DNA from: Escherichia phage phiWec179
Sequence record: LC739533.1
Strand: one strand, 5' to 3'
Length of the DNA stretch: 64,000 nt
Numbering within the stretch: the stretch's first letter is position 1; the number at the start of each line of letters is the position of its first letter. A model generated the notes under the pieces. It did no database searches, was not told where the DNA came from, and saw nothing but the letters and a program-made list of their open reading frames with translations. The position numbers were made by a program, and so were the translations under genes. This document shows, one piece after another, positions 1 to 64,000 of the stretch.

Positions 1-1
1 T

Positions 2-598
2 ACGGTTATCGAAGCCGATGATGAATTAGAGAAGTACGGTTTCCAAGGCTACAAAGATTACAAACGCACAGGCAAATTCTCTTACATCCTGGCGTCAATA
101 GATAAAGACAGCCTATCCACTCCAAGCATCCTCTTTAACTTCTACAAAGAAGACGGTGTATTCAAGAATCCCGATATCATTCTGATAGACGAGTCCATTG
201 GAGATTTGTGGATTGTTGAGAAGGGCAAGAAAAAAGAGGTTAAGGGTTGGGGATCTTTCTGGTTGGCCTATCAGATGCTGATGGGAGATAAAACGGATAG
301 CATCCGTCCTTACCAGGATTTTGGTATTAAGTTTGGAGATGTTTCTTGTTTCAACTTGATATCTGAATGCAAGACCCAAGCTGAACTTTTCCAGAAAGTG
401 AAAGATACATTTTATACCTGGTTCCCTGAAGGTGTTAAATTTACATCTTGGGATGGGGAAGCAGTAGAATTAACAACCGATCAATGGATCGAGACAATAT
501 TCCAACTCGTTTACATGAAACGTTGGGATAACGATAACACAACTTTTGAGAGTATGCTTCAAGCGTACATTTCACAACAGGAGATAATTAATGAGTAA
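2..598 (+). CDS. hypothetical protein, 5' end outside window
   Basis: Frame stays open from window start to stop at 598 (track ORF 206..598 is its in-frame tail); no motif recognised. Confidence 0.45.
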   Translation, partial: TVIEADDELEKYGFQGYKDYKRTGKFSYILASIDKDSLSTPSILFNFYKEDGVFKNPDIILIDESIGDLWIVEKGKKKEVKGWGSFWLAYQMLMGDKTDSIRPYQDFGIKFGDVSCFNLISECKTQAELFQKVKDTFYTWFPEGVKFTSWDGEAVELTTDQWIETIFQLVYMKRWDNDNTTFESMLQAYISQQEIINE

Positions 599-1556
599 AT
601 TAACAACAGAGCAGAAAGTAGAAATCATTAGCCTTAAAACACAAGGTCTTTCTTCTCGCCAGATCGCTGCATTAGTTCTCGGTAGCGCGACAAAGAAAAG
701 CACAGTGAACGATTTCTTGGTTCGTGAAAACTCTGCCAATGCTGGAACTCCTAAAGTTAAACCAGAAGGTCCAGTAGTTAAAATTATTGACGTTGAAACA
801 GCACCAGAAATTGCGTATACTTTCCGTCGATTCAAAGCTTTTATCTCTCCTGATCAGGTGATTCGCCGTGGTTACTTGCTGTCCTACTCTTCCGCAGATC
901 TGCGTACTGCTGAAGTTGAAGGTAAGAACTTGGCAAGCTACCCTCTGTTCGATATTGATCACACAGACGATTGGGAACTGTGTCAAGACATTTGGAAGCT
1001 TCTGGATGAAGCTGATATCGTTGTAGCTCACAACGGTGTTAAATTTGACCGTGCTTATATTAACCAGCGTTTCGCATACCACGGAATGGTTCCTCCGTCG
1101 AACTATGTTGTGGTCGATACTCTGAAAGCGGCTAAGAAACAATTCTTCTTACCGTCTAATTCTCTGAAAGAGATGGGTGCTTACTTCGAAACAGAGAGCG
1201 AAAAACTTGATAACGAAGGGTTCCCATTGTGGAAGGCTTGTTGTGAAGGTGATCGTGATGCGTTTGAACGTATGCAAACTTACAACGATGGTGATGTAGT
1301 TTCTCTGCGAGATCTGTACATTAAGATTCTGGCATGGATTCCGCAACATCCTAACGTATCTGCTTACTACGAAGATACCAAAGTTCGTTGCTCTCGTTGT
1401 GGCAGTGCACATGTGAATGTACTGGCAGATAAGAAGTACCACACAGCAGTAAGTTCTTTTGATATTATTCGTTGTGAAGATTGTGGTGGACTTTCTCGTG
1501 GACGTGTTAACAGCCGTTCCAAAGATAAGATGAAAAACACCATTGTAGGGATTTAA
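591..1556 (+). CDS. DnaQ-like (DEDD) 3'-5' exonuclease with N-terminal HTH-like region and C-terminal zinc ribbon
   Basis: Exo motifs IDVETAPE (DxE), VVAHNGVKFD (H-N..FD), YNDGD; C-terminal CSRCGS..CEDCGG; RBS caggag before ATG. Confidence 0.7.
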   Translation: MSKLTTEQKVEIISLKTQGLSSRQIAALVLGSATKKSTVNDFLVRENSANAGTPKVKPEGPVVKIIDVETAPEIAYTFRRFKAFISPDQVIRRGYLLSYSSADLRTAEVEGKNLASYPLFDIDHTDDWELCQDIWKLLDEADIVVAHNGVKFDRAYINQRFAYHGMVPPSNYVVVDTLKAAKKQFFLPSNSLKEMGAYFETESEKLDNEGFPLWKACCEGDRDAFERMQTYNDGDVVSLRDLYIKILAWIPQHPNVSAYYEDTKVRCSRCGSAHVNVLADKKYHTAVSSFDIIRCEDCGGLSRGRVNSRSKDKMKNTIVGI

Positions 1557-1562
1557 TAAGAA

Positions 1563-1584
1563 AGGGGCTTCGGCCCCTTTTTTA
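1563..1584 (+). terminator. rho-independent terminator (GGGGC-TTCG-GCCCC + T6)
   Basis: Perfect 5-bp GC stem with TTCG tetraloop followed by TTTTTT directly after stop of exonuclease gene. Confidence 0.6.
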
Positions 1585-1593
1585 ATTTAAGTG

Positions 1594-1622
1594 TTGACAT
1601 AGAGAACCAAGTGCGATACAAT
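1594..1622 (+). promoter_or_regulatory. sigma70-type promoter TTGACA-17-TACAAT
   Basis: Consensus -35 at 1594-1599, 17-nt spacer, TACAAT at 1617-1622, about 40 nt upstream of ORF 1665. Confidence 0.6.
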
Positions 1623-1664
1623 CTTTATCAAGAAGGCATATCGCCTTAACAAGAGGAGACTATC

Positions 1665-2123
1665 ATGAGTAAGAATATTATTGTTTTTCGTAACGCTGCT
1701 GATTTCCGTAATTATGCCGCAGAATCTGGTCGTAACAATGCAGCCCGTGCTTTGTATCGTCAGTTCTTACGTTTAAATAATCTGGAGCGTAACGAGCTAA
1801 TCCAGGATTCCTCTGGTTTGACAGTAGGGAAAGATAACCGTCAACAAGTACTTATCGGAGGTTGCCTGTACGGTGTGTCTGTGAACGATAAAGGTGATTG
1901 TCGTCAGTACGACACTGACTATGTTGGTCTGATTAATATCTCCCCGACTACAGGCAGAGTTCTACTGGCATTCACTAACGATTTATCTTTACACAAGAAA
2001 CCAAACTTGATCCGCACAAAAGGAAACAATGCATCTTATAACGCTGCTCTTAGCAAAGATGCTTCTGTAGAGCTTGAAAACTTTAAAATCTGGGATAACA
2101 CCACTCCAGAACAAAATTACTAA
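1665..2123 (+). CDS. hypothetical protein
   Basis: 152-aa ORF with RBS gaggag; follows promoter. Confidence 0.6.
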   Translation: MSKNIIVFRNAADFRNYAAESGRNNAARALYRQFLRLNNLERNELIQDSSGLTVGKDNRQQVLIGGCLYGVSVNDKGDCRQYDTDYVGLINISPTTGRVLLAFTNDLSLHKKPNLIRTKGNNASYNAALSKDASVELENFKIWDNTTPEQNY

Positions 2124-2132
2124 GGAGGTTGA

Positions 2133-2360
2133 ATGAGCATTACATTAACAGGTAATGAAATTTTTGAATTATTTGAAATGTTGGGTATGAACTACTCAAT
2201 CGAAAAAGATCCAGAATTATTGGACGTTAGCATCACCGTCTTAGAAGACAAAGAACTTCTTGATGATAATGGTAACGTTATGTACAAAGGTCGTGTAGCT
2301 TTCTATACAGATTACCCTGAAGAGGGTGGAGTTGGAATCCAGGAGGAAAATTATGTCTAA
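2133..2360 (+). CDS. hypothetical protein
   Basis: 75-aa ORF, RBS aaggagg. Confidence 0.5.
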   Translation: MSITLTGNEIFELFEMLGMNYSIEKDPELLDVSITVLEDKELLDDNGNVMYKGRVAFYTDYPEEGGVGIQEENYV

Positions 2361-2751
2361 TGCATTTAATGATCAAGTTGACGGACACCATTACACAGAT
2401 ATGGTAATGCAACCTATAGAGTTGGCTTATCTTGTAGGTGGCACACCTTGTTTCTGCAAGCTTGCTAAATACTCTACTCGTGTCAAGGGTGATCGCATGA
2501 TCAACTTGGACAAAGCTATTCATTGCATCGCGCTGGAAGCTACCATGATGGAAAACCATAGTTTCATGGTACAGGAAAACTACCCAGCAGCCACAAGTAA
2601 GGCCAAAACTGATCAAGCCATGTTACTGATTGACTTCTTCACAAAAGATCCGTTAATCCGCGAAGCTTTGAAGTGTATGTATTGTTCTTACTACCAAGAT
2701 GCAATGATGGCTATCCGAAAACTTAAGGAACAAATTAGTAATGGCGAATAA
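2353..2751 (+). CDS. DUF3310-like phage protein
   Basis: Start moved to ATG 2353 (RBS aggagg); VDGHHYTD..QPIEL..KYSTRVKGDRMINLDKAIHCI resembles DUF3310 pattern (from memory). Confidence 0.45.
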   Translation: MSNAFNDQVDGHHYTDMVMQPIELAYLVGGTPCFCKLAKYSTRVKGDRMINLDKAIHCIALEATMMENHSFMVQENYPAATSKAKTDQAMLLIDFFTKDPLIREALKCMYCSYYQDAMMAIRKLKEQISNGE

Positions 2752-2932
2752 CACAAAACAGTACGGAGAAGGTGAGGTTTATAAAATTTATAACCGTAAA
2801 GGGGATAAGCTTTTAGTAACTATCACCATCCCAGAAAATATGTGCAAGGCAGGTTTGGATCGCCTGTTGTTCTTTAAACACAATATTCCACCTGGTGAAT
2901 ACACAATCAAGAAGGTGCCAATTGTCAAGTAA
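2741..2932 (+). CDS. hypothetical protein
   Basis: 63-aa ORF overlapping neighbours by a few nt. Confidence 0.45.
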   Translation: MANNTKQYGEGEVYKIYNRKGDKLLVTITIPENMCKAGLDRLLFFKHNIPPGEYTIKKVPIVK

Positions 2933-2945
2933 AGAACCAAAAATA

Positions 2946-3500
2946 ATGTGGGGCGAAGGAACGCCCTGGAAGTCACAAGCAGAGTTTTACACTTATCTTC
3001 GTGGCTGTCTTCGTCAGGCTTGGATGCGTCACCCTAACAAAATCAAACTCCTGAATGCAAAACGATACAAAGCGGATCGTCTTGACAAAGATGGTAAGGT
3101 GATGTTAGATAAGAAGACTGGCTTACCGAAACAGGTTTGGCATTGTTCTTGTGAAGTGTGCGGATACACTGGAGGTATGAAAGACTTCCAAGTGGATCAT
3201 ATCCATGCAGCAAAAAACTTGCAATGTTTTGATGACATTCCTATGTTCGTTCTACGTCTGATTTATGTCAATGTGGAAGACTTACGTATGGTTTGTAAAT
3301 CTTGTAACTCTATCTTAGCTTACGCTGACAAGCAGGGCATTTCTTTCGAACAAGCAAAAGTTGAGAAAGAAGCTATTGCGATCTGCAAAGATAAGCAAGA
3401 TAAGAAATGGTTAACGAAACGAGGTATCGAACCAGCAAGTACCGTAGCAAAACGAAGAGAACAAATAGTCAAAATCCTATTGCAGGAAATCGAAAGTTAG
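2946..3500 (+). CDS. HNH endonuclease-like protein
   Basis: CSCEVCG..VDHIHAAKN..CKSCN matches HNH CxxC/DH/N/CxxC arrangement; start taken at ATG 2946 rather than upstream GTG 2895. Confidence 0.6.
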   Translation: MWGEGTPWKSQAEFYTYLRGCLRQAWMRHPNKIKLLNAKRYKADRLDKDGKVMLDKKTGLPKQVWHCSCEVCGYTGGMKDFQVDHIHAAKNLQCFDDIPMFVLRLIYVNVEDLRMVCKSCNSILAYADKQGISFEQAKVEKEAIAICKDKQDKKWLTKRGIEPASTVAKRREQIVKILLQEIES

Positions 3501-3534
3501 GTTAATATAACAATACTGGAAGAGAGGAGGGATT

Positions 3535-4152
3535 ATGAAGATAGTTTGTGATTGGGATCTGGTGGTTGCTCCACTGGATGTTGCTTGGCTGGAATGGTTG
3601 GTTAAAGTTAGTGGAGATTGTGTAGGCTTCTCCGAAGCTGTCAAGAATGTTGACTACGATCTTACTAAATACTTCCCAGGTTTCCGTGAGAAGTTTAACA
3701 TCGATCCTTACGGCTTTCTGGATAATCCCCATCTCTATGACACGATGGGATGTATCAAACCTATGGCTGACTTCTTAGAAGGTATTGTGAAAGAGGGCGA
3801 TAATGCACTTATTGCAAGTGTGACTAAAGGTGGACACCTTAGCTCAAAACACAAACATGTTTTAAGAACTTTGCCAACCATTGATTTTGGTAAAGGTTCT
3901 GGTAACGGTTTCTTTGCCACAAAAGAAAAATACCTGTTGCCTTGTGATATTGCCATAGATGATAGGGCAGAAAACCTGTTGTATTTTCCAGATCATGTTG
4001 TTAAGATTTATTACAATACGATGTATAAAGATTTGTATTTGGAAGAATTAAAAAAGAAACCAAACGTAGTTGTCACGGGTTTGTACAATCAAGCAGAAAC
4101 CTGTTGGCAGGTTTATTCAATGTTAAAAGAACGAGGAGAAATTAATGTCTAA
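3535..4152 (+). CDS. HAD-superfamily 5'(3')-deoxyribonucleotidase-like protein
   Basis: N-terminal CDWDLVV (DxDxV HAD motif I); RBS agaggagg; sits in nucleotide-metabolism cluster. Confidence 0.5.
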   Translation: MKIVCDWDLVVAPLDVAWLEWLVKVSGDCVGFSEAVKNVDYDLTKYFPGFREKFNIDPYGFLDNPHLYDTMGCIKPMADFLEGIVKEGDNALIASVTKGGHLSSKHKHVLRTLPTIDFGKGSGNGFFATKEKYLLPCDIAIDDRAENLLYFPDHVVKIYYNTMYKDLYLEELKKKPNVVVTGLYNQAETCWQVYSMLKERGEINV

Positions 4153-5134
4153 TATCAGTGCACAAGTCATCGCCCAATCCATCAACGAAGAAGGACAGAT
4201 GATCACAACTTTCGAACTGGAATATCCACGCATCATCCATTCGGAACTGATGACACACCGCCTATTCTCCCGAAACGCTGCTTCAAGCCGCGCTATTCCC
4301 GTCAAGACTTTGATTGAGATGGTTCGCAACGAACCTGCGGCACCTGTTCGATTTGGTCAACACCAACCTGGGATGCAGGATCAAGGTGTAGAGTATGATG
4401 CTCTCATTGGGGTAGGTTATTCGAGTCGTGAGTGGTGGAATTTAGCTGCACTTAGTGCGGCAAACTTTGCAGAACAAATGGCGGAAGCTGGTTACGCGAA
4501 GCAGGTTTGTAATCGCCTTCTTGAACCATTCCAAAAAATGAAGACGGTTCTGACAGCAACCGAATATGAAAACTTCTGGTGGCTACGTGATGATGCTGAT
4601 GCTGATCCGACTATTGAAGCTTTAGCCAAAATTATGTTTGAAGCCTATGAAGCTTCTACTCCAGAACTACTGGCTCCAGGTCAATGGCATACGCCTTACG
4701 TAGATCATGTCTACGAGAACATTGGTTTGGAAGGTGATGATGTTTGGGTATTCAGTGGGTATAGCACTACAGATGAAAATGGCAATACTATCATGCTGTC
4801 GCTGGAAGAAGCACTTGCAATCTCTTCTTCTTGTTGCGCACAAGTGAGCTATCGTCGTCTGAATGCAACTAAAGATAAAGCTTTGGACATTTATGGACGT
4901 TTGCTTACCGGACGTAAAGTTCACGCTTCCCCTTTTGAACATCAGGCAACCCCAATGAAAAAAATGGATTTGTCAGGCTTAAAACGACAGGAGCATGGTG
5001 TTAATATTCCTCCGTTCCCGATTTCTTGGGAACCAGGCGTTACTCATGTAGATCGTAATGGTCAATTCTGGTCGGGGAATATGAAGGGTTGGGTACAACA
5101 TCGTCAACTTTTAGACAATCATACTAAATGGTGA
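4145..5134 (+). CDS. ThyX-like (flavin-dependent thymidylate synthase family) protein
   Basis: ELMTHRLFSRNAASSRAIP resembles ThyX RHR-x7-S-x-R motif but with T in place of first R; 329 aa. Confidence 0.6.
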   Translation: MSNISAQVIAQSINEEGQMITTFELEYPRIIHSELMTHRLFSRNAASSRAIPVKTLIEMVRNEPAAPVRFGQHQPGMQDQGVEYDALIGVGYSSREWWNLAALSAANFAEQMAEAGYAKQVCNRLLEPFQKMKTVLTATEYENFWWLRDDADADPTIEALAKIMFEAYEASTPELLAPGQWHTPYVDHVYENIGLEGDDVWVFSGYSTTDENGNTIMLSLEEALAISSSCCAQVSYRRLNATKDKALDIYGRLLTGRKVHASPFEHQATPMKKMDLSGLKRQEHGVNIPPFPISWEPGVTHVDRNGQFWSGNMKGWVQHRQLLDNHTKW

Positions 5135-5230
5135 TTCGAGTAAATTCTTATTGACTTTAGTGTTAGATTTAGTGTAGTATAGCAAAACGTTGGGGGAGGT
5201 GAGATTCCCCCTTTATAAAAGGAGAAAATT

Positions 5231-5641
5231 ATGTCATTAGTAAACACTACCACTTGGGCTACCGTGAGCATGTCTACCGTTAAGTCTACCCCGATCTGGA
5301 AGCAAGAGTCAGAAAAATACCGTGGTCATATTCCTCACGATCGTCACGCAGATGTACTTCGTGCCGCTCTGGTGTTCCTTGGTATGAACGAAGATGGCAA
5401 CTTCTCTGTTGAACGTAATGTTAACATTCGTAGTAACAACGACAACAGTTTGGTTTATATCAACACAACTCTTTATACTTTTGCTGTTAAAGAAAGCTGT
5501 CCTTTCAAACATATCTACCAAAAGAATGATATTTTTCATTACGGAGATGAAGAGTTTGGCGGTTGGGGTGTGACCCACACAAAAATGGATGATTTCGGTA
5601 ATTCCTATGATCCTGCGAGAGCAGAAGATAATTCACTTTAA
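5231..5641 (+). CDS. hypothetical protein
   Basis: 136-aa ORF, RBS aaggag. Confidence 0.55.
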   Translation: MSLVNTTTWATVSMSTVKSTPIWKQESEKYRGHIPHDRHADVLRAALVFLGMNEDGNFSVERNVNIRSNNDNSLVYINTTLYTFAVKESCPFKHIYQKNDIFHYGDEEFGGWGVTHTKMDDFGNSYDPARAEDNSL

Positions 5642-5651
5642 GAGAGGGATA

Positions 5652-5897
5652 ATGACCGATAATAAATACGAAGGCTGTGAGATTGAAGTTTACTTTGATG
5701 AGACAGTAGGCTGTAATGTTACAGTTATTTTAGATACTTCCAAACGCTTATCACCAAAACGACAGGAAGCAGATCGCAAAGCTAAAGCGAAAGGTTTCCA
5801 TGATATAAATCATTTTGAAGGGTTCCTTTATGCGAACGGGCTGTTTAACGAAATGAAATTTGGATACGATGTAGACGTGCTTGGGATTCATAGTTAA
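5652..5897 (+). CDS. hypothetical protein
   Basis: Start taken at ATG 5652 (RBS agagaggga) instead of overlapping 5589. Confidence 0.5.
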   Translation: MTDNKYEGCEIEVYFDETVGCNVTVILDTSKRLSPKRQEADRKAKAKGFHDINHFEGFLYANGLFNEMKFGYDVDVLGIHS

Positions 5898-5911
5898 TAT
5901 AGGGAGGAGAA

Positions 5912-8152
5912 GTGATTCGATACGTTACTAAATCAAATGGTAAGACAGAAGAGTTCAATCCTGAAAAACTGCGTAAATGGTCTGAATTTGCAGCAGGGAA
6001 ACTGAACTGGTCGGAAATTGAATTAGAAGCTGTGAAACGTTGTTACGATGGTGTGTCTACTCGTGATTTACATAAAGCTATGATCGCTGCGTGTATTGAT
6101 AAGAAGACTCAAGCGTACAGTGATATGGCAGGTCGATTGCTTCTCGGTATGATTTACAAACAGGCTCACGGGGGATACCACAGTATCCCTTCCCTGTACA
6201 CTTTCTACCAAGATATGGTGAAGCGTGGACATTGGGCCAAGATGGACTATACCGAAGAAGAAATCAAAGAGATTGGTAAGATTGTCAAACATAACAAGAA
6301 TCTAACCTACGGTTATTCTGTTCTTCGTCAGATGGCGGATAAATACTTGGTTCGTGATGCTGTGAATGATGTTGTTCACGAGTCACCGCAATTCCTGTTT
6401 ATTGGTGTGGCAATGCGTGTTATGGAGATCCAGCCTAAAGATCGTCGTATCAACGATATCAAAAAGCTGTACACATACGTAAGTGATCTTCAGATTAACT
6501 TACCATCTCCTTATCTGACAACGTTACGTACTCCGATCAAAGGTAGCGCGTCTTGTTGTTTATTCCGTGCAGACGATACAGCAGAGTCTTTGGCTATTGC
6601 AAACTATCTGGCACACGAATATACGTTGAATAATGCAGGGATTGGTGTTAACCTCCAAACTCGTGCAACTGGACAGGGTGTTAAGAACAACCGTATCGTT
6701 CATGGTGGTCTTCTCCCTTACCTCAAGTGGATGGAAGATAGCGTAGGAGCTTCTAAACAAGCGAGTCGTGGAGGTAGTGCAACGGTTACGTTCACAATCT
6801 TGGAGCCAGATTTTGAAGATCTGATTCGACTGAAGAACCCAACCACTCCGATCGATAAGCGTGTTGATAAGCTGGATTACTCTGTTGTTGTAAACCGCTC
6901 CTTCCTTCGCCGTGCGGCTAAAGGTGAAGAGTGGATGCTTGTGAGCTGTGACGAAGCACCGGAACTTTACGAAGCATTGTACAAAAGTGAAGAAGAGTTC
7001 GATGCGGTCTACGATAAAGTTAGTCGCCGTCGCATCAAAAAGAAAATTGTTAAGGCTCGTGACCTGTTGACTGAAATCATTGTTCAACGTGCAGAAACTG
7101 GACGTATTTATATGTTCTTCGCTGACAACGTAAACAATCACAGTCCTTTCCTGGATACTGTGTATCAGTCAAACTTATGTCAGGAGATCTTTTTACCTAC
7201 TAAAGCGTTCCATAAAATGACGGATCTCTTTACTGGTGAAAACACAGAAGATCAAGAATTGGCTTTATGCTTCTTGTCCTCTATTGTTGCTGGGCGCGTT
7301 ACGCCGGAGCAATATGAAGATGTTGCGTATTATACTGTATTGACGATTGATAACGTTATTGAGACGATGGAATATCCGTTCAAACATAACGAGATCACAG
7401 CTAAGGCTCGCCGCTCTATCGGCGTAGGTATTACAAACCTTGCACATTACTTGGCAAGCAACTTTGTAACCTATTCTGATCCTTATGCGAAGAAGCTGAT
7501 GCATGAATTAGCAGAACGTCATTACTTCTGGTTGGCACAAGCCTCTCTGCGCTTGGCGAAAGAGAAAGGTAATGCCGAGTGGATGGATAAAACTAAGTGG
7601 CCTCAAGGTTGGCTCCCTATTGACACCTACGCTAAAGCAGTAGATACTATTGGGGACTTTGAACTGAAGCTGGATTGGGAAGGCTTACGTGCTGGTATCA
7701 TTGAACAAGGTGGTATCCGTAACAGTGTGCTTGCAGCAGTGGCCCCGAACGAATCAAGTAGCTTGGTGAGTAATACGACCAACTCACTCTACCCTGTACG
7801 TGACACGATCATGTACAAACAGAGTCAGAAAGGTAACGTACTGTTTATCGTACCAGATTACGAAAAACTGAAAATGTTCTATCAGTCGGCGTGGGATACC
7901 CCGTCTAAAGATATTGCCGAGATGTATGGACTCTTCACTAAGTTTACGGATCAGGGTATCTCCTGTGATGCTTGGTTAGATTATTCCAAAATGGAAGGTG
8001 GACGTTTATCAGTGAAAGCCGAGATGCAATTTATCTTAACATTTGCAAAGCTTGGTGGTAAATCTCTTTACTACCTGAACAGCCGAACCAAATCAGCGGA
8101 ATCTATGGCCCAAGAAGATTCTGATGGTGGTTGTGAAGCTTGTAAAATGTAG
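5912..8152 (+). CDS. nrdA: ribonucleoside-diphosphate reductase large subunit (class Ia)
   Basis: 746 aa; N-terminal ATP-cone-like VTKSNGKTEEFNPEKL; length and conserved blocks typical of NrdA; GTG start with RBS agggaggag. Confidence 0.9.
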   Translation: MIRYVTKSNGKTEEFNPEKLRKWSEFAAGKLNWSEIELEAVKRCYDGVSTRDLHKAMIAACIDKKTQAYSDMAGRLLLGMIYKQAHGGYHSIPSLYTFYQDMVKRGHWAKMDYTEEEIKEIGKIVKHNKNLTYGYSVLRQMADKYLVRDAVNDVVHESPQFLFIGVAMRVMEIQPKDRRINDIKKLYTYVSDLQINLPSPYLTTLRTPIKGSASCCLFRADDTAESLAIANYLAHEYTLNNAGIGVNLQTRATGQGVKNNRIVHGGLLPYLKWMEDSVGASKQASRGGSATVTFTILEPDFEDLIRLKNPTTPIDKRVDKLDYSVVVNRSFLRRAAKGEEWMLVSCDEAPELYEALYKSEEEFDAVYDKVSRRRIKKKIVKARDLLTEIIVQRAETGRIYMFFADNVNNHSPFLDTVYQSNLCQEIFLPTKAFHKMTDLFTGENTEDQELALCFLSSIVAGRVTPEQYEDVAYYTVLTIDNVIETMEYPFKHNEITAKARRSIGVGITNLAHYLASNFVTYSDPYAKKLMHELAERHYFWLAQASLRLAKEKGNAEWMDKTKWPQGWLPIDTYAKAVDTIGDFELKLDWEGLRAGIIEQGGIRNSVLAAVAPNESSSLVSNTTNSLYPVRDTIMYKQSQKGNVLFIVPDYEKLKMFYQSAWDTPSKDIAEMYGLFTKFTDQGISCDAWLDYSKMEGGRLSVKAEMQFILTFAKLGGKSLYYLNSRTKSAESMAQEDSDGGCEACKM

Positions 8153-8158
8153 CAATAC

Positions 8159-8180
8159 AGGGGCTTCGGCCCCTTTTTTA
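8159..8180 (+). terminator. rho-independent terminator (GGGGC-TTCG-GCCCC + T6)
   Basis: Same hairpin as at 1563, immediately after nrdA stop. Confidence 0.55.
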
Positions 8181-8193
8181 TTGAGGAGCGATT

Positions 8194-8532
8194 ATGAGCA
8201 CACTTATAGTTTTACCTGGAGTAACCCCAATCTACCGACCTGGGTTTAAGCCTCTGTTGCTTTGCCCTGAAGATTTCACCCCTACTTGGTGTCACCATTA
8301 TCTTGGTGGACGTGAAATAGCTAACATGCAGATTTGGGAATCTTTTTATCCAGAAGCCACGGCTTACGCAATAACAAGAGCAAGAAGTGAAGAAACAGTG
8401 ACTGTTATACTTGGTAGAAGCGTATGGGAAGCATTAGAAGGTTTCTACCGGAGTAATGGTTTTGAGGAACAAGATATTTTAAACTTAAAAGGTTTTTGTG
8501 AAATAGTGGAGGATTTAAATGGCAGCAATTAA
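8194..8532 (+). CDS. hypothetical protein
   Basis: 112-aa ORF between nrdA and nrdB. Confidence 0.5.
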   Translation: MSTLIVLPGVTPIYRPGFKPLLLCPEDFTPTWCHHYLGGREIANMQIWESFYPEATAYAITRARSEETVTVILGRSVWEALEGFYRSNGFEEQDILNLKGFCEIVEDLNGSN

Positions 8533-9604
8533 TTTACATAATGAGACTTACAAAACAGGTAAATATCCGGTATTCATGGGTGAGCAATTGGGGATCTTTG
8601 ACTCAATTAATGTGACGTATCCTGAAATGCACCGTCTGTATAAACTTCAGAAAGCCCAAGATTGGGATGAGAATGAAGTGGATCTTAGTCAGACCCGTAA
8701 AGACTTTGTAGCGTGTTCAAAAAACAACTACGATGTTATGATCAAGAACTTGTCGTTCCAGTGGGAGAATGATTCTCTGGCAAAATCCATCATCACTTTG
8801 TTCTCTCCGTTTTTGAGCAACAATGAAGCATGTGCTATGATGATGAAGCAGAGTGAGATGGAAGTGCTTCACGCTCTAACTTACTCGGAGATTGTTCGCC
8901 AGTGTACTCCAAACCCTGTAGAAGTTATTGATCAGATTATGGAGAACGACAAGATCTTCAACCGTATGGGTATCATTGCAGAGATCATGGGAGAGTTGGA
9001 AGAAGCAGGTCACAAATATGCACTTGGTCTGATTGAAGCTGATGATAAACTACGTTTGCTGGTCATGAAAGGTCTGGTAGCCCTGATTGGTCTGGAAGGT
9101 ATCCAGTTTATCTCTTCTTTCTCGGCAACGTTCGCCTTGGCAGAACAGCAACTGTTTGTAGGTGCTTGTAAGCTGATTCAGAAAATCATGTTGGATGAAA
9201 TCCTGCATGTTAAAATGGACTATGCTGTCATTGATGCTCTGATGCAAGATCCTGTGTGGAAGAAGATCTACGAAGATAACATCGAAGAACTTACAACTAT
9301 TCTGGATACAGTTATCGCTCAAGAAGAGCAGTGGTGTGATTATCTGTTTAGCGAAGGACGTTTTATCGTTGGGCTGAATGCTGAACTGTCCCGTCAATGG
9401 GTGTACTTCAATGCGGCTCCAATTTATCGTCGTTTGAAGATGAAGCACAGCTTTAAATCTCCTAAACAGAACCCACTACCTTGGATGGACATTTGGTTAA
9501 ACCCAGATCAGATTCAAGCAGCGGCGCAAGAGATCCAAGTTACAGCTTACAAACTGAACTCGGCTAACAAAGATGTTTCTGATGATATGGAGTTTGACTT
9601 CTAA
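8519..9604 (+). CDS. nrdB: ribonucleoside-diphosphate reductase small subunit
   Basis: 361 aa with diiron-carboxylate NrdB-like blocks (EVLHALTYSEIVRQ), C-terminal acidic tail; RBS gtggagga. Confidence 0.9.
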   Translation: MAAINLHNETYKTGKYPVFMGEQLGIFDSINVTYPEMHRLYKLQKAQDWDENEVDLSQTRKDFVACSKNNYDVMIKNLSFQWENDSLAKSIITLFSPFLSNNEACAMMMKQSEMEVLHALTYSEIVRQCTPNPVEVIDQIMENDKIFNRMGIIAEIMGELEEAGHKYALGLIEADDKLRLLVMKGLVALIGLEGIQFISSFSATFALAEQQLFVGACKLIQKIMLDEILHVKMDYAVIDALMQDPVWKKIYEDNIEELTTILDTVIAQEEQWCDYLFSEGRFIVGLNAELSRQWVYFNAAPIYRRLKMKHSFKSPKQNPLPWMDIWLNPDQIQAAAQEIQVTAYKLNSANKDVSDDMEFDF

Positions 9605-9822
9605 TGAAACTTAAATGTGTAGGATTGATCGACACATTCAAAGACGTATTTGACAAAGGGGCTTCCTATGAAGCCTCGGAGTTAAAGAACGGTTTTTGTG
9701 ATGTGCATGGTAAACGTCTTAAGAAAAACGGAGAACCTTGGCTTGGTGTTATGTCTTGTGGTCATATTGTGGTTAACGGTGTTGCAAAGTTTGAAATCGT
9801 AAAGGAGGAAGATAATGAGTGA
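9604..9822 (+). CDS. hypothetical protein
   Basis: 72-aa ORF with ATGA overlap to nrdB stop. Confidence 0.5.
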   Translation: MKLKCVGLIDTFKDVFDKGASYEASELKNGFCDVHGKRLKKNGEPWLGVMSCGHIVVNGVAKFEIVKEEDNE

Positions 9823-9958
9823 GTTTAGTTTTTGCCCTATTTGTGGTGGTACAGGTAATGCCTTAATTAGTGCGGAGCAGTACAGCCCGTGTTGGCATTG
9901 TTCTGGTAGTGGTTTGGTAGTTGAAGAAAACAAAGAGGAGGAAAAAGATGGGGATTGA
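9815..9958 (+). CDS. small zinc-ribbon protein (47 aa)
   Basis: Not in track (<60 aa); MSEFSFCPICGG..CWHCSG with two CxxC pairs; strong RBS aaaggagg 7 nt upstream. Confidence 0.4.
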   Translation: MSEFSFCPICGGTGNALISAEQYSPCWHCSGSGLVVEENKEEEKDGD

Positions 9959-10274
9959 TATCGAATGGAAGATGGTGCAAGGCGCACCATATAAGAAATG
10001 GGAAGAAGTGTTTAAAGGCGATCCGCAGATTGAGGATCAATTCGATGGGGATTTCAACTGGTTTCTTTACGAAGGTATTGGGTTAGTGAGTGTCTCCCCG
10101 TGGTTTGATGCAGATCCTGAAGATTGTGTCTTTGGTATTGAACTTGCGTCAGGATGCAGCGCACGGGCAATAGATCTCACAAGCTTGGATAAAAAAGCAA
10201 ACGAGATCTATTTTGAACTGCTTAATAAGTATAATATTGAGACTGAAACGTTAGTATCACAAAACGTTTGGTAA
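9948..10274 (+). CDS. hypothetical protein
   Basis: Start at ATG 9948 with RBS gaggagg. Confidence 0.5.
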   Translation: MGIDIEWKMVQGAPYKKWEEVFKGDPQIEDQFDGDFNWFLYEGIGLVSVSPWFDADPEDCVFGIELASGCSARAIDLTSLDKKANEIYFELLNKYNIETETLVSQNVW

Positions 10275-10283
10275 GGAGAACTA

Positions 10284-11276
10284 ATGCGCTATCTGGTAAC
10301 AGGTGGTCTTGGTTTTATTGGGAGCGCCGTTGTGCGCTCTCTTTGTCAAGATCCTAATAACGAAGTTTTTGTCATTGATAAAATGGGCTACGCAGCCGAT
10401 ATTGAAAATGTAGGGGATATCACTCACGCCAAACTAAGCATGACGGATTTGGCAAACGAAGCACAGGTCAAAAGTTTGGTGGTAGAATGCAACCCTGATT
10501 TCATTATTCACTTAGCGGCAGAGAGTCATGTGGACAACTCTATCAAAAATCCACGAGCTTTCATCGACTCCAATATCATCGGTACATATAATTTACTGGA
10601 AGCTGCGAGACTACTCCCAAGGAATAAGCTGAAGATGTTTGTACACGTCTCCACAGACGAAGTGTACGGCGATATGGCAGACTCTGGCGCTCCCTTTACC
10701 GAAGAGACAGCATATACTCCTTCAAGCCCGTACAGCGCGTCCAAGGCGGCTTCTGATCATCTTGTGAAAGCTTGGCACCGTACTTATGACTTGCCTGTAG
10801 TGATAACTAATTGCTCCAATAATTTTGGACCTTACCAATACCCTGAAAAATTGATTCCAAAAGTAATCACAAGCATCTTGACGAACAAAGAAATCCCAGT
10901 GTATGGTAAAGGTGATCAGGTACGAGACTGGCTTTTTGTTGAGGACCATGCACGAGCTATTCTTCAGGTAGCTTCTGGCGGCGAACCTGGACAAACTTAC
11001 AACGTAGGTACACGTAATCCTAAAACCAATATGGAGATCATCTATATGATTTGTGATTACATGGATGCCGTACACCCGCAAAGTGGAACCTACCCCTCTT
11101 CAAGTTTAATAACTTTTGTTGAAGATCGTAAAGGACATGACTTGCATTATGAAATCAACCCTGCTAAGATTGAATCTGAACTGGGTTGGAGTGCAAACTC
11201 CACATTTGAACAAGACCTTTACTCTACGATAGAGTGGTATTTAAACAACCCTCAATGGTGGAGAGAAAAGATTTAA
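10284..11276 (+). CDS. rfbB: dTDP-glucose 4,6-dehydratase
   Basis: TGGLGFIGS Rossmann motif, YSASK catalytic YxxxK, about 330 aa SDR-extended. Confidence 0.9.
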
Positions 11277-11284
11277 GGAGGGTT

Positions 11285-12163
11285 ATGAAAGGTATTATTT
11301 TGGCTGGAGGAAGTGGAACCCGCCTACATCCAGTAACACGCAGTGTGAGCAAGCAATTGCTCCCTGTGTATGACAAACCTATGATTTATTATCCTTTATC
11401 AGTCTTGATGTTGGCAGATATTAAGGATATCTTAATCATCACAACCCCAGGCGATCAGGAAGATTTTGAGTATCTTCTTGGAGATGGATCTATGTTTGGG
11501 ATAAAGATCACTTACGCAATGCAGTCTGAACCACGAGGTCTTGCAGATGCTTTCATCATTGGTAAAGATTTCATTGGGGAAGATTCTGTTGCCCTTATTT
11601 TAGGGGATAACTTGTTCTTCGGACAAAGTTTCGGAAAACTTCTTATCCAAGCCAGCGAAATGGTGGATGTTTGGGGTGGAGCTTGTATCTTCGGGTATCT
11701 GGTGAAAGATCCTGAACGATTCGGTGTTGTTGAGTTTGGAAGTAATCGCCAAGCTATCTCTATTGAAGAGAAACCGGAACATCCTAAATCAGACTATGCT
11801 GTCACGGGTTTGTATTTCTATGACAACTCTGTTGTTCAACGTGCATTGGAAGTAACCCCTTCCGAGCGTGGAGAACTGGAGATCACAGATATCAATCGCA
11901 GCTACCTCGAAGACAGGAAGTTACAAGTTGAAGTTCTTGGAAGAGGATTCACTTGGTTGGATACAGGGACACACGCCAGTCTAATGGAAGCAGGTCAATT
12001 CGTGCAGACTATTGAGAACTGCCAAGGATTGAAGATTGCGTGCCTGGAAGAGATCGCTTTCAAAAAAGGGTGGATTTCTTTAGAGACTTTGGTGTATCAT
12101 GGCAACTCATTGAAGAAAACAGAGTACGGGCAATATTTGTTAAAATTAGCGGAGGGTAAATGA
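11285..12163 (+). CDS. rfbA: glucose-1-phosphate thymidylyltransferase
   Basis: [37 protein letters not shown]-terminus typical of RmlA; start at ATG 11285. Confidence 0.9.
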
Positions 12164-12720
12164 AAATAAAAGAATTAAGTATTCCTGGTCTGGTTGTCTT
12201 TAAACCTCAAGTTTACAAAGATGATCGTGGTTACTTCACGGAGACGTTTAACGAGAAGATTTACGAAGAGGTTATTGGCAAACAAACGTTTGTTCAGGAT
12301 AACCATTCATTCTCTACTTTAGGTGTTCTTCGCGGAATGCACTTTCAAGTAAACAATCCGCAAGGTAAGCTTGTACGTTGCACACGAGGTGAAGTTTTTG
12401 ACGTGGCTGTAGATCTTCGTGAAGGTAGTCCAACCTTCGGACAATGGGAAGGTGTGATTCTTAGTGGGCGTAACAATAAACAGTTTTGGATTCCACCTGG
12501 CTTTGCACATGGTTTTGTTGTAACCTCTTATGAAGCCAACTTTGAATACAAGTGCACCAACTACTACGATCCGGCATCTGAACGTAGTTTGTTGTGGAAC
12601 GATCCTACTGTGAATATTGATTGGGGTTTTGATATGATTTTCAATGATGAGAATTTTGTACCTATCATTTCGGAAAAGGATGCACAAGCTAAAACACTGA
12701 AGGAGCTTATGGAATCATGA
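12160..12720 (+). CDS. rfbC: dTDP-4-dehydrorhamnose 3,5-epimerase
   Basis: 186 aa; [18 protein letters not shown] cupin block typical of RmlC. Confidence 0.85.
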
Positions 12721-13559
12721 AAACATATTTAGTATTGGGTGGTAATGGTCAATTAGGTCAGGCACTGCGTAAAGTGGTGCCGGAGAATGTGACTTTGGTG
12801 TATCCAGAAAAGCGTGTAGATATCACCAGTTTCGAAGCTGTAAGAAAAGCGATCATGGACACCCCAAATATTAACGGTGTTATCAACTGTGCGGCATACA
12901 CTGCGGTGGACAAAGCAGAGACAGATGTTGATGCAGCTATGGCTGTAAATTTACACGGGGCAGCTAATATTGCTGCCTTCTGTAAGGCTTGGGATATTGA
13001 CATGGTGCATATTTCTACTGACTATGTGTTCAACAGCGATAAACCGTTGTTCCATCAGGATGAACCCAACCCTATCAATGTTTACGGGTTATCTAAAAGT
13101 TTGGGTGAAGCTGCTGTTCGTGGTATCTACCATAAAGCTTTTATTATCCGCACGGCTTCTGTGTATAGCGAGTTTGGTAACAACTTCCTGAAGACTATGG
13201 TGTCTCGTTACAACGATGGTCAAAGAGACTTCTCGGTAGTTGCAGATCAAACATCTCGACCAACTTATGCCCCAGATTTGGCTAAGATGATTTTCCAAGT
13301 GTTGGAAACAGGATATAACACCCGTACTTTGCATTACGCTGGGAACATCACTGTTTCGTGGCACCAGTTCGCAAAAATGATATTGACACGTATGCCTGAA
13401 TCTGTTATTATACACCCGACCTCTGCTGCAACCTATAATTCGGCAGCGATGCGACCAGCAAAGTCTATACTAATTACGTCTGGTTGGAACGAACCTTCAA
13501 GCGTCGGACAAGGTATTGAAGAATCTTTAGCAGTATTACTTAATAAGGAGAGAGCATGA
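12717..13559 (+). CDS. rfbD: dTDP-4-dehydrorhamnose reductase
   Basis: LVLGGNGQLGQAL Rossmann motif, about 280 aa, directly after rfbC. Confidence 0.85.
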   Translation: MKTYLVLGGNGQLGQALRKVVPENVTLVYPEKRVDITSFEAVRKAIMDTPNINGVINCAAYTAVDKAETDVDAAMAVNLHGAANIAAFCKAWDIDMVHISTDYVFNSDKPLFHQDEPNPINVYGLSKSLGEAAVRGIYHKAFIIRTASVYSEFGNNFLKTMVSRYNDGQRDFSVVADQTSRPTYAPDLAKMIFQVLETGYNTRTLHYAGNITVSWHQFAKMILTRMPESVIIHPTSAATYNSAAMRPAKSILITSGWNEPSSVGQGIEESLAVLLNKERA

Positions 13560-13816
13560 ATTTTGTAATTTACGGCAAACCAAATTGCCAGTTCTGTGAA
13601 ATGTCCAAACAACTCTTAACTATGCGTGAAAAAGAGTTTGAATATCTGACATTAGATCAGGACTATGATTTTGAAGTGATGACTCAAGCAGTGATCGCAG
13701 CAACAGGAATTGCACCTCGCACCTTCCCGCAGATTTTTGTGGAAGAGCTTGGAGCAGTAACCCACGTAGGCGGTTTTACCGAACTGCGTGATTTCATGGC
13801 TCAAATTGCGGAGTAA
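13556..13816 (+). CDS. glutaredoxin/NrdH-like redoxin
   Basis: 86 aa, N-terminal CQFC redox motif in thioredoxin-fold context. Confidence 0.65.
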   Translation: MNFVIYGKPNCQFCEMSKQLLTMREKEFEYLTLDQDYDFEVMTQAVIAATGIAPRTFPQIFVEELGAVTHVGGFTELRDFMAQIAE

Positions 13817-13821
13817 TATAA

Positions 13822-13971
13822 ATGAAAAGTAAACAGAAACGTAAGATCTTTTCTCGTGCTTTAGCAAACGAGCTTAAGTCCAACACAAAGAAGACGAAAC
13901 CGAAACGTGAGACTTCTCCTGAACATTTACTGTTTGACGAACTGGATCACGGAGTAGAGGACGACGAATAA
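13822..13971 (+). CDS. small basic protein (49 aa)
   Basis: Not in track; MKSKQKRKIFSR..; weak RBS. Confidence 0.3.
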   Translation: MKSKQKRKIFSRALANELKSNTKKTKPKRETSPEHLLFDELDHGVEDDE

Positions 13972-13979
13972 AGGAAAAC

Positions 13980-14483
13980 ATGGCTAAAAAAGTAGTAGAT
14001 GAGTTTGACATGTTGGCTGTTGATGAAGGACTGAAGCTGACTGTTTACCCAGACACCTTGGGATATTGGACAGTCGGCATTGGACACCTCTTAACTAAAA
14101 AGAAAGATAAGGCGGAAGCTATTCGTATTCTGGATGCTCTTGTTGGTCGCAAGACTAACGGAGTTATCACAGAGAAAGAAGCCCGTGCTATCTTTGCTGA
14201 CGATGTTGAAAAGGCGAAAAAACAGATTAAAAACAGTTCCATTCTTGCCCCAATTTATGATAAGGTGAGTGAAACCCGTAAACTGGCAATCATCAATATG
14301 GTGTTCCAGTTGGGGTTAACAGGAACGGAAGGCTTTAAAAATAGCTTGACTTTAATCAGTAATTCGTACTATACTCAAGCTGGTAAAAACATGAGAGCCA
14401 GTAAATGGTACTCTCAAACGCCAAACCGTGCAGAACGAGTAATCAAGGTTCTAACATCTGGGACTCTTGATTCTTACAACTAA
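13980..14483 (+). CDS. T4-type lysozyme (GH24 endolysin)
   Basis: DEGLKLTVYPDTLGYWTVGIGHLL..LINMVFQLG..SKWYSQTPNRAERVI closely parallels T4 lysozyme e. Confidence 0.9.
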   Translation: MAKKVVDEFDMLAVDEGLKLTVYPDTLGYWTVGIGHLLTKKKDKAEAIRILDALVGRKTNGVITEKEARAIFADDVEKAKKQIKNSSILAPIYDKVSETRKLAIINMVFQLGLTGTEGFKNSLTLISNSYYTQAGKNMRASKWYSQTPNRAERVIKVLTSGTLDSYN

Positions 14484-14520
14484 CAAAGGGGCGCAAGCCC
14501 CTTCTATAAGGAGTGCTACT

Positions 14521-15276
14521 ATGGGAAAAACAGCTACCGCTAAATCACCGCGCCAGAAGTTAGCTTCTAATGCGAAAGTAGAAAGTCGTTATGCTGCAAA
14601 AGCAGTTGGAAATGATGACTATCGTTTAGATGGGTTTTCACCAGAAGGAGATCAGCAGCAAATCGTTCAAAGTATGATCTGGAATGATCTTACAGTCGTA
14701 AATGCTCCAGCAGGGACAGGCAAGACTTCCGTGACTTTATGGAAAGCTTTGCAGATGCTTCGAGCAGGAGATTTCCGTAAGCTTCTTTTTATTAAAAACC
14801 CGACTGAAGTTGGTGATGATCAGATTGGTTTCCTTTCAGGAGATAAAACTGATAAACTGGCGGCGCACTACGAATCAACCAAACGAATCTTCCAGCAGTT
14901 TATGACTGCAAACAAATTAGAGAATGATATTGGTTCCGGTAAGATTGAACTTAATATCCCGAACTACCTACTGGGTGCTACCCTGGACAACACTATTGTG
15001 ATCATTGATGAAGCACAGCTTATGTCTCCAGAAACATTAAAACTTCTGGTAGAGCGTGCAGGGATCAACACTCATGTTGTTGTTCTTGGAGATGTTCGTC
15101 AAACCTACGCTATCAAGAAGCGTGCAAACGGTTTGAAAGATCTTCTTGACAAAGTTGCCCCTGAAGGTGAAGATGGTGTTCGTGTCCCTCTGGTAGACTT
15201 TATCGGTTATGTGCAGTTAACCACAGATGACAACAAACGATCTCGTTTGTCTAAGTTCATCACGGAAATTTATTAA
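14521..15276 (+). CDS. phoH: PhoH-like ATPase
   Basis: Walker A APAGTGKTS, Walker B VIIDEAQ; start at ATG 14521 with RBS aaggag. Confidence 0.85.
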   Translation: MGKTATAKSPRQKLASNAKVESRYAAKAVGNDDYRLDGFSPEGDQQQIVQSMIWNDLTVVNAPAGTGKTSVTLWKALQMLRAGDFRKLLFIKNPTEVGDDQIGFLSGDKTDKLAAHYESTKRIFQQFMTANKLENDIGSGKIELNIPNYLLGATLDNTIVIIDEAQLMSPETLKLLVERAGINTHVVVLGDVRQTYAIKKRANGLKDLLDKVAPEGEDGVRVPLVDFIGYVQLTTDDNKRSRLSKFITEIY

Positions 15277-15315
15277 TAACAAAAAAGCAAGGATGCTTTA
15301 TTAAAGGGAGGGTCG

Positions 15316-15813
15316 ATGGTACAGACAATTATAGATCGGACTGGTATTGATGAATGTTACCAAACTGGGCTTGTGAAGCCTAACGAGTTCCGACAGATTT
15401 GCGTGAATCATATTGAGAAAGAAATTGCACTAACTTTGGAGAACCTTACTCTCCGAGACAAGCTGTCAATGTTTGTGGCTTGGTGTAAAGGTGAAGATTG
15501 GTTATTGGCCCATTTTCAAGAACTTTCTGATAGTCAAGAAGGCTTATATGAATGTATAATAGGAATAGCTGGCTCCAATCCTGAACTTCTCCATTTGGAA
15601 GAAGAAGAGGCGAAGTTATTGTTCTTAAGCAACATGTTCAATCGTAAAGCATTGCTTGTTCGTGAGTGTAGTGATCTTTTAAATCATCCACTGGCGATCA
15701 CAAACGAAATACTGGTTGACAAAGAGACATTACGTGCGATAGACTATCTGCGCAAGTATGTCAACGGCGGGAAAGCAGTTCTTAAAACATTAACAGAGGA
15801 GGAAGCAGAATGA
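15316..15813 (+). CDS. hypothetical protein
   Basis: 165-aa ORF, RBS aagggagg. Confidence 0.55.
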   Translation: MVQTIIDRTGIDECYQTGLVKPNEFRQICVNHIEKEIALTLENLTLRDKLSMFVAWCKGEDWLLAHFQELSDSQEGLYECIIGIAGSNPELLHLEEEEAKLLFLSNMFNRKALLVRECSDLLNHPLAITNEILVDKETLRAIDYLRKYVNGGKAVLKTLTEEEAE

Positions 15814-16499
15814 CTACAATTATCGCAACCAAAAACAAGATCCTTAGCGACGGTAAAGTAACTTTCGGTGGTCGTGTAGATTCAACCAATTTCAAGAAAG
15901 TACGTAAGATTGGGGATTATCTCGTAGGTGGCGCAGGGCGTTTGACTTCGGTATTAGCTTTCTTCCAGTGGTTCGAACAGAACCTGCAATGTGAAGCGGC
16001 GCGTGAGGCAGTGCCTGGGTTGATGATCAGTTCTAACCCTGATCGTGAAGATGAAGAGTTTATTGCTCTCGTTGTTCACCCAGACGGACGTATTTTCCTG
16101 CATGAAGGTAATGATCCTACTCGTGCATACCCAATCGACGAAGAATACTACGCAGTAGGTAGTGGTTCCGATTTCGCGCTCGCAGCACTGGACGGCGGTG
16201 CTTCTCCAGAAGCTGCTATGGAGGTTGCCAAGAAGCGTGACGCATACTCCGGTGGCGAAACCTTCGTTGAAGAATTAGATGAGATCATTGAACTGACTGA
16301 CGAAGATCTCGAAAACTTCACCAAACAAGAACTGATCAACCTGCTCAAGTTTGGTGATCCTTCTGGTGAAGAAACTCCTCGTGACGTGGCAGGTGACGAG
16401 ACGGTAGAAGAAGAGGTTGCTGTAGAAAAAGACTTGACTTCTAAACCGGAAAATATTAATCTCGTAAACGTAGCGGATTTCGACAATCCCGCTGCTTAA
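15810..16499 (+). CDS. HslV/proteasome-like Ntn peptidase with acidic C-terminal tail
   Basis: MTTIIA (Thr nucleophile after Met), FKKVRKI, VGGAGR, AVGSGSDFALAAL parallel E. coli HslV blocks; extra about 60-aa acidic tail. Confidence 0.6.
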   Translation: MTTIIATKNKILSDGKVTFGGRVDSTNFKKVRKIGDYLVGGAGRLTSVLAFFQWFEQNLQCEAAREAVPGLMISSNPDREDEEFIALVVHPDGRIFLHEGNDPTRAYPIDEEYYAVGSGSDFALAALDGGASPEAAMEVAKKRDAYSGGETFVEELDEIIELTDEDLENFTKQELINLLKFGDPSGEETPRDVAGDETVEEEVAVEKDLTSKPENINLVNVADFDNPAA

Positions 16500-16504
16500 T
16501 AAAA

Positions 16505-16527
16505 CTGCCCCTTCGGGGGCATTTCTT
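16505..16527 (+). terminator. rho-independent terminator (GCCCC-TTCG-GGGGC)
   Basis: Hairpin plus T-rich tract after HslV-like gene. Confidence 0.5.
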
Positions 16528-16544
16528 ACACAGAGGAGATTATT

Positions 16545-16982
16545 ATGTTGAACGTTCCTGTTAAATTCGTCGATAGCTGTGTTAATGCTTACCAACAAAC
16601 TTGTAAACGTGCCTCAAACTGTTTGCAGTCTTTGATTCAAACGCGGTACGTGATCCAAAAGAAAAGAAAGTGGTTTGGTAAGGATTCTTATAGTGTTAAT
16701 GCGTTTGGGGAGTATCAACTCCAATATGACGATAACATGCAGCACATCTTAGAGTTTTTACTGATAAAAGATAAAATCTCCCCTGCGGATTACCAGTTAC
16801 TTAAATTCTACGATCAGAGTTTGTCTATTGAGGAAGTTATTGAAGATATCCTTTCTCGTAAGACAGATAAGAACACTATTGGTATTACAAACTTAGAGAT
16901 GCAATTGCTTAATGAGATCTTTTTGTTTGTGGAAGATGAGTCTGTAACTAAGGAGGAGCTTTTAAATGGCTTTAAGCTATGA
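16545..16982 (+). CDS. hypothetical protein
   Basis: 145-aa ORF, RBS gaggag. Confidence 0.55.
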   Translation: MLNVPVKFVDSCVNAYQQTCKRASNCLQSLIQTRYVIQKKRKWFGKDSYSVNAFGEYQLQYDDNMQHILEFLLIKDKISPADYQLLKFYDQSLSIEEVIEDILSRKTDKNTIGITNLEMQLLNEIFLFVEDESVTKEELLNGFKL

Positions 16983-17475
16983 TCGTCCAGAGTCCGATTA
17001 CTATCCGACTCCGCAAAAAGCGATTAACTCGTTATTTAGCATTATTGATTTTAAAAATTTGAAAGAGGAAGGATTTACATTTGCAGAACCGTGTAAAGGA
17101 CAAGCAGCGGCTATTTACCGTCACTTCCCTGAAGGTTCTCAGTATTGTGAGCTTGAAGAAGGTAAAGATTATTTTAGTCACGTATGGGAAAATCGTCCCG
17201 ACATTATAATCACTAACCCCCCGTTCAAGCTGGCATTAGAGTTCTTGGAAAAGAGCTTGAAAGAAGCAGACGTATCAGTCTACCTGCTTCGCTTGGGATT
17301 CCTTGAGTCAAAGAAACGTCGAGCGTTTCATCAAGAAAACCCACCTACGAATTTGATTGTACTCTCCGAACGTCCTTCGTTCGTAGCGGGTGGAACAGAT
17401 AAGACAGCGTATGCTTGGTACGTATACGATCCAAAACAAATTTTGGGTCTAACTCAACCATTTTATTTCGTTTAA
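16966..17475 (+). CDS. DNA N6-adenine methyltransferase (small phage Dam-like)
   Basis: DYYPTP and ITNPPF motifs. Confidence 0.75.
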   Translation: MALSYDRPESDYYPTPQKAINSLFSIIDFKNLKEEGFTFAEPCKGQAAAIYRHFPEGSQYCELEEGKDYFSHVWENRPDIIITNPPFKLALEFLEKSLKEADVSVYLLRLGFLESKKRRAFHQENPPTNLIVLSERPSFVAGGTDKTAYAWYVYDPKQILGLTQPFYFV

Positions 17476-17485
17476 GGAGCACACT

Positions 17486-17722
17486 ATGGCTAAATTTATT
17501 ATGACCGTTTCTATTGATTTTGATGATGAGGACGGAGGCATTAACTTAGGTATTGCTCAGAACCTGGAAGGGGATTTGAACCCGACAGAAGCAGCTATGG
17601 CGGTATTCTTTAAAGATGCCATAACAGCCACAGCAACGCATTCTGCAAATCAAACTGTAGATTACGGTAGCATGGTTCAAGCCTTGGTTGATGCTCAAAA
17701 CGGTGAAGATTGGGATGATTAA
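17486..17722 (+). CDS. hypothetical acidic protein
   Basis: 78-aa ORF, RBS aaggag. Confidence 0.5.
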   Translation: MAKFIMTVSIDFDDEDGGINLGIAQNLEGDLNPTEAAMAVFFKDAITATATHSANQTVDYGSMVQALVDAQNGEDWDD

Positions 17723-17925
17723 TGGCTTACAATTATTATTGCGTTTACGCAAATGAAGCAAAGAAAGGCGACACTGGCACTAATGTCTATGCAGAATCAG
17801 AAATACATGCAAAAGAAATTGGTGCGATCCTTCTGTCACGTTGGACAGGTGGTAACTATTCTGCTGCGGATTTGTTCGCAGAAATGGATGACACCATCCA
17901 AGAAGATACCATCACCACAACCTGA
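17722..17925 (+). CDS. hypothetical protein
   Basis: 67-aa ORF, ATGA-coupled to previous. Confidence 0.5.
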   Translation: MAYNYYCVYANEAKKGDTGTNVYAESEIHAKEIGAILLSRWTGGNYSAADLFAEMDDTIQEDTITTT

Positions 17926-17946
17926 TATTGCTTGAAGTAGTTGGTA

Positions 17947-17977
17947 CTCTCCTTGTTTCGGCAAGGAGGGTATTTTT
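17947..17977 (+). terminator. putative rho-independent terminator
   Basis: CTCTCCTTG/CAAGGAGGG stem (one mismatch) + TATTTTT. Confidence 0.4.
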
Positions 17978-17989
17978 AAGGAGGAAATT

Positions 17990-18181
17990 ATGCAGGAGAA
18001 TGAAGAGATAGTTGTTAAAAAGTTCCCGACACGTACACAGGCAGTCAACTTTGCCTCTGATTTGCTTTTGGATGTGGAAGGAGTTCTCATTAGACATGAA
18101 GGGGATTCCTGGAATGTCTCTTATAATGTAAACAGATCAATTATATATTTAGGAGAAGAGAACTTCTCTCGTATAGAGTGA
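17990..18181 (+). CDS. hypothetical protein
   Basis: 63-aa ORF, RBS aaggagg. Confidence 0.5.
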   Translation: MQENEEIVVKKFPTRTQAVNFASDLLLDVEGVLIRHEGDSWNVSYNVNRSIIYLGEENFSRIE

Positions 18182-18195
18182 TCGAAGGAGCAATT

Positions 18196-18768
18196 ATGCG
18201 TTCTACTTACACAGGTAAGATTAATTCTGGTATCATTTTAGCAGCAGCAGGAATCATCAGCAAAACTTTCAAAGTGGCAAACCTACCAGAGTGTGTAGAT
18301 TTTGACCACGTATTCAATCCATTAAATCCTTCTCGTTGTGTTGTTCGTAGCAACGTTGAGAATCCAAATGAGAACTTGTTTTATGTAACATCACCTTCAC
18401 AAAGTATTCTAAACCAAGTGGAGGCTAAAATTATTACCGAAGGTAGTTATTTCTCATTGCTACCTTGTAAATCGGTGGAGATTGAAGATAGTATCACCTT
18501 CGCAAATAACTTGGTCTTGACCATGTTCATGGTTTCTGATAAAGACTGTGGAGACGATATGGTTTTAGCTGTAAGGAATGTTTATGACACATTGGGTATT
18601 GCTTATAGCTGTAAGTTGTGCGATGATTATAAATCTTGTTCAGACTTTTACATAAATGGTGTTCGGGTATGCCGTGTTGAATCCTACTGGGTGCAAGACA
18701 CATACATAACAGTAGCGAACGTGATCAATGAACCTATGTTCAGCCACGCTTTAGCGTTAATCATTTGA
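18196..18768 (+). CDS. hypothetical cysteine-rich protein
   Basis: Start at ATG 18196 with RBS gaaggag. Confidence 0.55.
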   Translation: MRSTYTGKINSGIILAAAGIISKTFKVANLPECVDFDHVFNPLNPSRCVVRSNVENPNENLFYVTSPSQSILNQVEAKIITEGSYFSLLPCKSVEIEDSITFANNLVLTMFMVSDKDCGDDMVLAVRNVYDTLGIAYSCKLCDDYKSCSDFYINGVRVCRVESYWVQDTYITVANVINEPMFSHALALII

Positions 18769-18778
18769 GGAGGAAGGA

Positions 18779-19108
18779 ATGGAAATTACTACAGAACAGG
18801 CTCTTATCGACGAAGGGCGTAAAATCTTAGAGAAGCATTTGGGAGATATACATCAAACCCCTGGCTACTTAGGGTGGCGCATGGTTGAAGCTGTAGATTT
18901 CCTTCCTCGTACAAAACAAGACGTTGAAATGCGTTCTCTGTTCTTGCTTGTCAAAGTAGACGGGGATACGCCTTTCAAACTCGCAGCTTCACACATTGAG
19001 AAGGTGGAGGAGAAAGCTTATTCAGAGTTTGCCGAACTCGTATTACAGGAGGATCTCGAAGGGAAGGTAAACATTTTTATTTTTCTGGATTTTGAGGAGG
19101 AGATATGA
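18779..19108 (+). CDS. hypothetical protein
   Basis: 109-aa ORF, RBS gaggagg. Confidence 0.55.
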   Translation: MEITTEQALIDEGRKILEKHLGDIHQTPGYLGWRMVEAVDFLPRTKQDVEMRSLFLLVKVDGDTPFKLAASHIEKVEEKAYSEFAELVLQEDLEGKVNIFIFLDFEEEI

Positions 19109-19842
19109 TTTTATATAAAGAGATTACCGTGGAGCAGGATCAAGACCTCTTCATCATCGGGGACTTACATGGTTGCTACGATCTTTACTTGAAAGGTAAG
19201 AATTATCTTGGTATCCGAGATACAGATGTGGTTGTGTCTCTCGGAGATTTGACAGATCGCGGTAAACAAAACTTCAAATGTGTTGTGGAATTTACACGCA
19301 AAGAGAATCGTTATGCGCTTTGTGGTAATCACGAAGATATGATGATTAAAGGCTTACTGGAAGGGGATCGTCGTTACTACGAATGTTGGTATCAGAACGG
19401 TGGTCATACAGTGTTGGCAGAATGTGATGAAGAAGGCTCTACATTACTTGCTACGATGGTCGAGGACAACCCTGTGGTTTTGGTTGTGAATTACCGAGGT
19501 ATGAAGTTAGGGTTTATTCATGGCGGATATCCTTCCTCTTTTGAATATATTCCGCTGACAGACATACCGCACCTACGTATGAACAAAGCAAGAGAGGCTA
19601 CTTTTGCTGAAGCTTTGATGTGGGATCGTGACATGGTGGAGTGTGCTAAAGAAGGTATGAAACTTCCGGTTGTTATGGGTGTTGATTATGTGTTTCACGG
19701 GCACTCTTATGTGAAAGAACCTTTGATCAATGCTAATCGTGTTTATATGGACACTGGGTCTGTTTTCAATAACAACTTAACGTTTGCCTATTTTGATGCA
19801 GACGGTGGACTTCAGTTTTATTCAACTTTACAGGAGGATTAA
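19105..19842 (+). CDS. Ser/Thr protein phosphatase (PPP-family metallophosphatase)
   Basis: GDLHG, GDLTDRG, GNHE signature motifs. Confidence 0.85.
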   Translation: MILYKEITVEQDQDLFIIGDLHGCYDLYLKGKNYLGIRDTDVVVSLGDLTDRGKQNFKCVVEFTRKENRYALCGNHEDMMIKGLLEGDRRYYECWYQNGGHTVLAECDEEGSTLLATMVEDNPVVLVVNYRGMKLGFIHGGYPSSFEYIPLTDIPHLRMNKAREATFAEALMWDRDMVECAKEGMKLPVVMGVDYVFHGHSYVKEPLINANRVYMDTGSVFNNNLTFAYFDADGGLQFYSTLQED

Positions 19843-20135
19843 TGTATAAAATTACAATCGTAGAATCTGTGGGTGAGATTCGTAAAGAAATTATTCTGGA
19901 GACGGAAGATCTGGAACTGGTACGTGAAATCATAATTGGTAAGAATGTAGACAAGGTGGAGTCGGACGCACCCAACCTGATGATCGATGACCAATATGCA
20001 GAATTTCGTCGTATTTTTGAGGAAGAAAGGAAGAAGTGGGGCAAAGAACCAAACGTTTTTCGTCCTTATAATCCGTATCCTTCTGGTGATCCGTGGATCA
20101 TGACTAACAGAAACCCGTTTGAAATAACCTGTTGA
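19842..20135 (+). CDS. hypothetical protein
   Basis: 97-aa ORF, ATGA-coupled. Confidence 0.55.
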   Translation: MYKITIVESVGEIRKEIILETEDLELVREIIIGKNVDKVESDAPNLMIDDQYAEFRRIFEEERKKWGKEPNVFRPYNPYPSGDPWIMTNRNPFEITC

Positions 20136-20722
20136 GGTGGCCTATGAGCAACCTATTTTACACAGGCGTGGGAAGTCGAGAGATAACCCACGAAGAATGG
20201 GATTTAATGGTCGCTGTAGCAAAGTGGTTGGCTAACTGTGGTTTTACTTTACGTTCAGGTAATGCAAACGGTAGTGACTCTGCTTTCGAAACAGGTGTGG
20301 AAGAATCCAAAAACAAATCTCTCAAGGAGATTTATATCCCTTGGGAGAAGTTTGAAGGCAATGATATTCCAGGTGAGAAAATAGTTCTTGCTAAACCTGA
20401 CAGTATGAACTATGCTATCAGTCTCCAGTGGATAAAGGATATTCATCCGGCATTTGATAAATTGAAACAAGGTGCACGTAAATTGCATCAACGTAACGTT
20501 CATCAGGTGTTGGGACAAGATCTGGAGCATCCAATTCCTTCTTTGTTTTTACTGGCTTGTTCCAAAGAAGATAAGAAGGGAGACGTTATGGGTGGAACAC
20601 GGACGGCGTGGCTCATCGCTAAAGCTAATAACGTTCCATGTTTTAACTTACGTGGTAAAACAAAGGAAGAACTTTATGCTTTTCTTAAACCGTTGGTCAA
20701 GGGGGCAATCAGTGGCAATTAA
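20132..20722 (+). CDS. DprA/Smf-like (SLOG-type) Rossmann-fold protein
   Basis: TGVGSREIT..FTLRSGNANGSDSAFETGV resembles DprA GSR / SGxAxGxD blocks. Confidence 0.5.
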   Translation: MRWPMSNLFYTGVGSREITHEEWDLMVAVAKWLANCGFTLRSGNANGSDSAFETGVEESKNKSLKEIYIPWEKFEGNDIPGEKIVLAKPDSMNYAISLQWIKDIHPAFDKLKQGARKLHQRNVHQVLGQDLEHPIPSLFLLACSKEDKKGDVMGGTRTAWLIAKANNVPCFNLRGKTKEELYAFLKPLVKGAISGN

Positions 20723-21236
20723 GTTAAATCGTGCAAACGTAGGTAATCGTTTTAACCTTAGCCGTATAAACGAGGACGTAGATGTTACAGCAGATATTGA
20801 AAAAATCATGCAGGGTATTGTCCATCACGGTTTGCGTTTTGCCAGGGATTTGGTAATCTTCCGTTATGACGGAGAAGATGATCGTTCAAAGAATGATGGG
20901 ATTATCTTCGTAGATAAAGATTTAACCCAAGCAGATATTGAACAGATCAACCGTTATTTTATTGGTGTAGGGGATCTTCAAGACACGCAGCTTGCACGTA
21001 TGGCAGAAATTCTGGCGAATAAATTGTTGCAAGATATCGGAAAAGTTCTTGACAAAAATCCAAAACATGTTATAGTGACTATCCACAAAATGAGTTTTAT
21101 TAAGTATCTTAACAAACCTGGTAAACTGGGTTATGGATGGATACGCACAAGTGGACCACAAACCACTCTCGAAACCGAGATGTGCTATACAATTGAAGAA
21201 GTAAAACGTGAGGAGGAAGAGAATGGCGGAATTTAA
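20712..21236 (+). CDS. hypothetical protein
   Basis: Start uncertain: GTG 20712 (RBS aaggggg) or ATG 20808; the track start 20472 overlaps the previous gene. Confidence 0.4.
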   Translation: MAIKLNRANVGNRFNLSRINEDVDVTADIEKIMQGIVHHGLRFARDLVIFRYDGEDDRSKNDGIIFVDKDLTQADIEQINRYFIGVGDLQDTQLARMAEILANKLLQDIGKVLDKNPKHVIVTIHKMSFIKYLNKPGKLGYGWIRTSGPQTTLETEMCYTIEEVKREEEENGGI

Positions 21237-21513
21237 TGAAGTGAAAAGTTACGAAAGCAATTTCGTAAGCAATTGGGAAGCATGGGATGAGATGGGTGTT
21301 GGTGAACTCTATTTCTACAATGTAACCCTTCGTCCAGAATATCAACATCTCATTCCAGAAGGCACTGTGCAGATCGGTATGTTCATGTCTTCTCAAGACG
21401 GTGTTGTGCAGTTTGAGTTTTACTCTGACACAGAACAGAACGAATTCACTTATCGTGCATTCAATATCGTATTAGCTTTAGGAGAGGAGAAATTTTATGA
21501 CGACGAAGTATAA
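21223..21513 (+). CDS. hypothetical protein
   Basis: Start at ATG 21223 with RBS gaggagg. Confidence 0.5.
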   Translation: MAEFNEVKSYESNFVSNWEAWDEMGVGELYFYNVTLRPEYQHLIPEGTVQIGMFMSSQDGVVQFEFYSDTEQNEFTYRAFNIVLALGEEKFYDDEV

Positions 21514-21694
21514 AACAGTAGCAGAAGCACTGAAAGCAGCACACGAAGCCATTGCAGAAGCTGAACAATTGGCTGATGAAACTGGCACAAGTTTTCACTT
21601 CTCTGTTGAATATGGGATGGGTGGTACTTATGACCCAGAAGATGAGAACGAATACACTGGGACCAACTGGCACCCATCTTCCCTCGGTTGTTAA
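21497..21694 (+). CDS. small protein, member of tandem paralog triplet
   Basis: C-terminal W-x-SS-x-C motif shared with the next two ORFs. Confidence 0.5.
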   Translation: MTTKYKTVAEALKAAHEAIAEAEQLADETGTSFHFSVEYGMGGTYDPEDENEYTGTNWHPSSLGC

Positions 21695-21708
21695 TAAGGA
21701 GAAATAAA

Positions 21709-21927
21709 ATGAGTGATCGTAATGCACAAGCATTAGCAGACAAAGCAAAAGAAATCATGAAGCTTGTGGATGCACTGGCAGCAGAAGCAGAAAAGGAAGG
21801 TTTCGGTCTTAGCTTAGAAAACAATACAATCTGTTTTGAAGATTGGCAGTCTTCTGCTTGCTATGGCGAAGCTGATGATGGTTTCACCGTTGACTCTGAC
21901 GGTGTTTGGTATAGCAGTAATTGTTAA
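21709..21927 (+). CDS. small protein, member of tandem paralog triplet
   Basis: Ends WYSSNC; RBS aaggag. Confidence 0.5.
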   Translation: MSDRNAQALADKAKEIMKLVDALAAEAEKEGFGLSLENNTICFEDWQSSACYGEADDGFTVDSDGVWYSSNC

Positions 21928-21936
21928 GGAGGGATC

Positions 21937-22206
21937 ATGTCAGAAGGTAGTGCCTTAATCAAGGCAAAAGTTAAAGAGATGGAAGAATCACAACAGAAGT
22001 TCCGCAACGAGATTGAAGAGCTTTGTGAGCAGTTCCAAGAACAAGCGTGGATCGGTGATTACGGGAATGGGGAAACTTACTACCCAACAGGAACAAACGC
22101 AGAAGAACATTATCTCACCTATATCTGCGGAGACTATGATATTGAGATTGACGAAAACGGTCTGATGACCGAAGGTCTTTGGGTGTCTTCCTCGGAAATG
22201 TGCTAA
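21937..22206 (+). CDS. small protein, member of tandem paralog triplet
   Basis: Ends WVSSSEMC; RBS aaggagg. Confidence 0.5.
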   Translation: MSEGSALIKAKVKEMEESQQKFRNEIEELCEQFQEQAWIGDYGNGETYYPTGTNAEEHYLTYICGDYDIEIDENGLMTEGLWVSSSEMC

Positions 22207-22215
22207 TAAATAATA

Positions 22216-22237
22216 ACCCGCTTCGGCGGGTTTTTTA
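22216..22237 (+). terminator. rho-independent terminator (CCCGC-TTCG-GCGGG + T6)
   Basis: Perfect hairpin followed by TTTTTT. Confidence 0.6.
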
Positions 22238-22248
22238 TTGTGTGAGTG

Positions 22249-22277
22249 TTGACAAGACACGAAGAACCTGGTAGACT
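22249..22277 (+). promoter_or_regulatory. sigma70-type promoter TTGACA-17-TAGACT
   Basis: Consensus -35, 17-nt spacer, -10 TAGACT, about 30 nt before ATG 22306. Confidence 0.5.
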
Positions 22278-22305
22278 TGTCTCATCAACTAAGAGAGGAG
22301 GATAT

Positions 22306-23244
22306 ATGAAAGTATTAATCGGTAGTCGTGCGTTGGAAATGATTTGTCGTTCTCGTGGTGTAGAACTGTATCGTGCTTGCGTAGATCTGGATTACCTCTG
22401 CACTGAAGAAGAGTGGCAAGCAGAAGCCCAGAAATTCTCGAAAGATCGTTTCGTAGAAATTGTTGAACGTAAAGGTAACAAAGGGCATATCAAAATGATC
22501 GCGGGCGCTCATCTGGAATATGATATTGCACAACCAGGCGACTCTACAGATGCTTTGATTCAATACATCAAAGAGAATGCAGATCATCTGCCGCGTATTG
22601 GTTATGATGTGGTCGCGCCTTTGGATGTTTTATACCTTCTGAAGATGAGTCACCGTTTTAAGAAGGACAGTCCTCACTTCCTGAAAACAATGAAGGATAT
22701 CCACTTCATGCGTAACCTTGGAGCGAAGATCCCTGAAGAGTTGGAAGATACATACAAACTGCGTCAGAAGGAGTCCTATAATTACGGGCACCCTAATCTG
22801 AACGTGAAAAGTAAAGATTTCTTCAAGGGTGATGAAGTGCCTTATGTGTATGATCACGATAGCCTGCACAGAGTTTTAGCTGTAATGGAGGAACCAGCTT
22901 ACACGAACTACCTAAAGGATGGTAACGAGGTAATGACAAGTAAAGATAAGTTCTATGCTGTTGACGAAACTACCAGATTGCTTGGGGTGTTAGAGGAGAG
23001 TTTGGTTCTGGCTTCGGAAAGGTGTCTAATACCTTTCAACTACAGTGTTACAGGGAAGAAGGCATTTCTTATGGCTTTGACTAAAGTTTGCACTTCTATC
23101 ACATCGGGCTACTTTCGAGAATATGCTTATGAAAAGTTCTTCCTTGTGTGTAAGGTATACGATAATATGTATCCTAACGACGAGTGGGTGGATACGTTAA
23201 GACAAGCCATAGATAAGGGGGCTGTTGATGTATATAAAGCATAA
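22306..23244 (+). CDS. hypothetical protein
   Basis: Start at ATG 22306 (RBS agaggagg); track start 22246 would overlap the promoter. Confidence 0.6.
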   Translation: MKVLIGSRALEMICRSRGVELYRACVDLDYLCTEEEWQAEAQKFSKDRFVEIVERKGNKGHIKMIAGAHLEYDIAQPGDSTDALIQYIKENADHLPRIGYDVVAPLDVLYLLKMSHRFKKDSPHFLKTMKDIHFMRNLGAKIPEELEDTYKLRQKESYNYGHPNLNVKSKDFFKGDEVPYVYDHDSLHRVLAVMEEPAYTNYLKDGNEVMTSKDKFYAVDETTRLLGVLEESLVLASERCLIPFNYSVTGKKAFLMALTKVCTSITSGYFREYAYEKFFLVCKVYDNMYPNDEWVDTLRQAIDKGAVDVYKA

Positions 23245-23839
23245 ATATTTAGGAATCACAGACGAAGACTCCAAAGATGGAGAATTCGTCTACACGATCA
23301 CAGCAGCGAATGGATACTACCAGACCCGTATAGGGGGTTTATGGAGAGCTTTAAATGCGCGGGTAGGTAAGGGATCATACACAAACGTATGTGTAGATTT
23401 TAAAGATTTCAAAGAGTTTGCCGAGAGTGTAACAATATTAGCCAATTATAAAACATTAGATAGTTATGGGAACCACTATCACTTAGATAAAGACTTAAAA
23501 TGTTACAAGAAGGATAAATCTTACAACAAAGATTCAGTGCTGTTTATCCCTGGGCACTTAAATACCGCCTTGAAAGGTGTGATCCCTTACTTGGAGTGTG
23601 GGGCTACTTGTGGAGTCAGTTTTAGTAAGATTCGGAATAAGTTTCGAGCCTACTGTAATGATGGCGGTAGTAGACAGATACATTTAGGGTACTTCGAAAG
23701 TAAAGAAGCTGCTCAAAAAGCTTGGGTATTGGAGAAGATAAATCAAATAAAACGTTCCTTAATCAAAGAGAACATCTCGGACGAAGATATTTTGTATTTT
23801 ACGGGTGTTTTGATAAGCGATTTAGAAGGAGGTTATTGA
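23228..23839 (+). CDS. HNH homing-endonuclease-like protein with C-terminal AP2-type domain
   Basis: C-terminal GVSFSKIRNKFRAYCNDGGSRQIHLGYFESKEAAQKAW resembles AP2 domain; upstream GNHYHLDKD histidine-rich block. Confidence 0.5.
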   Translation: MYIKHKYLGITDEDSKDGEFVYTITAANGYYQTRIGGLWRALNARVGKGSYTNVCVDFKDFKEFAESVTILANYKTLDSYGNHYHLDKDLKCYKKDKSYNKDSVLFIPGHLNTALKGVIPYLECGATCGVSFSKIRNKFRAYCNDGGSRQIHLGYFESKEAAQKAWVLEKINQIKRSLIKENISDEDILYFTGVLISDLEGGY

Positions 23840-23840
23840 T

Positions 23841-24239
23841 ATGGGTTGGTGTGATCAGTCACAAAGTTACTTCAAAGTGACACATGTGGATCTCAACAAG
23901 GCAAGAGTGAAGCTGTTGAGTATTGAAAAAGAAACAGCAGCTATTGACAAACGCCTCCGAGAGAGTAAAGTGGTAATCACTTCTTGGTTCGGACTGAAAC
24001 GTAAAGTCCTCACGCAGCGAGAGCATGTAATTAAAAATATGCATGGTTGGGCTTGGTTCCACGACATGGCAAAACACCTGGGGTACATTTCTACTGAAGA
24101 ACACGACCTCTTGGAGCTACGTTATCGCCTTCCAGATGTAGAAGATTTAGATTTGTGGATCAGTTCCGAACAAATCTTCTTAACCGAGAGCGATTGGAAG
24201 AAAGTCAATATTTGTCTTAAATGGAGGGAGAATGAGTAA
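23841..24239 (+). CDS. hypothetical protein
   Basis: 132-aa ORF, RBS ggaggt. Confidence 0.55.
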   Translation: MGWCDQSQSYFKVTHVDLNKARVKLLSIEKETAAIDKRLRESKVVITSWFGLKRKVLTQREHVIKNMHGWAWFHDMAKHLGYISTEEHDLLELRYRLPDVEDLDLWISSEQIFLTESDWKKVNICLKWRENE

Positions 24240-24915
24240 AGTAGTTTTATCAACATTTGATGGATCTGGGATCATGGTACTTCGTTACGCAGAAGCGGGA
24301 CATAAATGCTATTGTGTAAATGCTGACGAAGGTGATCACGGGGCTTATGAAGTTCGCATGGAACATCCTAACATCACTTACGTGAACGCATGGATTGATT
24401 CCAACTTCAACCCTGAAGATTACGGTATTCCTAAGCCAGATATTATCTTTGGCTTCCCTCCATGTACCATGCTTGCTGGTTGCGGTAGTAAGCACGAACG
24501 TAGCGCAGAAGAGTTGGAAGAAGCTTTGGCTAACATTCGTATCGTGGAAGCTTTAGGAAATAAATACAACGTTCCGTGGATGATTGAGAATCCGGTGGGT
24601 AAACTGTCAACATTGTGGCGTAAACCGGATTTCTATTTCGATCCTTACGAATATGGCGGATATCTGTTTGATGAAGAAGGCAGCTTCCACCCTAAAATGC
24701 CTACCCGTGACGGTTACACAAAGAAAACCTGTATTTGGCATGGCAATGGTTTTGTTAAGCCTGTGAAGAAGCCTGTGGAACATATTGGTTGCTTCTGGGG
24801 CTGGAAAAGTTTAGGCGGAGCAAGTGCGAAAACAAAGCAACTCCGATCGTTAACTGCTCGCGGTTTTGCTCGTGCTGTGTTTTTATCTAACAACCTTTTA
24901 GATAAGGAGGAATGA
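24232..24915 (+). CDS. DNA (cytosine-5) methyltransferase-like protein (short form)
   Basis: FDGSG (motif I FxGxG), GFPPC (motif IV), MIENPVG (ENV motif VI); only 227 aa. Confidence 0.55.
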   Translation: MSKVVLSTFDGSGIMVLRYAEAGHKCYCVNADEGDHGAYEVRMEHPNITYVNAWIDSNFNPEDYGIPKPDIIFGFPPCTMLAGCGSKHERSAEELEEALANIRIVEALGNKYNVPWMIENPVGKLSTLWRKPDFYFDPYEYGGYLFDEEGSFHPKMPTRDGYTKKTCIWHGNGFVKPVKKPVEHIGCFWGWKSLGGASAKTKQLRSLTARGFARAVFLSNNLLDKEE

Positions 24916-25580
24916 TGACCCATTTAAAACCTTTTGGTGGAAAACCTATTGTGGCGTATCAAGTAGATCGTGATGATTGGGAAGGCAGTGTAGTTGTCTT
25001 TGGTAATCATTTCTTTGCTGTGCGTCGTAAAGGCGCAAGCATGTTAGATTGTGAGGAGGAGTATTGTCATGTCTCCCGTGCCAAAGAATTCGACCAGTAT
25101 GTAGAAAAAGGTTTTGTGCCTGTCAAAGCTTTACTGGAGGCAGGATGGTGGATACACTCTGCTCATGATGGTGTTAGACTTGACGAGTCTGTAGATAGTC
25201 TTGAGGCAGATTTTGACGAATGTGAAGATGGCATGTATATTGAGGGGGATCTTGTATTTTCCCTTGACGAGAAAAGTGTGTGGAAGAACTGGGAAGAAAT
25301 GGAACGTCACGCGCATTTTATCAATGATGCTTTGATTCGTAAAGCTTGGTTCACGGAGGCGGTGAAGGTAGCGTATCCGCAATTCACCTTTACAGAGGTT
25401 TGGGGCGGTCCACACCACATCACCCATACAGCATTTTTCGACTTCCCTGGTTCACGTTACAAAGGTAATGTAATGTGGGACTGGGATGAGAATGAAGTAC
25501 CATCTGTTCAAGACTTTCGTTGTTATGTTTGCCAAGGCGATCAAGAAGCCCTTGACAAATACCTGCAAAGTCTGGTATAG
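24912..25580 (+). CDS. hypothetical protein
   Basis: 222-aa ORF, RBS aaggagg. Confidence 0.55.
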   Translation: MMTHLKPFGGKPIVAYQVDRDDWEGSVVVFGNHFFAVRRKGASMLDCEEEYCHVSRAKEFDQYVEKGFVPVKALLEAGWWIHSAHDGVRLDESVDSLEADFDECEDGMYIEGDLVFSLDEKSVWKNWEEMERHAHFINDALIRKAWFTEAVKVAYPQFTFTEVWGGPHHITHTAFFDFPGSRYKGNVMWDWDENEVPSVQDFRCYVCQGDQEALDKYLQSLV

Positions 25581-25595
25581 TGCCAGCATCTGAAC

Positions 25596-25626
25596 AAAGC
25601 CTCCTGCTTCAGGGGGCTTTTCTTTT
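25596..25626 (+). terminator. putative rho-independent terminator
   Basis: AAGCCTCCTG/CAGGGGGCTT stem followed by T-rich tract. Confidence 0.45.
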
Positions 25627-25638
25627 ATGGGAGGAAAT

Positions 25639-26133
25639 ATGTTTCAAGTAGAAATTCATGTGCACAACAGTTGTTCAAATTGCGAAACTTGTGGTTACAA
25701 TAGTTCAACCATGATCACTGTTAGCGGAGACTTAGGACATGCCAAGTTTGGCGAAGTCGCAAGCTGCTTCAGCGGAGAGGATGCAGATTGGCATGATATT
25801 GCTTTGTGGCTATGCGGAAGACTGAATGTAAATTGTAAAGACTTCCCTGAACTGTTGAGCCGAAATCTTATTGATAGTCGGGAACAAGCCTACAATATTT
25901 ATGCCGCTTCTGTTTATGTTGATCATAAATGGGTAGAAGATGAAGAAGCTGAACGTTTGCTGCGCCTCTACTACGAAGCAGAGGAAGCTTATGATAACTA
26001 TTATAGCATGTCCAACATTCTACGCTTGTTTGCAGAGTTTGATATTTACTTTGAAGTGAGTTATTCTGAAGAGGAAGTGTATGATTTTGATGACGATGAT
26101 TACGAGGAGGATGAAGAATGCCAAGACGATTAA
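25639..26133 (+). CDS. hypothetical protein with highly acidic C-terminus
   Basis: Start at ATG 25639 (RBS gggagg); CxxC pair near N-terminus. Confidence 0.5.
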   Translation: MFQVEIHVHNSCSNCETCGYNSSTMITVSGDLGHAKFGEVASCFSGEDADWHDIALWLCGRLNVNCKDFPELLSRNLIDSREQAYNIYAASVYVDHKWVEDEEAERLLRLYYEAEEAYDNYYSMSNILRLFAEFDIYFEVSYSEEEVYDFDDDDYEEDEECQDD

Positions 26134-26918
26134 TAGTGATCAGCGGTGCTGGTCTAAGCGCCGATAGCGGTGTACGTACTTTCCGCACTGATACAGATAG
26201 CGGGAAAGCTTTGTGGGATGAATACGACCTTTCTGAAGTGTGCGATATTTTCAATTTCCGTGCTGGCTACCAGCAAGAACAATGTGTTCCTGGCGCTGCT
26301 GGTGGATTAGATGCAGAGGGATACAACCTCTACCGTAAAACTCACGACTTCTACAATAAACGTCGCGTAGAGATGGATAGTGTGTCTCCTAACGCTGCGC
26401 ATTACCAGATCGCAGAGTGGTTCCAAGAGTACGGCTGCGATCGTGTTATCAACATCACAACAAACGTAGATGATCTTCTGGAACAAGCAGGGGTTGTTCA
26501 TGAAGATGTTCTGCATGTTCACGGCTTCCTGCCTGAAGTGATTGTAGACAATAGAATCATCAAGGATGTTGGTTATGCTGCTATTGATGTAGATGATTAC
26601 AAGTATGTGAAGCCCAATGTAGTGTTCTTTGGGGAGACTGCCCCACTGTATAACGATATGTACCACATCTTAGACGGCTTGACGGCTCAAGATATGGTGG
26701 TTGTAGTGGGCTGCTCTAATCAAGTGATCAACTTCAACTGGGATTTGTTCCCAGCCCTCAACATAGGAACAAAGATGGTCGTAGTTAATCCTGGGGTTAA
26801 TTACGAAGAAACACTTCTCTATGAAGATCGTGGAGTTTTTGTTTACCGAGAAAAAGCTGCAACAGCCTTCAGTAATGAAGGTTTCATTAAAATGATCGAA
26901 GACCACTTAAACAAATAA
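26118..26918 (+). CDS. Sir2-like (sirtuin family) NAD-dependent protein
   Basis: GAGLSADSGVRTFR, catalytic HG, KPNVVFFGE, VVVGCSNQV sirtuin blocks; no Zn-binding Cys tetrad seen. Confidence 0.75.
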   Translation: MPRRLIVISGAGLSADSGVRTFRTDTDSGKALWDEYDLSEVCDIFNFRAGYQQEQCVPGAAGGLDAEGYNLYRKTHDFYNKRRVEMDSVSPNAAHYQIAEWFQEYGCDRVINITTNVDDLLEQAGVVHEDVLHVHGFLPEVIVDNRIIKDVGYAAIDVDDYKYVKPNVVFFGETAPLYNDMYHILDGLTAQDMVVVVGCSNQVINFNWDLFPALNIGTKMVVVNPGVNYEETLLYEDRGVFVYREKAATAFSNEGFIKMIEDHLNK

Positions 26919-26926
26919 ACCAACCA

Positions 26927-26948
26927 AGGGGCTACGGCCCCTTTCTTA
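26927..26948 (+). terminator. rho-independent terminator (GGGGC-TACG-GCCCC)
   Basis: Hairpin plus T-rich tract after Sir2-like gene. Confidence 0.55.
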
Positions 26949-26961
26949 TTAGGAGATTACT

Positions 26962-27234
26962 ATGCAACAAGAAACTTTCGATTTTTATCTCGCCAATTAC
27001 GTCTACTACTTCTCTAATGGTACACAGAAAGGGGAAGGCAACCTTTACCTGGCTACCAACACTGGAGCAGGTGTTCGTAAAGCCAATATTGATTTAGCAA
27101 GAGAAACAGTTCGCTCTGGACTGGAAGAGACGCTTGAAACTCCCGTTGTTGTGGTTATACAAACTATCAGTTACCTTGCAACTTGTACTAAAGAAGATTT
27201 TGAGGCTCCTCAAACGCAATCTAACGAAGCATAA
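26962..27234 (+). CDS. hypothetical protein
   Basis: 90-aa ORF, last gene of rightward block. Confidence 0.5.
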   Translation: MQQETFDFYLANYVYYFSNGTQKGEGNLYLATNTGAGVRKANIDLARETVRSGLEETLETPVVVVIQTISYLATCTKEDFEAPQTQSNEA

Positions 27235-27266
27235 AAGAAAGGCACCCAAGTGGGTGCCTTTTCTAT
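27233..27266. terminator. bidirectional terminator at strand switch
   Basis: GGCACCC-AAGT-GGGTGCC hairpin flanked by A-tract (left) and T-tract (right) between convergent blocks. Confidence 0.5.
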
Positions 27267-27303
27267 TTGAGAGCGTCTCTGTGCGATTTAAGGGGGTTCT
27301 CGG

Positions 27304-27534
27304 CTATTTGTGAAGTGCTCTCTCGTACAACTCGATAATCAACTCGTCTTCGGCAGTAATACGGGCCATTTGATCTGTCTTCAGGATTGCTGGTTGGTAA
27401 TGATGCATTTCACTGCTCAAGATACACTCCCACTCATCTTCCCCTACTCTCTCACCTACGTGAATCTTCACAGGATACCAGAAAGGATTGTCCACCAGGA
27501 ATGCCATACAACCTTCTTCGATTTTGCTCAACAT
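27304..27534 (-). CDS. hypothetical protein
   Basis: 76-aa ORF, RBS aaaggag. Confidence 0.5.
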   Translation of the reverse strand: MLSKIEEGCMAFLVDNPFWYPVKIHVGERVGEDEWECILSSEMHHYQPAILKTDQMARITAEDELIIELYERALHK

Positions 27535-27556
27535 AGTAATCTCCTTTGTTCAGATA

Positions 27557-27581
27557 TGAAAAAACCCGCCGAAGCGGGTTC
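27557..27581 (-). terminator. rho-independent terminator (AACCCGC-TTCG-GCGGGTT + T6 on minus strand)
   Basis: Hairpin with downstream T-tract on minus strand. Confidence 0.5.
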
Positions 27582-27624
27582 ATGTGCTGCGGTAGGATCA
27601 GTATCCTACAGCACGAATTGTTTG

Positions 27625-27909
27625 TCAACGTTTGGAGTAGAAAAACTCCTCATATTCTGATCGTGTGACTATTGCTGGGCGACCTTTAGTGCCGAAGAAG
27701 TTTGCGCTTGGGCCTTGTGCCATACCTTTATTGAACAAGCAGTAATCCCCACGCATATAAATCCCAGAGAATGTTTCAACAACATCGTATTTGCCAACGC
27801 TGGAGAACTTAATTTCTCCATCTGCATCTCGAACTGCGATCACAGCTTGTTCAGGCCATTCTTCGTTGAGAGCTTTAAGACCGTTGTAAACTTCTTGTAC
27901 GAGTTCCAT
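27625..27909 (-). CDS. hypothetical protein
   Basis: 94-aa ORF, RBS aaggaggt. Confidence 0.55.
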   Translation of the reverse strand: MELVQEVYNGLKALNEEWPEQAVIAVRDADGEIKFSSVGKYDVVETFSGIYMRGDYCLFNKGMAQGPSANFFGTKGRPAIVTRSEYEEFFYSKR

Positions 27910-27918
27910 ATTACCTCC

Positions 27919-28092
27919 TTAAAGTACGATTTTTTCTTCGTCTGGTTTGTCATAATTTGGAGAGTAGACATGTGAAGGGTTGAAACCCTTGAAGCTACCA
28001 CGTCCTTTACGAGGACAGTTGAAAGTACGAGCCTGATGATCACCGAAAGACTTACCACAATGCACACATTTGAAGTTGGTAACTTTATTCAT
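27919..28092 (-). CDS. small zinc-ribbon protein
   Basis: CVHCGK..CPRKG; start at ATG 28092 with RBS aaaggag. Confidence 0.5.
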   Translation of the reverse strand: MNKVTNFKCVHCGKSFGDHQARTFNCPRKGRGSFKGFNPSHVYSPNYDKPDEEKIVL

Positions 28093-28147
28093 GTTCTTCT
28101 CCTTTAGGTTAATAGGCTGCACCTATTAAGATGCAGCTTTTGATAGA

Positions 28148-28249
28148 TTACTTAGATGAGTCCAGAATATCTTTTACTTTGGCGATGATAACATCTTGAT
28201 ACTTATGGATGTGATATCCTACTACTAAACCTACGATAAATGCAATCAT
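28148..28249 (-). CDS. small hydrophobic peptide (33 aa)
   Basis: Not in track; TAATG overlap with upstream stop; RBS aggag. Confidence 0.3.
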   Translation of the reverse strand: MIAFIVGLVVGYHIHKYQDVIIAKVKDILDSSK

Positions 28250-28848
28250 TATTTTCTCCTATTTTGCTCGAATGTAGCTTGTGTCGGTATGTCAAACCAG
28301 TGGAAGTAACCTTTTTGTTGGGGTGCGATGCTGGTGCCAGTTGCCACAGCCAACACATCCACACTGATACCTATCTGATCATCTTCTACCGTATAATCCG
28401 AGGACCATAATTTAACAGTCAACGGTGTCTTTCCGACGAGGAAGTGAAGTCCTGCGTTTCCCCAGAGATTCACTTCAATCGCCTCGTCTTGAGATACATC
28501 TTGCTCTACTTCCTGTAGTTTGTCAAACACTTTCTGCACATCTTTTGGGTTAAGACGGATACTGTGCAGATAGTCAAACATGTTCACAAAATCTTGTGCT
28601 CGTTTTGTGTTTTTGGATACAGGATGAAGACAGTGTGGCACTAACGGCGACACACGAATATACCCTCCATCATCGTACCAACGCACAATAAACACGTCTC
28701 GACTTGGCTGACGATCTTTTGCTAAGATCGTAACTTCTTGACCCTCTTCAATAGATGGGTAGTCTGGATCATACGCTGATGCACCATAGACCAAAGCTAC
28801 GTGTCCAACATCCAAAGGTGTTTTTCCGTCCCAATAATTTGTTTCCAT
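28249..28848 (-). CDS. hypothetical protein
   Basis: 199-aa ORF, RBS taggaggg. Confidence 0.6.
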   Translation of the reverse strand: METNYWDGKTPLDVGHVALVYGASAYDPDYPSIEEGQEVTILAKDRQPSRDVFIVRWYDDGGYIRVSPLVPHCLHPVSKNTKRAQDFVNMFDYLHSIRLNPKDVQKVFDKLQEVEQDVSQDEAIEVNLWGNAGLHFLVGKTPLTVKLWSSDYTVEDDQIGISVDVLAVATGTSIAPQQKGYFHWFDIPTQATFEQNRRK

Positions 28849-28857
28849 TTTCCCCTC

Positions 28858-29121
28858 CTAAATAAGATCTGTGAAGTAGTGAATAACTTCAATATTATGG
28901 AAAAGCGTTTTACGCTCTTTTGTGTATTCTGTTGTCGTGACAGTTACCTTCGCCACCCCAAAATCTTTCATAGGGAACGTGGGTGCCTCTTTCAGGATAT
29001 TATGTACTGTTTGGATGGCTTCAAATTCTGTCTCCCAGTAACTGAAGTAACCTTCGTCATCCGTGACGAGATTCTTGCCTTCCAAGTTCACGAAACAATA
29101 AAACTCTCGCGGTGTTGTCAT
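28858..29121 (-). CDS. hypothetical protein
   Basis: 87-aa ORF. Confidence 0.55.
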   Translation of the reverse strand: MTTPREFYCFVNLEGKNLVTDDEGYFSYWETEFEAIQTVHNILKEAPTFPMKDFGVAKVTVTTTEYTKERKTLFHNIEVIHYFTDLI

Positions 29122-29276
29122 TCCACCTTCTCCAAAGCTTTCTTGAAGAATGTAGCATGTAACAGATGGCCCTCTGTATCAAACCATGTCACTTTACAGG
29201 AGTCCCCGTAGTCCTCTGTGACGGTCATGATAACAGCTTCCCCACGTAAGGTTACAACATCGCCTACTGTAATCAT
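29118..29276 (-). CDS. small protein (52 aa)
   Basis: Not in track; fills gap with ATGA overlaps at both ends. Confidence 0.4.
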   Translation of the reverse strand: MITVGDVVTLRGEAVIMTVTEDYGDSCKVTWFDTEGHLLHATFFKKALEKVE

Positions 29277-29719
29277 AAATCCTCCGGTGTACCAGCACGT
29301 AAAGCAGCTAAAGGTTCGGCTACAGCTTCCAGGGCGGCTTCAATTTGATCTTCAATCACATCACGAACCATTGCAATACGCTCATCAATATGCACAACGA
29401 AAGCATCGCTATAAGCACCAACTAACGTATTGTAAAATGTTTCTTGTGCGCTTAACGCGCCGCTAAGAATGAAATTACGTTGATCTTCAGGTAGTTGTTG
29501 GTGCTCTTCATATTTGGCAAACGTTTCACGGTTGATTTCCAACAGAGTCCCCATCATAAGGTCAAACTGCAAATCTTTGTCCGAGGGATTTCCCATTACA
29601 ATGGTATTGTAAATGTTCAGCAAGCTGGTGCTAACACGAGCATTGTTTTCTACACCTTCCATCTGACGGAAAATAGTTAACACATCAATAGTTTCTTCAA
29701 TCTTTTCGTTTTGGTTCAT
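29273..29719 (-). CDS. hypothetical protein
   Basis: 148-aa ORF. Confidence 0.6.
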   Translation of the reverse strand: MNQNEKIEETIDVLTIFRQMEGVENNARVSTSLLNIYNTIVMGNPSDKDLQFDLMMGTLLEINRETFAKYEEHQQLPEDQRNFILSGALSAQETFYNTLVGAYSDAFVVHIDERIAMVRDVIEDQIEAALEAVAEPLAALRAGTPEDL

Positions 29720-29897
29720 ATACGTTCTCCTCTATTATTGGAAGATATCCTGTAGTTTTACAGGGATTGCACTCATAAAGCTGGCCTACATCAACCATAA
29801 CGTAGCCTAAACCTCCACAATATGGACACTCCATAGGGGTACAAGGTACAGGTGTTGTTACGGTTACATCCACAACACGGGCAATTCTCATTCCCAT
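29697..29897 (-). CDS. small zinc-ribbon protein
   Basis: CPYCGG..CNPC. Confidence 0.5.
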   Translation of the reverse strand: MGMRIARVVDVTVTTPVPCTPMECPYCGGLGYVMVDVGQLYECNPCKTTGYLPIIEENVYEPKRKD

Positions 29898-30139
29898 TCT
29901 CCTATAAGCTGGGGATTCAAGGCGAATTGTGACATACGTTCAGTGGGAGAGTATAAGTACGGAGGTGTAATTTGCTCCAGCACCTTAGCTGCACGTACTT
30001 CATCTTCCACATCAATATGGAAACCACGTTCCATAGTTAATACGCCATGATCATTAAGAAGGAATAGAGATTCTACTCCATCTACCTTATCAATTGCAAC
30101 ATAAAGTTTAGTCATATTATCTCCATTACCATTCGGCAA
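29888..30139 (-). CDS. hypothetical protein (C-terminal PQLIGEW motif)
   Basis: Shares C-terminal motif with the next ORF. Confidence 0.5.
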   Translation of the reverse strand: MPNGNGDNMTKLYVAIDKVDGVESLFLLNDHGVLTMERGFHIDVEDEVRAAKVLEQITPPYLYSPTERMSQFALNPQLIGEWE

Positions 30140-30341
30140 TCAGTTGAGGTTTGACAGCAAAAGCTTGAAAGGTTGTAATATCATAAAGAAAGACATTAGT
30201 CGCCTCTTTCAGCTTAGTTGTCATGCCAGCCTTAGTTTCTCCGTTCCACGGGAAGATAGCAACACCTTGCTCTCCAACTAACCACCAGTGGTAATTGCCG
30301 TCACGAAGATCTTTTGCTTTATAAAGATAATTAGTAATCAT
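30126..30341 (-). CDS. hypothetical protein (C-terminal PQLIAEW motif)
   Basis: Start taken at internal ATG 30341; the longer 101-aa version has an atypical basic N-terminal extension. Confidence 0.45.
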   Translation of the reverse strand: MITNYLYKAKDLRDGNYHWWLVGEQGVAIFPWNGETKAGMTTKLKEATNVFLYDITTFQAFAVKPQLIAEW

Positions 30342-30504
30342 TGCCACGTTTCTCCCATCTTTGCATCGCCTGTAACCAGCCCTCGGCTCTTTCCCTGGTT
30401 TCGAAGTAGACAGGAATACCCGTCCCTGCAAATGTGACCCACCAAGTGAAGATCCACCAACCTGTTTTTATGCGATATCCTGTTTCATATTCGACCACTT
30501 TCAT
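30331..30504 (-). CDS. small protein (57 aa)
   Basis: Not in track; only consistent with the short version of the previous ORF. Confidence 0.3.
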   Translation of the reverse strand: MKVVEYETGYRIKTGWWIFTWWVTFAGTGIPVYFETRERAEGWLQAMQRWEKRGNDY

Positions 30505-30694
30505 GAGTCACCTTTAAAATCGTCTCACTATATCATTTACTATGTGTGTCTGTCAAGTTTTTCTTAGGGAAGAAGAGATCACAATAATGAATGTAGAAAA
30601 GTTCCACCAAAACCTCATCCTTGTACGACAAACACTGCTCATCCTATTATTTTACATTAAAGCTTGGATAACAACCATCAGACAAATCTTAGTA

Positions 30695-30859
30695 TCATCT
30701 TATGGCTACAAGATAGAAACATAGAACACATCCAACCACACTTACTAAGAAACTGACATAAACAACAAACCTGTTATCGTCCACAATAGCCACAGCTAAT
30801 GCGGCAGATGTTATCAGGAAAAGAACCATCAACAGAATATCCCTGTTTACTGCATCCAT
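30695..30859 (-). CDS. small membrane protein (54 aa)
   Basis: Not in track; strong RBS aagaggagg; two hydrophobic segments; preceded by TTGTAA-17-TATACT promoter-like site. Confidence 0.45.
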   Translation of the reverse strand: MDAVNRDILLMVLFLITSAALAVAIVDDNRFVVYVSFLVSVVGCVLCFYLVAIR

Positions 30860-31146
30860 AGACACCTCCTCTTGTTAGTTACAGAGAGTATAATACCGGA
30901 ACGTTACGATTACAACTACGAAGAACGGGTGATTTTTGATTGATAGGTAGGACTTATCTGAAAGGAATAATTGATAGGGAACGCTGTATTGACTTTTGCG
31001 AAAAAACATGCTACCCTAAACATATGTTTACGAGCGATAGCGAGTAGTGATTTCTATAGTATTATTGCATGTTACTCACGATAGGGAGTAAGCAATGTTA
31101 GTGAGGTAGACAGACTATGATCAACCATCTACCTACTAACTATCTA

Positions 31147-31347
31147 TTACTCAGAGAAGGTACATTCGAGTACAGTCCAGACTAATATTACAGTCCAAGA
31201 TGCTAACAGTATCCTGAAGATAGTCCACCAACTAAACACATCTACCGTAATCCAGTGTCCAGCTACCAGTGATCCTGCTAACCAACCTCCTACAACAGTG
31301 ATAACCCAAAGAATAAAACCTATCAAAGAAAACGTAGCAAGTTTCAT
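31147..31347 (-). CDS. small membrane protein
   Basis: 66 aa, W-rich hydrophobic segments. Confidence 0.5.
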   Translation of the reverse strand: MKLATFSLIGFILWVITVVGGWLAGSLVAGHWITVDVFSWWTIFRILLASWTVILVWTVLECTFSE

Positions 31348-31628
31348 TAGACTTCTCCTCTATAAAGTTTATCTTCTCTTCTAACTTCAATCTTACACTC
31401 TTTGTCTACCACAATCAAGACTGAACATGAGTAATATCCTTCTGCAACAGTCTCGATCTGTTCTTCCAGATCCTTCGTCAATTCCTCTCCCATGAGATAG
31501 AAGGCAAACTTCGTGCAATGTAATAACTCTTCCTTGAAGTTAACCATCTTGTAGATGTTCATCCCAGTCTTATGTTCATCTACTGTCCAACCACTTGATC
31601 GAAGTCTGACTGCTGCGTTATGTCTCAT
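31347..31628 (-). CDS. hypothetical protein
   Basis: 93-aa ORF. Confidence 0.5.
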   Translation of the reverse strand: MRHNAAVRLRSSGWTVDEHKTGMNIYKMVNFKEELLHCTKFAFYLMGEELTKDLEEQIETVAEGYYSCSVLIVVDKECKIEVRREDKLYRGEV

Positions 31629-31768
31629 CGTCCGTTACCATTCAATTGATCACGTAGCTTTTCTGCATCTCGTTTCTGTGGGAACGTGGCAACAGAGACA
31701 TTGAATTCATTAACAACAGAAAAGGACTTGTCCAGGTTTTCACGGATAGTAAAAGGTTTCTTGCTCAT
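31625..31768 (-). CDS. small protein (47 aa)
   Basis: Not in track; RBS ggaggg; ATGA overlaps at both ends. Confidence 0.4.
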   Translation of the reverse strand: MSKKPFTIRENLDKSFSVVNEFNVSVATFPQKRDAEKLRDQLNGNGR

Positions 31769-32118
31769 AATCTCCCTCCATCTTTAAGACGATTTTTAAC
31801 CCAGCGTAGACGATCTGGATCTGTGTGTTGTGAAGCGTTTTCCGAATCCAGTAAATAAGCCTTTCTTCCGAACGGATAGGTTTCACATAACCCTGCTTCA
31901 ATAAACTGATTATACATCTCTTTCATAGTGTTTTCGATTAAATACCAGTTACCTTCTGGAAGGTCTAAATCATACAACCAATACTCAAGATTACCACACA
32001 ACCCTACAGAAGAGCTAAACACGTCTTCCATAACAAGGCCCGTCTCGTCTCCATTTTCAGCCCAAGATAACCAAGCCTGATAAAAATCTAAAAGTAATTT
32101 ACTTGATGCAATCTTCAT
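31765..32118 (-). CDS. family-A paralog (LxFY..WL.W / GLC.NL / PF / H.N..R..WV)
   Basis: LLLDFYQAWLSW..VGLCGNLEYW..TYPF..HTDPDRLRWVKNRL; start at ATG 32118 (RBS ggagag). Confidence 0.6.
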   Translation of the reverse strand: MKIASSKLLLDFYQAWLSWAENGDETGLVMEDVFSSSVGLCGNLEYWLYDLDLPEGNWYLIENTMKEMYNQFIEAGLCETYPFGRKAYLLDSENASQHTDPDRLRWVKNRLKDGGRL

Positions 32119-32120
32119 GC

Positions 32121-32306
32121 TCACTCTCCTACACTTTCTGGTGTGCCATCCCAAGCACCTAAGACTTCTTTCAGGTGTGCACGGGGTTCTTTAAAATACT
32201 CCTCCATTTTATCCAGAAGATCGTCTGTGTTTGGGCTGTATCCCAACATCCCACGTAAAACTCTTTCTTCTTGCAAGACCAACCATCTATGATAGCTTCG
32301 AATCAT
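32121..32306 (-). CDS. hypothetical protein
   Basis: Start at ATG 32306 (RBS ggagg). Confidence 0.45.
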   Translation of the reverse strand: MIRSYHRWLVLQEERVLRGMLGYSPNTDDLLDKMEEYFKEPRAHLKEVLGAWDGTPESVGE

Positions 32307-32721
32307 AATATTCCTCCAAGAGTTTCTCAATTCTCTGAACGGTCTTAGTATCCCAATAAACCTTATTAAAGTCAAGTGTTCCATGTGCATTTCTTTTTGT
32401 TTCGAAGTAATAACCACCTTCCCGCTCCAAGCGATCACGGATCACTTCTATAAGATGATCCTTACCTATCTGCGTCAAACAATAATCATACTCTCCTTTT
32501 AAGAGATCTATAGAAGGTTGACGGTTATCTCCAACCTGGGAAATCTTCCAATTTACCAATGATCCTTGTATACCAACGTCTGTCTGCTTCACAGCGAAGC
32601 CTTTGGCACCCCAGCTACCCAACGTTACCACTAACAGGGCTTCTCCCGTCAGAGAGCGATTAAGCGTGTCGCTTCGGGGTTCACTTAAAGTTGAAAACCA
32701 TTTAAGAATCTTTTTAAACAT
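32287..32721 (-). CDS. hypothetical protein
   Basis: Start at ATG 32721 (RBS gaggag). Confidence 0.55.
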   Translation of the reverse strand: MFKKILKWFSTLSEPRSDTLNRSLTGEALLVVTLGSWGAKGFAVKQTDVGIQGSLVNWKISQVGDNRQPSIDLLKGEYDYCLTQIGKDHLIEVIRDRLEREGGYYFETKRNAHGTLDFNKVYWDTKTVQRIEKLLEEYYDSKLS

Positions 32722-32782
32722 TATATGCTCCTCTCGTTCAACATGCACAAACAATAACACCCTCCAAAGAGGGTGTCAATGA

Positions 32783-33010
32783 TTAATCGATCACAAAAAA
32801 CGTAGCGTTCAAACGTCTGAATGTCGCAGGGCTATATCCATGATCACACTCTTCAATGAACTGATCTGTAGTCTGATCGTAACTATAATACTGATCATTT
32901 TGGAAATGGAAGGACGCACAGAACAAATCATTTCCTACAGTCCACACTGCCACAAAATTCTTACCGAACGGATAACCTTCAGCTACTTTCATTCTCCCTC
33001 CTCTTACCAA
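32783..33010 (-). CDS. hypothetical protein
   Basis: 75-aa ORF. Confidence 0.5.
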   Translation of the reverse strand: MVRGGRMKVAEGYPFGKNFVAVWTVGNDLFCASFHFQNDQYYSYDQTTDQFIEECDHGYSPATFRRLNATFFVID

Positions 33011-33273
33011 GAAACATACATAGAATACACAAAATCATTGCAGTCTGTCGTAAACGTCGCACTGCAACCTTGAGATCTGAATTTATCACAAATCCCGCGT
33101 ACAATCGAAGCTTGTAGTTCTTTACCTTTCGGTAGACCTAAAGCTTTTACTGGGTTCTGAATCGTCGTGCTGTAGTAACCCCCTTCTGCTGCCGTTGTAA
33201 TGAGGATTTCTGCTCGTTTGATATATTCAAAGTTCACAGAGTCAGCCAAAGCGTGTAAAGAATATGCATCCAT
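33004..33273 (-). CDS. hypothetical protein
   Basis: 89-aa ORF. Confidence 0.5.
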   Translation of the reverse strand: MDAYSLHALADSVNFEYIKRAEILITTAAEGGYYSTTIQNPVKALGLPKGKELQASIVRGICDKFRSQGCSATFTTDCNDFVYSMYVSW

Positions 33274-33283
33274 TATAACCTCC

Positions 33284-33619
33284 TCAAGAACGATCGAGTT
33301 TCATTAAAAATACAATCATAGCTGCACGCAGTGGTTTATCGTCTTCACGGGACGGTACACCTTCTGTCTTCGCAAGCCAACCGCGAGGAAAACCATCTTC
33401 CCCTGTTACAGGGCTGATACAAATCCTATGTTTTACTATGATAGCCCAAGCATCTGCTGGATCATTGCAGTAATCATACCAAGTGTAATTGCCGTTGCAG
33501 TCATTCCCCACTGATCGTCCATCTGCATTGTGCGGATAACCTAAAGGCTTGACACCGTGGACTGCTGCAAACACACGCTTGTTGATTTCAAAATCACTCA
33601 TTACTCCATATTCTGTCAT
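33284..33619 (-). CDS. hypothetical protein
   Basis: 111-aa ORF. Confidence 0.55.
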   Translation of the reverse strand: MTEYGVMSDFEINKRVFAAVHGVKPLGYPHNADGRSVGNDCNGNYTWYDYCNDPADAWAIIVKHRICISPVTGEDGFPRGWLAKTEGVPSREDDKPLRAAMIVFLMKLDRS

Positions 33620-33945
33620 GCTTTCTCCTTATCTTTGGATACTGGAAGGATATTGATCATAACAACCCCATCATATCCGTAGGTATCGTTGATTGTAGTT
33701 TCAACTTCACGTATGTCGGCTAAAGATGGAGGCCAATCTGTGAATTGCACATCAATATTACCTGTCCCGATAAAATTACCTTCTTCTGGTCTGTAGTTGT
33801 ATACAAACACAGCATCGTAACGAAACTCCTTCTGTTTGTTACGCTTCTTAAAAGTGCGGTCTAAGGCATAGATGCTTCCTATGACACATACCGCTACAGC
33901 AACAACAACAATGTTAAAATAGAGTTCTTGTAAAATTGCGCTCAT
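33616..33945 (-). CDS. membrane-anchored hypothetical protein
   Basis: N-terminal hydrophobic helix. Confidence 0.55.
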   Translation of the reverse strand: MSAILQELYFNIVVVAVAVCVIGSIYALDRTFKKRNKQKEFRYDAVFVYNYRPEEGNFIGTGNIDVQFTDWPPSLADIREVETTINDTYGYDGVVMINILPVSKDKEKA

Positions 33946-33947
33946 TG

Positions 33948-34277
33948 TTATTTACCCCCTTTCAGTTTTGATTTAACCCATGCCAACCGTTCTTTGTTCA
34001 TATGTTGCGTGCCGTGCTCATAATCCTGCATATAAGCTAAGTCACCAAATGGGTACAAGGTGTCTTGGAAATCTTTGAAAAGCATCTCTGCAAATGCTTC
34101 GTTAACTTCGTCAATTTCTTTTAATGAAAACCCTTGTTCCAGTAACCAGTAAGACAAAGAGTCGCAAAGCCTAACAAGTGTGCTGAAAGGTTTGACATTC
34201 TCTCTTTTCGGAGCCACTTTAGCCCAGGCTAACCATGCCTTAAGAAATTGTTGGATAATCACTTCGTTCTTTGTCAT
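33948..34277 (-). CDS. family-A paralog
   Basis: IQQFLKAWLAW..LYPF..HMNKERLAWVKSKL; start at ATG 34277 (RBS aggag). Confidence 0.55.
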   Translation of the reverse strand: MTKNEVIIQQFLKAWLAWAKVAPKRENVKPFSTLVRLCDSLSYWLLEQGFSLKEIDEVNEAFAEMLFKDFQDTLYPFGDLAYMQDYEHGTQHMNKERLAWVKSKLKGGK

Positions 34278-34285
34278 TTTAGCTC

Positions 34286-34966
34286 CTATTTGATGTTCAG
34301 TTTGTTGAGCAGACGTTGAACCGTATAAGGGTGCCATGTGGTACTGCCACGAACGGTTTCAATTTTCTCTTCAGTAAAGATCTCTGCAATTCGAGTCAGA
34401 GATGCTCCTGCTTTCCTCATTAACGTCACTTTATCACGAAGCTTCTCTGCATACAAGACACTTTTATCATTTTTTCGAGGTTGTTTGTAGTCTTGACGTG
34501 ATTCTTTATACTTAGGGGAAGCAGATCCTAAAAGAACTCCTTTGCTCTTAGCTACTGCCAAACCTTTTTTGATACGATCTGCCATACCGCGAACTTCCTG
34601 TTCGGCGAGAACAGATAAAAGCTGGATAACCATCTTATCCGCATCTGGCATAATGGCGATCTTAACGTCGATCATTTCCAGCAAGATTGCTACCGAGGCG
34701 TTGTTACGACCTAAACGGTCCACTTTAGCTACCAGGAGGGTTGCTCCGGTAGCTTTACACATCTCAACAGCCTTGACAAGTTCTTTACGTTGCTTCCAGT
34801 CACCTTTACCTGAATAGAATTCAGAAAACTCTCCGATCACTTCAGCCTCCGGCACAGACTCCAAGAAGTAACGGATATCGTTCTCCTGACTCTGCATACC
34901 ATACTGGGCTTCGCCTTTCTTCTGTTTGGACAAACGGCTGTAAACAACAAACTTTTTCATGATCAA
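34286..34966 (-). CDS. serine recombinase (resolvase/invertase family)
   Basis: YSRLS..Q catalytic Ser region, LLVAKVDRLGRN, AEQEVRGMADRIKKGLAVAKSKG, C-terminal HTH-like segment. Confidence 0.8.
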   Translation of the reverse strand: MIMKKFVVYSRLSKQKKGEAQYGMQSQENDIRYFLESVPEAEVIGEFSEFYSGKGDWKQRKELVKAVEMCKATGATLLVAKVDRLGRNNASVAILLEMIDVKIAIMPDADKMVIQLLSVLAEQEVRGMADRIKKGLAVAKSKGVLLGSASPKYKESRQDYKQPRKNDKSVLYAEKLRDKVTLMRKAGASLTRIAEIFTEEKIETVRGSTTWHPYTVQRLLNKLNIK

Positions 34967-34970
34967 CTCC

Positions 34971-35177
34971 TCAATCGTTATTAGGCTTCCATTTTACAAA
35001 CTTGAAGCAGTTATTGTCAAGGAATTTATTGGCATCTTTTTCCTGTTTCCAAACGGTGCATTGTTCTTTAAGGGCTATCTGTTCATTCTGCACATCTGAT
35101 ACCACATCAGCAAGGAGGATCAGAAATCCCAAAAAGACCAACATCAATAACAGATTAAAGAAAGTTTGAAAACTCAT
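34971..35177 (-). CDS. small membrane protein
   Basis: Start at ATG 35177 (RBS gggagg); hydrophobic helix. Confidence 0.5.
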   Translation of the reverse strand: MSFQTFFNLLLMLVFLGFLILLADVVSDVQNEQIALKEQCTVWKQEKDANKFLDNNCFKFVKWKPNND

Positions 35178-35428
35178 GCGTCCTCCCATTTGATCCACAG
35201 AATCATTTCTTCAACGTAAACCTCTTTACCTTTGTTATTGATGAAAGTGTATTCTATGAACTCCGCTGTATACTTTTTGTTGTATTGCTCCGCTGCTGGG
35301 ATCGGACACTTTGTCATACGTGTCTCAACCCATTGACGATGAATCGTTGCCTTGTTTTTGGGGTCAAACGGGTGTAAATAGTGTGGTTCCCCACCCTGAC
35401 TTTGCCCCATCTTATTTTTCTTTGCCAT
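35174..35428 (-). CDS. hypothetical protein
   Basis: Start at ATG 35428 (RBS ggagg). Confidence 0.5.
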   Translation of the reverse strand: MAKKNKMGQSQGGEPHYLHPFDPKNKATIHRQWVETRMTKCPIPAAEQYNKKYTAEFIEYTFINNKGKEVYVEEMILWIKWEDA

Positions 35429-35756
35429 GCTGCACCTCCTCCAGACGGTCATACACCCAAGCAAGACGATCGAAGTTTTTGTGTTGGGTGCCGGACTTCT
35501 TCTCAATCCAATAACAAGGAATCCAACCTGACAGATCCCACTCGCCATCGAACGGATAGTTCCATTCTAAACCTTCCGCTTCAAACTGCTCTACCATTTC
35601 ATCAGAAAGGGAAATATACAAATCTTGGTCTTCCCCGCAATACACTTCCACTGCATGACACAAACCGCAAGCTTTGATGTTTTCGTGCGGATCTTGGCCC
35701 ATAGCCTGATCCAACCACCACTCATAAAACTCCAGTAAAGCTTCACTTGATCTCAT
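35412..35756 (-). CDS. family-A paralog
   Basis: LLEFYEWWL..CGLC..YPF..HKNFDRLAWVYDRL; start at ATG 35756. Confidence 0.55.
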   Translation of the reverse strand: MRSSEALLEFYEWWLDQAMGQDPHENIKACGLCHAVEVYCGEDQDLYISLSDEMVEQFEAEGLEWNYPFDGEWDLSGWIPCYWIEKKSGTQHKNFDRLAWVYDRLEEVQHGKEK

Positions 35757-36129
35757 TTTCTTCCCCTCCCCCTTTTCCAATAAGCGGCGAAGCCGCGATC
35801 ATCGACTTATAGACAACTTCGGCTGTTCGGGTTAGCCCCGTCCAGTCCTTCGCTGCCTCCAACATTTCTGGGGTAGGCTCTTTCGGGACCAAGACATACC
35901 CTTCTGGGACACACATCCCACTCTCTTTCTTTTCGGCTTCTTCCGACATAACTTGCCACACTCCATAGCTGCAATTCTCGAACAAACAATAGAGTTCAGA
36001 TCCTTCATCATCCACGACAATGAAACAGTTCTCATCTGCTACTTTGGCATTATAGATCCGACCTATGGTCAAATAGTCTCGGACATTAATAAACTTAGAG
36101 GCAAGAAACTTCACACGAATGTTTTTCAT
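35743..36129 (-). CDS. hypothetical protein
   Basis: 128-aa ORF. Confidence 0.55.
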   Translation of the reverse strand: MKNIRVKFLASKFINVRDYLTIGRIYNAKVADENCFIVVDDEGSELYCLFENCSYGVWQVMSEEAEKKESGMCVPEGYVLVPKEPTPEMLEAAKDWTGLTRTAEVVYKSMIAASPLIGKGGGEENEIK

Positions 36130-36365
36130 TTCTTAAACTCCGAAAAGCAACCCAAAGAGATGACCCCGCCATTATAGACGATAGCAAACTGGCACCCTGT
36201 CTTTGTGTCTGTGATGATGTAATCTAAAGCCCCAGTCATGCCAGTTTGAACAAAGCGATCCTTGGTTACAACTTTTGAGTCCGAGAAGCCGTTAACTTTC
36301 GGCACAGTGTCTGCCATAACAGTAGGAGTCACCAGAAACAATGCGATCAGTAATGCCTTTTTCAT
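36126..36365 (-). CDS. small secreted protein (signal peptide)
   Basis: MKKALLIALFLVTPTVMA N-terminus. Confidence 0.55.
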   Translation of the reverse strand: MKKALLIALFLVTPTVMADTVPKVNGFSDSKVVTKDRFVQTGMTGALDYIITDTKTGCQFAIVYNGGVISLGCFSEFKK

Positions 36366-36376
36366 AAACCCTCCAG

Positions 36377-36691
36377 TTAGCCTTGAAATGAATTGCGACG
36401 ACCAATACGGGCACAGCGATCACCTTCATAAGAGGTGAAATCCAGACTCACTCGGAAGCCAGGGTGGGTATCAGAGATCCCCACATTCTTCACCCACATC
36501 TCGAAACTGCCGATATGTAAGGTCATAATGTTTACATACCATTCCAGCGTCACTTCTGTGCCGTCTACGCCTGTGATGTAGAAATCACGAGCGAAATGGG
36601 TGTCGTGCTTCTGTTTCTGACGCTCATACTTAGCGATTGCACCTTTCTCAACAGCCGCTTTCAGGATCACTTCTAACTCTTCTATTTGCAT
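36377..36691 (-). CDS. hypothetical protein
   Basis: 104-aa ORF, begins MQIEE like the next ORF. Confidence 0.55.
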   Translation of the reverse strand: MQIEELEVILKAAVEKGAIAKYERQKQKHDTHFARDFYITGVDGTEVTLEWYVNIMTLHIGSFEMWVKNVGISDTHPGFRVSLDFTSYEGDRCARIGRRNSFQG

Positions 36692-36745
36692 GTTCTCTCT
36701 CCTTTATTGTTGATGCAACCACTATAATATGTCTGACACTCTCTG

Positions 36746-36961
36746 TCAAATGTTTTCTGCTTCCAGCACTACTCTTTGGATCTGCACGTCATCAATGTTT
36801 GCGAGACAATTCCCTAAAATAAGCCCTGCTCGGAAAGGGGCTTGGAACTTGGAGGAAGCCCCCACTCGAATAGAATACTCCACACCGCACATAACATAAT
36901 CTACACGGTACATATTCAAGCCCATGAACATGAGTTCTTCTTCCGACTCTTCGATTTGCAT
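36746..36961 (-). CDS. hypothetical protein
   Basis: 71-aa ORF. Confidence 0.5.
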   Translation of the reverse strand: MQIEESEEELMFMGLNMYRVDYVMCGVEYSIRVGASSKFQAPFRAGLILGNCLANIDDVQIQRVVLEAENI

Positions 36962-36973
36962 TTTTATCTCCTC

Positions 36974-37528
36974 TTAGTTCCAACTAATAATGATGTGTTT
37001 GATAACCCCAAAAACGCTATATTCCGCTGTTGTCAACGTTACATCTAAACCTTTTGCACGCAACATTGCGGCTACTACATTCACCCCTTCTTTCTGTTTA
37101 TCCATCTCTTCGTAAGAAGAAGGGCTGTTACACAAACCAAAACTCGAAGGTTCAAAATATTTTTGGAATTTTCCCTGTTCTGCATAATCTTCAATCTCCA
37201 GCAGAACACAGTCTACCATTTCAGTAAAATGGGAATTTGCTTGCAGTGCTTTACTACGTAGTTTATCACGTAAACTTCCCACAAACCCTTCCTGATCTTC
37301 TGTTTGCTCTACTTCACAGAAAGGATGAAGTTCAGCCCAGTCCCAAACGTCTCCCTCTAAAGCAAACGTTGTGTTGTAGTTGAAGAAGGTGCAACGTGGA
37401 AGTTCCCCGTTGAAAGAATCCTTCAGCAAAATGTATTTCTTACCATTTGCGTGGAAGAGTTCCCCTTTGATAACCTTGCCTTTCTGGATATCGCTGTCGG
37501 TGGAACGGGTGCAGATAAACTGTTTCAT
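36974..37528 (-). CDS. hypothetical protein (family-C C-terminal domain)
   Basis: C-terminal F.PSSFGLCNSP..VVAAMLRAKGLDV shared with ORF 43765..44067. Confidence 0.6.
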   Translation of the reverse strand: MKQFICTRSTDSDIQKGKVIKGELFHANGKKYILLKDSFNGELPRCTFFNYNTTFALEGDVWDWAELHPFCEVEQTEDQEGFVGSLRDKLRSKALQANSHFTEMVDCVLLEIEDYAEQGKFQKYFEPSSFGLCNSPSSYEEMDKQKEGVNVVAAMLRAKGLDVTLTTAEYSVFGVIKHIIISWN

Positions 37529-37582
37529 GATTTTCTCCTCTCTGTTTCGATGAGATGATTATGACAAAGACAGATCCTTCTG

Positions 37583-37909
37583 TCAACCAATTATTTCTTC
37601 TGCTATACGTTCTTTTACCCAGTTCACACGATCCACATTCAAATGACAACGGCTTCTTTCCGCTTCTAAGGTGTACTTTCCAAAATTACTGTTGAAAGGC
37701 AACACCATAACCAAATCTTTGCGGTAGAACTGCTCATGCATTTCATCCAGTACAGGTTCGTATCGTTCGCTTTCCCCCATATCGTAAAAATCATAGAGGT
37801 TCGAGCACAAACCTGTGCAACGGGTGAACGGTTCACCTTCAGGAGCACCAGCTTCCAACCATGCCAAATACGTGCGGTAAAATGTTAATAGTTCTTCGCT
37901 CATTTCCAC
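37583..37909 (-). CDS. family-A paralog
   Basis: LLTFYRTYLAWLEAGAP..GLCSNLYDF..LPFN..CHLNVDRVNWVKERIAEE. Confidence 0.65.
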   Translation of the reverse strand: MEMSEELLTFYRTYLAWLEAGAPEGEPFTRCTGLCSNLYDFYDMGESERYEPVLDEMHEQFYRKDLVMVLPFNSNFGKYTLEAERSRCHLNVDRVNWVKERIAEEIIG

Positions 37910-38112
37910 TCTCCTTCATGATAGTAAACCTCAAAAGAATAGTAAGTGAACATGCTCATTGTAACACCTCCCATTTCTGGATCAACGGAAGTGTTGTTAT
38001 ACATGTCAACTACTGCCTGACCCGCTGCTTTGGCATGTGCTGCCGAATCACAGGCACAAACATCTTTCTCCCACGGAAACTTGCCATCATACTTAAGACG
38101 GACAATCCACAT
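37900..38112 (-). CDS. hypothetical protein
   Basis: 70-aa ORF. Confidence 0.5.
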   Translation of the reverse strand: MWIVRLKYDGKFPWEKDVCACDSAAHAKAAGQAVVDMYNNTSVDPEMGGVTMSMFTYYSFEVYYHEGEWK

Positions 38113-38114
38113 GA

Positions 38115-38342
38115 TTATTCCTCCATCTTAAACCATTGAGGGAATACTTTACGGAAGACACGAGTTGCTTCCAAAAGGAATTCCAATTCTTTTTCCCGAT
38201 CTGCGTTCCAACCGTGTACTTTAACATTGATCGCCAGTGCATCAGCGCGCTGACTCAATGCTTGGCAAATCGGATCGCGCAACACTACCGCATCATAAAA
38301 CTGACAAACAGCTTCAAGTTCATACCAATTATAAGCAGCCAT
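38115..38342 (-). CDS. hypothetical protein
   Basis: 75-aa ORF. Confidence 0.5.
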   Translation of the reverse strand: MAAYNWYELEAVCQFYDAVVLRDPICQALSQRADALAINVKVHGWNADREKELEFLLEATRVFRKVFPQWFKMEE

Positions 38343-38668
38343 TATTCATTCTCCTCTGCAATACGATCTTTAACCCAATTAATCCTGTCCACGTTCAGGT
38401 GACAGGCATCTGCATCTGACTCTAAAACATATGCATCGTAGTTCTCATTGAAAGGGAGTTCTTGACTCAACCCTTTATAGTGGAACTGTGCGTGCATCTC
38501 ATCTGACAAGGTTATTATAATGAGATTGAAGCCATCCCTGTGCACATAATCGAACAAGTTGGCACACAAACCCACACTTGGCAGAAACGGTCTGCCATAA
38601 GGAGCACCATTTTCAATCCATGCCAGATACTTTTTGTAAAACTTCATCAACTCTTCACTTGTTTTCAT
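38342..38668 (-). CDS. family-A paralog
   Basis: LMKFYKKYLAWIENGAP..GLCANLFDY..LPFN..CHLNVDRINWVKDRIAEE. Confidence 0.65.
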   Translation of the reverse strand: MKTSEELMKFYKKYLAWIENGAPYGRPFLPSVGLCANLFDYVHRDGFNLIIITLSDEMHAQFHYKGLSQELPFNENYDAYVLESDADACHLNVDRINWVKDRIAEENE

Positions 38669-38906
38669 TTAGCCACCTCGTCAGTTTTTCTTGCTCTTTG
38701 TTTGCGCGTTCTAAGCTTCTAAACTTTAAACAAAGGGGAAGAGTATCCACACCCATGCACAAGCTTTTATCTAAGCTGTGCTCCCCAACCAACCAAAGAG
38801 AATATGTTTGAACATCTAACCCATAGTTTCTGTCTTTCCATAATCTCACCCCAAGAACATCAAAAGGCGCTTCCGCGACTAAAGAAAGAAACCGATCTTT
38901 ATTCAT
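38655..38906 (-). CDS. hypothetical protein
   Basis: 83-aa ORF. Confidence 0.5.
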   Translation of the reverse strand: MNKDRFLSLVAEAPFDVLGVRLWKDRNYGLDVQTYSLWLVGEHSLDKSLCMGVDTLPLCLKFRSLERANKEQEKLTRWLNENK

Positions 38907-38907
38907 G

Positions 38908-39252
38908 TTACACCACCTCTACCACATGAATGGACACATCGTCACGGTAGTATTTATCATCCCCGTAAATCTGGCCCAAACGTACACATGCGTCGTAGAT
39001 AGAAAGGGCTGGGATCTGATAAGTTTTAATACTGCCGTTATCTTTTGTATACCGGATCTCAAAAAGACGCATCACATCTTCAGCTACCACCTCAAAAGTG
39101 GCGCAGCCCATTCTCAACTCAATAACACAATCTGTTCCGTCATCACTATTGATCCAGTAGTAGTCCACATCCTCGTCTGTATTTGTCACAGGGTATTGCT
39201 TACCAACAGTGAAATATGGAACGGAAGATGATACGCACAAAAGTTTAGTCAT
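38908..39252 (-). CDS. hypothetical protein
   Basis: Start at ATG 39252 (RBS aaggagag). Confidence 0.5.
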   Translation of the reverse strand: MTKLLCVSSSVPYFTVGKQYPVTNTDEDVDYYWINSDDGTDCVIELRMGCATFEVVAEDVMRLFEIRYTKDNGSIKTYQIPALSIYDACVRLGQIYGDDKYYRDDVSIHVVEVV

Positions 39253-39312
39253 TTTTCTCTCCTTATTGTCTTGATGTGGTAAGCATACCATACAGAAATC
39301 AGGTGTCAAGCT

Positions 39313-39513
39313 TTATCGACACAGATAGTTGTAACGATCTGCTTTATCCTCTGCTTCAGCAAAGTCAGCAATCAAGGAAGTTTTGAGTTCTTCCAACTCT
39401 TTCACCCAAGAGTCGTAATCGCTCTGTGTTTCCCCGATGGTTTGGAGAAAACAATCGTCGTAGCCAATAGACATGGCTAACTCGATAATACGTTCCAGTT
39501 TTTCTTCCATCAT
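39313..39513 (-). CDS. hypothetical protein
   Basis: 66-aa ORF. Confidence 0.5.
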   Translation of the reverse strand: MMEEKLERIIELAMSIGYDDCFLQTIGETQSDYDSWVKELEELKTSLIADFAEAEDKADRYNYLCR

Positions 39514-40034
39514 TTCTCTCCTTCTACAGATTCTTGTTTAATATGATAATAGGCACCCCGTGCCAGATACACTTCGTGTTCTACATCGCTGATCGGGAAC
39601 CCATCAGGATTGGAAAGTCCTTGCTCAATAGTGAGAATAAGGCTTCGCAAACTAAGAGCCAGCAATTCTATACGTGCTTCAAGCACACGGTTGTGTTTAC
39701 GAGAAATATCGTAGTTGCACTGTGCTTCCTTCCATTGTTCGGTGGCATGTTCCGCTACACGCAGAAGAACAGCTTTCTCCTGTTCAGCTTTAGATACTTC
39801 CCAGTTCACAGAAGTGTCAGCAGGAACAAGAATGAAAGGTTCTTCTTTCTCTCCCACAACAGACCAACGCCCCAGCTTACTATCTTTCAATGTATCCCAC
39901 GCATAGTCCCCATCGTCACAAGTAAATCGGAATACCTCTCCTTCCTTGGCCTCCCATTCAGCCTCGTAAGTTTTACCAGTGGTAACAAAGGAATGTTTAG
40001 AGAGACTACAGTAAACAGCGAATACCTTGCTCAT
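39510..40034 (-). CDS. hypothetical protein
   Basis: 174-aa ORF. Confidence 0.6.
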   Translation of the reverse strand: MSKVFAVYCSLSKHSFVTTGKTYEAEWEAKEGEVFRFTCDDGDYAWDTLKDSKLGRWSVVGEKEEPFILVPADTSVNWEVSKAEQEKAVLLRVAEHATEQWKEAQCNYDISRKHNRVLEARIELLALSLRSLILTIEQGLSNPDGFPISDVEHEVYLARGAYYHIKQESVEGEK

Positions 40035-40276
40035 TCTACCTCCTCATTAGAAATTACAGACAAAGAGAGCGTAGCAAAACCTACAGAGATTGCTCGCCCC
40101 TCATCAATAGCTTCGTTAATCATATAACTTACCAAACTGGTAGTAGCAAAATCACCATCTTCAGTAAGGCGAAACACTTCTTGATCCGGTTCGGTGATGA
40201 AAGGCAGAAGGTATTCTTTCTTTGTATCCAGGAAACGTACTACATGGAATAAACGGGTTTTATTTCCGTAAGACAT
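40031..40276 (-). CDS. hypothetical protein
   Basis: Start at ATG 40276 (RBS aaaggagag). Confidence 0.5.
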   Translation of the reverse strand: MSYGNKTRLFHVVRFLDTKKEYLLPFITEPDQEVFRLTEDGDFATTSLVSYMINEAIDEGRAISVGFATLSLSVISNEEVE

Positions 40277-40541
40277 TCTTTCTCTCCTTTGCTTTTGGAT
40301 ACTCCCAACCCTCTGGGAGATCTTCGTTAAGCATCCACTCAAAAGGCCAGCGACAATAGCTATGCCACTTTCCATCCAAGTAGAGGCAATCTTCATCTAC
40401 TGGTCCACAAGGATTGATAACTACAACACACCCTTTTGCTCGCCAATACTGAACTATTTCGGGGTAAAAACAAGAAACATCAGTCCACTCCCAAATACGT
40501 TCATCATTCAAACGATACGCTGCTGGTAATGTTTCTTTCAT
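40260..40541 (-). CDS. hypothetical protein
   Basis: 93-aa ORF. Confidence 0.5.
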   Translation of the reverse strand: MKETLPAAYRLNDERIWEWTDVSCFYPEIVQYWRAKGCVVVINPCGPVDEDCLYLDGKWHSYCRWPFEWMLNEDLPEGWEYPKAKERKNVLRK

Positions 40542-40545
40542 CCGA

Positions 40546-40992
40546 TCAAACCTCTGTCAAAGAGAAACGCCAATCTTTACTACTACCCACACCAAGGAAG
40601 TAATAGTCTCCGGTACTAACGGAAATACGCCAAGCGGAAATCCAGTCAGGAATCTCTGGCTTATGGCTGTAGCCATAGCGATCACCACTTGAATCTGTTG
40701 CAATATAATTAACAAATTCAGGCACATCTAAAGTTTCACCTTGATACTCTACACGCTTGAAGCCATCTTCCACTTGTTCCTCCCCTTCTACCAGAAGGGC
40801 AAGAAGCTGAATGTGCGGACAAGTGAAATCTTGCCCTGGATAACGTGAACGGATATCTGTAAGCAGAGCGATCACCGCGTCTGCCAGATTTTGGTAATCT
40901 TCATACTTCACGAACGTCCCTTTTGTAGGATCATCCGAACACAAAAGCCAAGCGTCGTTCGGATTCACTCCATAATGTTTAACTTTAGACAT
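40546..40992 (-). CDS. hypothetical protein
   Basis: 148-aa ORF. Confidence 0.6.
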   Translation of the reverse strand: MSKVKHYGVNPNDAWLLCSDDPTKGTFVKYEDYQNLADAVIALLTDIRSRYPGQDFTCPHIQLLALLVEGEEQVEDGFKRVEYQGETLDVPEFVNYIATDSSGDRYGYSHKPEIPDWISAWRISVSTGDYYFLGVGSSKDWRFSLTEV

Positions 40993-41072
40993 ACACCCTC
41001 CTATTCGTACATTAAGAAGCCCAAAATAATAATCAGGGCAGCGAAAATAATAATCTCTATCATATCACATTC

Positions 41073-41285
41073 TCACTTATTCATAGAAGCAGGAAGAATC
41101 GAATGACACTTCCTGCACACTTTCACTTTAACAAGATTATCACTCCCTTCTGCGTAAATCAAAGCTTCTTTCAACTTATTCCCACACGAACAATACTCTG
41201 TTAGGTCCAGGGGAACATCAAAAAGCCCGTAATCGCTCTCATATTGTTTCTTACACAACGAAACCACTCTTGTAAAGTAAGACAT
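41073..41285 (-). CDS. small zinc-ribbon protein
   Basis: CSCGNK..CRKCHS. Confidence 0.5.
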   Translation of the reverse strand: MSYFTRVVSLCKKQYESDYGLFDVPLDLTEYCSCGNKLKEALIYAEGSDNLVKVKVCRKCHSILPASMNK

Positions 41286-41288
41286 TTC

Positions 41289-41510
41289 TTATTCCTCGAT
41301 CACTTCTACATCCCAAGAGAAGAATACATAGTCACAACCTTCCCAAACATCATCCTCCAGGATCTCACAACCTTCCACTTTAGCCATCTCTTCTTGGGAA
41401 ACGAAGAATGTTTGCAGATCATCGCTGAAAAGGTGTGCTTCAACAACAAAAGGAAGCTGAACGTTCTCGAAACCTACATAGCCTGTAACATCAATAATCT
41501 TAATTTTCAT
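41289..41510 (-). CDS. hypothetical protein
   Basis: 73-aa ORF. Confidence 0.5.
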   Translation of the reverse strand: MKIKIIDVTGYVGFENVQLPFVVEAHLFSDDLQTFFVSQEEMAKVEGCEILEDDVWEGCDYVFFSWDVEVIEE

Positions 41511-41701
41511 GATGGTTCTCCTTTATAAAGTAAACCTCTTAGTTCGCATTCTGCCACCAATAGACGGTTGGCTTGATTGTCCATAGACACGTCTATCTCC
41601 ACACTCCAAGCATTAATATACACTTCGTTGATCTTTGCGTCAAGCATTTGTGCAACTAAAGCTACGGCTCCAGCATATTCAAGTTTGATCTCTATAATCA
41701 T
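41507..41701 (-). CDS. hypothetical protein
   Basis: 64-aa ORF. Confidence 0.5.
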   Translation of the reverse strand: MIIEIKLEYAGAVALVAQMLDAKINEVYINAWSVEIDVSMDNQANRLLVAECELRGLLYKGEPS

Positions 41702-41985
41702 TTAAGATGATCCCTTACCCATTGGATACGGACAGCATTGAGATGAGAACCATCTTCCTTGTATTCTTTCGCGTAATCATCCCAATCCTTATTGAACGGG
41801 AGTTCTGGGTCCAACCCCGCAGCTTCAAACTGTTTTGACATTTCATACAGCAAATCATCATCACAATAACCGAAGAAATAGAGATTAGTACATAAACCCC
41901 ATTCACGGCGGAAAGGATTACCGTCTGGCGCTCCCGCGTCCACCCAATCTGCGTAAGCTTGATAGAACTCTCGTAATGTTTTCAT
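41698..41985 (-). CDS. family-A paralog
   Basis: LREFYQAYADWVDAGAP..GLCTNLYFF..LPFN..SHLNAVRIQWVRDHL; start at ATG 41985. Confidence 0.6.
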   Translation of the reverse strand: MKTLREFYQAYADWVDAGAPDGNPFRREWGLCTNLYFFGYCDDDLLYEMSKQFEAAGLDPELPFNKDWDDYAKEYKEDGSHLNAVRIQWVRDHLK

Positions 41986-42140
41986 AACCACCCCTTATCT
42001 TGATAACCTTTAGAAAACCCTTCTTCCCACTCTTGAAACTGTTCAGGATGTTTATTGGGATCGTAAGGATTGTGGCGGCAAAACATGCCGAATTTATAAC
42101 CCTGTGCGTAGCCTTTATCGAATGCGTTCTTACTCTCCAT
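41982..42140 (-). CDS. small protein (52 aa)
   Basis: Not in track; RBS gaggagag; ATGA overlap with next gene. Confidence 0.4.
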   Translation of the reverse strand: MESKNAFDKGYAQGYKFGMFCRHNPYDPNKHPEQFQEWEEGFSKGYQDKGWL

Positions 42141-42152
42141 TGTTCTCTCCTC

Positions 42153-42425
42153 TTATTCAACGTTCCAGAAAACACCCCGTTTATCTGTAATGTCTATACG
42201 ATACTCCTCCCACATCTTAGTTACAAGAGGTCTTTTCACATAACCGTGAAAATAAACTTCAGAATGCACCCCGTAAGCTGTGTAATTGTCAACAGTCCCT
42301 TCTACCTTGAAGATCACCATGTCTCCACCTAAAAATCTTTCAAAAACCAAGGTGAAACAGTCGAACTTAACAACGTCTCCCTCGAAGAGGGAGATATCTT
42401 TCACCTTACAGAAATGTCCGATCAT
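42153..42425 (-). CDS. hypothetical protein
   Basis: 90-aa ORF. Confidence 0.5.
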   Translation of the reverse strand: MIGHFCKVKDISLFEGDVVKFDCFTLVFERFLGGDMVIFKVEGTVDNYTAYGVHSEVYFHGYVKRPLVTKMWEEYRIDITDKRGVFWNVE

Positions 42426-42434
42426 TTTCTCTCC

Positions 42435-42626
42435 TTAATACACATCACCTACAAACCAGATTTCTGGATCGCCATACTGATCCTTCTCGTAAGATTTGTA
42501 GACACTACAGCAATATTTCAAAACACCGTCCACAAGGATTGTTGATCTTTCTTCTGGAATCTCTGTGATCTCCCCTTTGCGGGTTTCGAAGATGGTATCA
42601 CCCTTTTCAATTAGTCGGATTTTCAT
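42435..42626 (-). CDS. hypothetical protein
   Basis: 63-aa ORF. Confidence 0.5.
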   Translation of the reverse strand: MKIRLIEKGDTIFETRKGEITEIPEERSTILVDGVLKYCCSVYKSYEKDQYGDPEIWFVGDVY

Positions 42627-42627
42627 A

Positions 42628-42825
42628 TCATACCTCCCTCAATGCGATTAGTGCGTTCACCAGATTATCAACACCTTGAGCATCCAGGGCAATAACATCA
42701 AAGTTAAACCCTGTATCAGTTGGGACTTTACGTGTTATGGTGTAATAATCCTCTGCATGACGTTCAACATATGCGTATGGGTAACTGGTGTTCGGATCAT
42801 GTTTTACGCGAATAGATGTTTTCAT
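42628..42825 (-). CDS. hypothetical protein
   Basis: 65-aa ORF. Confidence 0.5.
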   Translation of the reverse strand: MKTSIRVKHDPNTSYPYAYVERHAEDYYTITRKVPTDTGFNFDVIALDAQGVDNLVNALIALREV

Positions 42826-43295
42826 GTTTTGTTCTCCTCTTTAGTTGCAACACGGAACTTATTAGCTTCTCTCACCTGGAACATGAAGTCTTTCTTCTTC
42901 ATAATCCCGATGGACATTTCATCCAGTTCTTCTGGATGGATCTGGAGATTACGGCGATCGGACAGGAACCAAGATTTCTCCCACCAGAAGCGTTGATCCT
43001 CCTCCTTGTGGTGCTTGTATTCCTCTTTTTCTTTTTCTGTGAGGATCTTGAAGCGATTCTTTCCTTCCCAACGCATTGCTGTGTTAAAAGGAATACCGTT
43101 ATCCCCATTATACACTGCGGAAGTAGGAAGGCAATAGCCAGTTTCTGCGTCGATCATTTGGTAGTGAAATTCACATTCCAGTTCAACGTACTCTAAATCC
43201 CCATAAAAATCACTGATCAAGAAAGCAATGTAAGTTTCACCATGTTCGGGAACAAATTCTTGCTTTGTCAACATCTCCAGTTTCAAACCTGCCAT
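42822..43295 (-). CDS. hypothetical protein
   Basis: 157-aa ORF. Confidence 0.6.
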   Translation of the reverse strand: MAGLKLEMLTKQEFVPEHGETYIAFLISDFYGDLEYVELECEFHYQMIDAETGYCLPTSAVYNGDNGIPFNTAMRWEGKNRFKILTEKEKEEYKHHKEEDQRFWWEKSWFLSDRRNLQIHPEELDEMSIGIMKKKDFMFQVREANKFRVATKEENKT

Positions 43296-43307
43296 TGCTT
43301 TCTCCTT

Positions 43308-43541
43308 TTAGTCGAACCAGTTATATTCAGAAGGGTAACGCGCATAGTTTGGCTTATACCCCAGCCTTTTCATCTTAACAGACATACGAGTGAAGCCAAA
43401 GGTTTTTTTGCCCTTAGACATAAACTTCTTCCCACTCTTCATTGGCTTCTTAGGGTCTTTGATCGCCTGGTTTAACGCTCGCGCAAGCCACAAAGTGTAT
43501 GCGCTCGGTGCTTGGTTAACTTTCATCTTGTTACCCTTCAT
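43308..43541 (-). CDS. small highly basic protein
   Basis: 77 aa, K/R-rich. Confidence 0.5.
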   Translation of the reverse strand: MKGNKMKVNQAPSAYTLWLARALNQAIKDPKKPMKSGKKFMSKGKKTFGFTRMSVKMKRLGYKPNYARYPSEYNWFD

Positions 43542-43552
43542 ACGATCTCCTC

Positions 43553-43783
43553 TTATAAAATTTCAAGTTCTTCGAGTGTTTCTTTCAGGGAAACTGGCAA
43601 ATCACACTCCACATCCAGCATCGAAACCAACCAAGAGGTGGCTTCGGCTAACTTCTGGTAATCATCATACAACACATAACCCCCTTCGTCAACCTCTACG
43701 ATGCAACGATAAGATGCAAAAGGGTTTTTGCTCATTTCTTCAATGTCATAACGTTCAACAACCATTATTTCACCTCTGACCAA
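43553..43783 (-). CDS. hypothetical protein
   Basis: 76-aa ORF. Confidence 0.5.
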   Translation of the reverse strand: MVRGEIMVVERYDIEEMSKNPFASYRCIVEVDEGGYVLYDDYQKLAEATSWLVSMLDVECDLPVSLKETLEELEIL

Positions 43784-44067
43784 TCAACAGTAATACATTG
43801 ATAAGCTTGATGATTTATGTCCAATTCAATATAAACCACAAGCCCACGCTCGCGGAGTGCTGTTACCACCATATACATTAACTCGCGCTGTCTGGCGATC
43901 CCATCTTGGGAAAGAGGACGATTACAGAAGCCAAAATCAGAGGGCGTGAAATCCCGTTGGTAATTTCCCGCCCGTGCTTCTGAAAAACACGTCTCAATAA
44001 CCTCTTCAATAGGAAAACCGATGGAAGCTTCTTTGGCAATACTGCGTAACTGTTCGGTCAAATTCAT
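43765..44067 (-). CDS. hypothetical protein (family-C domain)
   Basis: F.PSDFGFCNRP..VVTALRERGLVV parallels the C-terminus of ORF 36974..37528. Confidence 0.55.
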   Translation of the reverse strand: MNLTEQLRSIAKEASIGFPIEEVIETCFSEARAGNYQRDFTPSDFGFCNRPLSQDGIARQRELMYMVVTALRERGLVVYIELDINHQAYQCITVDWSEVK

Positions 44068-44132
44068 TTCATTTCTCCTCTCGTCTGTGTATGCAAAGAT
44101 TATCTACCAACGTGATCCTTATGTCAAGCTAT

Positions 44133-44645
44133 TTATTCAAAATAAACTTTAACTTGTGCCGTGCTGTAGCGATTGTAAATCTCGACCACGGCTTTAGCAT
44201 TATCTTCTTTATAGGATTCTGCCAGATCTTCCGCATCTCGGATATTTCCGGCAACACCTACGAGAACAAGATCCACCATTACAAGATATTTTTTATCTTC
44301 TGGACTCTCTTGAGAAGGCTCTTGCACTGGTTCTTCCTTTGGTTCTGGTGGCAAACCAACCTCTGCCTCAACATAAGAGTCAAACCAAGTGATATCGTTA
44401 AAATGCTTTAACTCGTGTTTGGACAGCAGCATACCACAATCAACGAAAGCACCTGCATCAGCTTCAAAGACATGCCCTTCAAATGTTTGGAACTTAACCA
44501 CATCCCCTTTTTCTGTTGTCTCCAACACCAGGAAGTGTTTTGGCCCCAGCAGATCTGAAATCTTTCGGTTCAGATTGACAGCTTCACGGAACGCATTGTA
44601 CTCTTTTGTATTTTTGAATTTATAAGAATGCCCTTGAATAAACAT
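44133..44645 (-). CDS. family-B paralog
   Basis: 170 aa; C-terminal KKYLVMVDLVLVGV..VEIYNRYSTAQV parallels the adjacent ORF. Confidence 0.6.
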   Translation of the reverse strand: MFIQGHSYKFKNTKEYNAFREAVNLNRKISDLLGPKHFLVLETTEKGDVVKFQTFEGHVFEADAGAFVDCGMLLSKHELKHFNDITWFDSYVEAEVGLPPEPKEEPVQEPSQESPEDKKYLVMVDLVLVGVAGNIRDAEDLAESYKEDNAKAVVEIYNRYSTAQVKVYFE

Positions 44646-44657
44646 AGTAGTCTCCTC

Positions 44658-45176
44658 TTAGTCAAATATCACATTACTTACGAGTTTCGCTGTGCTACGC
44701 AGAGTATAAATCTCCACAAGCTTCCCTGGACTCTCTTTCTTCGCTTTCGTGGCTCTTTCTTGTGCCTCTGAAAAAGATGATACAGTATGCACTACTACGT
44801 AGTCAACAATAACTGCAAACTTTTTAGGCACAATATCGGCATCAGGACGATCGTCGTGCGCAGAAACATCCTTACCTGGCTGTGGTGCCAGCGGCGGCAA
44901 GCCTGTCATTAACAGTGCACCTCCATCAAAGAAATATCCGATTTCATCGTGTGCAATAAGGAAGCGATCCATTTGAGCATCACCTACTCCCTGATCCCAG
45001 AACACTTTCCTATCTTCTACGAAGATGATAAGGGACAGGACATTCCCATGAACATCCGTGTTAACTGGTTGGAACCAGTGATCCCCAATCGCTTCAGCCA
45101 ATTGTTTAGAGATTGATTGAAACAACTCTTGGTACGTGCCTTGTCTGAAACGATATACATTATTTGTTTTAAACAT
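44658..45176 (-). CDS. family-B paralog
   Basis: 172 aa; C-terminal KKFAVIVDYVVVHT..VEIYTLRSTAKL. Confidence 0.6.
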   Translation of the reverse strand: MFKTNNVYRFRQGTYQELFQSISKQLAEAIGDHWFQPVNTDVHGNVLSLIIFVEDRKVFWDQGVGDAQMDRFLIAHDEIGYFFDGGALLMTGLPPLAPQPGKDVSAHDDRPDADIVPKKFAVIVDYVVVHTVSSFSEAQERATKAKKESPGKLVEIYTLRSTAKLVSNVIFD

Positions 45177-45198
45177 TAGTGTCTCCTCTTGTATTAAA

Positions 45199-45657
45199 TT
45201 ATTGTTCTACTTCACGCAGCCACGCTAAAGCCTCTTCTGGGGATTTATCGAAGTCGTTGAGCAGTTCCTGCTCCAACTCCTCTTTCATTTCATTCAGCAC
45301 TTGTAGTTGACGTGCCTTTTTCCACAAGGCTACACGATAATCAACACCTTGTGGTGCTTCTTCTGCCACTTTTACATTACCTGTCGGGCAGCGAGGAAGA
45401 TAGTCTTCAATATCTTCCAAGGCACGGCGATAATTGGGGTCCATGTAGTTCACACGAACACGATTACATTCTAACAAAGTGGCACGGAACACTTCATAAC
45501 GTGTTTCGGATAGAATGTGTTTCACACAGACAGCACCAGTATCTTCTGAAATTACGCTATACACTTCCAGTAGGCTGGAGTTTCTCTTGACATAATCTGT
45601 AACGCATTGCACATATGCTCCCAATATTGTGGAAGCTCTCGCTGGTTTTTCGCTCAT
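45199..45657 (-). CDS. hypothetical protein
   Basis: 152-aa ORF. Confidence 0.6.
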   Translation of the reverse strand: MSEKPARASTILGAYVQCVTDYVKRNSSLLEVYSVISEDTGAVCVKHILSETRYEVFRATLLECNRVRVNYMDPNYRRALEDIEDYLPRCPTGNVKVAEEAPQGVDYRVALWKKARQLQVLNEMKEELEQELLNDFDKSPEEALAWLREVEQ

Positions 45658-45893
45658 TTTCTACCTCCCCATAATGCCACCATTTTATTAAAGATGGAAG
45701 CGCGTCGTGCACGAGATGCTAACATACGATTGGCTTCTTCGTAGCCATAGAACAAACGATCTGTCAATACCAACGCCAGTGTCTTCTCTTGCAGAGACTG
45801 GCAATTATGTTCAGGACGACAGTCGTGCCCTGCATCGAAGTACAGATTGTTCAGATAGTTGTTTGCTCTCTCATTCTGCTTTGCAGTGATCAC
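45654..45893 (-). CDS. hypothetical protein
   Basis: 79-aa ORF. Confidence 0.5.
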   Translation of the reverse strand: MITAKQNERANNYLNNLYFDAGHDCRPEHNCQSLQEKTLALVLTDRLFYGYEEANRMLASRARRASIFNKMVALWGGRK

Positions 45894-45902
45894 GATCCCT
45901 CC

Positions 45903-46133
45903 TTAATGAACAATTTCATATTCGTGAGGAAGGAAAACATAATCTTCCCCTTCACCTGCATCTTCTTCATCCCAGAAGAAACCTGGTATCTCAATCATCT
46001 TCGAAAAGCGCACATGCGCCAACCCACTATACCCTATCTGTGCATTCAGCACAACGGGTAACTCTGCACCAATCAGACCTACATACCCGCAAGCGGTTTC
46101 AATACGAATTTTCATACGTTTTATGTTATGCAT
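45903..46133 (-). CDS. hypothetical protein
   Basis: 76-aa ORF. Confidence 0.5.
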   Translation of the reverse strand: MHNIKRMKIRIETACGYVGLIGAELPVVLNAQIGYSGLAHVRFSKMIEIPGFFWDEEDAGEGEDYVFLPHEYEIVH

Positions 46134-46335
46134 CTTTCATATTCTCCACGAAGTGACGAGCAACAGGATTCCCGTAGAAATATTCATTGATGAAATCGAT
46201 CACACAGGTTTCACTGCCTGTCACAACGGACGGTGCGAAGTTTCGGAACTGCACGAGTACACGACTTGCGTTAGCAAGGGCGTTCACACGATCAGTATTA
46301 GCTAAATACAAGGATACAGTTTTCATATTCGACAT
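46126..46335 (-). CDS. hypothetical protein
   Basis: 69-aa ORF. Confidence 0.5.
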   Translation of the reverse strand: MSNMKTVSLYLANTDRVNALANASRVLVQFRNFAPSVVTGSETCVIDFINEYFYGNPVARHFVENMKDA

Positions 46336-46406
46336 TTCAATCTCCTCATTGGCTATCTGTTATGCGCGGTATTGCGCCTCTCATGCAAACAAGTATACAG
46401 ACATTT

Positions 46407-46775
46407 TTATTCAATGCAAGCATTATTTGCATCTTCGATGCGATCTTTCACCCATTGAAGACGTAACGTGTTGGTATGACACGCCAAGTCTATACACTCT
46501 GAAAGGTAATCCATGCAATCTGCATTGAACGGAAGATTGTAGTCCAGTTTTGCACATGTAAATTGTTTCCTCATTTCGTATTTCAAACTATCCAACAAAC
46601 GATCACGCCATCTTTTATCTTCTTCTCTAATTACCTCACCAACAAAATCATCTACATAATCTACCAGACAACCACACAAGCCACTCGTTGTGCGATTCAT
46701 TGCCGGATGGTTGGCAATCCATGCTTTATAGAATCGTATTAATGTTGCACTGCTCAACGGAATGTTACTTTTCAT
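46407..46775 (-). CDS. family-A paralog (NIPLSS subgroup)
   Basis: MKSNIPLSSATLIRFYKAWIANH..GLCGCL..LPFN..CHTNTLRLQWVKDRI; start at ATG 46775 (RBS gaaggagg). Confidence 0.6.
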   Translation of the reverse strand: MKSNIPLSSATLIRFYKAWIANHPAMNRTTSGLCGCLVDYVDDFVGEVIREEDKRWRDRLLDSLKYEMRKQFTCAKLDYNLPFNADCMDYLSECIDLACHTNTLRLQWVKDRIEDANNACIE

Positions 46776-47130
46776 TATTGCCTCCTTCACAATCCTGGAT
46801 ACGATCTTCTACCCATTGCACACGCAGTCGGTTGAGATGACATTTTCTGTTTTCACATTCTTCCTCGTAGTCGAAGAAGTTGGTATTGAAAGGTGTGGTT
46901 TTAGACAACCCTGCATACATAAACTGTACCAGCATTTCATCAGCTAAAGCTTCACGCATCTCCCAAAACTGATCCACATCGGCACCATGTATCGGACACA
47001 ATACGTCCCATGCAAAATTGCCTAAACATACGCACAAGCCATTCGCTGTGTTCACCAACTCACTACGGTGAGCCATCCAATTCTTATAGAACATCAGAAG
47101 AGTATCACTACTCAAGGGAATATTTTTCAT
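46765..47130 (-). CDS. family-A paralog (NIPLSS subgroup)
   Basis: MKNIPLSSDTLLMFYKNWMAH..GLCVCL..TPFN..CHLNRLRVQWVEDRI. Confidence 0.6.
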   Translation of the reverse strand: MKNIPLSSDTLLMFYKNWMAHRSELVNTANGLCVCLGNFAWDVLCPIHGADVDQFWEMREALADEMLVQFMYAGLSKTTPFNTNFFDYEEECENRKCHLNRLRVQWVEDRIQDCEGGNNEK

Positions 47131-47131
47131 A

Positions 47132-47512
47132 TCAGGCTCCTTTACGATTATGGAAACAATCTTTCACTCGCTCTTGCACCCACTCTACACGAAGCTTGTT
47201 TTCATGCGCTCTGTTGTGGTTATGCTCTTGCACATAGTCTTCGTAGTTCACATTAAAGGGAACACTGACAGACAATCCTGCACAACGAAATTGTTTCTTC
47301 ATTTCTTTTAATGTCGCATCACTTAGGGCACAAAGCTGATTTGCCTGTTCCTCACTGAAGTTACTGTCCCACATCTCATCCCAGATAAAACTATCCAAGC
47401 ATACACATAACCCATGCCTTGTGCGCTCTTTAGTATGATGATCAGCAAGCCAACTTTCATAGAAAGCTAACAACACCGGACTACTCAACGGAACATTTTT
47501 ACTCTCTTGCAT
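47132..47512 (-). CDS. family-A paralog (NIPLSS subgroup)
   Basis: MQESKNVPLSSPVLLAFYESWLADH..GLCVCL..VPFN..AHENKLRVEWVQERV; start at ATG 47512 (RBS gagaggag). Confidence 0.6.
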   Translation of the reverse strand: MQESKNVPLSSPVLLAFYESWLADHHTKERTRHGLCVCLDSFIWDEMWDSNFSEEQANQLCALSDATLKEMKKQFRCAGLSVSVPFNVNYEDYVQEHNHNRAHENKLRVEWVQERVKDCFHNRKGA

Positions 47513-47870
47513 GATAATCTCCTCTCTTGGTTTCATGACAAACATCCTAATTCTCAACGAGGAACATCTTACGATCAATCCTCGGCAATTACAATTCATT
47601 TATCATCGCTTTTCCCTATCAATTATTCTATATATACCTGTTATTTTTGACACCCCCTTTGGTCAAATATTAATCGGCAAAATATCTGGGGGTACTCTAT
47701 AAAATGATGCCCCCTGTTCCTGCAATTTATCGAGGAGAATATCATTCGACTATCATCGGCAAAGAGACAGAAAAGCCTTTGGTAGCAAGGATTTATGGCG
47801 AGTACGTCAGGACTGCTTAACGCGAATTTTTCGGCCCCTCCACTTCTGCGAGCCGGAATCCTCAAATATC

Positions 47871-47902
47871 AATGAGAATAATTATCATTATCATTCGTAT
47901 TC
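47871..47902. repeat. Fur-box-like ATTATC hexamer repeat; left copy of about 31-bp imperfect direct repeat
   Basis: aatgagaataattatcattatcattcgtattc; 28/32 identical to 62407-62438; core matches 19-bp Fur-box consensus as recalled at about 16/19. Confidence 0.5.
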
Positions 47903-48289
47903 AATAACTTAGGCGATCTTTTCCCCTGCTATAAGGTCGGGCCTAACTTAACCATCACTTTTCAAACAATCCTTTATCAATCAACTACTTAACAACCTAA
48001 ACATATGATTACTACGGTGTAAAGGTGCCGCCCATAACAGACTACCTATAAAATAGATGAGAATGATTATTATTCAGACAATTCTTACAACAAATCGACC
48101 AACAAATCAAGAATTTTCTTATTTTTATTCACGTTTAAGAGAACGTGCTCAACATTCCGCTACGCGTAACGGTTCGCCCCCAAAAGATTAGCCTTTGCTT
48201 TCCTGTATATTTATACACTATGTGCAAGGTGTCGCTACACGCTCGCCTTGCCCCGCATAATCCTTCACTGTGCTAATGATTTCATAGTG

Positions 48290-48445
48290 CAACAATAACA
48301 CTTATTATTATATTACGCTTAATTATTCTTACATACAATGCTAATAATAAGCCAGCGTAATTAGTGTAAGCGTAATACGCTTGCAATAATTGCAAGCTAC
48401 ATAATCACAAGAAATAACCATCACCGATGGTTATGATTGTGGGGG
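48290..48445. repeat. cluster of perfect palindromes in ORF-free region
   Basis: aagcgtaatacgctt and cttgcaataattgcaag adjacent; ataaccatcaccgatggttat; later atgataatggttatcat at about 48791. Confidence 0.5.
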
Positions 48446-48539
48446 TGTAGTTGGCTTATTATTAGCTCGCTACGTGTCCGGCGTAGCGTGCTAATGATGA
48501 CTCTATGAATGATTCATTTTGCAATTATTACAGTCTTCA

Positions 48540-48770
48540 CTATTTCGGCAATAGTTATTATTTTAATGGTTTCATTTGTTATCGTTAGTTAGTTGGTTGT
48601 TTTGTCGTGTTATCGTTATCTTGCTTAGTATTCATCATGGTTTGATTGTTTGTCGTTATCAATCATCTTTCTATTATTCCTTTGATTATGATTAGTTTGC
48701 TTATTGTTTTAAGTCGTTAGTTGGTTAGTTGTTGCGAACTGTTATCAACATTATAGTTATGCACTTATAT
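48540..48770. repeat. AT-rich iteron region (GTTATCGTT / TTAGTTGGTT repeats), candidate origin
   Basis: Repeated gttatcgtt, ttagttggtt, TTATCAACA (DnaA-box-like, one mismatch to TTATCCACA); no ORF of 60 aa or more in any frame across 47.6-49.05 kb. Confidence 0.4.
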
Positions 48771-49011
48771 TGCATAGATACGCAAGGGTAGATGATAATG
48801 GTTATCATTGCACTGGAAAGGAAGAAAACAGCCTTTTTCGGTTGTTTGTTGTTGGTTGTTGATCGATTTTAACCGCTCTAAATAGCTCTCTAATAGCCTG
48901 TTGCCCTGGGGTGTATGGTTATTCGTTTAATGGTTGATTAGCTCGATACCGCGATCTATTCAGTTTTGTTCTGTGTCGGTTTTTCATAGGCGGAATCTAT
49001 CAACATTGTTC

Positions 49012-49042
49012 GGGCAAAAAGAAAGGGCGCTTTGTGCGCCCT
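49012..49042 (-). terminator. rho-independent terminator closing the leftward small-gene array
   Basis: AGGGCGC-tttgt-GCGCCCT hairpin with T-tract on minus strand, just downstream of ORF 49057..49476. Confidence 0.5.
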
Positions 49043-49056
49043 TGTTTTGTTGTCAA

Positions 49057-49476
49057 TTATAACGCTTCATAGATTGAGTAGATCCGGTTTGCCAGGTCAT
49101 TACGAAAGCGGAATTTTTCATCACGTTTAATCATCAGATCCTTAAAACCGCATTCTTTCAAGGCTTCATTAACTTTACTGCGGCATACTTTCATATTGTC
49201 CTGCGCGTCACCAATAAACTTATTGCTATGATGCATTGTTTTGATCTCTTCCTCCAGGACCAGGGCAACTACACGGATCGGATCAAGCTGATACGCGGTA
49301 ACATCCATGCGGCATTGTAAACGGCTTTTAACATCGTTTACCGGATACACTGCAACCTCTTCCCCGTCAACGTTCACAATAACCAGCTTACCATCAATTT
49401 CGAAGCCTTTCGCGGCGCTACCGTGGCAAAAAGCGTTATCGAAGGAGTAAGCCGGATTATTTGATTTAATGTTCAT
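49057..49476 (-). CDS. hypothetical protein
   Basis: 139-aa ORF; E. coli-like GC-richer codon usage. Confidence 0.6.
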   Translation of the reverse strand: MNIKSNNPAYSFDNAFCHGSAAKGFEIDGKLVIVNVDGEEVAVYPVNDVKSRLQCRMDVTAYQLDPIRVVALVLEEEIKTMHHSNKFIGDAQDNMKVCRSKVNEALKECGFKDLMIKRDEKFRFRNDLANRIYSIYEAL

Positions 49477-49521
49477 GTTGTTGTCCTTTGTTTCGTTTCG
49501 TTGTTTGCTGCCAGTGAGTTA

Positions 49522-49550
49522 AATATAATATAACGCCGATCCCCTGTCAA
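49522..49550 (-). promoter_or_regulatory. sigma70-type promoter (minus strand) TTGACA-17-TATATT
   Basis: Minus-strand TTGACA at 49550-49545 with AT-rich -10. Confidence 0.45.
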
Positions 49551-49616
49551 TAGGCGATAGCGCATTATTTACATTTCTTTACGTTAAAGGGCGCTTAGTG
49601 CGCCCCTTGTACAATC

Positions 49617-49985
49617 TTACTTTGTGCTGTTGTAAACGTTATCGCGTTCAACCATCAGGGCAAGGCGGATCAGTTGATCAGTTGTATCGCGTAAGCTGTC
49701 AGGCCATGTTTTATTGTTCCAGCTATCTAAATTTGATTGAATATAGGTTTCAATGGCTTGATCCATATTGTCGAACAAGTTTTCCTCCAAGCTCTCGGCT
49801 GTTTCACACTGGAAAGCATCAGCGACACTATTAATCAATAAGCAAGCCAGTAAATCAGCGTTGCGCCAATTTTTACGGATAGTTTCATCTGTCAGATAAC
49901 CAACGAGATTAACCTTTGCGCCAGTGGTGGACGTTGCGATCACTTCTTGCGCTTTTTCAACTGCTTTAATTGCTGATTTGCTCAT
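49617..49985 (-). CDS. hypothetical protein
   Basis: 122-aa ORF. Confidence 0.55.
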   Translation of the reverse strand: MSKSAIKAVEKAQEVIATSTTGAKVNLVGYLTDETIRKNWRNADLLACLLINSVADAFQCETAESLEENLFDNMDQAIETYIQSNLDSWNNKTWPDSLRDTTDQLIRLALMVERDNVYNSTK

Positions 49986-50063
49986 CTTCTTTTCCTCTTT
50001 GTGGGCTTGCTGTATTGCTTGCCCTACGCAATAACTATAAGTTAACAGGGTGTATAAAGCAAG

Positions 50064-50297
50064 CTATTTTTTATAAAATTTTTCTGCTGTGATATTCTTC
50101 CCTGTAGGCTTAACCGCTTGCAAGATCTTATCATGTGCCGAACGTCCAAAGGAATAAGATCCGTAAACGGTAAACCAATAATCCCCGTTCGGTTGAACGG
50201 TTACGGCGGCGTATGGTGTGCCTTTTTCATTATCACCAATAAAGTGTGAAACATTGCCGTTAACGTTCGGTTTAGTGCTTTTAATTTGTTCGATCAT
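50064..50297 (-). CDS. hypothetical protein
   Basis: 77-aa ORF preceded by cassette. Confidence 0.55.
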   Translation of the reverse strand: MIEQIKSTKPNVNGNVSHFIGDNEKGTPYAAVTVQPNGDYWFTVYGSYSFGRSAHDKILQAVKPTGKNITAEKFYKK

Positions 50298-50315
50298 GAT
50301 GTGACTCCTAAATCA

Positions 50316-50374
50316 GGCGGGAAACATTCCCGCCCTACGTGATAAATAATAATATAAGGGTGATCCGGTGTCAA
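50316..50374 (-). promoter_or_regulatory. promoter-leader cassette (TTGACA-17-TATTAT then GGCGGGAA-acat-TTCCCGCC leader hairpin)
   Basis: Read on minus strand; hairpin lies between -10 and RBS. Confidence 0.5.
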
Positions 50375-50548
50375 TAGGTAGAATTGTAAAGATTTGATAG
50401 TTTATCTCTTTGATGTTTTGTTGTTTGATAGGTGTTAGCTATCAATATATAGCGGGGTCGTCCGGTGATTACCTCCCCCGTTGCCAGTGCCGCCCGTTCA
50501 GTAAGCATAACAAAAAACAGGACAAAAACAAGCCCTGTTTTGTAAAGA

Positions 50549-50752
50549 TTAGATGATCTGCATATCCTCCACGATAATTTCTAATTTCCAAACAAGATGA
50601 TCTAAGCTCCCTGATAAAAATGATTCCGATACATAACCGCCATCGGACACCGTAGCAAGGATCTCGCCATTTGCTTGCTCTTTGATTTGAACATCCAGGC
50701 GGTTAGCCTTTGCTTTGTTCAGGACGGCGATCAAGCGGTTAGCTGTAGTCAT
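50549..50752 (-). CDS. hypothetical protein
   Basis: 67-aa ORF. Confidence 0.5.
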   Translation of the reverse strand: MTTANRLIAVLNKAKANRLDVQIKEQANGEILATVSDGGYVSESFLSGSLDHLVWKLEIIVEDMQII

Positions 50753-50774
50753 GGTGTTTTCCTTCCAGTCGTGA

Positions 50775-50830
50775 GCGGCACCATTGCCGCCCTACGTGAT
50801 ACATCTTACACTATCAGATACATTGTGCAA
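50775..50830 (-). promoter_or_regulatory. promoter-leader cassette (TTGCAC-16-TAAGAT then GCGGC-accatt-GCCGC hairpin)
   Basis: Conserved gtgagcggcaccattgccgccctacgtgatacatcttac block. Confidence 0.5.
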
Positions 50831-50836
50831 GCTATT

Positions 50837-51028
50837 TTAGATCTCGTCACCTATATAATCAGATCTGTTTTTCTCTGTCATACGCTTAAGCAATTCTTGC
50901 ATATGGCTTATAGCTTGCAATGTGTCTTCTTCCAGGCTTGAATCGAGATAATCAGGATCATTCTTTACCTTGCTATGGTTGTGATACCGCAACGCTGCTA
51001 ATACCTTTCTAACTTGTTCTGCATTCAT
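50837..51028 (-). CDS. hypothetical protein
   Basis: 63-aa ORF. Confidence 0.5.
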   Translation of the reverse strand: MNAEQVRKVLAALRYHNHSKVKNDPDYLDSSLEEDTLQAISHMQELLKRMTEKNRSDYIGDEI

Positions 51029-51171
51029 TTTTATTACTCCTTAAAACCAGGTGCCAACCGTTTCCAATAAGTCACTGACTACCAGAACAACATTGATTAG
51101 CACATATTTAATCAGGAAGGGGATTAGCGCCAGCGTCGCTACTATGATCCCCATTATGATGATTATTTTTC

Positions 51172-51462
51172 TCATGGTTGGCGGTTTACGTGGGCTTTAC
51201 CGTTTACGGTCATCGGTATGGCCTCAAGGTCTGGATCTTCCTTAAGGTCGCGTGCAAGCTCACCGCACCGGATACCCTCGAATCCGTGGTATTCTGTTTC
51301 CCCGTCCTTAAAAGTTTTAGCGGCAAGGCATAGGCGATAATTAACACCGATCCGGTTTACTGCGTTGATATCGGTTAACGTGATCGATTCCGGCAAATCG
51401 TTAGCCATTACAGGCGCGTTAATACCAACAACCAGGGCAACTACTGCGATCATCTTTTTCAT
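51172..51462 (-). CDS. small secreted protein (signal peptide)
   Basis: MKKMIAVVALVVGINAPVMA N-terminus. Confidence 0.55.
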   Translation of the reverse strand: MKKMIAVVALVVGINAPVMANDLPESITLTDINAVNRIGVNYRLCLAAKTFKDGETEYHGFEGIRCGELARDLKEDPDLEAIPMTVNGKAHVNRQP

Positions 51463-51517
51463 GTGTCTATCCTCTTCCTATTGCGTTTAATGGGGGCGTT
51501 GCCGCCCCGCTTATGGT

Positions 51518-51754
51518 TTATTGCTTGATGTTATGATGAAAGTTATTTTCTTCAACGGCTTTTAAAATAAAAGCCGTGATCGCTTTCGTGTCTACTTGTT
51601 CGAACGTATCAGAATAGCACCAATAATAATCATCCCCTACTTTCGGCGGGTAAACCTGGACAAGGAGATCCCCACCATGTTGATCTATAAGCTCAACATG
51701 TAAGCCGGATGATTCAGCGGTTTTAACGGCGTTTAATACTGTTGCAATACTCAT
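51518..51754 (-). CDS. hypothetical protein
   Basis: 78-aa ORF. Confidence 0.5.
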   Translation of the reverse strand: MSIATVLNAVKTAESSGLHVELIDQHGGDLLVQVYPPKVGDDYYWCYSDTFEQVDTKAITAFILKAVEENNFHHNIKQ

Positions 51755-51798
51755 AATCTTTTCCTTTCTGATGTGGGGCGTTGCCGCCCCTTTGTTGA

Positions 51799-52098
51799 TT
51801 AGATCGCTGTTTCCAGTAGTTCGGCTAACGTCTTACCGCCTGATAGTTGGTCTAATGTTTGCTCTTCTGGCAAGAAATTAGCTGATATTAAACCGACTTG
51901 ATTCCCTTTGTGCCAGTTAGCCTGGCGGGTGATTCCATCCTTTAAGGATTTTACCGCCATTGTGCAACCGTCGCCAAATGATTCATTTTTATGGTCCATC
52001 ACTTCATAAGCGCCCAGCTTGCTGCTGTTAGGCACCATTAACGCGAATACATCACCAACAACCAGTTTTTCTACGGTAACAATAGCGATAGTTTCCAT
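51799..52098 (-). CDS. hypothetical protein
   Basis: 99-aa ORF preceded by cassette. Confidence 0.55.
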   Translation of the reverse strand: METIAIVTVEKLVVGDVFALMVPNSSKLGAYEVMDHKNESFGDGCTMAVKSLKDGITRQANWHKGNQVGLISANFLPEEQTLDQLSGGKTLAELLETAI

Positions 52099-52116
52099 TT
52101 TGTTTTCCTCATTATC

Positions 52117-52173
52117 GGCGGCACCATTGCCGCCCTACGTGGTAAATATTATCACACTGGCGATCTGTGTCAA
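52117..52173 (-). promoter_or_regulatory. promoter-leader cassette (TTGACA-16-TAATAT then GGCGGC-accatt-GCCGCC hairpin)
   Basis: Perfect -35 and perfect 6-bp stem. Confidence 0.55.
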
Positions 52174-52179
52174 TACTTT

Positions 52180-52566
52180 TTATTCAATATAAATCAAATT
52201 ATCTTCACCAATGTAAGCCGACACGTCCGGCATGAATTTAGCGGCATTTGTTAGGCGGTTGGCTGTGTTAGTTGTGTATATTTCAGGGCGATCCCAAAAT
52301 CCTACGCCGTGACCGTTACGGGTAAAATGTAAATCATTGCCGATCTGGTTGGCTGTAGCGCCGTCGCTCATTGCCTCAGAGATAGCGGCAAGATTAGCAT
52401 TAATAAAGGCTGTTACATCTTGGGCGATTCGTTCATCCGCACCAGGAGAAAAATCATAATCGCCTAAGTTATCAATAAAATCACCTTCGTGATCCCTGGC
52501 TGATTCAGCAAAAATAAAAGCCTCTTTATAACCGTTGATGATTTCAATAATGATTTCTGTTTTCAT
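52180..52566 (-). CDS. hypothetical protein
   Basis: 128-aa ORF. Confidence 0.6.
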   Translation of the reverse strand: MKTEIIIEIINGYKEAFIFAESARDHEGDFIDNLGDYDFSPGADERIAQDVTAFINANLAAISEAMSDGATANQIGNDLHFTRNGHGVGFWDRPEIYTTNTANRLTNAAKFMPDVSAYIGEDNLIYIE

Positions 52567-52787
52567 GCTGTACGCTCGACAATAATAATAGTTTGCGGGA
52601 TCTCGTTTTCTACTACTAACAAGGCTTTTTTCTGTGTGATAGATATTTTAACACGTTGTAAAGTAGCGGTAAAGTCTTTCATTTCGTTATGCGCCGACTT
52701 GCTGCAATGCCAGATCTCAGGCTTACCGACTTGTAAGCCGCGTAAAAATTCTGTTTTGCCTGTTTTGTTCGTGATCATCTGTTTCAC
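52563..52787 (-). CDS. hypothetical protein
   Basis: 74-aa ORF. Confidence 0.5.
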   Translation of the reverse strand: MKQMITNKTGKTEFLRGLQVGKPEIWHCSKSAHNEMKDFTATLQRVKISITQKKALLVVENEIPQTIIIVERTA

Positions 52788-52788
52788 C

Positions 52789-52893
52789 TTAACCGATACC
52801 GTGGGAAGATAGGATCATATTAGCCATAGTTGCAACCACTCCAACCGATAACGCCAGGCCAACCACTGCAACCGTGAAAATTTTCTCTAACAT
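52789..52893 (-). CDS. small hydrophobic peptide (34 aa)
   Basis: Not in track; RBS gaggg; single hydrophobic helix. Confidence 0.3.
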   Translation of the reverse strand: MLEKIFTVAVVGLALSVGVVATMANMILSSHGIG

Positions 52894-52956
52894 GATGCTA
52901 CCCTCATTAATGGGCGTTGCCTTATTGCCCCGCCCTACAAGATGAATACTACGCGC

Positions 52957-53139
52957 TTATTTTGCTGTTGTCAACAACGGGCGAAAAAACTTTTTGATCT
53001 GGCTTGCTGTTAGGCGCATATCTGCTTTGAGCGTTGCCAGGCGATAAGCTTTACCCTTAACCAGTTTATGGTGTCCGGTGCCGTTGCCGATGATAACATC
53101 AATTTCACACAATACGCGGGAAGCATCAATCTTTTTCAT
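52957..53139 (-). CDS. hypothetical protein
   Basis: 60-aa ORF. Confidence 0.45.
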   Translation of the reverse strand: MKKIDASRVLCEIDVIIGNGTGHHKLVKGKAYRLATLKADMRLTASQIKKFFRPLLTTAK

Positions 53140-53221
53140 GTTGTTACCTTTCGTGTTATGGGGCGCTTGTCGCCCCCTGTCTGATAAAGATAATCCCTTT
53201 CGGGATATCTGTCAACTATTT

Positions 53222-53407
53222 TTATTGTACGGTGTGGCGATCGCTGTATTCAGCGTAAAACTCACATCCATCGTCACGGCTATCAAGTTTAACGATGTAC
53301 CCGCTATTCCAACGTTCAACTGATACTACCGGATAATACTTCCCGTTAAGGATATTTTTCACCAGGTCGCCTTTTACCAGTTCTTTCGTTTTCTTATAAG
53401 TAGTCAT
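53222..53407 (-). CDS. hypothetical protein
   Basis: Start at ATG 53407 just after the leader cassette. Confidence 0.5.
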   Translation of the reverse strand: MTTYKKTKELVKGDLVKNILNGKYYPVVSVERWNSGYIVKLDSRDDGCEFYAEYSDRHTVQ

Positions 53408-53606
53408 GATGTTTTCTCTTCTGTTTTGCGGTGGACCGTTCCGCCGCCCTATGTGGTAAACTATACGCGCCAACGTTCCAGGCGTCAAGCATATTTTTAA
53501 AATTATTTTCTACAACGTAAAACGCCCCAGCATAAGCCAGGGCGCACTAATTAAATCAGGTAGGGGGATTGCATTGCCTTACACCTTTTAGGCTGTTAGC
53601 TGGCGA

Positions 53607-53834
53607 TTAATAGCGTAGGATGTTTACACGCTCATCCCGCCCCAAGATATCCTCATATCTGTTTCCCCTTCCTTCGTACCAGATGATCACGGTATGAGGA
53701 TCAAACGGATTGTTTTCGATAGCCGTTACCTTGCAGAAGTCATAAGACGGGAACGGATAAACGCCAACCTGTAAACGCGCCCGATCTCCTGGGCGAATGG
53801 TAGCGGCACGATCTGCAATGATATTGTTATACAT
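53607..53834 (-). CDS. hypothetical protein
   Basis: 75-aa ORF. Confidence 0.5.
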   Translation of the reverse strand: MYNNIIADRAATIRPGDRARLQVGVYPFPSYDFCKVTAIENNPFDPHTVIIWYEGRGNRYEDILGRDERVNILRY

Positions 53835-53958
53835 GGTGCACCCCCTTAATATTTTTCTTTTTCTTTGCTTCCGTTCGTCTAAGGTTACGGCTTGACTTGT
53901 TACGCAAGGCGCTCAAATCATCATAACCTTTAAAAGGTTGCATATTGTTCGGATTCAT
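53827..53958 (-). CDS. small basic protein
   Basis: Start at ATG 53958 (RBS aagggg). Confidence 0.4.
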   Translation of the reverse strand: MNPNNMQPFKGYDDLSALRNKSSRNLRRTEAKKKKNIKGVHHV

Positions 53959-53968
53959 GCTACGCCCC

Positions 53969-54247
53969 TTAACGGTTATAGATATTGTGGATAGTGATAA
54001 AGGCGCTACGGTCATAAGCTGCCAAATCGGGATTGATCCAAGTGTTATCTAATAGTGTTTCAAGGATAATAGACTCATCATGAATAGCATCATAGAAATC
54101 AGGGTTAATAATGGTGTCAATGTCGCTTTCTGTTAACTCTACATTCAGCTTGCAAACCGCTTGCAAATCGGCTTCACGCTTCCAATCTTGCAGATTAGTA
54201 GTCAGAATGTTGGTGATCTCTTCGGTAGATAATTTGGTGATGGTCAT
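53969..54247 (-). CDS. hypothetical protein
   Basis: 92-aa ORF preceded by cassette. Confidence 0.55.
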   Translation of the reverse strand: MTITKLSTEEITNILTTNLQDWKREADLQAVCKLNVELTESDIDTIINPDFYDAIHDESIILETLLDNTWINPDLAAYDRSAFITIHNIYNR

Positions 54248-54265
54248 GATATTTTCTCTCTGTTA

Positions 54266-54323
54266 GGCGGGGCGCTTGTCGCCCCTATGTGATACATCTT
54301 ATCAGGTTGATTCAGCTTGTCAA
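54266..54323 (-). promoter_or_regulatory. promoter-leader cassette (TTGACA/TAAGAT then GGGGCG-cttgt-CGCCCC hairpin variant)
   Basis: ctctctgttaggcggggcgcttgtcgcccctatgtgatacatctta block. Confidence 0.5.
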
Positions 54324-54329
54324 TACTTT

Positions 54330-54536
54330 TTAACGTGTCGCGTAAATAATATTACTTGCCGGACTACTGCAAACCAGGTTAAGCGGCTTGCTGTTATATT
54401 GCATCTTGTCGGCTTGTTTGCTTGCTGCGATGATTCCATCTATTACACGTTGCAAACTAACCTTTACCGCCTTTTTTGCCAACCGTTGACGCTTTACCAG
54501 TGCCTGGATCTTTTTCTTGTCTGCGTTGCTTAACAT
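54330..54536 (-). CDS. hypothetical protein
   Basis: 68-aa ORF. Confidence 0.5.
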   Translation of the reverse strand: MLSNADKKKIQALVKRQRLAKKAVKVSLQRVIDGIIAASKQADKMQYNSKPLNLVCSSPASNIIYATR

Positions 54537-54545
54537 GGTGCGCCC

Positions 54546-54725
54546 TTACTTGTTAGCCGGATTGTATGCCAGGATCGCGCCGCTTGCTTTCACGCTTTCA
54601 TCTTCATAGTTGCGCAGATCGTTTTCTGTAAGATTGAGCGCGATCACTTCCTCGATCTCAATGCCAGTGGCAAGGGCGATCTCTTTAATGATGTTTGATG
54701 ATCTGATAACGTTTACTGTTTTCAT
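54546..54725 (-). CDS. hypothetical protein
   Basis: Start at ATG 54725. Confidence 0.45.
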   Translation of the reverse strand: MKTVNVIRSSNIIKEIALATGIEIEEVIALNLTENDLRNYEDESVKASGAILAYNPANK

Positions 54726-54735
54726 GGTGTGCACC

Positions 54736-54855
54736 TTATAAGATGATTGATAAGATAGTGATAACGAAAGCGATAACACCAACGGCGATCGTAGTCTTAC
54801 GCCCTTCGGATACTGCCGGATTCTCTACCGTGTATTCTACTGTGTATTTGTTCAT
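54736..54855 (-). CDS. small membrane peptide (39 aa)
   Basis: Not in track; RBS gagagga; hydrophobic C-terminus. Confidence 0.3.
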   Translation of the reverse strand: MNKYTVEYTVENPAVSEGRKTTIAVGVIAFVITILSIIL

Positions 54856-54954
54856 TGTGTTATCCTCTCGCTTGCTTTGAGAACTATTCCCGCCGCCCTA
54901 TGAATTAAATATACACTATCCCAAAATGATTGCAAGCCTTTTTCTAAATTATTT

Positions 54955-55239
54955 TTATGCAGTAAACAGACCATCATTTACAACGGCGGCGATGATCTCC
55001 CGTGCCATTGATTCAGGGAACGGGGCGCTATAGTCCTGGCTTGTCTCGTCGCTGTCTGTTACCCAATGATAAGCCAACGAGTAAAAGCCTTTACTCCCTG
55101 TTTTCAGTGAAACGATGATCACTCGGTTAAGTCCATCGGTAAACGTTGCCGTTAATGTGTTATCATCTTGCGTCATGTTGGACAAGTAAGCGGCATCATT
55201 AACCAGGGAAAACAGTAGCACCGTGTTAGCTTTAACCAT
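54955..55239 (-). CDS. hypothetical protein
   Basis: Start at ATG 55239 (RBS gagga); the track start 55269 falls inside the leader hairpin loop. Confidence 0.55.
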   Translation of the reverse strand: MVKANTVLLFSLVNDAAYLSNMTQDDNTLTATFTDGLNRVIIVSLKTGSKGFYSLAYHWVTDSDETSQDYSAPFPESMAREIIAAVVNDGLFTA

Positions 55240-55295
55240 GATTTGATCCTCAAACGGGCGCGGCACCATTGCCGCCCTACGTAATACACTTTACC

Positions 55296-55496
55296 TTATT
55301 TCTTCCAAAAAGCAAGTTTATTTGCAATTGGTGACAAATAACGTTTACCCGCGTAAAACAGTACAGCGACACTAACCACGGCGGCGATCTCATGCATAGC
55401 CGACGGGAAACGAGTATCATAATAAGATCCAATAATAGCAATAGCGGCAACGGCTGCAACGTCGATAATGATTTTTTCTTGTTTTGCGGTGATCAT
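55296..55496 (-). CDS. small membrane protein
   Basis: 66 aa, hydrophobic helices. Confidence 0.5.
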   Translation of the reverse strand: MITAKQEKIIIDVAAVAAIAIIGSYYDTRFPSAMHEIAAVVSVAVLFYAGKRYLSPIANKLAFWKK

Positions 55497-55584
55497 AATA
55501 TTTACCTTTTTGTATGGTGGGGGGAACTATTCCCCGCCCTGATGTAATACAGTTTAACAGATCCGGTTATAGTGTCAACCACTT

Positions 55585-55770
55585 TTAAAGATATTTTATA
55601 CTGATAACATTTTCCGGTTTAACCTGGTTGTGATAAGCATCAATGTAAATCAAACCATCGTTAGAAACGCCCAGGATCACGCCTTGCGCAATAAAACCGT
55701 ATCGGTCGCGGTAACGTGCCGCCACTTTGTTCGCTGCGTTGTAGGCTGTTTTAATCTCGTTTAAGGTCAT
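55585..55770 (-). CDS. hypothetical protein
   Basis: 61-aa ORF, RBS gagagga. Confidence 0.5.
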   Translation of the reverse strand: MTLNEIKTAYNAANKVAARYRDRYGFIAQGVILGVSNDGLIYIDAYHNQVKPENVISIKYL

Positions 55771-55828
55771 GTGCTGTTATCCTCTCGTTAGATATAAGAA
55801 AGGGCGCTATTTGCGCCCTTGATTTGTT

Positions 55829-55975
55829 TTAGTCTTCCAGGTCCATCCATGCACGTTTCTCGGTGCGGTCGCGCTTAGTTTTGTTGCGCTTGTCGCCCTT
55901 GCGGATCACTTCTTCATTCCACGCTGCGCGTGTTTTAGAAGATTGGATTTTTTCGGCGCGATTAGATGTATTCAT
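55829..55975 (-). CDS. small basic protein (48 aa)
   Basis: Not in track; follows leader cassette at about 55990-56070. Confidence 0.35.
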   Translation of the reverse strand: MNTSNRAEKIQSSKTRAAWNEEVIRKGDKRNKTKRDRTEKRAWMDLED

Positions 55976-56073
55976 GATGTTTCCTCTTTTTAGTTGTGAG
56001 CGGCACCATTGCCGCCCTACGTGTTTTAATTTACTTTATTGTTTGATGCCTGTCAACTACTTTTAAAAACTTT

Positions 56074-56427
56074 TTATTCGTGGGAAAGTGTAAGGATCAC
56101 ACCTGCAATATATAACCAATAGTTTTCCCTTTCTTTCTGGATCTTGTTTTCGCTACTACGCTCGTTAATGTACCCCCAGGATGTTAACAACCGATCTACT
56201 TCCCAATACTCGAAAGCTATATTAATATTTGACGGTAAACCTTGTAACCATGATGCTATTGCTCTGATAATGTTATGATCGTAACGTTTTTGATTATCGG
56301 TGTACCAATATTCAGATTTAAAACAGCGCATCAATTCCGCGATCTTCTCTTTCTCTTCTGTGATGCCATACTCGCTATAATCAATTGAGGCCAGAATATA
56401 AAGTTTAATTGCATTTTGTGCTTTCAT
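56074..56427 (-). CDS. hypothetical protein
   Basis: 117-aa ORF preceded by cassette. Confidence 0.6.
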   Translation of the reverse strand: MKAQNAIKLYILASIDYSEYGITEEKEKIAELMRCFKSEYWYTDNQKRYDHNIIRAIASWLQGLPSNINIAFEYWEVDRLLTSWGYINERSSENKIQKERENYWLYIAGVILTLSHE

Positions 56428-56448
56428 GGTGTCTCTCTTCTGTTGTGA

Positions 56449-56504
56449 GCGGCACCATTGCCGCCCTATGTGTTACATCTTACCGGATTTTTAAAACTTG
56501 TCAA
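56449..56504 (-). promoter_or_regulatory. promoter-leader cassette (TTGACA-16-TAAGAT then GCGGC-accatt-GCCGC hairpin, CACAACAGAAGAGAGA, ATG)
   Basis: Worked example: minus strand reads TTGACAagttttaaaaatccggTAAGATgtaacacatagGGCGGCaatggtGCCGCtcacaacagaagagagacaccATG. Confidence 0.55.
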
Positions 56505-56726
56505 TCATTTTTCTACTATCATTTGATAACCTGTTTCAAGGTTAGTAAACACCGTGATCCCGTCCTGGCGTTCACTCATAAGCAAGCAAGGCGCTAACAT
56601 CCTTCCTACTTCCTTGCACTCGTTATAAGCGGCGGTAATGTCTCCCGCTGCTTTGTCTTCTGTGGTGAATGTATCGTTTACGTAAACTTTACCAGCGACA
56701 ACGGCGACAATAGCAAAAGTGATCAT
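56505..56726 (-). CDS. hypothetical protein
   Basis: Start at ATG 56726. Confidence 0.5.
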   Translation of the reverse strand: MITFAIVAVVAGKVYVNDTFTTEDKAAGDITAAYNECKEVGRMLAPCLLMSERQDGITVFTNLETGYQMIVEK

Positions 56727-56804
56727 GATGTTTTCCTCTTTGTGTTTTTCGTTTTGATTAGTTGATAATACAGCAATTCGCAGATTAGTCTTTAGCAATT
56801 CATG

Positions 56805-57023
56805 CTATTTACTCACAACAGTATCGAAAACAAATTTTTCTTTGTTGTCGAAGCTAACATATCCGATTCGACCACGCAAGCCGCCAGTAGTGCCGTATTC
56901 GTAACCATCAAGGCCTTTAACCTTCCAATCCGTACCCATTAAAACCGCATTATATTTCTGACCAACTACAAACGCGCCACCAGTTGATTCAATGCAAACA
57001 ACTTTAATTTTACGGATTGCCAT
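56805..57023 (-). CDS. hypothetical protein
   Basis: 72-aa ORF. Confidence 0.5.
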   Translation of the reverse strand: MAIRKIKVVCIESTGGAFVVGQKYNAVLMGTDWKVKGLDGYEYGTTGGLRGRIGYVSFDNKEKFVFDTVVSK

Positions 57024-57101
57024 TTTCTTTCTCTCTTTGTGGTGATTGGTTTCTCTTCTCTATAGCGCCCATTATAAGGCGCTATAACGAAAAGTCAACG
57101 A

Positions 57102-57269
57102 TTATTTTTTACGGCTTAAGGTGCCCAAGTTATCAGCGTGACGCAGACCAGGGAAGATCCAAGCGCCGGATTCATCTTTTACAGGTGCCTTAACACTTGC
57201 GCCCAGGTTGGCGGCGTTAACTTTACGTGCTACGTTGCGAGCGGCTTCACGGGTAGTAAAAGTAATCAT
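57102..57269 (-). CDS. small protein (55 aa)
   Basis: Not in track; follows leader cassette. Confidence 0.4.
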   Translation of the reverse strand: MITFTTREAARNVARKVNAANLGASVKAPVKDESGAWIFPGLRHADNLGTLSRKK

Positions 57270-57511
57270 GATGTTTTCCTCTTCTCTTTGTTAGGCGGTG
57301 GACCATTCCGCCGCCTTGATGTAATACAGTTTACTCTATTTTTATTTCTTTGCAACTACTTTTATATTTTCTTTCTTTGCCTCTTCCACCTGGTCCGCCC
57401 ACTGCTTACCCCACGTTTGAGCGTTATAGTGATATTGACAAAGAGCAACACCACGTTTTAAACCAGCGATAGACTTTTTACCACATTGACAAGTTTTCAT
57501 TTTGTGATCCC

Positions 57512-57724
57512 TTAGTTGATGATAGTCAGTGTAAAATTATAATCACCATTCTTATATAACACCATATTACCGAAGGTGCCGACTCGACGCATATCCATAC
57601 GGATACCTATAACATCTTTAACGTCTTTAATGTTTTTAACGCCCGTGATATCTTTATTAAAATATTCCTCGTCTGAAAATAAAACTTGACTTGCATTTTT
57701 TAACAGTGTGCGGATATTAGCCAT
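57512..57724 (-). CDS. hypothetical protein
   Basis: 70-aa ORF. Confidence 0.5.
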   Translation of the reverse strand: MANIRTLLKNASQVLFSDEEYFNKDITGVKNIKDVKDVIGIRMDMRRVGTFGNMVLYKNGDYNFTLTIIN

Positions 57725-57749
57725 CGTGATAATCTCTCTTCTGTTGTGA

Positions 57750-57807
57750 GCGGCACCATTGCCGCCCTACGTAATACAGTTTACTCTTTTTCTTTCCGGT
57801 GTCAACA
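57750..57807 (-). promoter_or_regulatory. promoter-leader cassette (TTGACA-18-TAAACT then GCGGC-accatt-GCCGCC hairpin)
   Basis: Conserved gtgagcggcaccattgccgccctacgtaatacagtttac block. Confidence 0.5.
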
Positions 57808-57813
57808 ATCTTT

Positions 57814-58041
57814 TTAGATTAATTCGTCCAGGCATAACAGGCGATCAACGTTGAGATCGGTCAGGCTGATGGTTGGCACCTGATAAGATTCGATGTACTC
57901 GACGCTTGCATATTCCCCAAAGTTAGCAATAGCCCACTTATTCAAGATCTCACATACATCATTAATCTTTTTGTTTGTTACAACTGCAATAACCTGGGAA
58001 GTGCCAACGGTGCCGGATACGCGAACAATATTGATAGCCAT
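57814..58041 (-). CDS. hypothetical protein
   Basis: 75-aa ORF. Confidence 0.5.
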   Translation of the reverse strand: MAINIVRVSGTVGTSQVIAVVTNKKINDVCEILNKWAIANFGEYASVEYIESYQVPTISLTDLNVDRLLCLDELI

Positions 58042-58060
58042 GATTTTTCTCTCTTCTGTT

Positions 58061-58118
58061 AGGCGGGGCGCTTGTCGCCCCTATGTGATACATCTTACAC
58101 TAATTTAAAACTTTGTCA
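58061..58118 (-). promoter_or_regulatory. promoter-leader cassette (hairpin variant GGGGCG-cttgt-CGCCCC)
   Basis: Near-identical to the copy at 54266. Confidence 0.5.
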
Positions 58119-58214
58119 AATTATTTTCTATTTCTTCCGTAATAGCCCAATTTATGATCTAAGCTAAAACGTTTTGTGAGATAGGTCGAACGATGTTTCA
58201 TTTTTATGTCTCCT

Positions 58215-58454
58215 TTACATTCCAACCATAGCGGCGCGGATCGCGGTAGTGCTATACTTGAAACCGTCTGGAGTTTTATCTTGTCCAGTCTGTTCCAGAA
58301 AGAGCATCATATCACGCGCCGCATCGTTACGGTTAGAATTATAACTAATAAATTCTTTCGCGGTGCGGTATAATGATTCATCGTTATTAATCCAAAGGCT
58401 TACATTCCAATGAGTTTTGTTTTTGTGACCTAAGAACATTTTTGATTTAGCCAT
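58215..58454 (-). CDS. hypothetical protein
   Basis: 79-aa ORF. Confidence 0.5.
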   Translation of the reverse strand: MAKSKMFLGHKNKTHWNVSLWINNDESLYRTAKEFISYNSNRNDAARDMMLFLEQTGQDKTPDGFKYSTTAIRAAMVGM

Positions 58455-58543
58455 GATGTTAATCTCTTTTTCAGTGAGGCGGGAACTATTCCCGCGCCCT
58501 ATGTAATACAGTTTACTCTTTTTATTCGTGCTGTCAATGCTTT

Positions 58544-58897
58544 TTATAAATCTTTTTTACGTTTTACATCGCTTGCATGACTGTATACAGCGATCCCATT
58601 ATCACGACAAAAACGGGTAAGGTATGATCCGCGTGAAAACTCTTTCCCTTCCAGGTCAACAACCTTGCTAAATTCTTCCAGGGCAACGGTATCAAAATGA
58701 TCACCATAACCATATTGAAACGGCACGTTAACAACTTCAATCAATTTACCGCCGATCTCAACGTCCACGCTTAAAGAAAAATATGTGTTACCGTAGGACT
58801 GTTGAAACCAGCGACGGGCGCTAATGTGAACGGCTTCAATCTCACCAATTTTAAATTGAGTGTTACCCAGGATCGCAACGTTGATATTTTTAGCCAT
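58544..58897 (-). CDS. hypothetical protein
   Basis: 117-aa ORF. Confidence 0.6.
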   Translation of the reverse strand: MAKNINVAILGNTQFKIGEIEAVHISARRWFQQSYGNTYFSLSVDVEIGGKLIEVVNVPFQYGYGDHFDTVALEEFSKVVDLEGKEFSRGSYLTRFCRDNGIAVYSHASDVKRKKDL

Positions 58898-58993
58898 GAT
58901 TTTTTCTCTCTTTTTGGTTAGTGGGAAGTGTTCCCGATAAAAGTTATTATGCTTATACTATCGTTTTTTGTCAATAGTATAAGACTAAAACTT

Positions 58994-59173
58994 TTAACGA
59001 TAATCATCGTAGGCTTTATTAACCTGGCGAATATAACATTCGAAAGCGAGATCAATAGAATCATATTCCCGCACATAATCCCCGTAAGAAACTACATACA
59101 CACCTTTTTGATCCTCAAACGTCATGATGATAGAATCCAGGCCGATGATTTCAGTTTTAGCGATGATAGTCAT
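58994..59173 (-). CDS. small protein (59 aa)
   Basis: Not in track; follows leader cassette at 59190-59250. Confidence 0.45.
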   Translation of the reverse strand: MTIIAKTEIIGLDSIIMTFEDQKGVYVVSYGDYVREYDSIDLAFECYIRQVNKAYDDYR

Positions 59174-59261
59174 AATAATAACCTTTTTATTGTTGGCGGC
59201 ACCATTGCCGCCCTACGTGATAAACTATACCAGAATTTTAAACAGTGTCAAACGTTTTTTC

Positions 59262-59507
59262 TTAGTTTGCGAAATATGGCGCGGCGGCTGATGCCGTTAA
59301 TCTCCAAGTGATTTGGCTATCGATCAAGTATTCTTCATTCTTGATCCGCACGGTATCAATCGAGAAGTTACTGAAAGGCTTGCTCTTGATTTTACGAACA
59401 ACCGTTACACGACGGTTATTTTTCATCTCTTTTAACTGAATCCAGGCGTAACCTTTTTCATTGACAAATATTTCATTGTGATTGGTGATAGATGATAAGT
59501 GTTTCAT
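59262..59507 (-). CDS. hypothetical protein
   Basis: 81-aa ORF. Confidence 0.5.
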   Translation of the reverse strand: MKHLSSITNHNEIFVNEKGYAWIQLKEMKNNRRVTVVRKIKSKPFSNFSIDTVRIKNEEYLIDSQITWRLTASAAAPYFAN

Positions 59508-59530
59508 GATTTTTCTCTCTTCTGTTTTGA

Positions 59531-59589
59531 GCGGTGGACCATTCCGCCGCCCTATGTGTTACATCTTACTACTTTTTTAAACATTGTCA
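59531..59589 (-). promoter_or_regulatory. promoter-leader cassette (hairpin variant GCGGtGG-accatt-CCgCCGC)
   Basis: gagcggtggaccattccgccgccctatgtgttacatcttac block with TTGACA on minus strand. Confidence 0.5.
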
Positions 59590-59598
59590 AGGATATTT

Positions 59599-59880
59599 TT
59601 AACTATATGATCCACATCGTTCGCAGTAGTGATCATCGTCGTCATCTGCTACCTGGCTGATAAAATGATCTACCTTTGCTTTCAAATTATTATAATTGCT
59701 TTCTACTTCCTGTAGTCGTCGTTGGTAGTATTCCAGGGCTTGCACATAGGCCATTTGTTCGGTTTTAGCTTGCATAGCTAAATTCATGCCACGCGTTTCA
59801 TCGTATAACCAATAACCATCATTACATTCACTAATAGATAGTGTAGGGCTTAGTTTTTCGTGACGGATAACCTTGCTCAT
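59599..59880 (-). CDS. hypothetical protein
   Basis: 93 aa; C-terminal CERCGSYS. Confidence 0.5.
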   Translation of the reverse strand: MSKVIRHEKLSPTLSISECNDGYWLYDETRGMNLAMQAKTEQMAYVQALEYYQRRLQEVESNYNNLKAKVDHFISQVADDDDDHYCERCGSYS

Positions 59881-59890
59881 AGTGTGCCCC

Positions 59891-60124
59891 TTACTTCAAA
59901 ATGATTGTTGTGATAACTGCTACGGTGATCCAGAATGGAACAACTAAGATAATAGCGTTAATCGTTCCAACTGTCAAACTATTTTCTTTCTTGATCATCA
60001 TGTTTTCCTTACAGTGTCCAAAGAATGATTTCAAGTGCAGCACGGAAACCAGGAATAAAATTGATTGCAAAAAACAGGGAAGTAGTAAACATTTTTCTAT
60101 CCTTTCAGTTGTGAGCGGCACCAT
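59891..60124 (-). CDS. small hydrophobic membrane protein(s)
   Basis: The track ORF may be two short hydrophobic peptides; exact start unclear. Confidence 0.35.
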   Translation of the reverse strand: MVPLTTERIEKCLLLPCFLQSILFLVSVLHLKSFFGHCKENMMIKKENSLTVGTINAIILVVPFWITVAVITTIILK

Positions 60125-60170
60125 TGCCGCCTGATGAGTTAACTATAAGGGATCACGTTTTACCTGTCAA
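60115..60170 (-). promoter_or_regulatory. promoter-leader cassette
   Basis: gtgagcggcaccattgccgcc with TTGACA on minus strand at about 60170. Confidence 0.45.
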
Positions 60171-60724
60171 CCTAAATCATCAAAATAAAGATAATTTTTT
60201 TCGGCTTCTTTCTTCTCTTCCTGTGATGCCTCAAAGACTGGGAGAAAGTGATCAAAGGCGACGCACTCAACCGCTTGATCGTCTTCCTCTTCCTGGTCTT
60301 CCTCCTGGGCTATGGCTGCAATTTTGGCTAATTTCCTTTCAGCCTGGATCAGCTTACCATCTAAAACGCTTTTAGCGGTGCTGTACGCCGTCCAAGTGAT
60401 GCGCTTACTTTCCAGCGCGGCATCAAGCGCCGCTATCTTGCTGGGGTATTCATCCAGGACACGAAAAGCCGGATCTACCTTGTACAGCGGATTATCTTTC
60501 GCGCCGTCGCTATCATCTGCGGCGCTTGCAATGTCAGCGTTACCATTCGCCAGCCAACCAGGGCGATCGCTGCGTGTTTTGGTATTCCCATGACTACGCG
60601 CCGATCTGTTGCCTACTTGCTCGCCACTATAGCCAGGAGCATGATCGATCATGTCGTCCGGTATAATGCGCGGATCATTAACGTCATGTTTTACCCAGGA
60701 CTGGATCACATATTCGCGCCCCAT
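60167..60724 (-). CDS. hypothetical protein
   Basis: 185 aa, largest protein in the array; RBS aaagggg. Confidence 0.6.
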   Translation of the reverse strand: MGREYVIQSWVKHDVNDPRIIPDDMIDHAPGYSGEQVGNRSARSHGNTKTRSDRPGWLANGNADIASAADDSDGAKDNPLYKVDPAFRVLDEYPSKIAALDAALESKRITWTAYSTAKSVLDGKLIQAERKLAKIAAIAQEEDQEEEDDQAVECVAFDHFLPVFEASQEEKKEAEKNYLYFDDLG

Positions 60725-60984
60725 TATACACCCCTTTTAACAATCATTTCACACACAAGAAATAAGCTGGCGGAATCACGGCAAGGATAGAAAGATGTAC
60801 GATAATCTCTCACCCCTGCTTTTATGATCTCCGTGGTTTTACCTGATAGCACATTGTAAATAGTGTAACTTGTCGGACTGTTTTTATATACCTTGCCAGG
60901 GTAGATCATAACATAACGAGCAAGGTTATAAAATTCCTCGTTACGAAAGGCTATGATCTTCCCGCATACCTTAAGAAAGTGCAC
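60724..60984 (-). CDS. hypothetical protein
   Basis: Probable GTG start with RBS aaggggg. Confidence 0.45.
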   Translation of the reverse strand: MHFLKVCGKIIAFRNEEFYNLARYVMIYPGKVYKNSPTSYTIYNVLSGKTTEIIKAGVRDYRTSFYPCRDSASLFLVCEMIVKRGV

Positions 60985-60994
60985 GTTAGCCCCC

Positions 60995-61267
60995 TTACAG
61001 CAAAAAGTTTACTTGTCTTGCTGTTAATGTAGTATCAACCATTTTCGGGCTTTTATAATTGACAAAACGCGCGGTTTTTTCAATAGCGAAGCCGAGATAA
61101 TCTTGTTTGTTGAAATTACATTCTTTCTTAAATGTTTCCCGTGCAATGGCGATCGCTGCGTCCAGGGATAAACGCCCGTCAATATTGATATTTGCGAAAG
61201 ATCCGCCACCGCTCATAGGTTTACCAGTGGTGCCCGTTACGATCATTGTTGCGCTATATGATGCCAT
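60995..61267 (-). CDS. hypothetical protein
   Basis: Start at ATG 61267 after the leader cassette. Confidence 0.5.
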   Translation of the reverse strand: MASYSATMIVTGTTGKPMSGGGSFANINIDGRLSLDAAIAIARETFKKECNFNKQDYLGFAIEKTARFVNYKSPKMVDTTLTARQVNFLL

Positions 61268-61357
61268 GATGATAATCTCTCTTAGTTGTGAGCGGTGGAC
61301 CATTCCGCCGCTCTACGTGATACATCTTATCAGGTTGTTGCCTGTTGTCAATACTTT

Positions 61358-61555
61358 TTATTCAAGCCCTACGATATGTAAGACACGGCGATTAGCAATA
61401 GCGTGCTGGTCTTCTGTTATAACGCCCATTTCTACCAGTGAATCAAGAAAGGAAAGCACCGTGATATATTCGTCATCGGGTACACTCATTTCATTAGTAC
61501 CGTTTACCACTACGTTGATTTGTCCTGCTTTCGCTACAATGTGCAATGTTGCCAT
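61358..61555 (-). CDS. hypothetical protein
   Basis: 65-aa ORF, first gene of the array. Confidence 0.5.
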   Translation of the reverse strand: MATLHIVAKAGQINVVVNGTNEMSVPDDEYITVLSFLDSLVEMGVITEDQHAIANRRVLHIVGLE

Positions 61556-61829
61556 GATCTTAACTCCAGGTGATGAATGATGTTTTTTGTTGGTTGACGG
61601 TGGATTATGGAGATCCTCACCTTTGCCCGTCCTGCATTGCGCCCTCCTGTTGTTTATTGTCGTTGTGCCTCGCCCCCCTCGACAAGATTAATACTACGCT
61701 ACCAGGTGCGGAACGTCAACGACTTTTTCAATCTTTTTTATTTTCTTTTTGCTTGCTATATATAAAGGAAAGGGCTATCATCTTTCTACCGCGCCAACCA
61801 GGGCGCACAACAGAAGAAAGGGCGACACC

Positions 61830-62096
61830 ATGACAACTACTACATTACACCTTATGCACTCGTTAGGCTGGCAAGGCGGCACGGTCCACCAGGTAGCAAG
61901 CGCAACGGGCTTAAAGGTTGAAACAGTTCTCAACCTGGGCGATCATAAAGTGGAAGAGATAGACCATTTTGATCCGTTCGCTGATGGTTATCTCTGGGCT
62001 TGCAGTGGCGGCGGGGAAAGCAAGATACCGCCAGCCGCGCGGGGCGATATGCATTTTTGGTTAGGTGTTCTCTCCTGGCAAGAAAACAAAAAATAA
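61830..62096 (+). CDS. hypothetical protein (isolated rightward gene)
   Basis: Start at ATG 61830; leader has GCGCC-aaccag-GGCGC hairpin followed by ACAACAGAAGAAAGGG, mirroring the minus-strand cassettes. Confidence 0.5.
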   Translation: MTTTTLHLMHSLGWQGGTVHQVASATGLKVETVLNLGDHKVEEIDHFDPFADGYLWACSGGGESKIPPAARGDMHFWLGVLSWQENKK

Positions 62097-62098
62097 TC

Positions 62099-62133
62099 TT
62101 GACAAGCCCAGGGATCGGGCTTATACTGTTTTA
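62099..62133 (+). promoter_or_regulatory. orphan sigma70-type promoter TTGACA-17-TATACT
   Basis: Consensus -35 at 62099-62104, 17-nt spacer holding an AGCCC/GGGCT inverted repeat, -10 TATACT; no downstream ORF of 60 aa or more. Confidence 0.5.
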
Positions 62134-62140
62134 CATACAG

Positions 62141-62240
62141 AAGAGGAAGCGCCACCCCACGGCGTAAAGGCGGGGCTAACATACCAGGGGCACTGGTTGG
62201 AAGGTCGATCGCCGGGAGGCTGGGCGCTATATATTTGTAA
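62141..62240 (+). ncRNA. candidate small structured RNA downstream of orphan promoter
   Basis: GC-rich, self-complementary stretches after the promoter; no credible ORF; ends uncertain. Confidence 0.25.
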
Positions 62241-62351
62241 AGAAATGTAAAGATAAAATAATCGCTTGCTTTCCTGGCTGGATCTGTTATTCTTATTACA
62301 TGGCGAGGGGACACGGGAGCGCGAGACAATCACCGGACCTGCCCGTCATTC

Positions 62352-62378
62352 TGCAAATGAGAAAAATTCTCATTTGCA
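62352..62378. promoter_or_regulatory. perfect 27-bp palindrome, operator-like
   Basis: tgcaaatgagaa aaa ttctcatttgca, 12-bp arms. Confidence 0.5.
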
Positions 62379-62405
62379 AATAAGACTCATTCGCATTTAA
62401 TAATT

Positions 62406-62438
62406 GAATGAGAATCATTCTCATTCTCATTCGTATTT
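62406..62438. promoter_or_regulatory. perfect 21-bp palindrome plus right copy of about 31-bp direct repeat
   Basis: gaatgagaat c attctcattc (62406-62426); 62407-62438 is 28/32 identical to 47871-47902. Confidence 0.5.
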
Positions 62439-62448
62439 CGATTTTAAG

Positions 62449-62463
62449 TGAGAATAATTCTCA
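62449..62463. promoter_or_regulatory. perfect 15-bp palindrome, operator-like
   Basis: tgagaat a attctca; third site sharing the TGAGAA(T) half-site. Confidence 0.45.
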
Positions 62464-62477
62464 TTTCGGTAATTTTC

Positions 62478-62540
62478 ACGTAAACTTTAGAATTTGCTTT
62501 TCAACTTTCACTTTTGTAAAAGCAAAAAAACTTTAAATAC
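62478..62540. repeat. direct repeat copy 1 (about 62 bp)
   Basis: acgtaaactttagaattt..tcacttttgtaaa..aaactttaaata. Confidence 0.5.
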
Positions 62541-62616
62541 CTGGTGCGCGCGACTTTTTAAAAAATTTTTCTCGGTTTTTTGCTTTGAAATCTGGCCCAC
62601 CAATTTGAGATAGTGT

Positions 62617-62680
62617 ACGTAAACTTTAGAATTTGGTTTTGGATTCTCACTTTTGTAAACTCGTAAAAAGTTTAAATAAT
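62617..62680. repeat. direct repeat copy 2 (about 62 bp)
   Basis: acgtaaactttagaattt..tcacttttgtaaa..aaagtttaaata; identical 18-nt and 13-nt blocks with copy 1. Confidence 0.5.
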
Positions 62681-62808
62681 TGTAGGGATTTTGAGATAGT
62701 TTGCTTGTAAGGTTTGAGATAATCCTTCCCGAAGATGTTACGCAGCCTACAGCCTACCTGAATGCTCGTCTAACGAGATTAACTCTAAAAGATGAGTGTT
62801 GGTGTAGC

Positions 62809-62845
62809 TAAAGAGAAAAGGCTCTCTACGGTGTTGTAGGAGCCT
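62809..62845 (-). terminator. rho-independent terminator for NADAR gene
   Basis: GGCTCCTAC/GTAGAGAGCC hairpin (one bulge) with T-rich tract on minus strand. Confidence 0.5.
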
Positions 62846-62916
62846 TATTTCTGTGGCACAAAGTTGACGTATTCTTTTTAAAAACGAATTTTTTCAAAAT
62901 ATCACGAATATCGCCT

Positions 62917-63444
62917 TTATGGTATTTTGGCTGGGAACAGGATTTTAATCAGATTGTTGTGGTATTGTCCTAAAAGATTCTGCCCTTTCCAGTTGGCAGG
63001 ATTAAGCACCCCTGGTTCGTACATACCCATTCCAATTCCGTAAACCTTATCATAAGGACTCGCCTCAACGAACGTTTTGAATTGGTACAGTCGCAAGTCA
63101 GAATAAAGATCAGGGTTCTGTGTATACTTCAAGCATAAGCCTCGCATTACGATACGCTCTCGGTACTCTTCCCACATGTCATTATTAAAACCAGACACCG
63201 CTCGACCCATGCGCTTGTAGTATGCCTGTCCCTTCTCGTCGTCACGCTTCATTGAGTGATCAAGGATAGCTGCTGCGATTACCTGATCCTTGAACAGCAA
63301 AGCCTTACGCCACATCATGTATTGCTCTACACAACAGAAAGTTTCATTGTACCCTGGTTCCGTCTCTGTGAATGGTGCAATGTACCAATTGCTAAACACA
63401 TCTTTATGTGAAAAGAAGAATACATATTCATTAGTTATTCGCAT
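62917..63444 (-). CDS. NADAR-family (YbiA-like) protein, candidate ADP-ribosyl hydrolase
   Basis: FFFSHKDVFSNWY, CVEQYMMWRKALLF, KYTQNPDL, VEASPYDKVYGIGMG, KGQNLLGQ follow NADAR/DUF1768 blocks; RBS aagagg. Confidence 0.7.
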   Translation of the reverse strand: MRITNEYVFFFSHKDVFSNWYIAPFTETEPGYNETFCCVEQYMMWRKALLFKDQVIAAAILDHSMKRDDEKGQAYYKRMGRAVSGFNNDMWEEYRERIVMRGLCLKYTQNPDLYSDLRLYQFKTFVEASPYDKVYGIGMGMYEPGVLNPANWKGQNLLGQYHNNLIKILFPAKIP

Positions 63445-63619
63445 TTTTCATGCCTCTTAAGACTTCAGCTTGCCCGTCTTGAAAAGCTTTCATCAGAACT
63501 ATCTTAAGATTGACTTCCAAGCGTTCTTCATCCTCTTTATAACAATCCAACACTGCCTTAAGTTCATCATAGTGGTTCAGAATAGGTTTAAAGATTTCAT
63601 GATCTGCTAAACGTGCCAT
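63431..63619 (-). CDS. hypothetical protein
   Basis: Start at ATG 63619 (RBS aaggag). Confidence 0.45.
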   Translation of the reverse strand: MARLADHEIFKPILNHYDELKAVLDCYKEDEERLEVNLKIVLMKAFQDGQAEVLRGMKNANN

Positions 63620-63632
63620 AGTTTCTCCTTTG

Positions 63633-63998
63633 TTAGTCCATCCACCAGTAGCCATAAACTGCGTCTGCGTCGATGAGTTTGTGTTTGTTGTTCCGCATGT
63701 AGTCTAAGATAAGTAGACGTTTATTGTATCTGGAGAGATTATGACCCTCTTTTCCGCCATAGTCAAAATATTTTGCAAGACTTTTACACTCAAACAAAAT
63801 CAGTTCGGGAGTTTCTTCACATTGGTCTGTCTGGTACACTTGACGGATGATCATGTATACGTCATCGTCTTCCGCTAAGTGCTCTACTGGTCCACACCCA
63901 GCAGGAATAAATTCATAGTCCCATCGAATCAGATGTTTCTCTACTGCTTCAAAGAAATCCATTTTTTCGCTACGCATGATCTGAACATCAATTAACAT
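63633..63998 (-). CDS. hypothetical protein (start near window edge)
   Basis: 121-aa ORF; true start may lie at internal Met or beyond the window. Confidence 0.45.
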   Translation of the reverse strand: MLIDVQIMRSEKMDFFEAVEKHLIRWDYEFIPAGCGPVEHLAEDDDVYMIIRQVYQTDQCEETPELILFECKSLAKYFDYGGKEGHNLSRYNKRLLILDYMRNNKHKLIDADAVYGYWWMD

Positions 63999-64000
63999 AA

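Follow-up and report, generated by a model that had tools for sequence, protein, structure and literature searches.

An array of repeated promoter-hairpin cassettes among the small leftward genes of Escherichia phage phiWec179

Results

The window analysed here, 64,000 nt of Escherichia phage phiWec179 (LC739533.1), comes from a Phapecoctavirus and is ~100% identical to phiWec181 and phiWec186. The open reading frame (ORF) list and the phiWec181 annotation delimit one array:

49057-61555, minus strand: array of ~40 small leftward genes, presumably early

In the near-identical phiWec181 record 38 array CDS are annotated, all hypothetical, and a few more tiny ORFs were read here. When 20 array proteins were compared with PHROGs, 19 matched only PHROGs of unknown function and one had no match. 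The array probably adjoins the genome end, and the homologous array of phi92 is directly followed by the right terminal repeat; the region appears to be an array of small, putatively early genes at one Phapecoctavirus genome end.

Repeated through the array is a cassette of ~95 bp, of which ~23 copies were counted by eye. Each begins with an A-rich tract that contains the stop codon of the upstream gene and resembles an UP element, followed by a host sigma-70 promoter close to consensus (TTGACA and a -10 hexamer, 16-18 nt apart), a conserved box of ~10 nt surrounding the predicted transcription start and a GC-rich hairpin that lacks a U-tract; a leader of 17-25 nt then runs to the ATG. A makes up 52% of the leader and U 13.5% (25% U for the array sense strand overall); the leader is predicted to be unstructured and has a weak purine Shine-Dalgarno sequence before the ATG. 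The copies are listed as coordinates, strand, name, -35 hexamer-spacer-(-10) hexamer, hairpin, ATG and, in brackets, the basis of the call (CM, covariance model).

61268-61366, minus: m61351, TTGACA-16-TAAGAT; hairpin 61316-61288, class A' GCGGCGG-AATGGT-CCACCGC, fold -18.2 kcal/mol, z -3.3; ATG 61267 (descriptor, CM)
60093-60185, minus: m60170, TTGACA-17-TATAGT; hairpin about 60131-60114, class A; ATG 60092 of a 27-aa hydrophobic ORF (descriptor, CM)
59508-59605, minus: m59590, TTGACA-16-TAAGAT; hairpin 59552-59529, class A'; ATG 59507 (descriptor, CM, fold)
59174-59266, minus: m59251, TTGACA-16-TATAGT; hairpin 59212-59195, class A; ATG 59173; synteny break against three relatives (descriptor, CM)
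58898-58989, minus: m58974, variant, TTGACA-17-CATAAT; weaker hairpin GGGAA-CAC-TTCCC 58935-58923; ATG 58897 (promoter scan, sequence reading)
58455-58552, minus: m58537, TTGACA-16-TAAACT; hairpin 58499-58476, class B GCGGGAA-TAG-TTCCCGC; ATG 58454 (descriptor, CM, fold)
58042-58134, minus: m58119, TTGACA-16-TAAGAT; hairpin 58081-58065, class C GGGGCG-ACAAG-CGCCCC; ATG 58041 (descriptor, CM, fold)
57725-57820, minus: m57805, TTGACA-16-TAAACT; hairpin 57770-57746, class A; ATG 57724 (descriptor, best CM match at 74.6 bits, fold)
57270-57370, minus: m57355, TTGCAA-16-TAAACT, -35 within the preceding gene; hairpin 57316-57293, class A'; ATG 57269; synteny break at the cassette (CM)
57024-57113, minus: m57098, TTGACT-16-TATAAT; hairpin ATAGCGCC/GGCGCTAT 57085-57062; ATG 57023 (sequence reading, promoter scan)
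56428-56519, minus: m56504, TTGACA-16-TAAGAT; hairpin 56466-56447, class A; ATG 56427 (descriptor, CM, fold)
55976-56071, minus: m56056, TTGACA-17-TAAATT; hairpin 56020-55996, class A; ATG 55975 (descriptor, CM)
55497-55593, minus: m55578, TTGACA-16-TAAACT; hairpin 55539-55519, class B; ATG 55496 (descriptor, CM)
55240-55330, minus: m55315, weak -35, TAAAGT; hairpin 55277-55257, class A; ATG 55239 (CM)
54856-54950, minus: m54935, degenerate, TTGCAA-16-TATATT; decayed hairpin, -5 kcal/mol; ATG 54855 (promoter scan, fold)
54248-54338, minus: m54323, TTGACA-16-TAAGAT; hairpin 54285-54269, class C; ATG 54247; synteny break against four relatives (descriptor, CM)
53408-53503, minus: m53488, TTGACG-17-TATAGT; hairpin 53447-53428, class A', loop AACGGT; ATG 53407 (descriptor, CM)
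53140-53230, minus: m53215, TTGACA-17-TATCTT; hairpin 53176-53160, class C; ATG 53139 (descriptor)
52894-52989, minus: m52974, variant, TTGACA-17-TAGTAT; hairpin 52935-52912, class D GGGCG..GC-AATAAG-GC..CGCCC; ATG 52893; synteny breaks at the cassette (CM, E=0.8)
52099-52188, minus: m52173, TTGACA-16-TAATAT; hairpin 52134-52117, class A; ATG 52098 (descriptor, CM)
50753-50845, minus: m50830, TTGCAC-16-TAAGAT; hairpin 50796-50770, class A; ATG 50752 (CM)
50298-50389, minus: m50374, TTGACA-17-TATTAT; hairpin 50335-50315, class B GGCGGGAA-TGT-TTCCCGCC; ATG 50297 (descriptor, CM, fold)
49986-50077, minus: m50062, TTGCTT-17-TATAGT; hairpin 50024-50003, class D GGGC-AA-GC-AATACA-GC-AA-GCCC; ATG 49985 (CM)

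The repeated module is real. A strict descriptor (TTGACA-like, 16-19 nt, TANNNT, 3-15 nt, GC hairpin) found 16 minus-strand copies between 50.3 and 61.4 kb, with three elsewhere on the minus strand and seven weak ones on the plus strand; the -35 of these 16 copies was TTGACA in 15 and TTGACG in one, and their spacers were mostly 16-17 nt. A covariance model of the -10, hairpin and leader, run with filters off and counted at E<=1, gave 19 matches, all on the minus strand between 49,988 and 61,329, and zero elsewhere in the 64 kb window; over the window and six relatives it gave 104 matches, all on the coding strand of the array. The initial annotation had described such a module, and all 16 of its example coordinates coincide with mapped hairpin 3' ends. 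Its GTATCACRTAG box, with one mismatch allowed, is present at 12 sites (1.7 expected), 11 of them on the minus strand inside the array, and its promoter assignment is borne out by 23 minus-strand versus 3 plus-strand sites with at least 10 of 12 matches (TTGACA with a 16-17 nt spacer). The claim of a separate copy for nearly every short gene was too strong: since ~23 cassettes (by eye) serve ~40 genes, roughly half have one, and genes without one lie in operons of 2-4 genes behind a single cassette. The array had also been described as richer in GC than the 27-47 kb block, which it is not (GC 0.421 vs 0.420; GC3 0.431 vs 0.412, p=0.22), and as using E. coli-optimal-looking codons, which it does (E. 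coli-preferred fraction 0.554 vs 0.485, p=5e-4, for an approximate ORF set and an optimal-codon list from general knowledge).

Further promoters, hairpins and terminators lie in and beside the array:

61556-61734, minus: first array promoter, TTGACG 61719-61714, TAGTAT 61696-61691, 135-nt leader (promoter scan); relatives have a class A hairpin where the window has ~100 nt in its place
61738-61829, plus: divergent cassette with the same layout, TTGCTA-17-TATCAT, hairpin GCGCC-AACCAG-GGCGC 61791-61806, leader ACAACAGAAGAAAGGG, ATG 61830 (descriptor); conserved in phi92
51775-51790, minus: promoterless hairpin GGGGCG-GCAA-CGCCCC in the leader position of the gene starting at 51754
51493-51508, minus: second promoterless hairpin, GGGGCG-GCAA-CGCCCC, before the gene starting at 51462
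55800-55820, both strands: canonical two-way intrinsic terminator within the array, a contrast to the cassette hairpins with their lack of a U-tract
53522-53545, minus: canonical intrinsic terminator with T-tract
50514-50541, minus: canonical intrinsic terminator with T-tract, then a conserved non-coding stretch
49023-49043, both strands: canonical two-way intrinsic terminator (hairpin and T-tract) at the array end

The hairpin starts ~10 nt past the -10 hexamer, and it does so also in phi92 and the rV5-like FV3, despite differing hairpin sequence. Because transcription usually starts ~7 nt after the -10, the hairpin would by geometry lie at roughly +3/+4 of the transcript, consistent with the 5'-terminal position proposed initially. 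Predicted folds give hairpins of -11 to -18 kcal/mol, 0-4 nt from the predicted 5' end, with leader, Shine-Dalgarno sequence and AUG unpaired; folding z-scores of single hairpins are modest (-1.65 to -3.3). The hairpin of m57098 spans the -10 and is therefore absent from its own transcript. As had been noted, the cassette hairpins have no U-tract and so are not canonical intrinsic terminators: their tails hold 0-3 T in 8 nt and none was scored as a terminator, whereas four other array hairpins, with T-tracts, were.

Pairing is kept, with 95.3% of cells paired versus 88.8% in shuffles and 38-67% with partners slid. One stem pair switches between CG (38), GC (24) and GU (4), a compensatory change, and G·U cells number 44 against 4 A·C/C·A cells, so that the sense strand forms the better structure; the alignment behind these counts was fitted to the covariance model, many of its sequences are related, and independent compensatory events are few. 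Identity between orthologues is 0.917 in the stem, 0.926 in the loop and 0.911 in the start box, compared with 0.835 in the promoter spacer and 0.794 at third codon positions.

Two differences in gene content between the window and relatives have hybrid cassettes at their junctions. phiWec190 is without the gene at 55296-55496, and its junction is the 5' part of m55578 fused to the 3' part of m55315. In Schickermooser two cassettes flank an additional gene, and m52173 in the window is a hybrid of these two with the crossover in the hairpin. These two hybrid junctions suggest that relatives gain and lose genes through recombination between cassette copies. Cassettes make up 21% of the array and hold 12 of 30 synteny breakpoints (p=0.013), a moderate enrichment of which conserved flanks alone would yield part.

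Discussion

The cassettes are a variant of the PeSL cassettes already known from T4-like phages, a point absent from the initial annotation, as were the location of cassettes at gene gain and loss junctions and the existing labels in public records. Both share hybrid cassettes at gene gain and loss junctions, and the m57098 hairpin over the -10 is the commonest T4-type PeSL layout; stem-loop position varies in T4-type PeSLs, whereas the distance to the -10 is fixed here, in phi92 and in FV3, that is, in three genera. Public records carry parts of the cassette as "PHIRE promoter" or "terminator".

Insulation from read-through is the role proposed for T4-type PeSL stem-loops, and the cassette hairpins might likewise act mainly on upstream transcripts, as attenuators, terminators or 3'-end barriers, although we judge this unlikely. 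One tested T4-type PeSL stem-loop cut expression of a lacZ reporter as strongly as rrnB T1 (PMC2839356), and this strong terminator activity also counts against the explanation favoured below. The m57098 hairpin and the two promoterless hairpins (51.5 and 51.8 kb) imply some role independent of 5'-terminal position and likewise count against that explanation, and the annotators of ASO2A labelled these hairpins rho-independent terminators. However, the cassette hairpins lack the T-tract that the four canonical terminators of the array possess, an efficient terminator after a promoter would halt that promoter's own transcripts too, and a terminator does not need a fixed distance to the -10.

That the hairpin, alone or together with its conserved flanks, marks early mRNAs for recognition by a protein of phage or host (an early shut-off translational repressor, a nut/put-type antiterminator or a factor protecting from phage-induced nuclease), as first suggested, seems improbable. 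In its favour, orthologues keep the loop and start box as well as they keep the stem, AAU(G/A)G is found repeatedly, in hairpins of classes A, A', B and D as well as in phi92 and FV3, and the motif appears limited to one temporal gene class. The loop conservation claimed initially holds within hairpin classes but not between them: window loops are AAUGGU/AAUAGU, UAG/UGU/UGG, ACAAG and AAUACA/AAUAAG, so that class C is unrelated to the others, as are several phi92 and FV3 loops at the equivalent position (AAC, ACGUC, AAAG, AAAA), which makes the case for a sequence-specific loop-binding factor weak. Copying between cassettes would explain loop identity within a genome equally well, the hairpin had no Rfam match at either threshold, and no candidate binding protein was found among the tested array proteins, all of unknown function.

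An action of the inverted repeat in DNA, as a dimeric-repressor operator over the start site, a site of cruciform formation or recombination without an RNA role, or a phage-specific promoter, is very improbable: its placement over +1 to +25 is a classic operator position, crossovers fall in or beside it and a 20-mer of phAPEC8, ATAGGGCGGCAATGGTGCCG, is labelled a putative (PHIRE) promoter, but the half-sites vary in sequence yet stay complementary, the excess of G·U over A·C is relevant only to a single strand of one polarity, the loops are asymmetric and vary between 3 and 6 nt in length, the hairpin is not followed by a consistent -10-like element, and PHIRE output is only repeated 20-mers.

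We lean, somewhat more than evenly, towards modular early-expression cassettes in which a 5'-terminal hairpin stabilises the mRNA and insulates its context. Host RNA polymerase would fire all cassettes directly after infection, and the hairpin would be the 5'-terminal structure of every cassette mRNA, most likely protecting it against RppH/RNase E 5'-end-dependent decay. A review (PMC3997798, citing Emory 1992 and Bouvet & Belasco 1992) describes RNase E cleavage as much slower on RNAs with a base-paired 5' end and 5'-terminal stem-loops as stabilising E. coli mRNAs. A start at least 4 nt upstream of the estimate could leave a single-stranded 5' tail long enough to lose protection. The hairpin would also give unrelated genes one common open ribosome-binding context, and in read-through RNA from an upstream cassette it would be intercistronic, a possible barrier to 3' exonucleases. 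The copies are near-identical direct repeats, so that homologous recombination among them would add and remove genes.

Genomic setting of the small-gene array

The phage was identified as a member of Phapecoctavirus (Stephanstirmvirinae), with 100% identity to phiWec181 and phiWec186 over bases 55,500-61,700 and 85-93% identity to other members of the genus; to the left of 55,500, several small replacements distinguish the window from phiWec181. The array and its surroundings are arranged as follows.

Layout of the window (position, strand, content)
First 27 kb, plus strand: nucleotide-metabolism and sugar-nucleotide genes
27-47 kb, minus strand: tightly packed leftward gene block
~47400-48950: 1.5-kb non-coding region without annotated gene, separating the array from the 27-47 kb block
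49.06-61.56 kb, minus strand: gene array under study
Upstream of the gene at 61,830, plus strand: divergent cassette of the same design, driving that gene

The divergent plus-strand cassette is kept in phi92, where the right terminal repeat lies directly beyond the homologous array; the window array therefore probably adjoins a genome end, and the ~47400-48950 stretch may, by the same comparison, be that end. This stretch contains degenerate, GTT-rich repeats (48,550-48,750) and two short inverted repeats, perfect or near-perfect (48,340/48,452 and 48,382/48,519). On the other side of the array, the divergent gene (61830-62096) is separated from the next leftward operon by 0.8 kb of non-coding DNA, which contains tandem repeats at 62347-62465 (23 nt x 2.2 copies; 40 nt x 2 copies). 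Elsewhere in the window, RmlB-, RmlA- and RmlD-like genes of the dTDP-sugar pathway (10284-13559, plus strand) lie near genes for ribonucleotide reductase and ThyX, and a Sir2-family gene is located at 26118-26918.

Distribution and anatomy of the cassettes

The initial annotation described a promoter and 5′ leader hairpin repeated across the array, and motif and model searches over the window showed this feature to be real and well described: box, descriptor and covariance-model searches were all enriched in the array, to which the repeats are restricted, and all 16 positions offered as examples were hairpin 3′ ends. The GTATCACRTAG box, allowing at most one mismatch, was observed 12 times against 1.7 expected, with 11 of the 12 on the minus strand within the array. 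A descriptor search (-35, 16-19 nt spacer, -10, 3-15 nt, GC hairpin) returned 16 minus-strand copies at 50.3-61.4 kb, over a background of three elsewhere on the minus strand and seven weak ones on the plus strand. Because MAFFT alignments of all hairpin classes placed the stems out of register, a covariance model seeded with the commonest hairpin class (class A) was used instead; with filters off and E<=1 it gave 19 matches, every one on the minus strand at 49,988-61,329, and missed the individual cassettes m53215 and m54935. Counting copies with a weak -35 and variant hairpins identified by direct reading, there are ~23 cassettes in total. To give almost every gene a copy to itself is too strong, as ~40 ORFs share these cassettes (38 CDS are annotated over the array in the phiWec181 record); genes without their own cassette are placed in short operons.

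On the minus strand, the order of elements is an A-rich tract with a TAA, TTGACA, spacer, -10, conserved box (GTATYACRTAG), hairpin, leader and ATG. The A-rich tract upstream of the -35 is typically TAAAAAGTA and holds the TAA of the preceding gene, followed in most copies by AAAAGTA or similar. The spacer is mostly 16-17 nt, the -10 is TAAGAT, TAAACT, TATAGT or TATTAT, and 23 minus-strand sites have at least 10 of 12 matches to the sigma-70 consensus (TTGACA, 16-17 nt, TAnnnT). The hairpins fall into five classes.

Hairpin classes in the array (class, sequence, copies)
Class A: GGGCGGC-AATGGT-GCCGCYC, 8 copies
Class A′: GCGGCGG-AATGGT-CCACCGC, 4 copies
Class B: GCGGGAA-TAG/TGT-TTCCCGC, 3-4 copies
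Class C: GGGGCG-ACAAG-CGCCCC, 3 copies
Class D: two helices flanking AATACA/AATAAG, 2 copies

The hairpin position is fixed at ~10 nt past the -10 in ~21 of 23 copies, and with a predicted transcription start 6-8 nt after the -10 it would begin 0-4 unpaired nt from the RNA 5′ end. Folding of the predicted 5′ UTRs gave hairpin stabilities of -11 to -18 kcal/mol (z-scores -1.65 to -3.3), with the leader, Shine-Dalgarno sequence and AUG all unpaired. The leader between hairpin and ATG is 17-25 nt long and A-rich (52% A), with 13.5% U compared to 25% U on the array sense strand.

Several sites depart from this arrangement. In cassette m57098 an inverted repeat, ATAGCGCC/GGCGCTAT (57062-57085, minus strand), spans a perfect TATAAT, the sole such case here. 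The first cassette of the array (~61575-61685, minus strand) has no hairpin and carries ~100 nt of unrelated sequence instead, giving the gene at 61358-61555 a 135-nt leader; phiWec190 and Schickermooser have GGGCGGCAATGGTGCCGC at this place. Two identical promoter-less hairpins, GGGGCG-GCAA-CGCCCC, occupy leader positions at 51493-51508 and 51775-51790; in the plus-strand reading, each has a T-rich tail behind it and resembles a terminator of antisense transcription.

Sense-strand structure and its conservation

Over the window and six related loci, the covariance model identified 104 copies, all on the array coding strand. In the 104-copy alignment, 95.3% of paired cells were complementary, compared to 88.8% in shuffles and 38-67% with slid partners. 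One stem pair switches between CG (38), GC (24) and GU (4). Independent events in the alignment are few, since its sequences share ancestry and it was built by fitting to the model. G·U pairs outnumbered A·C/C·A mismatches by 44 to 4, so the sense-strand helix is better than that of its complement. Read from the alignment, this pattern favours an RNA (or single-strand) structure of sense polarity over a duplex-DNA palindrome.

Element identities were computed between orthologous cassettes of four relatives.

Identity of cassette elements between orthologous cassettes
-35: 0.935
-10: 0.934
Start box: 0.911
Stem: 0.917
Loop: 0.926
Leader: 0.89
Promoter spacer: 0.835
Third codon positions: 0.794

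BLAST with one cassette as query matched 154 phage records from three genera: Phapecoctavirus, Justusliebigvirus (phi92) and Vequintavirus (FV3, nimi, PDX, slur16). For the more distant of these, the match is limited to the -10, hairpin and leader. The hairpins of phi92 (13 copies) and FV3 (~8) also lie ~10 nt after the -10 and differ in sequence (for example GGCGGGAAA-TGG-TTTCCCGCC, GGGGCAA-ACGTC-TTGCCCC, GGGCA-AAAG-TGCCC and GGGCC-AAAA-GGCCC). What is conserved between the subfamilies is the position and stability of the hairpin, not its loop.

Gene gain and loss at the cassettes

Comparison of relatives revealed hybrid junctions within cassettes. The gene at 55,296-55,496 is absent in phiWec190, where a single cassette has its 5′ part from m55578 and its 3′ part from m55315, the two meeting at a crossover within the -10/start box. 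Schickermooser has one extra gene flanked by two cassettes, and m52173 in the window combines the 5′ part of the upstream with the 3′ part of the downstream Schickermooser cassette, the crossover lying within the hairpin. Of the 30 distinct synteny breakpoints counted across five relatives, 12 fell within the 21% of the array that cassettes occupy (p=0.013), and the remainder were mostly at the stop codons of neighbouring genes. An 87-bp insertion with a 26-codon ORF (58128-58214) separates a stop codon from the following cassette; phiWec190, Mt1B1_P17 and nieznany are without it.

Array genes and codon usage

All matches in a PHROGs scan of twenty array proteins were to families of unknown function, and hence gave no lead to a hairpin-binding partner. 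Two genes (60995-61303 and 54955-55269, minus strand) are preceded by a cassette whose AATGGT loop contains an in-frame ATG, and both CDS begin at this loop ATG in the phiWec181 record. Shorter versions of both proteins, with starts at 61267 and 55239, are matched by PHROG profiles over their full length, so the phiWec181 record probably has the wrong starts. Behind cassette m60170, two very short hydrophobic ORFs (~27 and ~36 codons; ~59891-60092, minus strand) possibly encode small membrane peptides; this region is annotated otherwise in relatives, as a CDS of 31 or 63 codons.

The impression that the array is GC-richer than the 27-47 kb block did not survive calculation (GC 0.421 vs 0.420; GC3 0.431 vs 0.412, p=0.22), whereas the accompanying impression of codon preference did: with an approximate ORF set and a list of E. 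coli-preferred codons, the preferred fraction was 0.554 in the array compared to 0.485 in the block (p=5e-4). This excess fits early expression from the host tRNA pool.

Proposed role and relation to known systems

The cassette is best read as a modular early-expression unit, in which the hairpin would serve as a 5′-terminal stabiliser of the mRNA and as a context insulator. The closest mechanistic analogues would be the 5′-terminal stabilising stem-loops of E. coli mRNAs; such elements occur in the ompA and papA mRNAs and in the T7 gene 10 leader of pET vectors. These share a stable hairpin a few nt from the 5′ end (predicted here) followed by an open ribosome-binding region. They differ in being individual cases established by experiment and dissimilar in sequence to the window hairpins, which are repeated ~20 times per genome and whose start site and stabilising effect are predicted. 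RNase E cleavage is much slower on RNAs with a base-paired 5′ end (review PMC3997798).

The closest known system is the PeSL, the promoter-early stem-loop cassette of the T4-like phages RB49/phi1, T4/PST and KVP40/nt-1 (Arbiol et al. 2010, PMC2839356; Comeau et al. 2014, PMC4122927). Both have, in equal order, a stop codon in an AT-rich tract, a sigma-70 promoter, a stem-loop, a Shine-Dalgarno sequence and a start codon; in both the stem-loop is stable, with a G-run followed by a C-run (GGGCGG.../...CCGCC(C) in the window), the cassettes cluster in a variable region of small genes without known relatives, and indel junctions between close relatives fall inside the motif, stem-loop included. 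The PeSL stem-loop occupies five positions, most often between the -35 and -10 or over the -10 (PMC2839356), and the hairpin over TATAAT in m57098 has this commonest layout. In contrast, the window hairpin is held at one fixed place downstream of the -10, inside the predicted transcript, in three genera, and the lineage is not T4-like but belongs to Stephanstirmvirinae and Vequintavirinae. PeSL stem-loops were interpreted and tested as terminators, PeSL211/210 being inserted between a promoter and lacZ, and PeSL mini-circle formation was examined by inverse PCR (PMC2839356). The window feature is best classed as a PeSL-like cassette family from a new lineage, its hairpin being fixed in position and predicted to be transcribed.

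Public records annotate the halves of the cassette apart, by pattern tools, and not as one unit with a transcribed 5′ hairpin. At homologous positions of phAPEC8 (JX561091), the sigma-70 part is a "host dependent promoter (MEME)" and the 20-mer ATAGGGCGGCAATGGTGCCG a "putative promoter determined with PHIRE", while hairpins of vB_EcoM_ASO2A (MZ726793) are labelled "rho-independent terminator (WebGeSTer/TransTermHP)". In the full-text literature searched, we found no description of the motif in Phapecoctavirus, Justusliebigvirus or Vequintavirus, no paper uniting the pieces in one cassette with a 5′ hairpin, and no transcriptome of phages from these three genera.

Alternative readings

Intrinsic (rho-independent) termination at the cassette hairpins was rejected for the absence of a T-tract, in agreement with the initial annotation, which had held that the hairpins lack a U-tract and are not terminators: the 8 bases past each hairpin contain 0-3 T, and a terminator scan listed no cassette hairpin on the minus strand. 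The same scan found four canonical hairpin and T-tract sites in the array (49,043, 50,541, 53,545 and 55,820), so the phage has ordinary terminators where needed. The hairpin of m57098 and the promoter-less hairpins at 51.5 and 51.8 kb cannot be 5′-terminal, so the hairpins probably also have some role in RNA that is read through or comes from upstream. That the hairpins act generally as attenuators or 3′ barriers is unlikely.

A second alternative, that the hairpin is a tag for a protein, is quite unlikely. Lambda nut (boxA/boxB) and HK022 put sites resemble the cassettes in having a small hairpin and conserved flanks just past early promoters; they differ in that the window hairpins occur one per gene rather than one per operon, and that the window has no Rfam match and no N-like protein was identified in it. 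HK022 put requires a pair of stem-loops of ~70 nt. At gathering thresholds, no Rfam family matched anywhere in the 64 kb, nut/put-type or leader elements included; a search of the array at E<=1 gave just two matches, at chance level, and a tRNA/tmRNA search found none. A more specific proposal, in which the 5′ hairpin, start box and AAU(G/A)G loop would together form a tag by which a phage factor separates early phage mRNAs from host or later mRNAs, is improbable. If true, early mRNAs could be spared in phage-induced host mRNA decay, or the early class switched off together, and this would be a class-wide post-transcriptional switch common to Stephanstirmvirinae and Vequintavirinae.

Following the terminator at 50,541-50,514, a non-coding stretch (50375-50545, minus strand) containing GTTATGCTTACTGAACGGGCGGCACTGGCAACGGGGGAGGTAATCACCGGACGACCCCGCTATATA has 79% identity over 97 nt to rV5-like FV3 (13495-13600), exceeding that of much coding sequence. 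This stretch, which had no match in Rfam, could encode a small RNA or form a structured leader.

Action of the inverted repeat at the DNA level is very improbable, a duplex-DNA operator being judged unlikely from the compensatory half-site changes and the sense-strand G·U preference. Two promoter readings were also dropped. N4-type DNA-hairpin promoters have hairpins upstream of the start and require the virion RNA polymerase, whereas the cassette hairpin lies behind a complete sigma-70 promoter; for the hairpin 20-mer as a phage-specific promoter, as in the PHIRE label, no consistent -10-like element was found downstream.

Implications

Read as early-expression units with a protective 5′ hairpin, the cassettes offer a testable design for 5′-end protection of a whole early mRNA class, and as compact natural units driving many unrelated genes they are candidate portable expression elements. 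Public annotation is corrected where the hairpins are labelled terminators or second promoters, and an ATG in the hairpin loop is also a probable source of wrong start codons in deposited genomes. The idea of a "mobile regulatory cassette" is carried beyond T4-like phages to the phAPEC8/phi92-like and rV5-like coliphages, two large groups used in phage therapy. That the copies recombine would be a by-product of evolution or may be of benefit, and the cassettes help account for the fast turnover of the early gene set in these coliphages.

Follow-up and report, generated by a model that had tools for sequence, protein, structure and literature searches.

A conserved non-coding locus with tandem promoters and predicted Fur-type operator boxes in Escherichia phage phiWec179 and related virulent phages

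INTRODUCTION

What does a virulent phage do with 820 bp of DNA that lie between two converging genes? We address this question for positions 62097-62916 of a 64,000-nucleotide stretch from Escherichia phage phiWec179 (LC739533.1; hereafter the window). The window is 100% identical to phage phiWec181, and the phage is a virulent E. coli phage of the genus Phapecoctavirus. An earlier note had described three palindromes, a strong promoter and two direct repeats at this locus, and had offered a regulatory RNA, a packaging or replication site, or a decoy for a host regulator as possible purposes. All of the described features were recovered, and they exceed chance expectation. The region carries no annotation in most records of relatives, and the rV5 paper marks it merely as a 'non-coding' box. 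Our literature searches on Fur boxes in lytic phages, on Vequintavirinae transcriptomes and on the non-coding regions of phi92 and phAPEC8 returned nothing relevant.

RESULTS

The locus lies between two genuine genes and lacks coding capacity

The ORF on the left (61830-62096, + strand, 88 aa) encodes a genuine conserved protein and is the lone + strand gene within a − strand block, directly 5′ of the elements described here. On the right, the gene at 62917-63444 (− strand) encodes a NADAR-domain protein (Pfam E = 1e-33); both flanks had been correctly assigned before. The NADAR operon ends at a hairpin terminator, an inverted repeat at 62807-62857 (− strand) that is annotated as a terminator in phAPEC8 and ASO2A, and that probably also halts + strand transcripts, making it bidirectional. 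A fold search with the 88-aa protein gave no recognisable DNA-binding fold match. In subfamilies that retain the palindromic boxes discussed below, this small protein is swapped for unrelated proteins.

Downstream of the strong promoter, the + strand ORFs are just 36-44 aa long, in line with the earlier statement that no ORF follows it. These short ORFs are unconserved, and homologues do not differ in length by multiples of three (the RNA1 element described below is 138-144 nt long among them); we therefore reject the region as coding DNA. On the − strand, an ORF at 61988-62329, annotated in phAPEC8 as phAPEC8_00257, overlaps both promoters and RNA1, and a PHROG search with it returned no match; it is probably not a gene, and its annotation should probably be corrected. 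A tRNA and tmRNA scan of the region found none.

A strong promoter and a putative second promoter point into the locus

The strong promoter, P1, consists of TTGACA (62099-62104), a 17-nt spacer and TATACT (62122-62127) on the + strand, matching 11 of 12 consensus positions. It is the best site between 61300 and 63100, and its hexamers are kept in every relative, 37 distinct homologues in all, while its spacer varies. Within the spacer, a GC hairpin followed by a T-rich run (62104-62122, + strand) appears terminator-like in our scan; relatives have a different GC hairpin at this position, and the hairpin may terminate transcription of the upstream ORF. P1 is followed by RNA1, a conserved, GC-rich (62%) non-coding element (62134-62232, + strand). 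The non-coding transcript toward the operators that the earlier note had envisaged is consequently plausible: the promoter is conserved, and conserved non-coding sequence follows it.

Next comes TTTGTAAAGAAATGTAAAGAT (62234-62254, + strand), which is composed of two TGTAAAGA units 11 bp apart and is almost invariant across all relatives. It lies upstream of a putative second promoter, P2, and in the Stephanstirmvirinae of E. coli an insertion of 10-11 bp, about one helical turn, separates it from the P2 −35 hexamer. The element may be a protein site or may act in an UP-like manner. P2 itself (TTGCTT-16-TATTCT, ~62266-62293, + strand) is weak, with 7 of 12 consensus positions, and a consensus promoter scan did not call it in this phage. 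Its conservation suggests that it is a promoter: the hexamer positions are conserved among relatives, where the hexamers read TTGCAA-17-TATATT, and the GC-rich spacer varies. For both P1 and P2, the hexamers are 16-18 bp apart and conserved in position, as in sigma-70 promoters. P2 is followed by RNA2, a 5′ stem-loop (62298-62349, + strand) with the invariant apical motif GAGACAAWCACC and a fold common to homologues. P2 and both conserved GC-rich elements are absent from the earlier note. The promoter scan also found a promoter-like site farther downstream (TTGAGA-16-TAGAAT, 62605-62632, + strand), which overlaps the second direct repeat.

The palindromes match Fur operators at the level of genuine E. 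coli sites

The three perfect palindromes lie at 62352-62378 (arms 12, loop 3), 62406-62426 (arms 10, loop 1) and 62449-62463 (arms 7, loop 1). Shuffling the 820-bp region 1000 times with dinucleotides preserved gave on average 0.34 perfect palindromes whose arms are 7 or longer, and the observed count was reached in 0.2% of the shuffles. The palindromes had been interpreted as operators of a dimeric regulator; they do look so, and we predict that they are 7-1-7 boxes of the type bound by Fur, the host's iron regulator. With this identification, the earlier idea of a host regulator was on target. Fur itself had not been recognised.

We scored each box as the number of positions, out of 14, that match the Fur-family 7-1-7 operator TGATAATnATTATCA. 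Box A, the 27-bp palindrome at 62352-62378 with its core TGAGAAAAATTCTCA at 62358-62372, scores 11; its counterpart, the first box in relatives, scores 12-14 and in 4MG is the perfect TGATAATGATTATCA. A degenerate fourth box, AAATAAGACTCATTCGCATTT (62378-62398), is 76% identical to box A and matches 9 of 14 consensus positions, as judged by eye. Box B (62406-62439) scores 12 and comprises the 21-bp palindrome, whose core is at 62409-62423, plus ATTCTC/ATTCGT hexamers; together these form an array of adjacent hexamers (GAGAAT-c-ATTCTC-ATTCTC-ATTCGT, 62410-62435) as found in Fur operators. Box C (62446-62466), which contains the 15-bp palindrome, also scores 12. In Mydovirus and Seunavirus relatives, a third promoter (TTGACT-17-TGaGATACT) is present, with its extended −10 aligned to box C, and in these two genera only does a third promoter directly follow the boxes.

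As a positive control, the identical count was applied to 25 kb of the E. coli ent/fep cluster. It returned four matches, three of which we take to be the Fur-regulated intergenic regions fepA-fes, fepD-entS and fepB-entC, and the fep/ent operators score 11-13. The phage boxes (11, 12 and 12 here, 12-14 in relatives) are consequently at the level of genuine operators. Across the window, there are 10 sites with at most two mismatches (1.5 expected; 0 of 100 shuffles reach 10), and seven of them fall in its two large non-coding gaps. A tblastn search with E. coli Fur found no Fur homologue in any Stephanstirmvirinae, Vequintavirinae or T5-like genome.

The module is shared by two phage subfamilies

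The elements form a module common to Stephanstirmvirinae and Vequintavirinae, in the order small + strand ORF, P1, RNA1, two TGTAAAGA units, P2, RNA2, one to five palindromes, repeats and terminator. The repeats are two to three tandem copies of ~63 bp within the most AT-rich DNA of the window. The first ~300 nt are 70-90% identical in Justusliebigvirus, in Vequintavirinae and in myophages of Klebsiella, Serratia, Proteus, Pectobacterium and Erwinia. In rV5, the module has two tandem units, each consisting of a promoter, a GAGACAAnCACCGGG motif and a Fur box. Homology searches found no copy in E. coli chromosomes and a single plasmid match, a 137-kb record that resembles an rV5-like phage; the module was not found among the plasmids and satellites searched.

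A proposed Fur-gated non-coding transcription unit

We propose, with confidence about evenly poised between acceptance and rejection, that host RNA polymerase reads the region as a conserved non-coding transcription unit from sigma-70 promoters, with Fur as the gate. Here, P1 (62099-62127) and P2 (~62266-62293) would act as tandem sigma-70 promoters that fire to the right, counter to the direction in which the flanking genes are read, and each would be followed by a GC-rich structured leader: RNA1 after P1 and the RNA2 stem-loop after P2. Iron-loaded Fur dimers are predicted to bind the operator array directly past RNA2 (62352-62463) and to spread along its adjacent hexamers. Bound Fur would then limit read-through into the tract at 62478-62721, which is AT-rich and contains the 63-bp repeats and the TTTGAGATA motifs, and any transcription of the tract would stop at the putatively bidirectional terminator at 62807-62857. 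As the phage DNA multiplies, the host pool would also lose the Fur that is bound. Because these phages grow well when iron is plentiful in the medium, Fur cannot completely block any function that is essential to them.

The fixed position of the first box, ~55 nt past the putative P2 start in all homologues, argues for gating, as do the tandem promoter-GAGACAAnCACCGGG-box units of rV5. However, this position also puts the boxes 3′ of both promoters, whereas in classical Fur repression they cover a −35 or −10 hexamer. Further points against the proposal are that most boxes have a G where the consensus has a T (TGAGAAT versus TGATAAT), that P2 has its low consensus match and was not called here, that no intrinsic terminator follows RNA1 or RNA2, and that RNA1 has one clean covarying pair while the RNA2 outer helix lacks significant support.

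The downstream tract may be a transcription-activated replication origin

Our leading guess for the downstream tract is a transcription-activated replication origin. As a reading of the whole locus we regard an origin as possible and hold it tentatively; it may also coexist with the Fur-gated unit, to which it would give a downstream function. RNA made from the tandem promoters would run into the AT-rich repeats, where it would either melt the DNA or serve as primer for a T7-like replisome, and the ~63-bp repeats, with their palindromic cores, would bind a phage initiator.

The tandem promoters precede the most AT-rich 300 bp of the window (62395-62694; 29.0% GC versus 41.9% overall), which places an AT-rich region and repeated elements beside promoters, as expected of an origin. 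The two direct repeats that had been described before are confirmed as 62-nt copies at 62478-62539 and 62617-62678 (both + strand) with 84% identity. At the equivalent place, every relative has two to three tandem copies of 62-66-bp units, a conserved architecture that the earlier note had missed. The repeat cores are palindromic, being TACGTA in Stephanstirmvirinae and the GATC-rich TCGATCGA in Vequintavirinae. An exact-match count found three TTTGAGATA motifs (62604, 62690 and 62713; together 62604-62721, + strand); they are the only three exact copies in the window (1.14 expected), all within 118 bp, and the motif also occurs in the tracts of 4MG and KB57.

Other evidence for an origin is positional or comes from related systems. 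In T7, the primary origin is made up of a tandem pair of promoters and an AT-rich region, ~15% from one end of the genome. The present locus likewise combines tandem promoters with AT-rich DNA near one end: relatives have short terminal repeats (343 bp in phi92), and the locus is 7-9% of the genome in from one end. GC skew shows a local reversal at the locus. According to the rV5 paper, rV5-type phages encode a PolA polymerase and a gp4-like helicase-primase, and in the ICP1 satellite PLE, repeat-bearing non-coding regions act as origins (PMC7145576). However, the rV5 authors state that skew changes merely follow the direction of transcription (rV5 paper). No initiator gene was identified, the adjacent small protein having no recognisable DNA-binding fold, and there is no cluster of DnaA boxes near the locus. 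The 63-bp units also far exceed typical iterons in length, the downstream tract diverges fast between genera, and the module is absent from the searched plasmids and satellites.

RNA1 and RNA2 as candidate regulatory RNAs

A doubtful alternative, although one with several observations on its side, is that the locus produces trans-acting regulatory RNAs. Under this reading, the conserved loops of the small RNAs RNA1 and RNA2 (ACCCCA and GAGACAAWCACC) would engage mRNAs or proteins of the host or the phage, with Fur tuning the amount or the 3′ extension of the RNAs. The two elements are the most conserved segments of the locus, with mean column identities across subfamilies of 84% (RNA1) and 75-79% (RNA2). 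Their folds are consistent between homologues and their apical loops are invariant, with the loop of RNA1 variable in length. RNA1 also has an MFE z-score of −2.95.

The RNAalifold structure of RNA1 has 16 pairs, of which one covaries perfectly (AU 12, GC 10, none broken) and the others never vary. A covariance model of RNA1 (R1) finds a single copy in the window (104 bits) and no further copies in rV5, the T5-like loci, the phi92 ends or the E. coli ent region. When the RNA1 core was used to scan metagenomes and IMG/VR, 30 loci were recovered in total, all of the same phage groups. In RNA2, the outer helix, inner helix and apical loop form an identical fold in every homologue, and 87.5% of outer-helix cells are paired versus at most 59% with the partners slid. 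Of 23 sequences, 16 contain G-U pairs, which favour the + strand, and we therefore assign the RNA to that strand. Covariation in the outer helix falls short of significance (the observed pairing is attained in 29 of 500 shuffles, and only one pair changes on both sides). For the inner helix, a claim of covariation was dropped because the alignments were ambiguous.

Support for RNA structure consequently appears thin, and several results speak against a regulatory RNA locus beyond this weak covariation. No intrinsic terminator sets a 3′ end after RNA1 or RNA2, the + strand calls being only the P1-spacer hairpin and a Fur-box hairpin. A search of 3 kb and of 361 nt against Rfam 15 at permissive thresholds matched no family, its best hits (E = 0.2-7) being to unrelated families and on AT-rich palindromes. 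Near-matches to the RNA2 loop motif on both strands of the window are at chance (10 at two mismatches or fewer versus 9.8 expected), unlike a repeated target site. RNA1 is also altogether absent from rV5. The conserved GC-rich blocks could instead be DNA-level sites rather than RNAs.

Box arrays elsewhere bear on Fur titration, a phage regulator and the genome ends

Similar boxes occur at 47873, 48058 and 48793 in this phage's other large non-coding gap, which is the site of the genome ends, inside the phi92 terminal repeat, where one is a perfect Fur consensus, and in the T5-type injection-stop region. By a count made by eye, 32 of 34 bases of the array at box B (~62406-62440) are identical in the T5-type phage Stitch, whose terminal repeat contains a corresponding array. 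We consider it unlikely that the main purpose of these boxes is to soak up Fur as phage DNA multiplies. The phage would then benefit from de-repression of host iron uptake and other Fur-repressed functions, or from displacement of H-NS from AT-rich phage DNA. Each genome has 7-11 boxes at two non-coding loci, the arrays are regularly spaced in relatives and in T5-like phages (29 bp in Certrevirus, 35 bp in T5-like phages), and the boxes lie within the most AT-rich DNA of the window. The Fur titration assay exploits the de-repression of the Fur regulon by boxes in multicopy, and at ftnA Fur is an antagonist of H-NS silencing. However, a pure decoy needs no fixed register to P2 and the RNA2 stem-loop, and Fur is abundant, with thousands of molecules per cell.

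The boxes consistently have a G or C at position 4 in place of T (TGAGAAT, TGCGAAT), and it is therefore possible that another protein with a similar preference binds them. We judge it improbable that they are operators of a phage-encoded regulator and merely resemble Fur boxes. A small conserved protein gene does lie directly upstream; however, its product is replaced where the boxes persist and matches no DNA-binding fold, and these phages have no Fur homologue. The same box type is present in unrelated T5-like phages, which argues for a shared host protein and not a shared phage protein, and boxes with the perfect Fur consensus are found in 4MG and in the phi92 terminal repeat. The distribution points to use of the iron sensor of the host by several unrelated phages.

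Although the locus is large, non-coding and repeat-rich, as termini often are, the earlier suggestion of a packaging site or genome end, together with its scenario of an assembly junction, is contradicted and highly improbable: the records of relatives start or stop in the other gap (window 47600-49056), phi92 has an annotated terminal repeat of 343 bp whose counterpart in the alignment is at 47814-48140, so that the direct terminal repeat maps to ~47.8-48.15 kb, 13-14 kb away, and the locus is internal in 403 of 403 among the matches listed. With the ends in the other gap, the locus is not a genome-end junction.

DISCUSSION

Both Fur boxes and sigma-70 promoters are well known in themselves; in the literature that we searched, we found no such arrays in the gene-free control regions and terminal repeats of virulent phages, in fixed register with conserved non-coding elements. 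We put forward, tentatively, a broader reading in which virulent enterobacterial phages that are not related to one another have in common, so far unnoticed, arrays of Fur boxes in their untranslated control regions. DNA-bound Fur would serve these phages as a landmark or a resource, and RNA1 and RNA2 would be a new class of phage RNA coupled to the gate. If so, the arrays could gate non-coding transcription or origin firing, pause or anchor incoming DNA, displace H-NS, or drain the Fur pool to reprogramme host iron metabolism. If Fur binds these boxes, the iron status of the cell would be tied to the programme of widely used therapeutic coliphage groups (rV5-like, phAPEC8-like, phi92-like and T5-like), and two subfamilies without a known origin or regulatory RNA would gain either a candidate origin or a phage RNA module of a new kind.

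The closest comparison is with enterobacterial Fur operators, described by the 19-bp GATAATGATAATCATTATC or the 7-1-7 TGATAATnATTATCA and exemplified by fepA-fes, fepB-entC and the arrays of the aerobactin promoter. The phage boxes share their 7-1-7 palindromic core, their extension by adjacent ATTNTC hexamers and their multiple neighbouring sites, and with the same count they score equal to or above genuine E. coli operators. Unlike those operators, the phage boxes are in non-coding DNA of virulent phages, extend from ~+55 onward, prefer a G at core position 4 and control no iron-related gene.

Host Fur boxes are also present on other phage genomes. The stx1 promoter is a Fur-regulated element in a phage. 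The sitABCD operon of lambdoid prophages is likewise Fur-regulated (PMC6969025). In both cases, single boxes are located at the promoters of cargo genes in temperate phages, whereas here there are arrays in the non-coding control regions or terminal repeats of virulent phages.

The likeness to the T7 primary origin lies in tandem promoters that lead into the most AT-rich DNA, short terminal repeats, a position near one end, and a T7-type polymerase and helicase-primase in the phage group. In contrast to T7, the promoters here are putative host sigma-70 promoters rather than phage-polymerase promoters, and conserved, apparently structured leaders, predicted Fur boxes and 63-bp repeats intervene.

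Finally, Untranslated Repeat Region 3 in the left terminal repeat of T5 has nearly the same box array, as seen in Stitch, in a similarly long, non-coding and repeat-rich setting that also contains ~66-bp direct repeats (DRE). This is the injection-stop-signal region, with DRC repeats and the palindromes palE-palJ (Davison, bioRxiv 10.1101/866236); we equate the Fur-like array with these DRC and pal elements by position only. T5 differs in that its array lies within a 10-kb terminal repeat, next to eight DnaA boxes, and in that it has no homologue of RNA1 or RNA2. The T5 paper never mentions Fur and suggests that the palindromes are restriction-like cleavage sites (Davison, bioRxiv 10.1101/866236). 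If Fur binds, it would be a testable candidate protein for the palindromes of the T5 injection-stop region, whose role has been unexplained since the 1980s.

A conserved non-coding module within a minus-strand gene block

The window phage belongs to the genus Phapecoctavirus (Stephanstirmvirinae), and the locus lies inside a block of minus-strand genes that spans roughly 28-64 kb. Its left neighbor, an 88-aa ORF (61830-62096, +), is the sole plus-strand gene in this block; the gene facing it on the right with its 3' end encodes a NADAR-domain protein (62917-63444, -; Pfam E = 1e-33). The NADAR operon terminates at a hairpin (62807-62857), which two relatives carry as an annotated terminator and which probably also stops rightward transcripts. 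Using 62097-62916 as the query, a sensitive BLAST search returned 403 phage records, in almost all of which the homologous stretch carries no annotation. The full region aligns within Phapecoctavirus at about 78% identity; across 61700-63000, Escherichia phage phiWec181 is 100% and phAPEC8 84% identical to the window. The first ~300 nt also align in Justusliebigvirus (phi92; 70-90% identity), in the Vequintavirinae CR3, phiTE, 4MG, KB57 and Mydo, partially in rV5, and in myophages of Klebsiella, Serratia and Erwinia. All fetched loci share a common layout, a gap of ~0.8-1 kb within a minus-strand block, often preceded by a small plus-strand ORF.

We aligned 12 sequences, and then 37 distinct ones drawn from GenBank, IMG/VR and metagenomes. 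A promoter-leader-promoter-leader-boxes-AT-rich-repeats order is conserved without coding capacity: promoter P1, the GC-rich element RNA1, the motif TTTGTAAAGAAATGTAAAGAT, promoter P2, the GC-rich element RNA2, the palindromes and an AT-rich tract.

Several records annotate up to seven 'hypothetical proteins' across the non-coding locus. The ORF annotated as phAPEC8_00257 (window 61988-62329, -; 3288-3629 in fetched locus L001), covers P1, RNA1 and P2, has no match in PHROG and is probably a spurious gene call. A divergent promoter pair occupies 61691-61781, with TTGACG-17-TAGTAT (61719-61691, -) facing the leftward gene block and TTGCTA-17-TATCAT (61753-61781, +) facing the small ORF. Further left, a local GC peak (60300-60700; 50-55.5%, versus 42% for the window) lies inside a minus-strand ORF (60167-60724) of 185 aa, rich in acidic and alanine residues, which may be a recently acquired gene. 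The host labels look doubtful in three records, Pseudomonas phage PsgM04F (96.7% identical), Acinetobacter phage ABPW7 and Campylobacter phage B15, since their sequences are almost the same as those of coliphages in this genus. A 137.5-kb E. coli 'plasmid' (CP057073.1) has a match pattern like that of an rV5-type phage genome.

Promoters and GC-rich elements

The earlier note's strong promoter without a downstream ORF holds up: P1 (TTGACA-17-TATACT, 62099-62127) matches 11 of 12 positions and is the top site within 1.8 kb, and the plus-strand ORFs after it are 36-44 aa long. Relatives keep both P1 hexamers, and the 17-nt spacer forms a GC hairpin whose sequence varies; because a scan calls it terminator-like, this hairpin may end the upstream ORF's transcript. 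The putative P2 is TTGCTT-16-TATTCT in the window (7/12 positions; not called by the scan) and TTGCAA-17-TATATT in relatives, with conserved hexamers and a variable spacer. Between RNA1 and P2, TTTGTAAAGAAATGTAAAGAT (62234-62254) is near-invariant, and the Stephanstirmvirinae of E. coli have a 10-11-bp insertion, one helical turn, between this motif and P2. In Mydovirus and Seunavirus (fetched loci L008, L009 and L012, ~1760-1810), two Fur boxes are directly followed by a third promoter, a strong one with an extended -10 (TTGACT-17-TGaGATACT), at the position aligned with the window's third palindrome.

RNA1 (62134-62232) has a mean column identity of 84%. Its homologues, 138-144 nt long, differ in length by 1-6 nt, and the block is therefore not protein-coding. 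Folding 22 sequences with RNAalifold predicted a CGCC/GGCG hairpin with an ACCCCA loop, plus a second domain that has GGCGG/UCGCC as its closing helix and an inner hairpin whose loop ranges from 5 to 11 nt. At one pair covariation is perfect (12 AU, 10 GC, none broken), the remaining pairs are invariant, and the window copy folds better than its shuffles (z = -2.95). RNA2 (62298-62349) contains the invariant motif GAGACAAWCACC. Folded singly, its homologues share an outer helix, an inner helix that differs in sequence, and a conserved apical loop. The outer helix joins the first transcript bases to those just before the first palindrome; across 23 sequences 87.5% of its cells are paired, compared with 59% or less once the partners are slid, though 29 of 500 column shuffles equal the observed pairing and both sides change at only one pair. 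Given this shuffle result and the single covarying pair in RNA1, we regard RNA structure as no more than plausible. If the helices are real, G-U pairs at one RNA2 position (16/23) and one RNA1 position (22/22) favor the plus strand.

The Rfam comparison proposed in the earlier note yielded no match for the locus, and a tRNA/tmRNA scan found none. An RNA1 covariance model identified a single window copy (104 bits) and no copy in rV5, the T5-like loci, the phi92 ends or E. coli DNA. The rV5 locus (rV5_ev146, L013 1365-1620) is without RNA1 and consists of two tandem units, each a promoter, GGGAGACAAnCACCGGG and a Fur-type palindrome, which ties the RNA2 motif and the palindrome together as one unit.

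Fur-type boxes downstream of P2

The three perfect palindromes reported earlier are present at 62352-62378, 62406-62426 and 62449-62463, and they exceed chance: shuffles of the 820-bp region average 0.34 palindromes with arms of 7 or more, and the observed count is reached in 0.2% of them. The core sequences are TGAGAAAaATTCTCA, TGAGAATcATTCTCA and TGAGAATaATTCTCA. Fur-family operators of the 7-1-7 type read TGATAATnATTATCA, equivalent to the core of the 19-bp Fur box of E. coli, GATAATGATAATCATTATC. The window boxes agree with this operator at 11, 12 and 12 of 14 positions; their counterparts in relatives score 12-14, and 4MG has a perfect box (TGATAATGATTATCA). Every relative carries one to five boxes in the same place, often spaced by 29 bp, and the first always lies ~55 nt past the putative P2 start. 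As a positive control, the same 14-position count on 25 kb of E. coli K-12 spanning the ent/fep cluster gave four matches, three of them (scores 11-13) in the fepA-fes, fepD-entS and fepB-entC intergenic regions, which are known to be Fur-regulated. Allowing up to two mismatches, the degenerate pattern TGAKAATNATTMTCA occurs at 10 window sites versus 1.5 expected, a number reached by none of 100 shuffles.

A tblastn search with E. coli Fur detected no homologue in the genomes of any Stephanstirmvirinae, Vequintavirinae or T5-like phage; a Salmonella fragment, matched at 99%, validates the query. The simplest reader of these boxes is therefore a host protein, for which Fur is the obvious candidate. 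There are two caveats: the phage boxes favor G at core position 4, and their place is downstream of the promoters, not over them.

The AT-rich tract and its possible functions

Positions 62395-62694 are the lowest-GC 300 bp of the 64-kb window (29.0% GC); the two stretches that rank next both lie in the terminal gap, 47600-49056. The direct repeats noticed earlier measure 62 nt (62478-62539 and 62617-62678; 84% identical), and two to three tandem repeats of 62-66 bp occur at the tract in all relatives examined. Their sequence differs by group, with a short palindromic core retained: TACGTA in the window and phi92, the GATC-rich TCGATCGA in Vequintavirinae. All three window copies of TTTGAGATA (1.14 expected) fall within 62604-62721, and the motif recurs in the 4MG and KB57 tracts.

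In the working that we propose, host RNA polymerase would initiate at P1 and P2, and iron-loaded Fur would sit on the boxes, restricting how far transcription reaches into the AT-rich tract. The bound Fur would be drawn from the host pool as phage copies build up. The leading candidate for the tract's function, held tentatively, is a transcription-activated origin, consistent with the T7-like replisome of this phage group, its short terminal repeats, the tandem promoters that lead into the window's most AT-rich sequence, and the conservation of the repeat layout; the skew analysis in the rV5 genome paper gave no evidence of an origin, and that paper marks only a 'non-coding' box. A trans-acting role for the RNA is possible if somewhat doubtful, and a Fur sink or anti-H-NS role is rather unlikely; these three roles are not mutually exclusive and can coexist. 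Among the less likely readings, a phage-encoded regulator as reader of the boxes is improbable.

Boxes at the genome ends and in T5-like phages

Seven of the 10 window box matches fall in two places, the locus and a second non-coding gap (47600-49056; ~1.45 kb without a conserved ORF), with boxes at 47873, 48058 and 48793. Many related records start or stop inside this second gap, and its phi92 counterpart holds annotated 343-bp direct terminal repeats that align to window ~47814-48140; we therefore place the physical genome ends there. The reading of the locus itself as a genome terminus, or as the end junction raised in the earlier note, is accordingly rejected as highly improbable, the ends lying 13-14 kb away in the window and ~11 kb away in phi92 and phAPEC8. 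The phi92 terminal repeat (1-343 of both L033 and L034) contains two near-perfect boxes, with scores of 14/14 and 13/14. Their sequences are TGATAATCATTATCA (position 79) and TGATAATTATTCTCA (position 274). By eye, a promoter-like TTGACA-17-TAGACT site lies between them.

In T5-like phages, the BLAST match is limited to the palindrome zone of the query. The array of Salmonella phage Stitch (L030 1000-1260) shares 32 of 34 bases with window 62407-62440 and is flanked by a DnaA-box cluster and GTGCAAATCCGAC repeats; misterkot (L031 1095-1267) has six successive boxes, several of them 35 bp apart. In both phages the array belongs to the untranslated portion of the left terminal repeat and directly follows the DnaA boxes of the injection-stop region. 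Judged by position, this is Repeat Region 3 in Davison's analysis of the T5 injection-stop signal (bioRxiv 10.1101/866236), which comprises DRC repeats, palindromes palE-palJ and 66-bp DRE repeats. That analysis mentions neither Fur nor iron; in the T5 literature consulted, DRC and pal are names for the array elements, with no function assigned. Our literature search found no description of Fur boxes in lytic phage control regions, of the RNA1 and RNA2 elements or of a function for the locus. The components are of known kinds, and their arrangement and distribution appear to be new.

Follow-up and report, generated by a model that had tools for sequence, protein, structure and literature searches.

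What does the NADAR-family protein encoded at the right-hand end of this DNA do for its phage? The gene lies on the minus strand at 62917..63444 of the window, that is, of the whole stretch of 64,000 nucleotides from Escherichia phage phiWec179 (LC739533.1) that was analysed. The first-pass annotation had seen in it a candidate counter-defence against DarT-type DNA ADP-ribosylation. The reading favoured here, to which we give a probability of about 0.7, is that it encodes a stand-alone ADP-ribosyl glycohydrolase, an "orphan antitoxin" or AdfN-type counter-defence directed against DarTG1.

The NADAR gene and its transcription unit

The features of the gene and of the minus-strand transcription unit to which it belongs were as follows:

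62917..63444, minus strand: NADAR-family gene; the open reading frame (ORF) list gives a 175-aa frame with exactly these ends
63453..63458, minus strand: Shine-Dalgarno sequence AAGAGG, 8 nt 5' of the NADAR ATG, read directly off the sequence
63431-63655, minus strand: upstream ORF of 74 aa, in the same operon
63633-63998, minus strand: upstream ORF of 121 aa, in the same operon
62808..62846, minus strand: intrinsic terminator of the transcription unit, from RNA folding and conservation

The 2.5 kb spanning the locus were 100% identical to Escherichia phage phiWec181 (LC739534.1; Phapecoctavirus, Stephanstirmvirinae), in which the gene is labelled only "hypothetical protein" in GenBank (BDU12427.1). 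The NADAR start is overlapped by 14 nt by the preceding 74-aa ORF, so that the gene is co-transcribed with it and possibly translationally coupled. Both small upstream ORFs are annotated coding sequences in LC739534.1; neither had a match in Pfam or, by tblastn, in the related phage Bas60, from whose locus they are missing, and they are context only for NADAR.

The operon is conserved in two genera, and NADAR is its last gene. The terminator hairpin (62818-62846; nine G/C-rich pairs with one bulge, then UUUUCUCUUU on the minus strand) comes 71 nt after the stop codon and is kept in phage Mt1B1_P17; the minus-strand RNA of 62800-62870 folded at -20.6 kcal/mol (z = -5.46), and none of 200 shuffles was equally stable. 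The hairpin is bordered on the plus strand by TTATTTCT, and may therefore work in both directions. It was not picked up by a simple terminator scan because its T-run is interrupted. Generic promoter and terminator scans were not significant taken as a whole, a limit that also applies to the sigma70-like promoter (11/12) found outside the window, in the gap 5' of the operon's ATPase gene.

Beyond the right end of the window, the operon continues in phiWec181 (L001, 8489-10682) with a protein carrying three CapR-homology domains and an AAA ATPase. The former is called "endonuclease" in related genomes and the latter "FtsH-like protease" in Bas60. Upstream, in divergent orientation, there is a second CapR-domain gene. 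The neighbours of NADAR were the CapR-domain protein, the AAA ATPase, a Phage_tudor protein and proteins without a family match. Genes for ADP-ribosyltransferases (ARTs), DarT or riboflavin synthesis were found neither in the operon nor among the window genes examined, and with no ART or DarT among its neighbours the NADAR gene is an orphan.

Family, fold and predicted active site

The protein matched the Pfam NADAR profile PF08719 with 117.1 bits (cut-off 35.1; E=1.2e-33; profile positions 3-154 of 163) and is single-domain, its only Pfam match being to NADAR. It also matched NCBIfam TIGR02464, "riboflavin biosynthesis intermediates N-glycosidase", with 109.7 bits (cut-off 73.7), an "equivalog_domain" model which in practice spans the broad NADAR domain, and it belongs to PHROG 1017 ("unknown function"). 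An AlphaFold2 model built from 87 homologues (pLDDT 96.5, pTM 0.90) had the NADAR alpha+beta fold. Foldseek found significant similarity to only two structures in the PDB: 8BAU, the Phytophthora nicotianae NADAR (PnNADAR) with ADP-ribose (TM 0.81), and 2B3W, E. coli YbiA; the model was closer in fold to the former. A PDB sequence search gave nothing beyond 8BAU, even at E<=10, the YbiA and DarG1-type structures being reached by fold search only.

The residues of the Phytophthora enzyme that contact ADP-ribose are E43, K50 and E125 (Schuller et al. 2023); their counterparts are E88, K95 and D171 in DarG1 of E. coli C7 (PMC11543638), and the first-helix Glu and Lys of T4 gp30.3 are E36 and K43 (PMC11825919). 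The roles of these residues are taken from PMC11543638 and PMC11825919. In a HMMER alignment, the PnNADAR catalytic positions fell on E40, K47 and E127 of the window protein, its predicted catalytic residues, all three invariant across the 87-sequence alignment. The first helix thus carries the catalytic Glu with a Lys seven residues on, and the third position is Glu127; NADARs of the generic type and of the YbiA type also have Glu there, whereas DarG1 has Asp and T4 gp30.3 has His. The NADAR/YbiA blocks reported by the first-pass annotation are therefore borne out, and by profile HMM, fold and catalytic residues the assignment to the NADAR family is correct.

Among characterized relatives, PnNADAR (generic "NADAR" family, Schuller et al. 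2023) differs in being a eukaryotic cellular protein and not a phage counter-defence factor. DarG1, the NADAR antitoxin associated with DarT1 (e.g. E. coli C7; G. lovleyi, 8BAT), belongs to the same superfamily, with the same predicted chemistry, hydrolysis of guanine-N2-ADP-ribose. It is encoded beside darT1, whereas the window gene has no ART in its operon or flanks, and it has an N-terminal extension and, as its third catalytic residue, Asp (D171 in C7), a combination absent from the window protein. T4 gp30.3 (AdfN-T4) is, like the proposed function of the window protein, a phage orphan NADAR that counters DarTG1 by removing ADP-ribose from guanine (G-ADPr), with the first-helix Glu and Lys conserved (PMC11825919). 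Its identity to the window protein was only 15% in the alignment, phmmer with gp30.3 gave no match in the window, and around the third catalytic position T4 reads LKHSIAS, with His, and the window protein VEASPYD, with Glu127. According to the same source, full activity of AdfN-T4 depends on a Tevenvirinae context, a requirement that the Bas60-type enzyme lacks. The T4-type and window/Bas60-type NADARs were acquired independently.

The match to TIGR02464 raises the alternative of a metabolic N-glycosidase, which would either destroy reactive riboflavin-pathway intermediates, in the manner of YbiA, or act on soluble metabolites or signals derived from ADP-ribose, and would have no role on DNA. 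Among related phage genes the names "GTP cyclohydrolase II", "N-glycosidase" and "YbiA-like" do occur; Iyer et al. (2022) made the case for soluble ADP-ribose derivatives as the main targets of phage NADARs; and the nearest chromosomal homologue examined, from Caballeronia, sits among housekeeping genes with no adjacent ART. The "GTP cyclohydrolase II" label, with which several orthologues are misannotated, stems however from COG3236 ("uncharacterized domain / GTP cyclohydrolase II") and from the JGI name "ribA/ribD-fused uncharacterized protein", while the protein itself matches NADAR only. E. coli YbiA, the product of an SOS-linked housekeeping gene of the chromosome, was 28% identical to the window protein over 82 aligned residues by BLASTP and 27% in the multiple alignment, and the fold of the window protein is nearer to PnNADAR. 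Neither a YbiA-type riboflavin context (a RibA/RibD fusion or neighbouring rib genes) nor close relatedness to YbiA was found for the window NADAR. YbiA itself, moreover, hydrolyses G-ADPr (PMC11125620), and the orthologue described below has an anti-DarT1 phenotype at the DNA level. A purely metabolic role is therefore very improbable.

Orthology with AdfN-Bas60

The evidence that carries the anti-DarTG1 reading comes from a related phage. Johannesman et al. 2025 (PMC11825919) named the phage orphan NADARs "AdfN" and tested, besides T4 gp30.3, a divergent NADAR common to the BASEL phages Bas60-62. AdfN-Bas60 neutralised DarT1 toxicity in uninfected cells with no need for other phage factors, and with it three unrelated phages (RB69, T5 and Bas25) regained plating on DarTG1 hosts, while T5 was not rescued on a DarTG2 host. 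The support for AdfN-Bas60 is ectopic expression, with no Bas60 gene deletion reported in the sections consulted, and DarT1 neutralisation or plating on DarTG1 hosts is described for the Bas60, Bas32 and T4 proteins only.

Bas60-62 are phi92-like phages (Justusliebigvirus) of the same subfamily, Stephanstirmvirinae, as phiWec181. AdfN-Bas60 was identified by scanning the Bas60 genome with tblastn and two profile HMMs: bas60_0111 (QXV83846.1), annotated "putative YbiA-like N-glycosidase", was the sole NADAR across 150,000 of 150,425 nt, and the profile HMMs likewise found a single NADAR in the 64-kb window. The two proteins were reciprocal best matches with 57% identity over 172 aa, and the genes around them were collinear, with the following identities between phiWec181 and Bas60, in gene order:

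AAA ATPase: 67%, collinear
CapR-domain protein: 38%, collinear
NADAR: 57%, collinear
Opposite-strand 88-aa gene: 95%, collinear, past about 800 nt of non-coding DNA
Small-gene array: 35-89%, collinear

With reciprocal best matches, a single NADAR on each side and collinear genes, the window gene is the positional (syntenic) orthologue of bas60_0111, and so of the experimentally characterised anti-DarTG1 factor AdfN-Bas60. Insertions specific to the clade, the VEASPYD motif and the catalytic E/K/E residues are found in the two proteins alike, and neither gene has an adjacent toxin, so that both are orphans. They differ in an N-terminal hairpin insert that is shorter in the window protein, in the two additional small upstream ORFs of phiWec181, and in that identity is only 57%.

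The claim of the first-pass annotation that the gene is an anti-DarT factor thus gains support where DarT1 is concerned, through this 57%-identical orthologue, but does not extend to "DarT-type" toxins in general, since modification by DarT2 is not reversed (PMC11825919).

Proposed function and substrate range

DarT1 modifies guanine N2 and DarT2 modifies thymine. In the mechanism proposed here, infection of a DarTG1-carrying E. coli would lead DarT1 to move ADP-ribose from NAD+ to guanine N2 in the phage DNA, which would stop phage replication. The NADAR enzyme would then bind the ADP-ribose, with K47 at the diphosphate and E40 and E127 at the distal ribose, and cleave the N-glycosidic bond to guanine, giving back unmodified DNA on which replication could resume. 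Its target would be the lesion and not the toxin, so that it should counter any guanine-specific DNA ADP-ribosyltransferase; thymine modification by DarT2 would not be reversed. The counter-defence role is most likely restricted to the guanine-modifying DarT1.

G-ADPr is hydrolysed by each of the NADAR families that have been tested (PMC11125620 among the sources). A NADAR fold is no guarantee of rescue in vivo, because YbiA and T4 gp30.3 are active in vitro and yet, on their own, fail to rescue cells from DarT1 (PMC11125620). We infer that the 57%-identical window protein keeps the in-vivo activity of AdfN-Bas60 and that host-type promoters drive expression of its gene in time for this role.

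The range of lesions removed may be wider than this. The window protein is of the generic-NADAR type (Glu127) and not of the DarG1 or T4 type, and may hence be a toxin-agnostic eraser. We suggest, tentatively and as something rather unlikely, that it has a wider reach than AdfN-T4, removes ADP-ribose from both guanine and cytosine, in RNA and DNA alike, and guards the Stephanstirmvirinae against undescribed ADP-ribosylating defences besides DarTG1. Also unlikely is a reading in which the protein de-ADP-ribosylates nucleic acids over a broad spectrum and is selected mainly for a target other than DarT1: it would remove guanine- and cytosine-linked ADP-ribose, from DNA and/or RNA, left by pierisin/ScARP-like, YarT-like or undescribed defence ARTs, and its anti-DarT1 activity would be one facet of this. 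Fold and Glu127 do place the protein with the generic NADAR and YbiA types, which also remove ADP-ribose from cytosine and act on RNA and DNA, whereas DarG1 and the T4-type NADARs do not, and the same idea is raised in the discussion of PMC11825919. The best match in the PADLOC library was furthermore not DarG but PDC-M42C (E=3.4e-35), which belongs to a "phage defence candidate" system that is uncharacterised; by implication, candidate defence operons contain bacterial relatives of the NADAR clade to which the window protein belongs. On the other hand, no additional defence ART of this sort is known in E. coli, the sole in-vivo phenotype reported for the orthologue is against DarTG1 (PMC11825919), and a broad eraser extends the anti-DarT1 explanation without replacing it.

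A further alternative starts from the phage's own enzymes. The window encodes a second enzyme related to NAD and ADP-ribose:

26118-26918, plus strand: SIR2-family (sirtuin) gene, Pfam PF02146, E=1e-19

NADAR could be the eraser partner of a writer of this kind, reversing or limiting ADP-ribosylation by NAD-consuming enzymes that the phage encodes. Iyer et al. (2022) note that ADP-ribose-processing domains co-occur in large phages, and a partnership of this sort would fit that observation. The related Bas60 encodes a macrodomain protein, NAMPT and a PRPP synthetase, outside the equivalent region. The sirtuin gene is however about 36 kb off, in a separate transcription unit, no ART adjoins the NADAR gene, and the usual partners of sirtuins are macrodomains, which counts against a sirtuin-NADAR partnership. 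The orphan orthologue also works without any phage factor (PMC11825919). Of the alternatives considered, this one is the most remote.

Under the anti-DarTG1 reading, the analysis would turn a "hypothetical protein" ("GTP cyclohydrolase II" in several related genomes) into a specific counter-defence annotation, covering a whole genus of broad-host-range coliphages, some of them used in experimental phage therapy (e.g. 536_P1). It predicts that Phapecoctavirus phages resist DarTG1, though not necessarily DarTG2. The experimentally defined AdfN-Bas60 lineage is thereby extended to a sister genus, with no new mechanism; the anti-DarTG1 activity of this NADAR type was already known from a related phage, and what is new is an annotation, not a discovery, and one unsurprising to a specialist after 2025.

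Distribution and selection

The NADAR gene is under strong purifying selection, with a dN/dS of 0.06 against the orthologue of Mt1B1_P17 (86% amino-acid identity). Its synonymous divergence between phiWec181 and Mt1B1_P17 was about 1.6, as opposed to about 0.24 in the flanking 121-aa ORF and 88-aa gene, a pattern that suggests recombinational exchange of the NADAR allele and a mosaic locus.

Homologues were found by tblastn in 718 phage records, with at least 80% of the protein covered in 711, and 70 records had at least 80% identity to the window protein. The phi92-like group showed about 56-57% identity; the other matches listed (about 31-44%) were from large phages, many of them myoviruses, with hosts including Staphylococcus, Listeria, Enterococcus, Bacillus, Klebsiella and Cronobacter. 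The survey by Iyer et al. (2022) gave the same picture, with NADARs concentrated in large myoviruses.

Two of the nearest homologues outside the Stephanstirmvirinae were inspected for a link to toxins and none was seen, either at the Caballeronia gene mentioned above or on a 328-kb contig almost all of whose genes lacked a Pfam match. The "sigma70-linked" E. coli NADAR (PMC11125620) was not annotated around rpsU-dnaG-rpoD in O157:H7 Sakai. The literature search found no paper mentioning a Phapecoctavirus NADAR, and neither DarTG nor NADAR comes up in the second BASEL paper.

Several phage records with unexpected host labels, Pseudomonas PsgM04F (97.4% identity), Acinetobacter ABPW7 (87%) and several "Campylobacter phages", were close relatives over 61500-64000; the host labels of these records may be unreliable.

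The adjacent non-coding region

The first-pass annotation had also taken the position of the gene, beside an operator-rich non-coding region and a small-gene array, as fitting an accessory or anti-defence locus. This argument carries little weight: NADAR ends a conserved operon and does not lie in a variable island, and in Cronobacter phage CR9 the NADAR homologue is about 51 kb from the equivalent non-coding region, so that adjacency to the repeat-rich DNA says little about function. The region has features of its own:

61830-62096, plus strand: lone gene on this strand, 88 aa, no family match
62099-62127, plus strand: near-consensus sigma70 promoter TTGACA-17-TATACT, from the promoter scan
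62097-62230 (core about 62131-62222), plus strand: conserved non-coding element of about 90 nt, behind the sigma70-like promoter
62235-62262, plus strand: second promoter-like site TTGTAA-16-AATAAT, from the promoter scan
within 62235-62355, plus strand: second conserved non-coding module of about 60 nt, ATGGCGAGGGGACACGGGAGCGCGAGACAA..CACCGG..CCTGCCCGTCATTCTGC, after the second promoter-like site
62355-62466: four copies of the 21-nt palindrome AAATGAGAAnnATTCTCATTT
62478-62539 and 62617-62678: two copies of a 62-nt direct repeat, 84% identical

The 95% identity of the 88-aa gene product is between phages of different genera and is unusually strong for a small phage protein, compared with 35-89% for its neighbours and 57% for NADAR. 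The non-coding sequence at 62097-62355 was almost invariant between Phapecoctavirus and Justusliebigvirus; single-base indels within it rule out coding. Sequence related to 62097-62360 was present in 317 phage records, from the Stephanstirmvirinae and several genera of the Vequintavirinae.

The element of about 90 nt hardly varies across two phage subfamilies, from Phapecoctavirus and Justusliebigvirus to several genera of the Vequintavirinae, and had no match among Rfam families, tRNAs or tmRNA. A three-helix model was 96.6% paired across 20 distinct sequences, against at most 46% with slid partners, and one pair covaried perfectly (GC in 11 sequences, AU in 9); most of the other pairs never vary and so give no evidence either way on the helices. 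The MFE z-score of the single sequence was only -0.9. The element may be an undescribed phage small RNA, or else a conserved element acting at the DNA level. The module of about 60 nt was recognisable in rV5-type Vequintavirus too, and its variants look, by eye, compensatory or pseudoknot-like.

The palindrome motif was present in all the related phages aligned, in varying copy number. In appearance, the palindromes and direct repeats between 62355 and 62678 resemble operators, iterons or AT-rich hairpins; they may also mark a replication origin.
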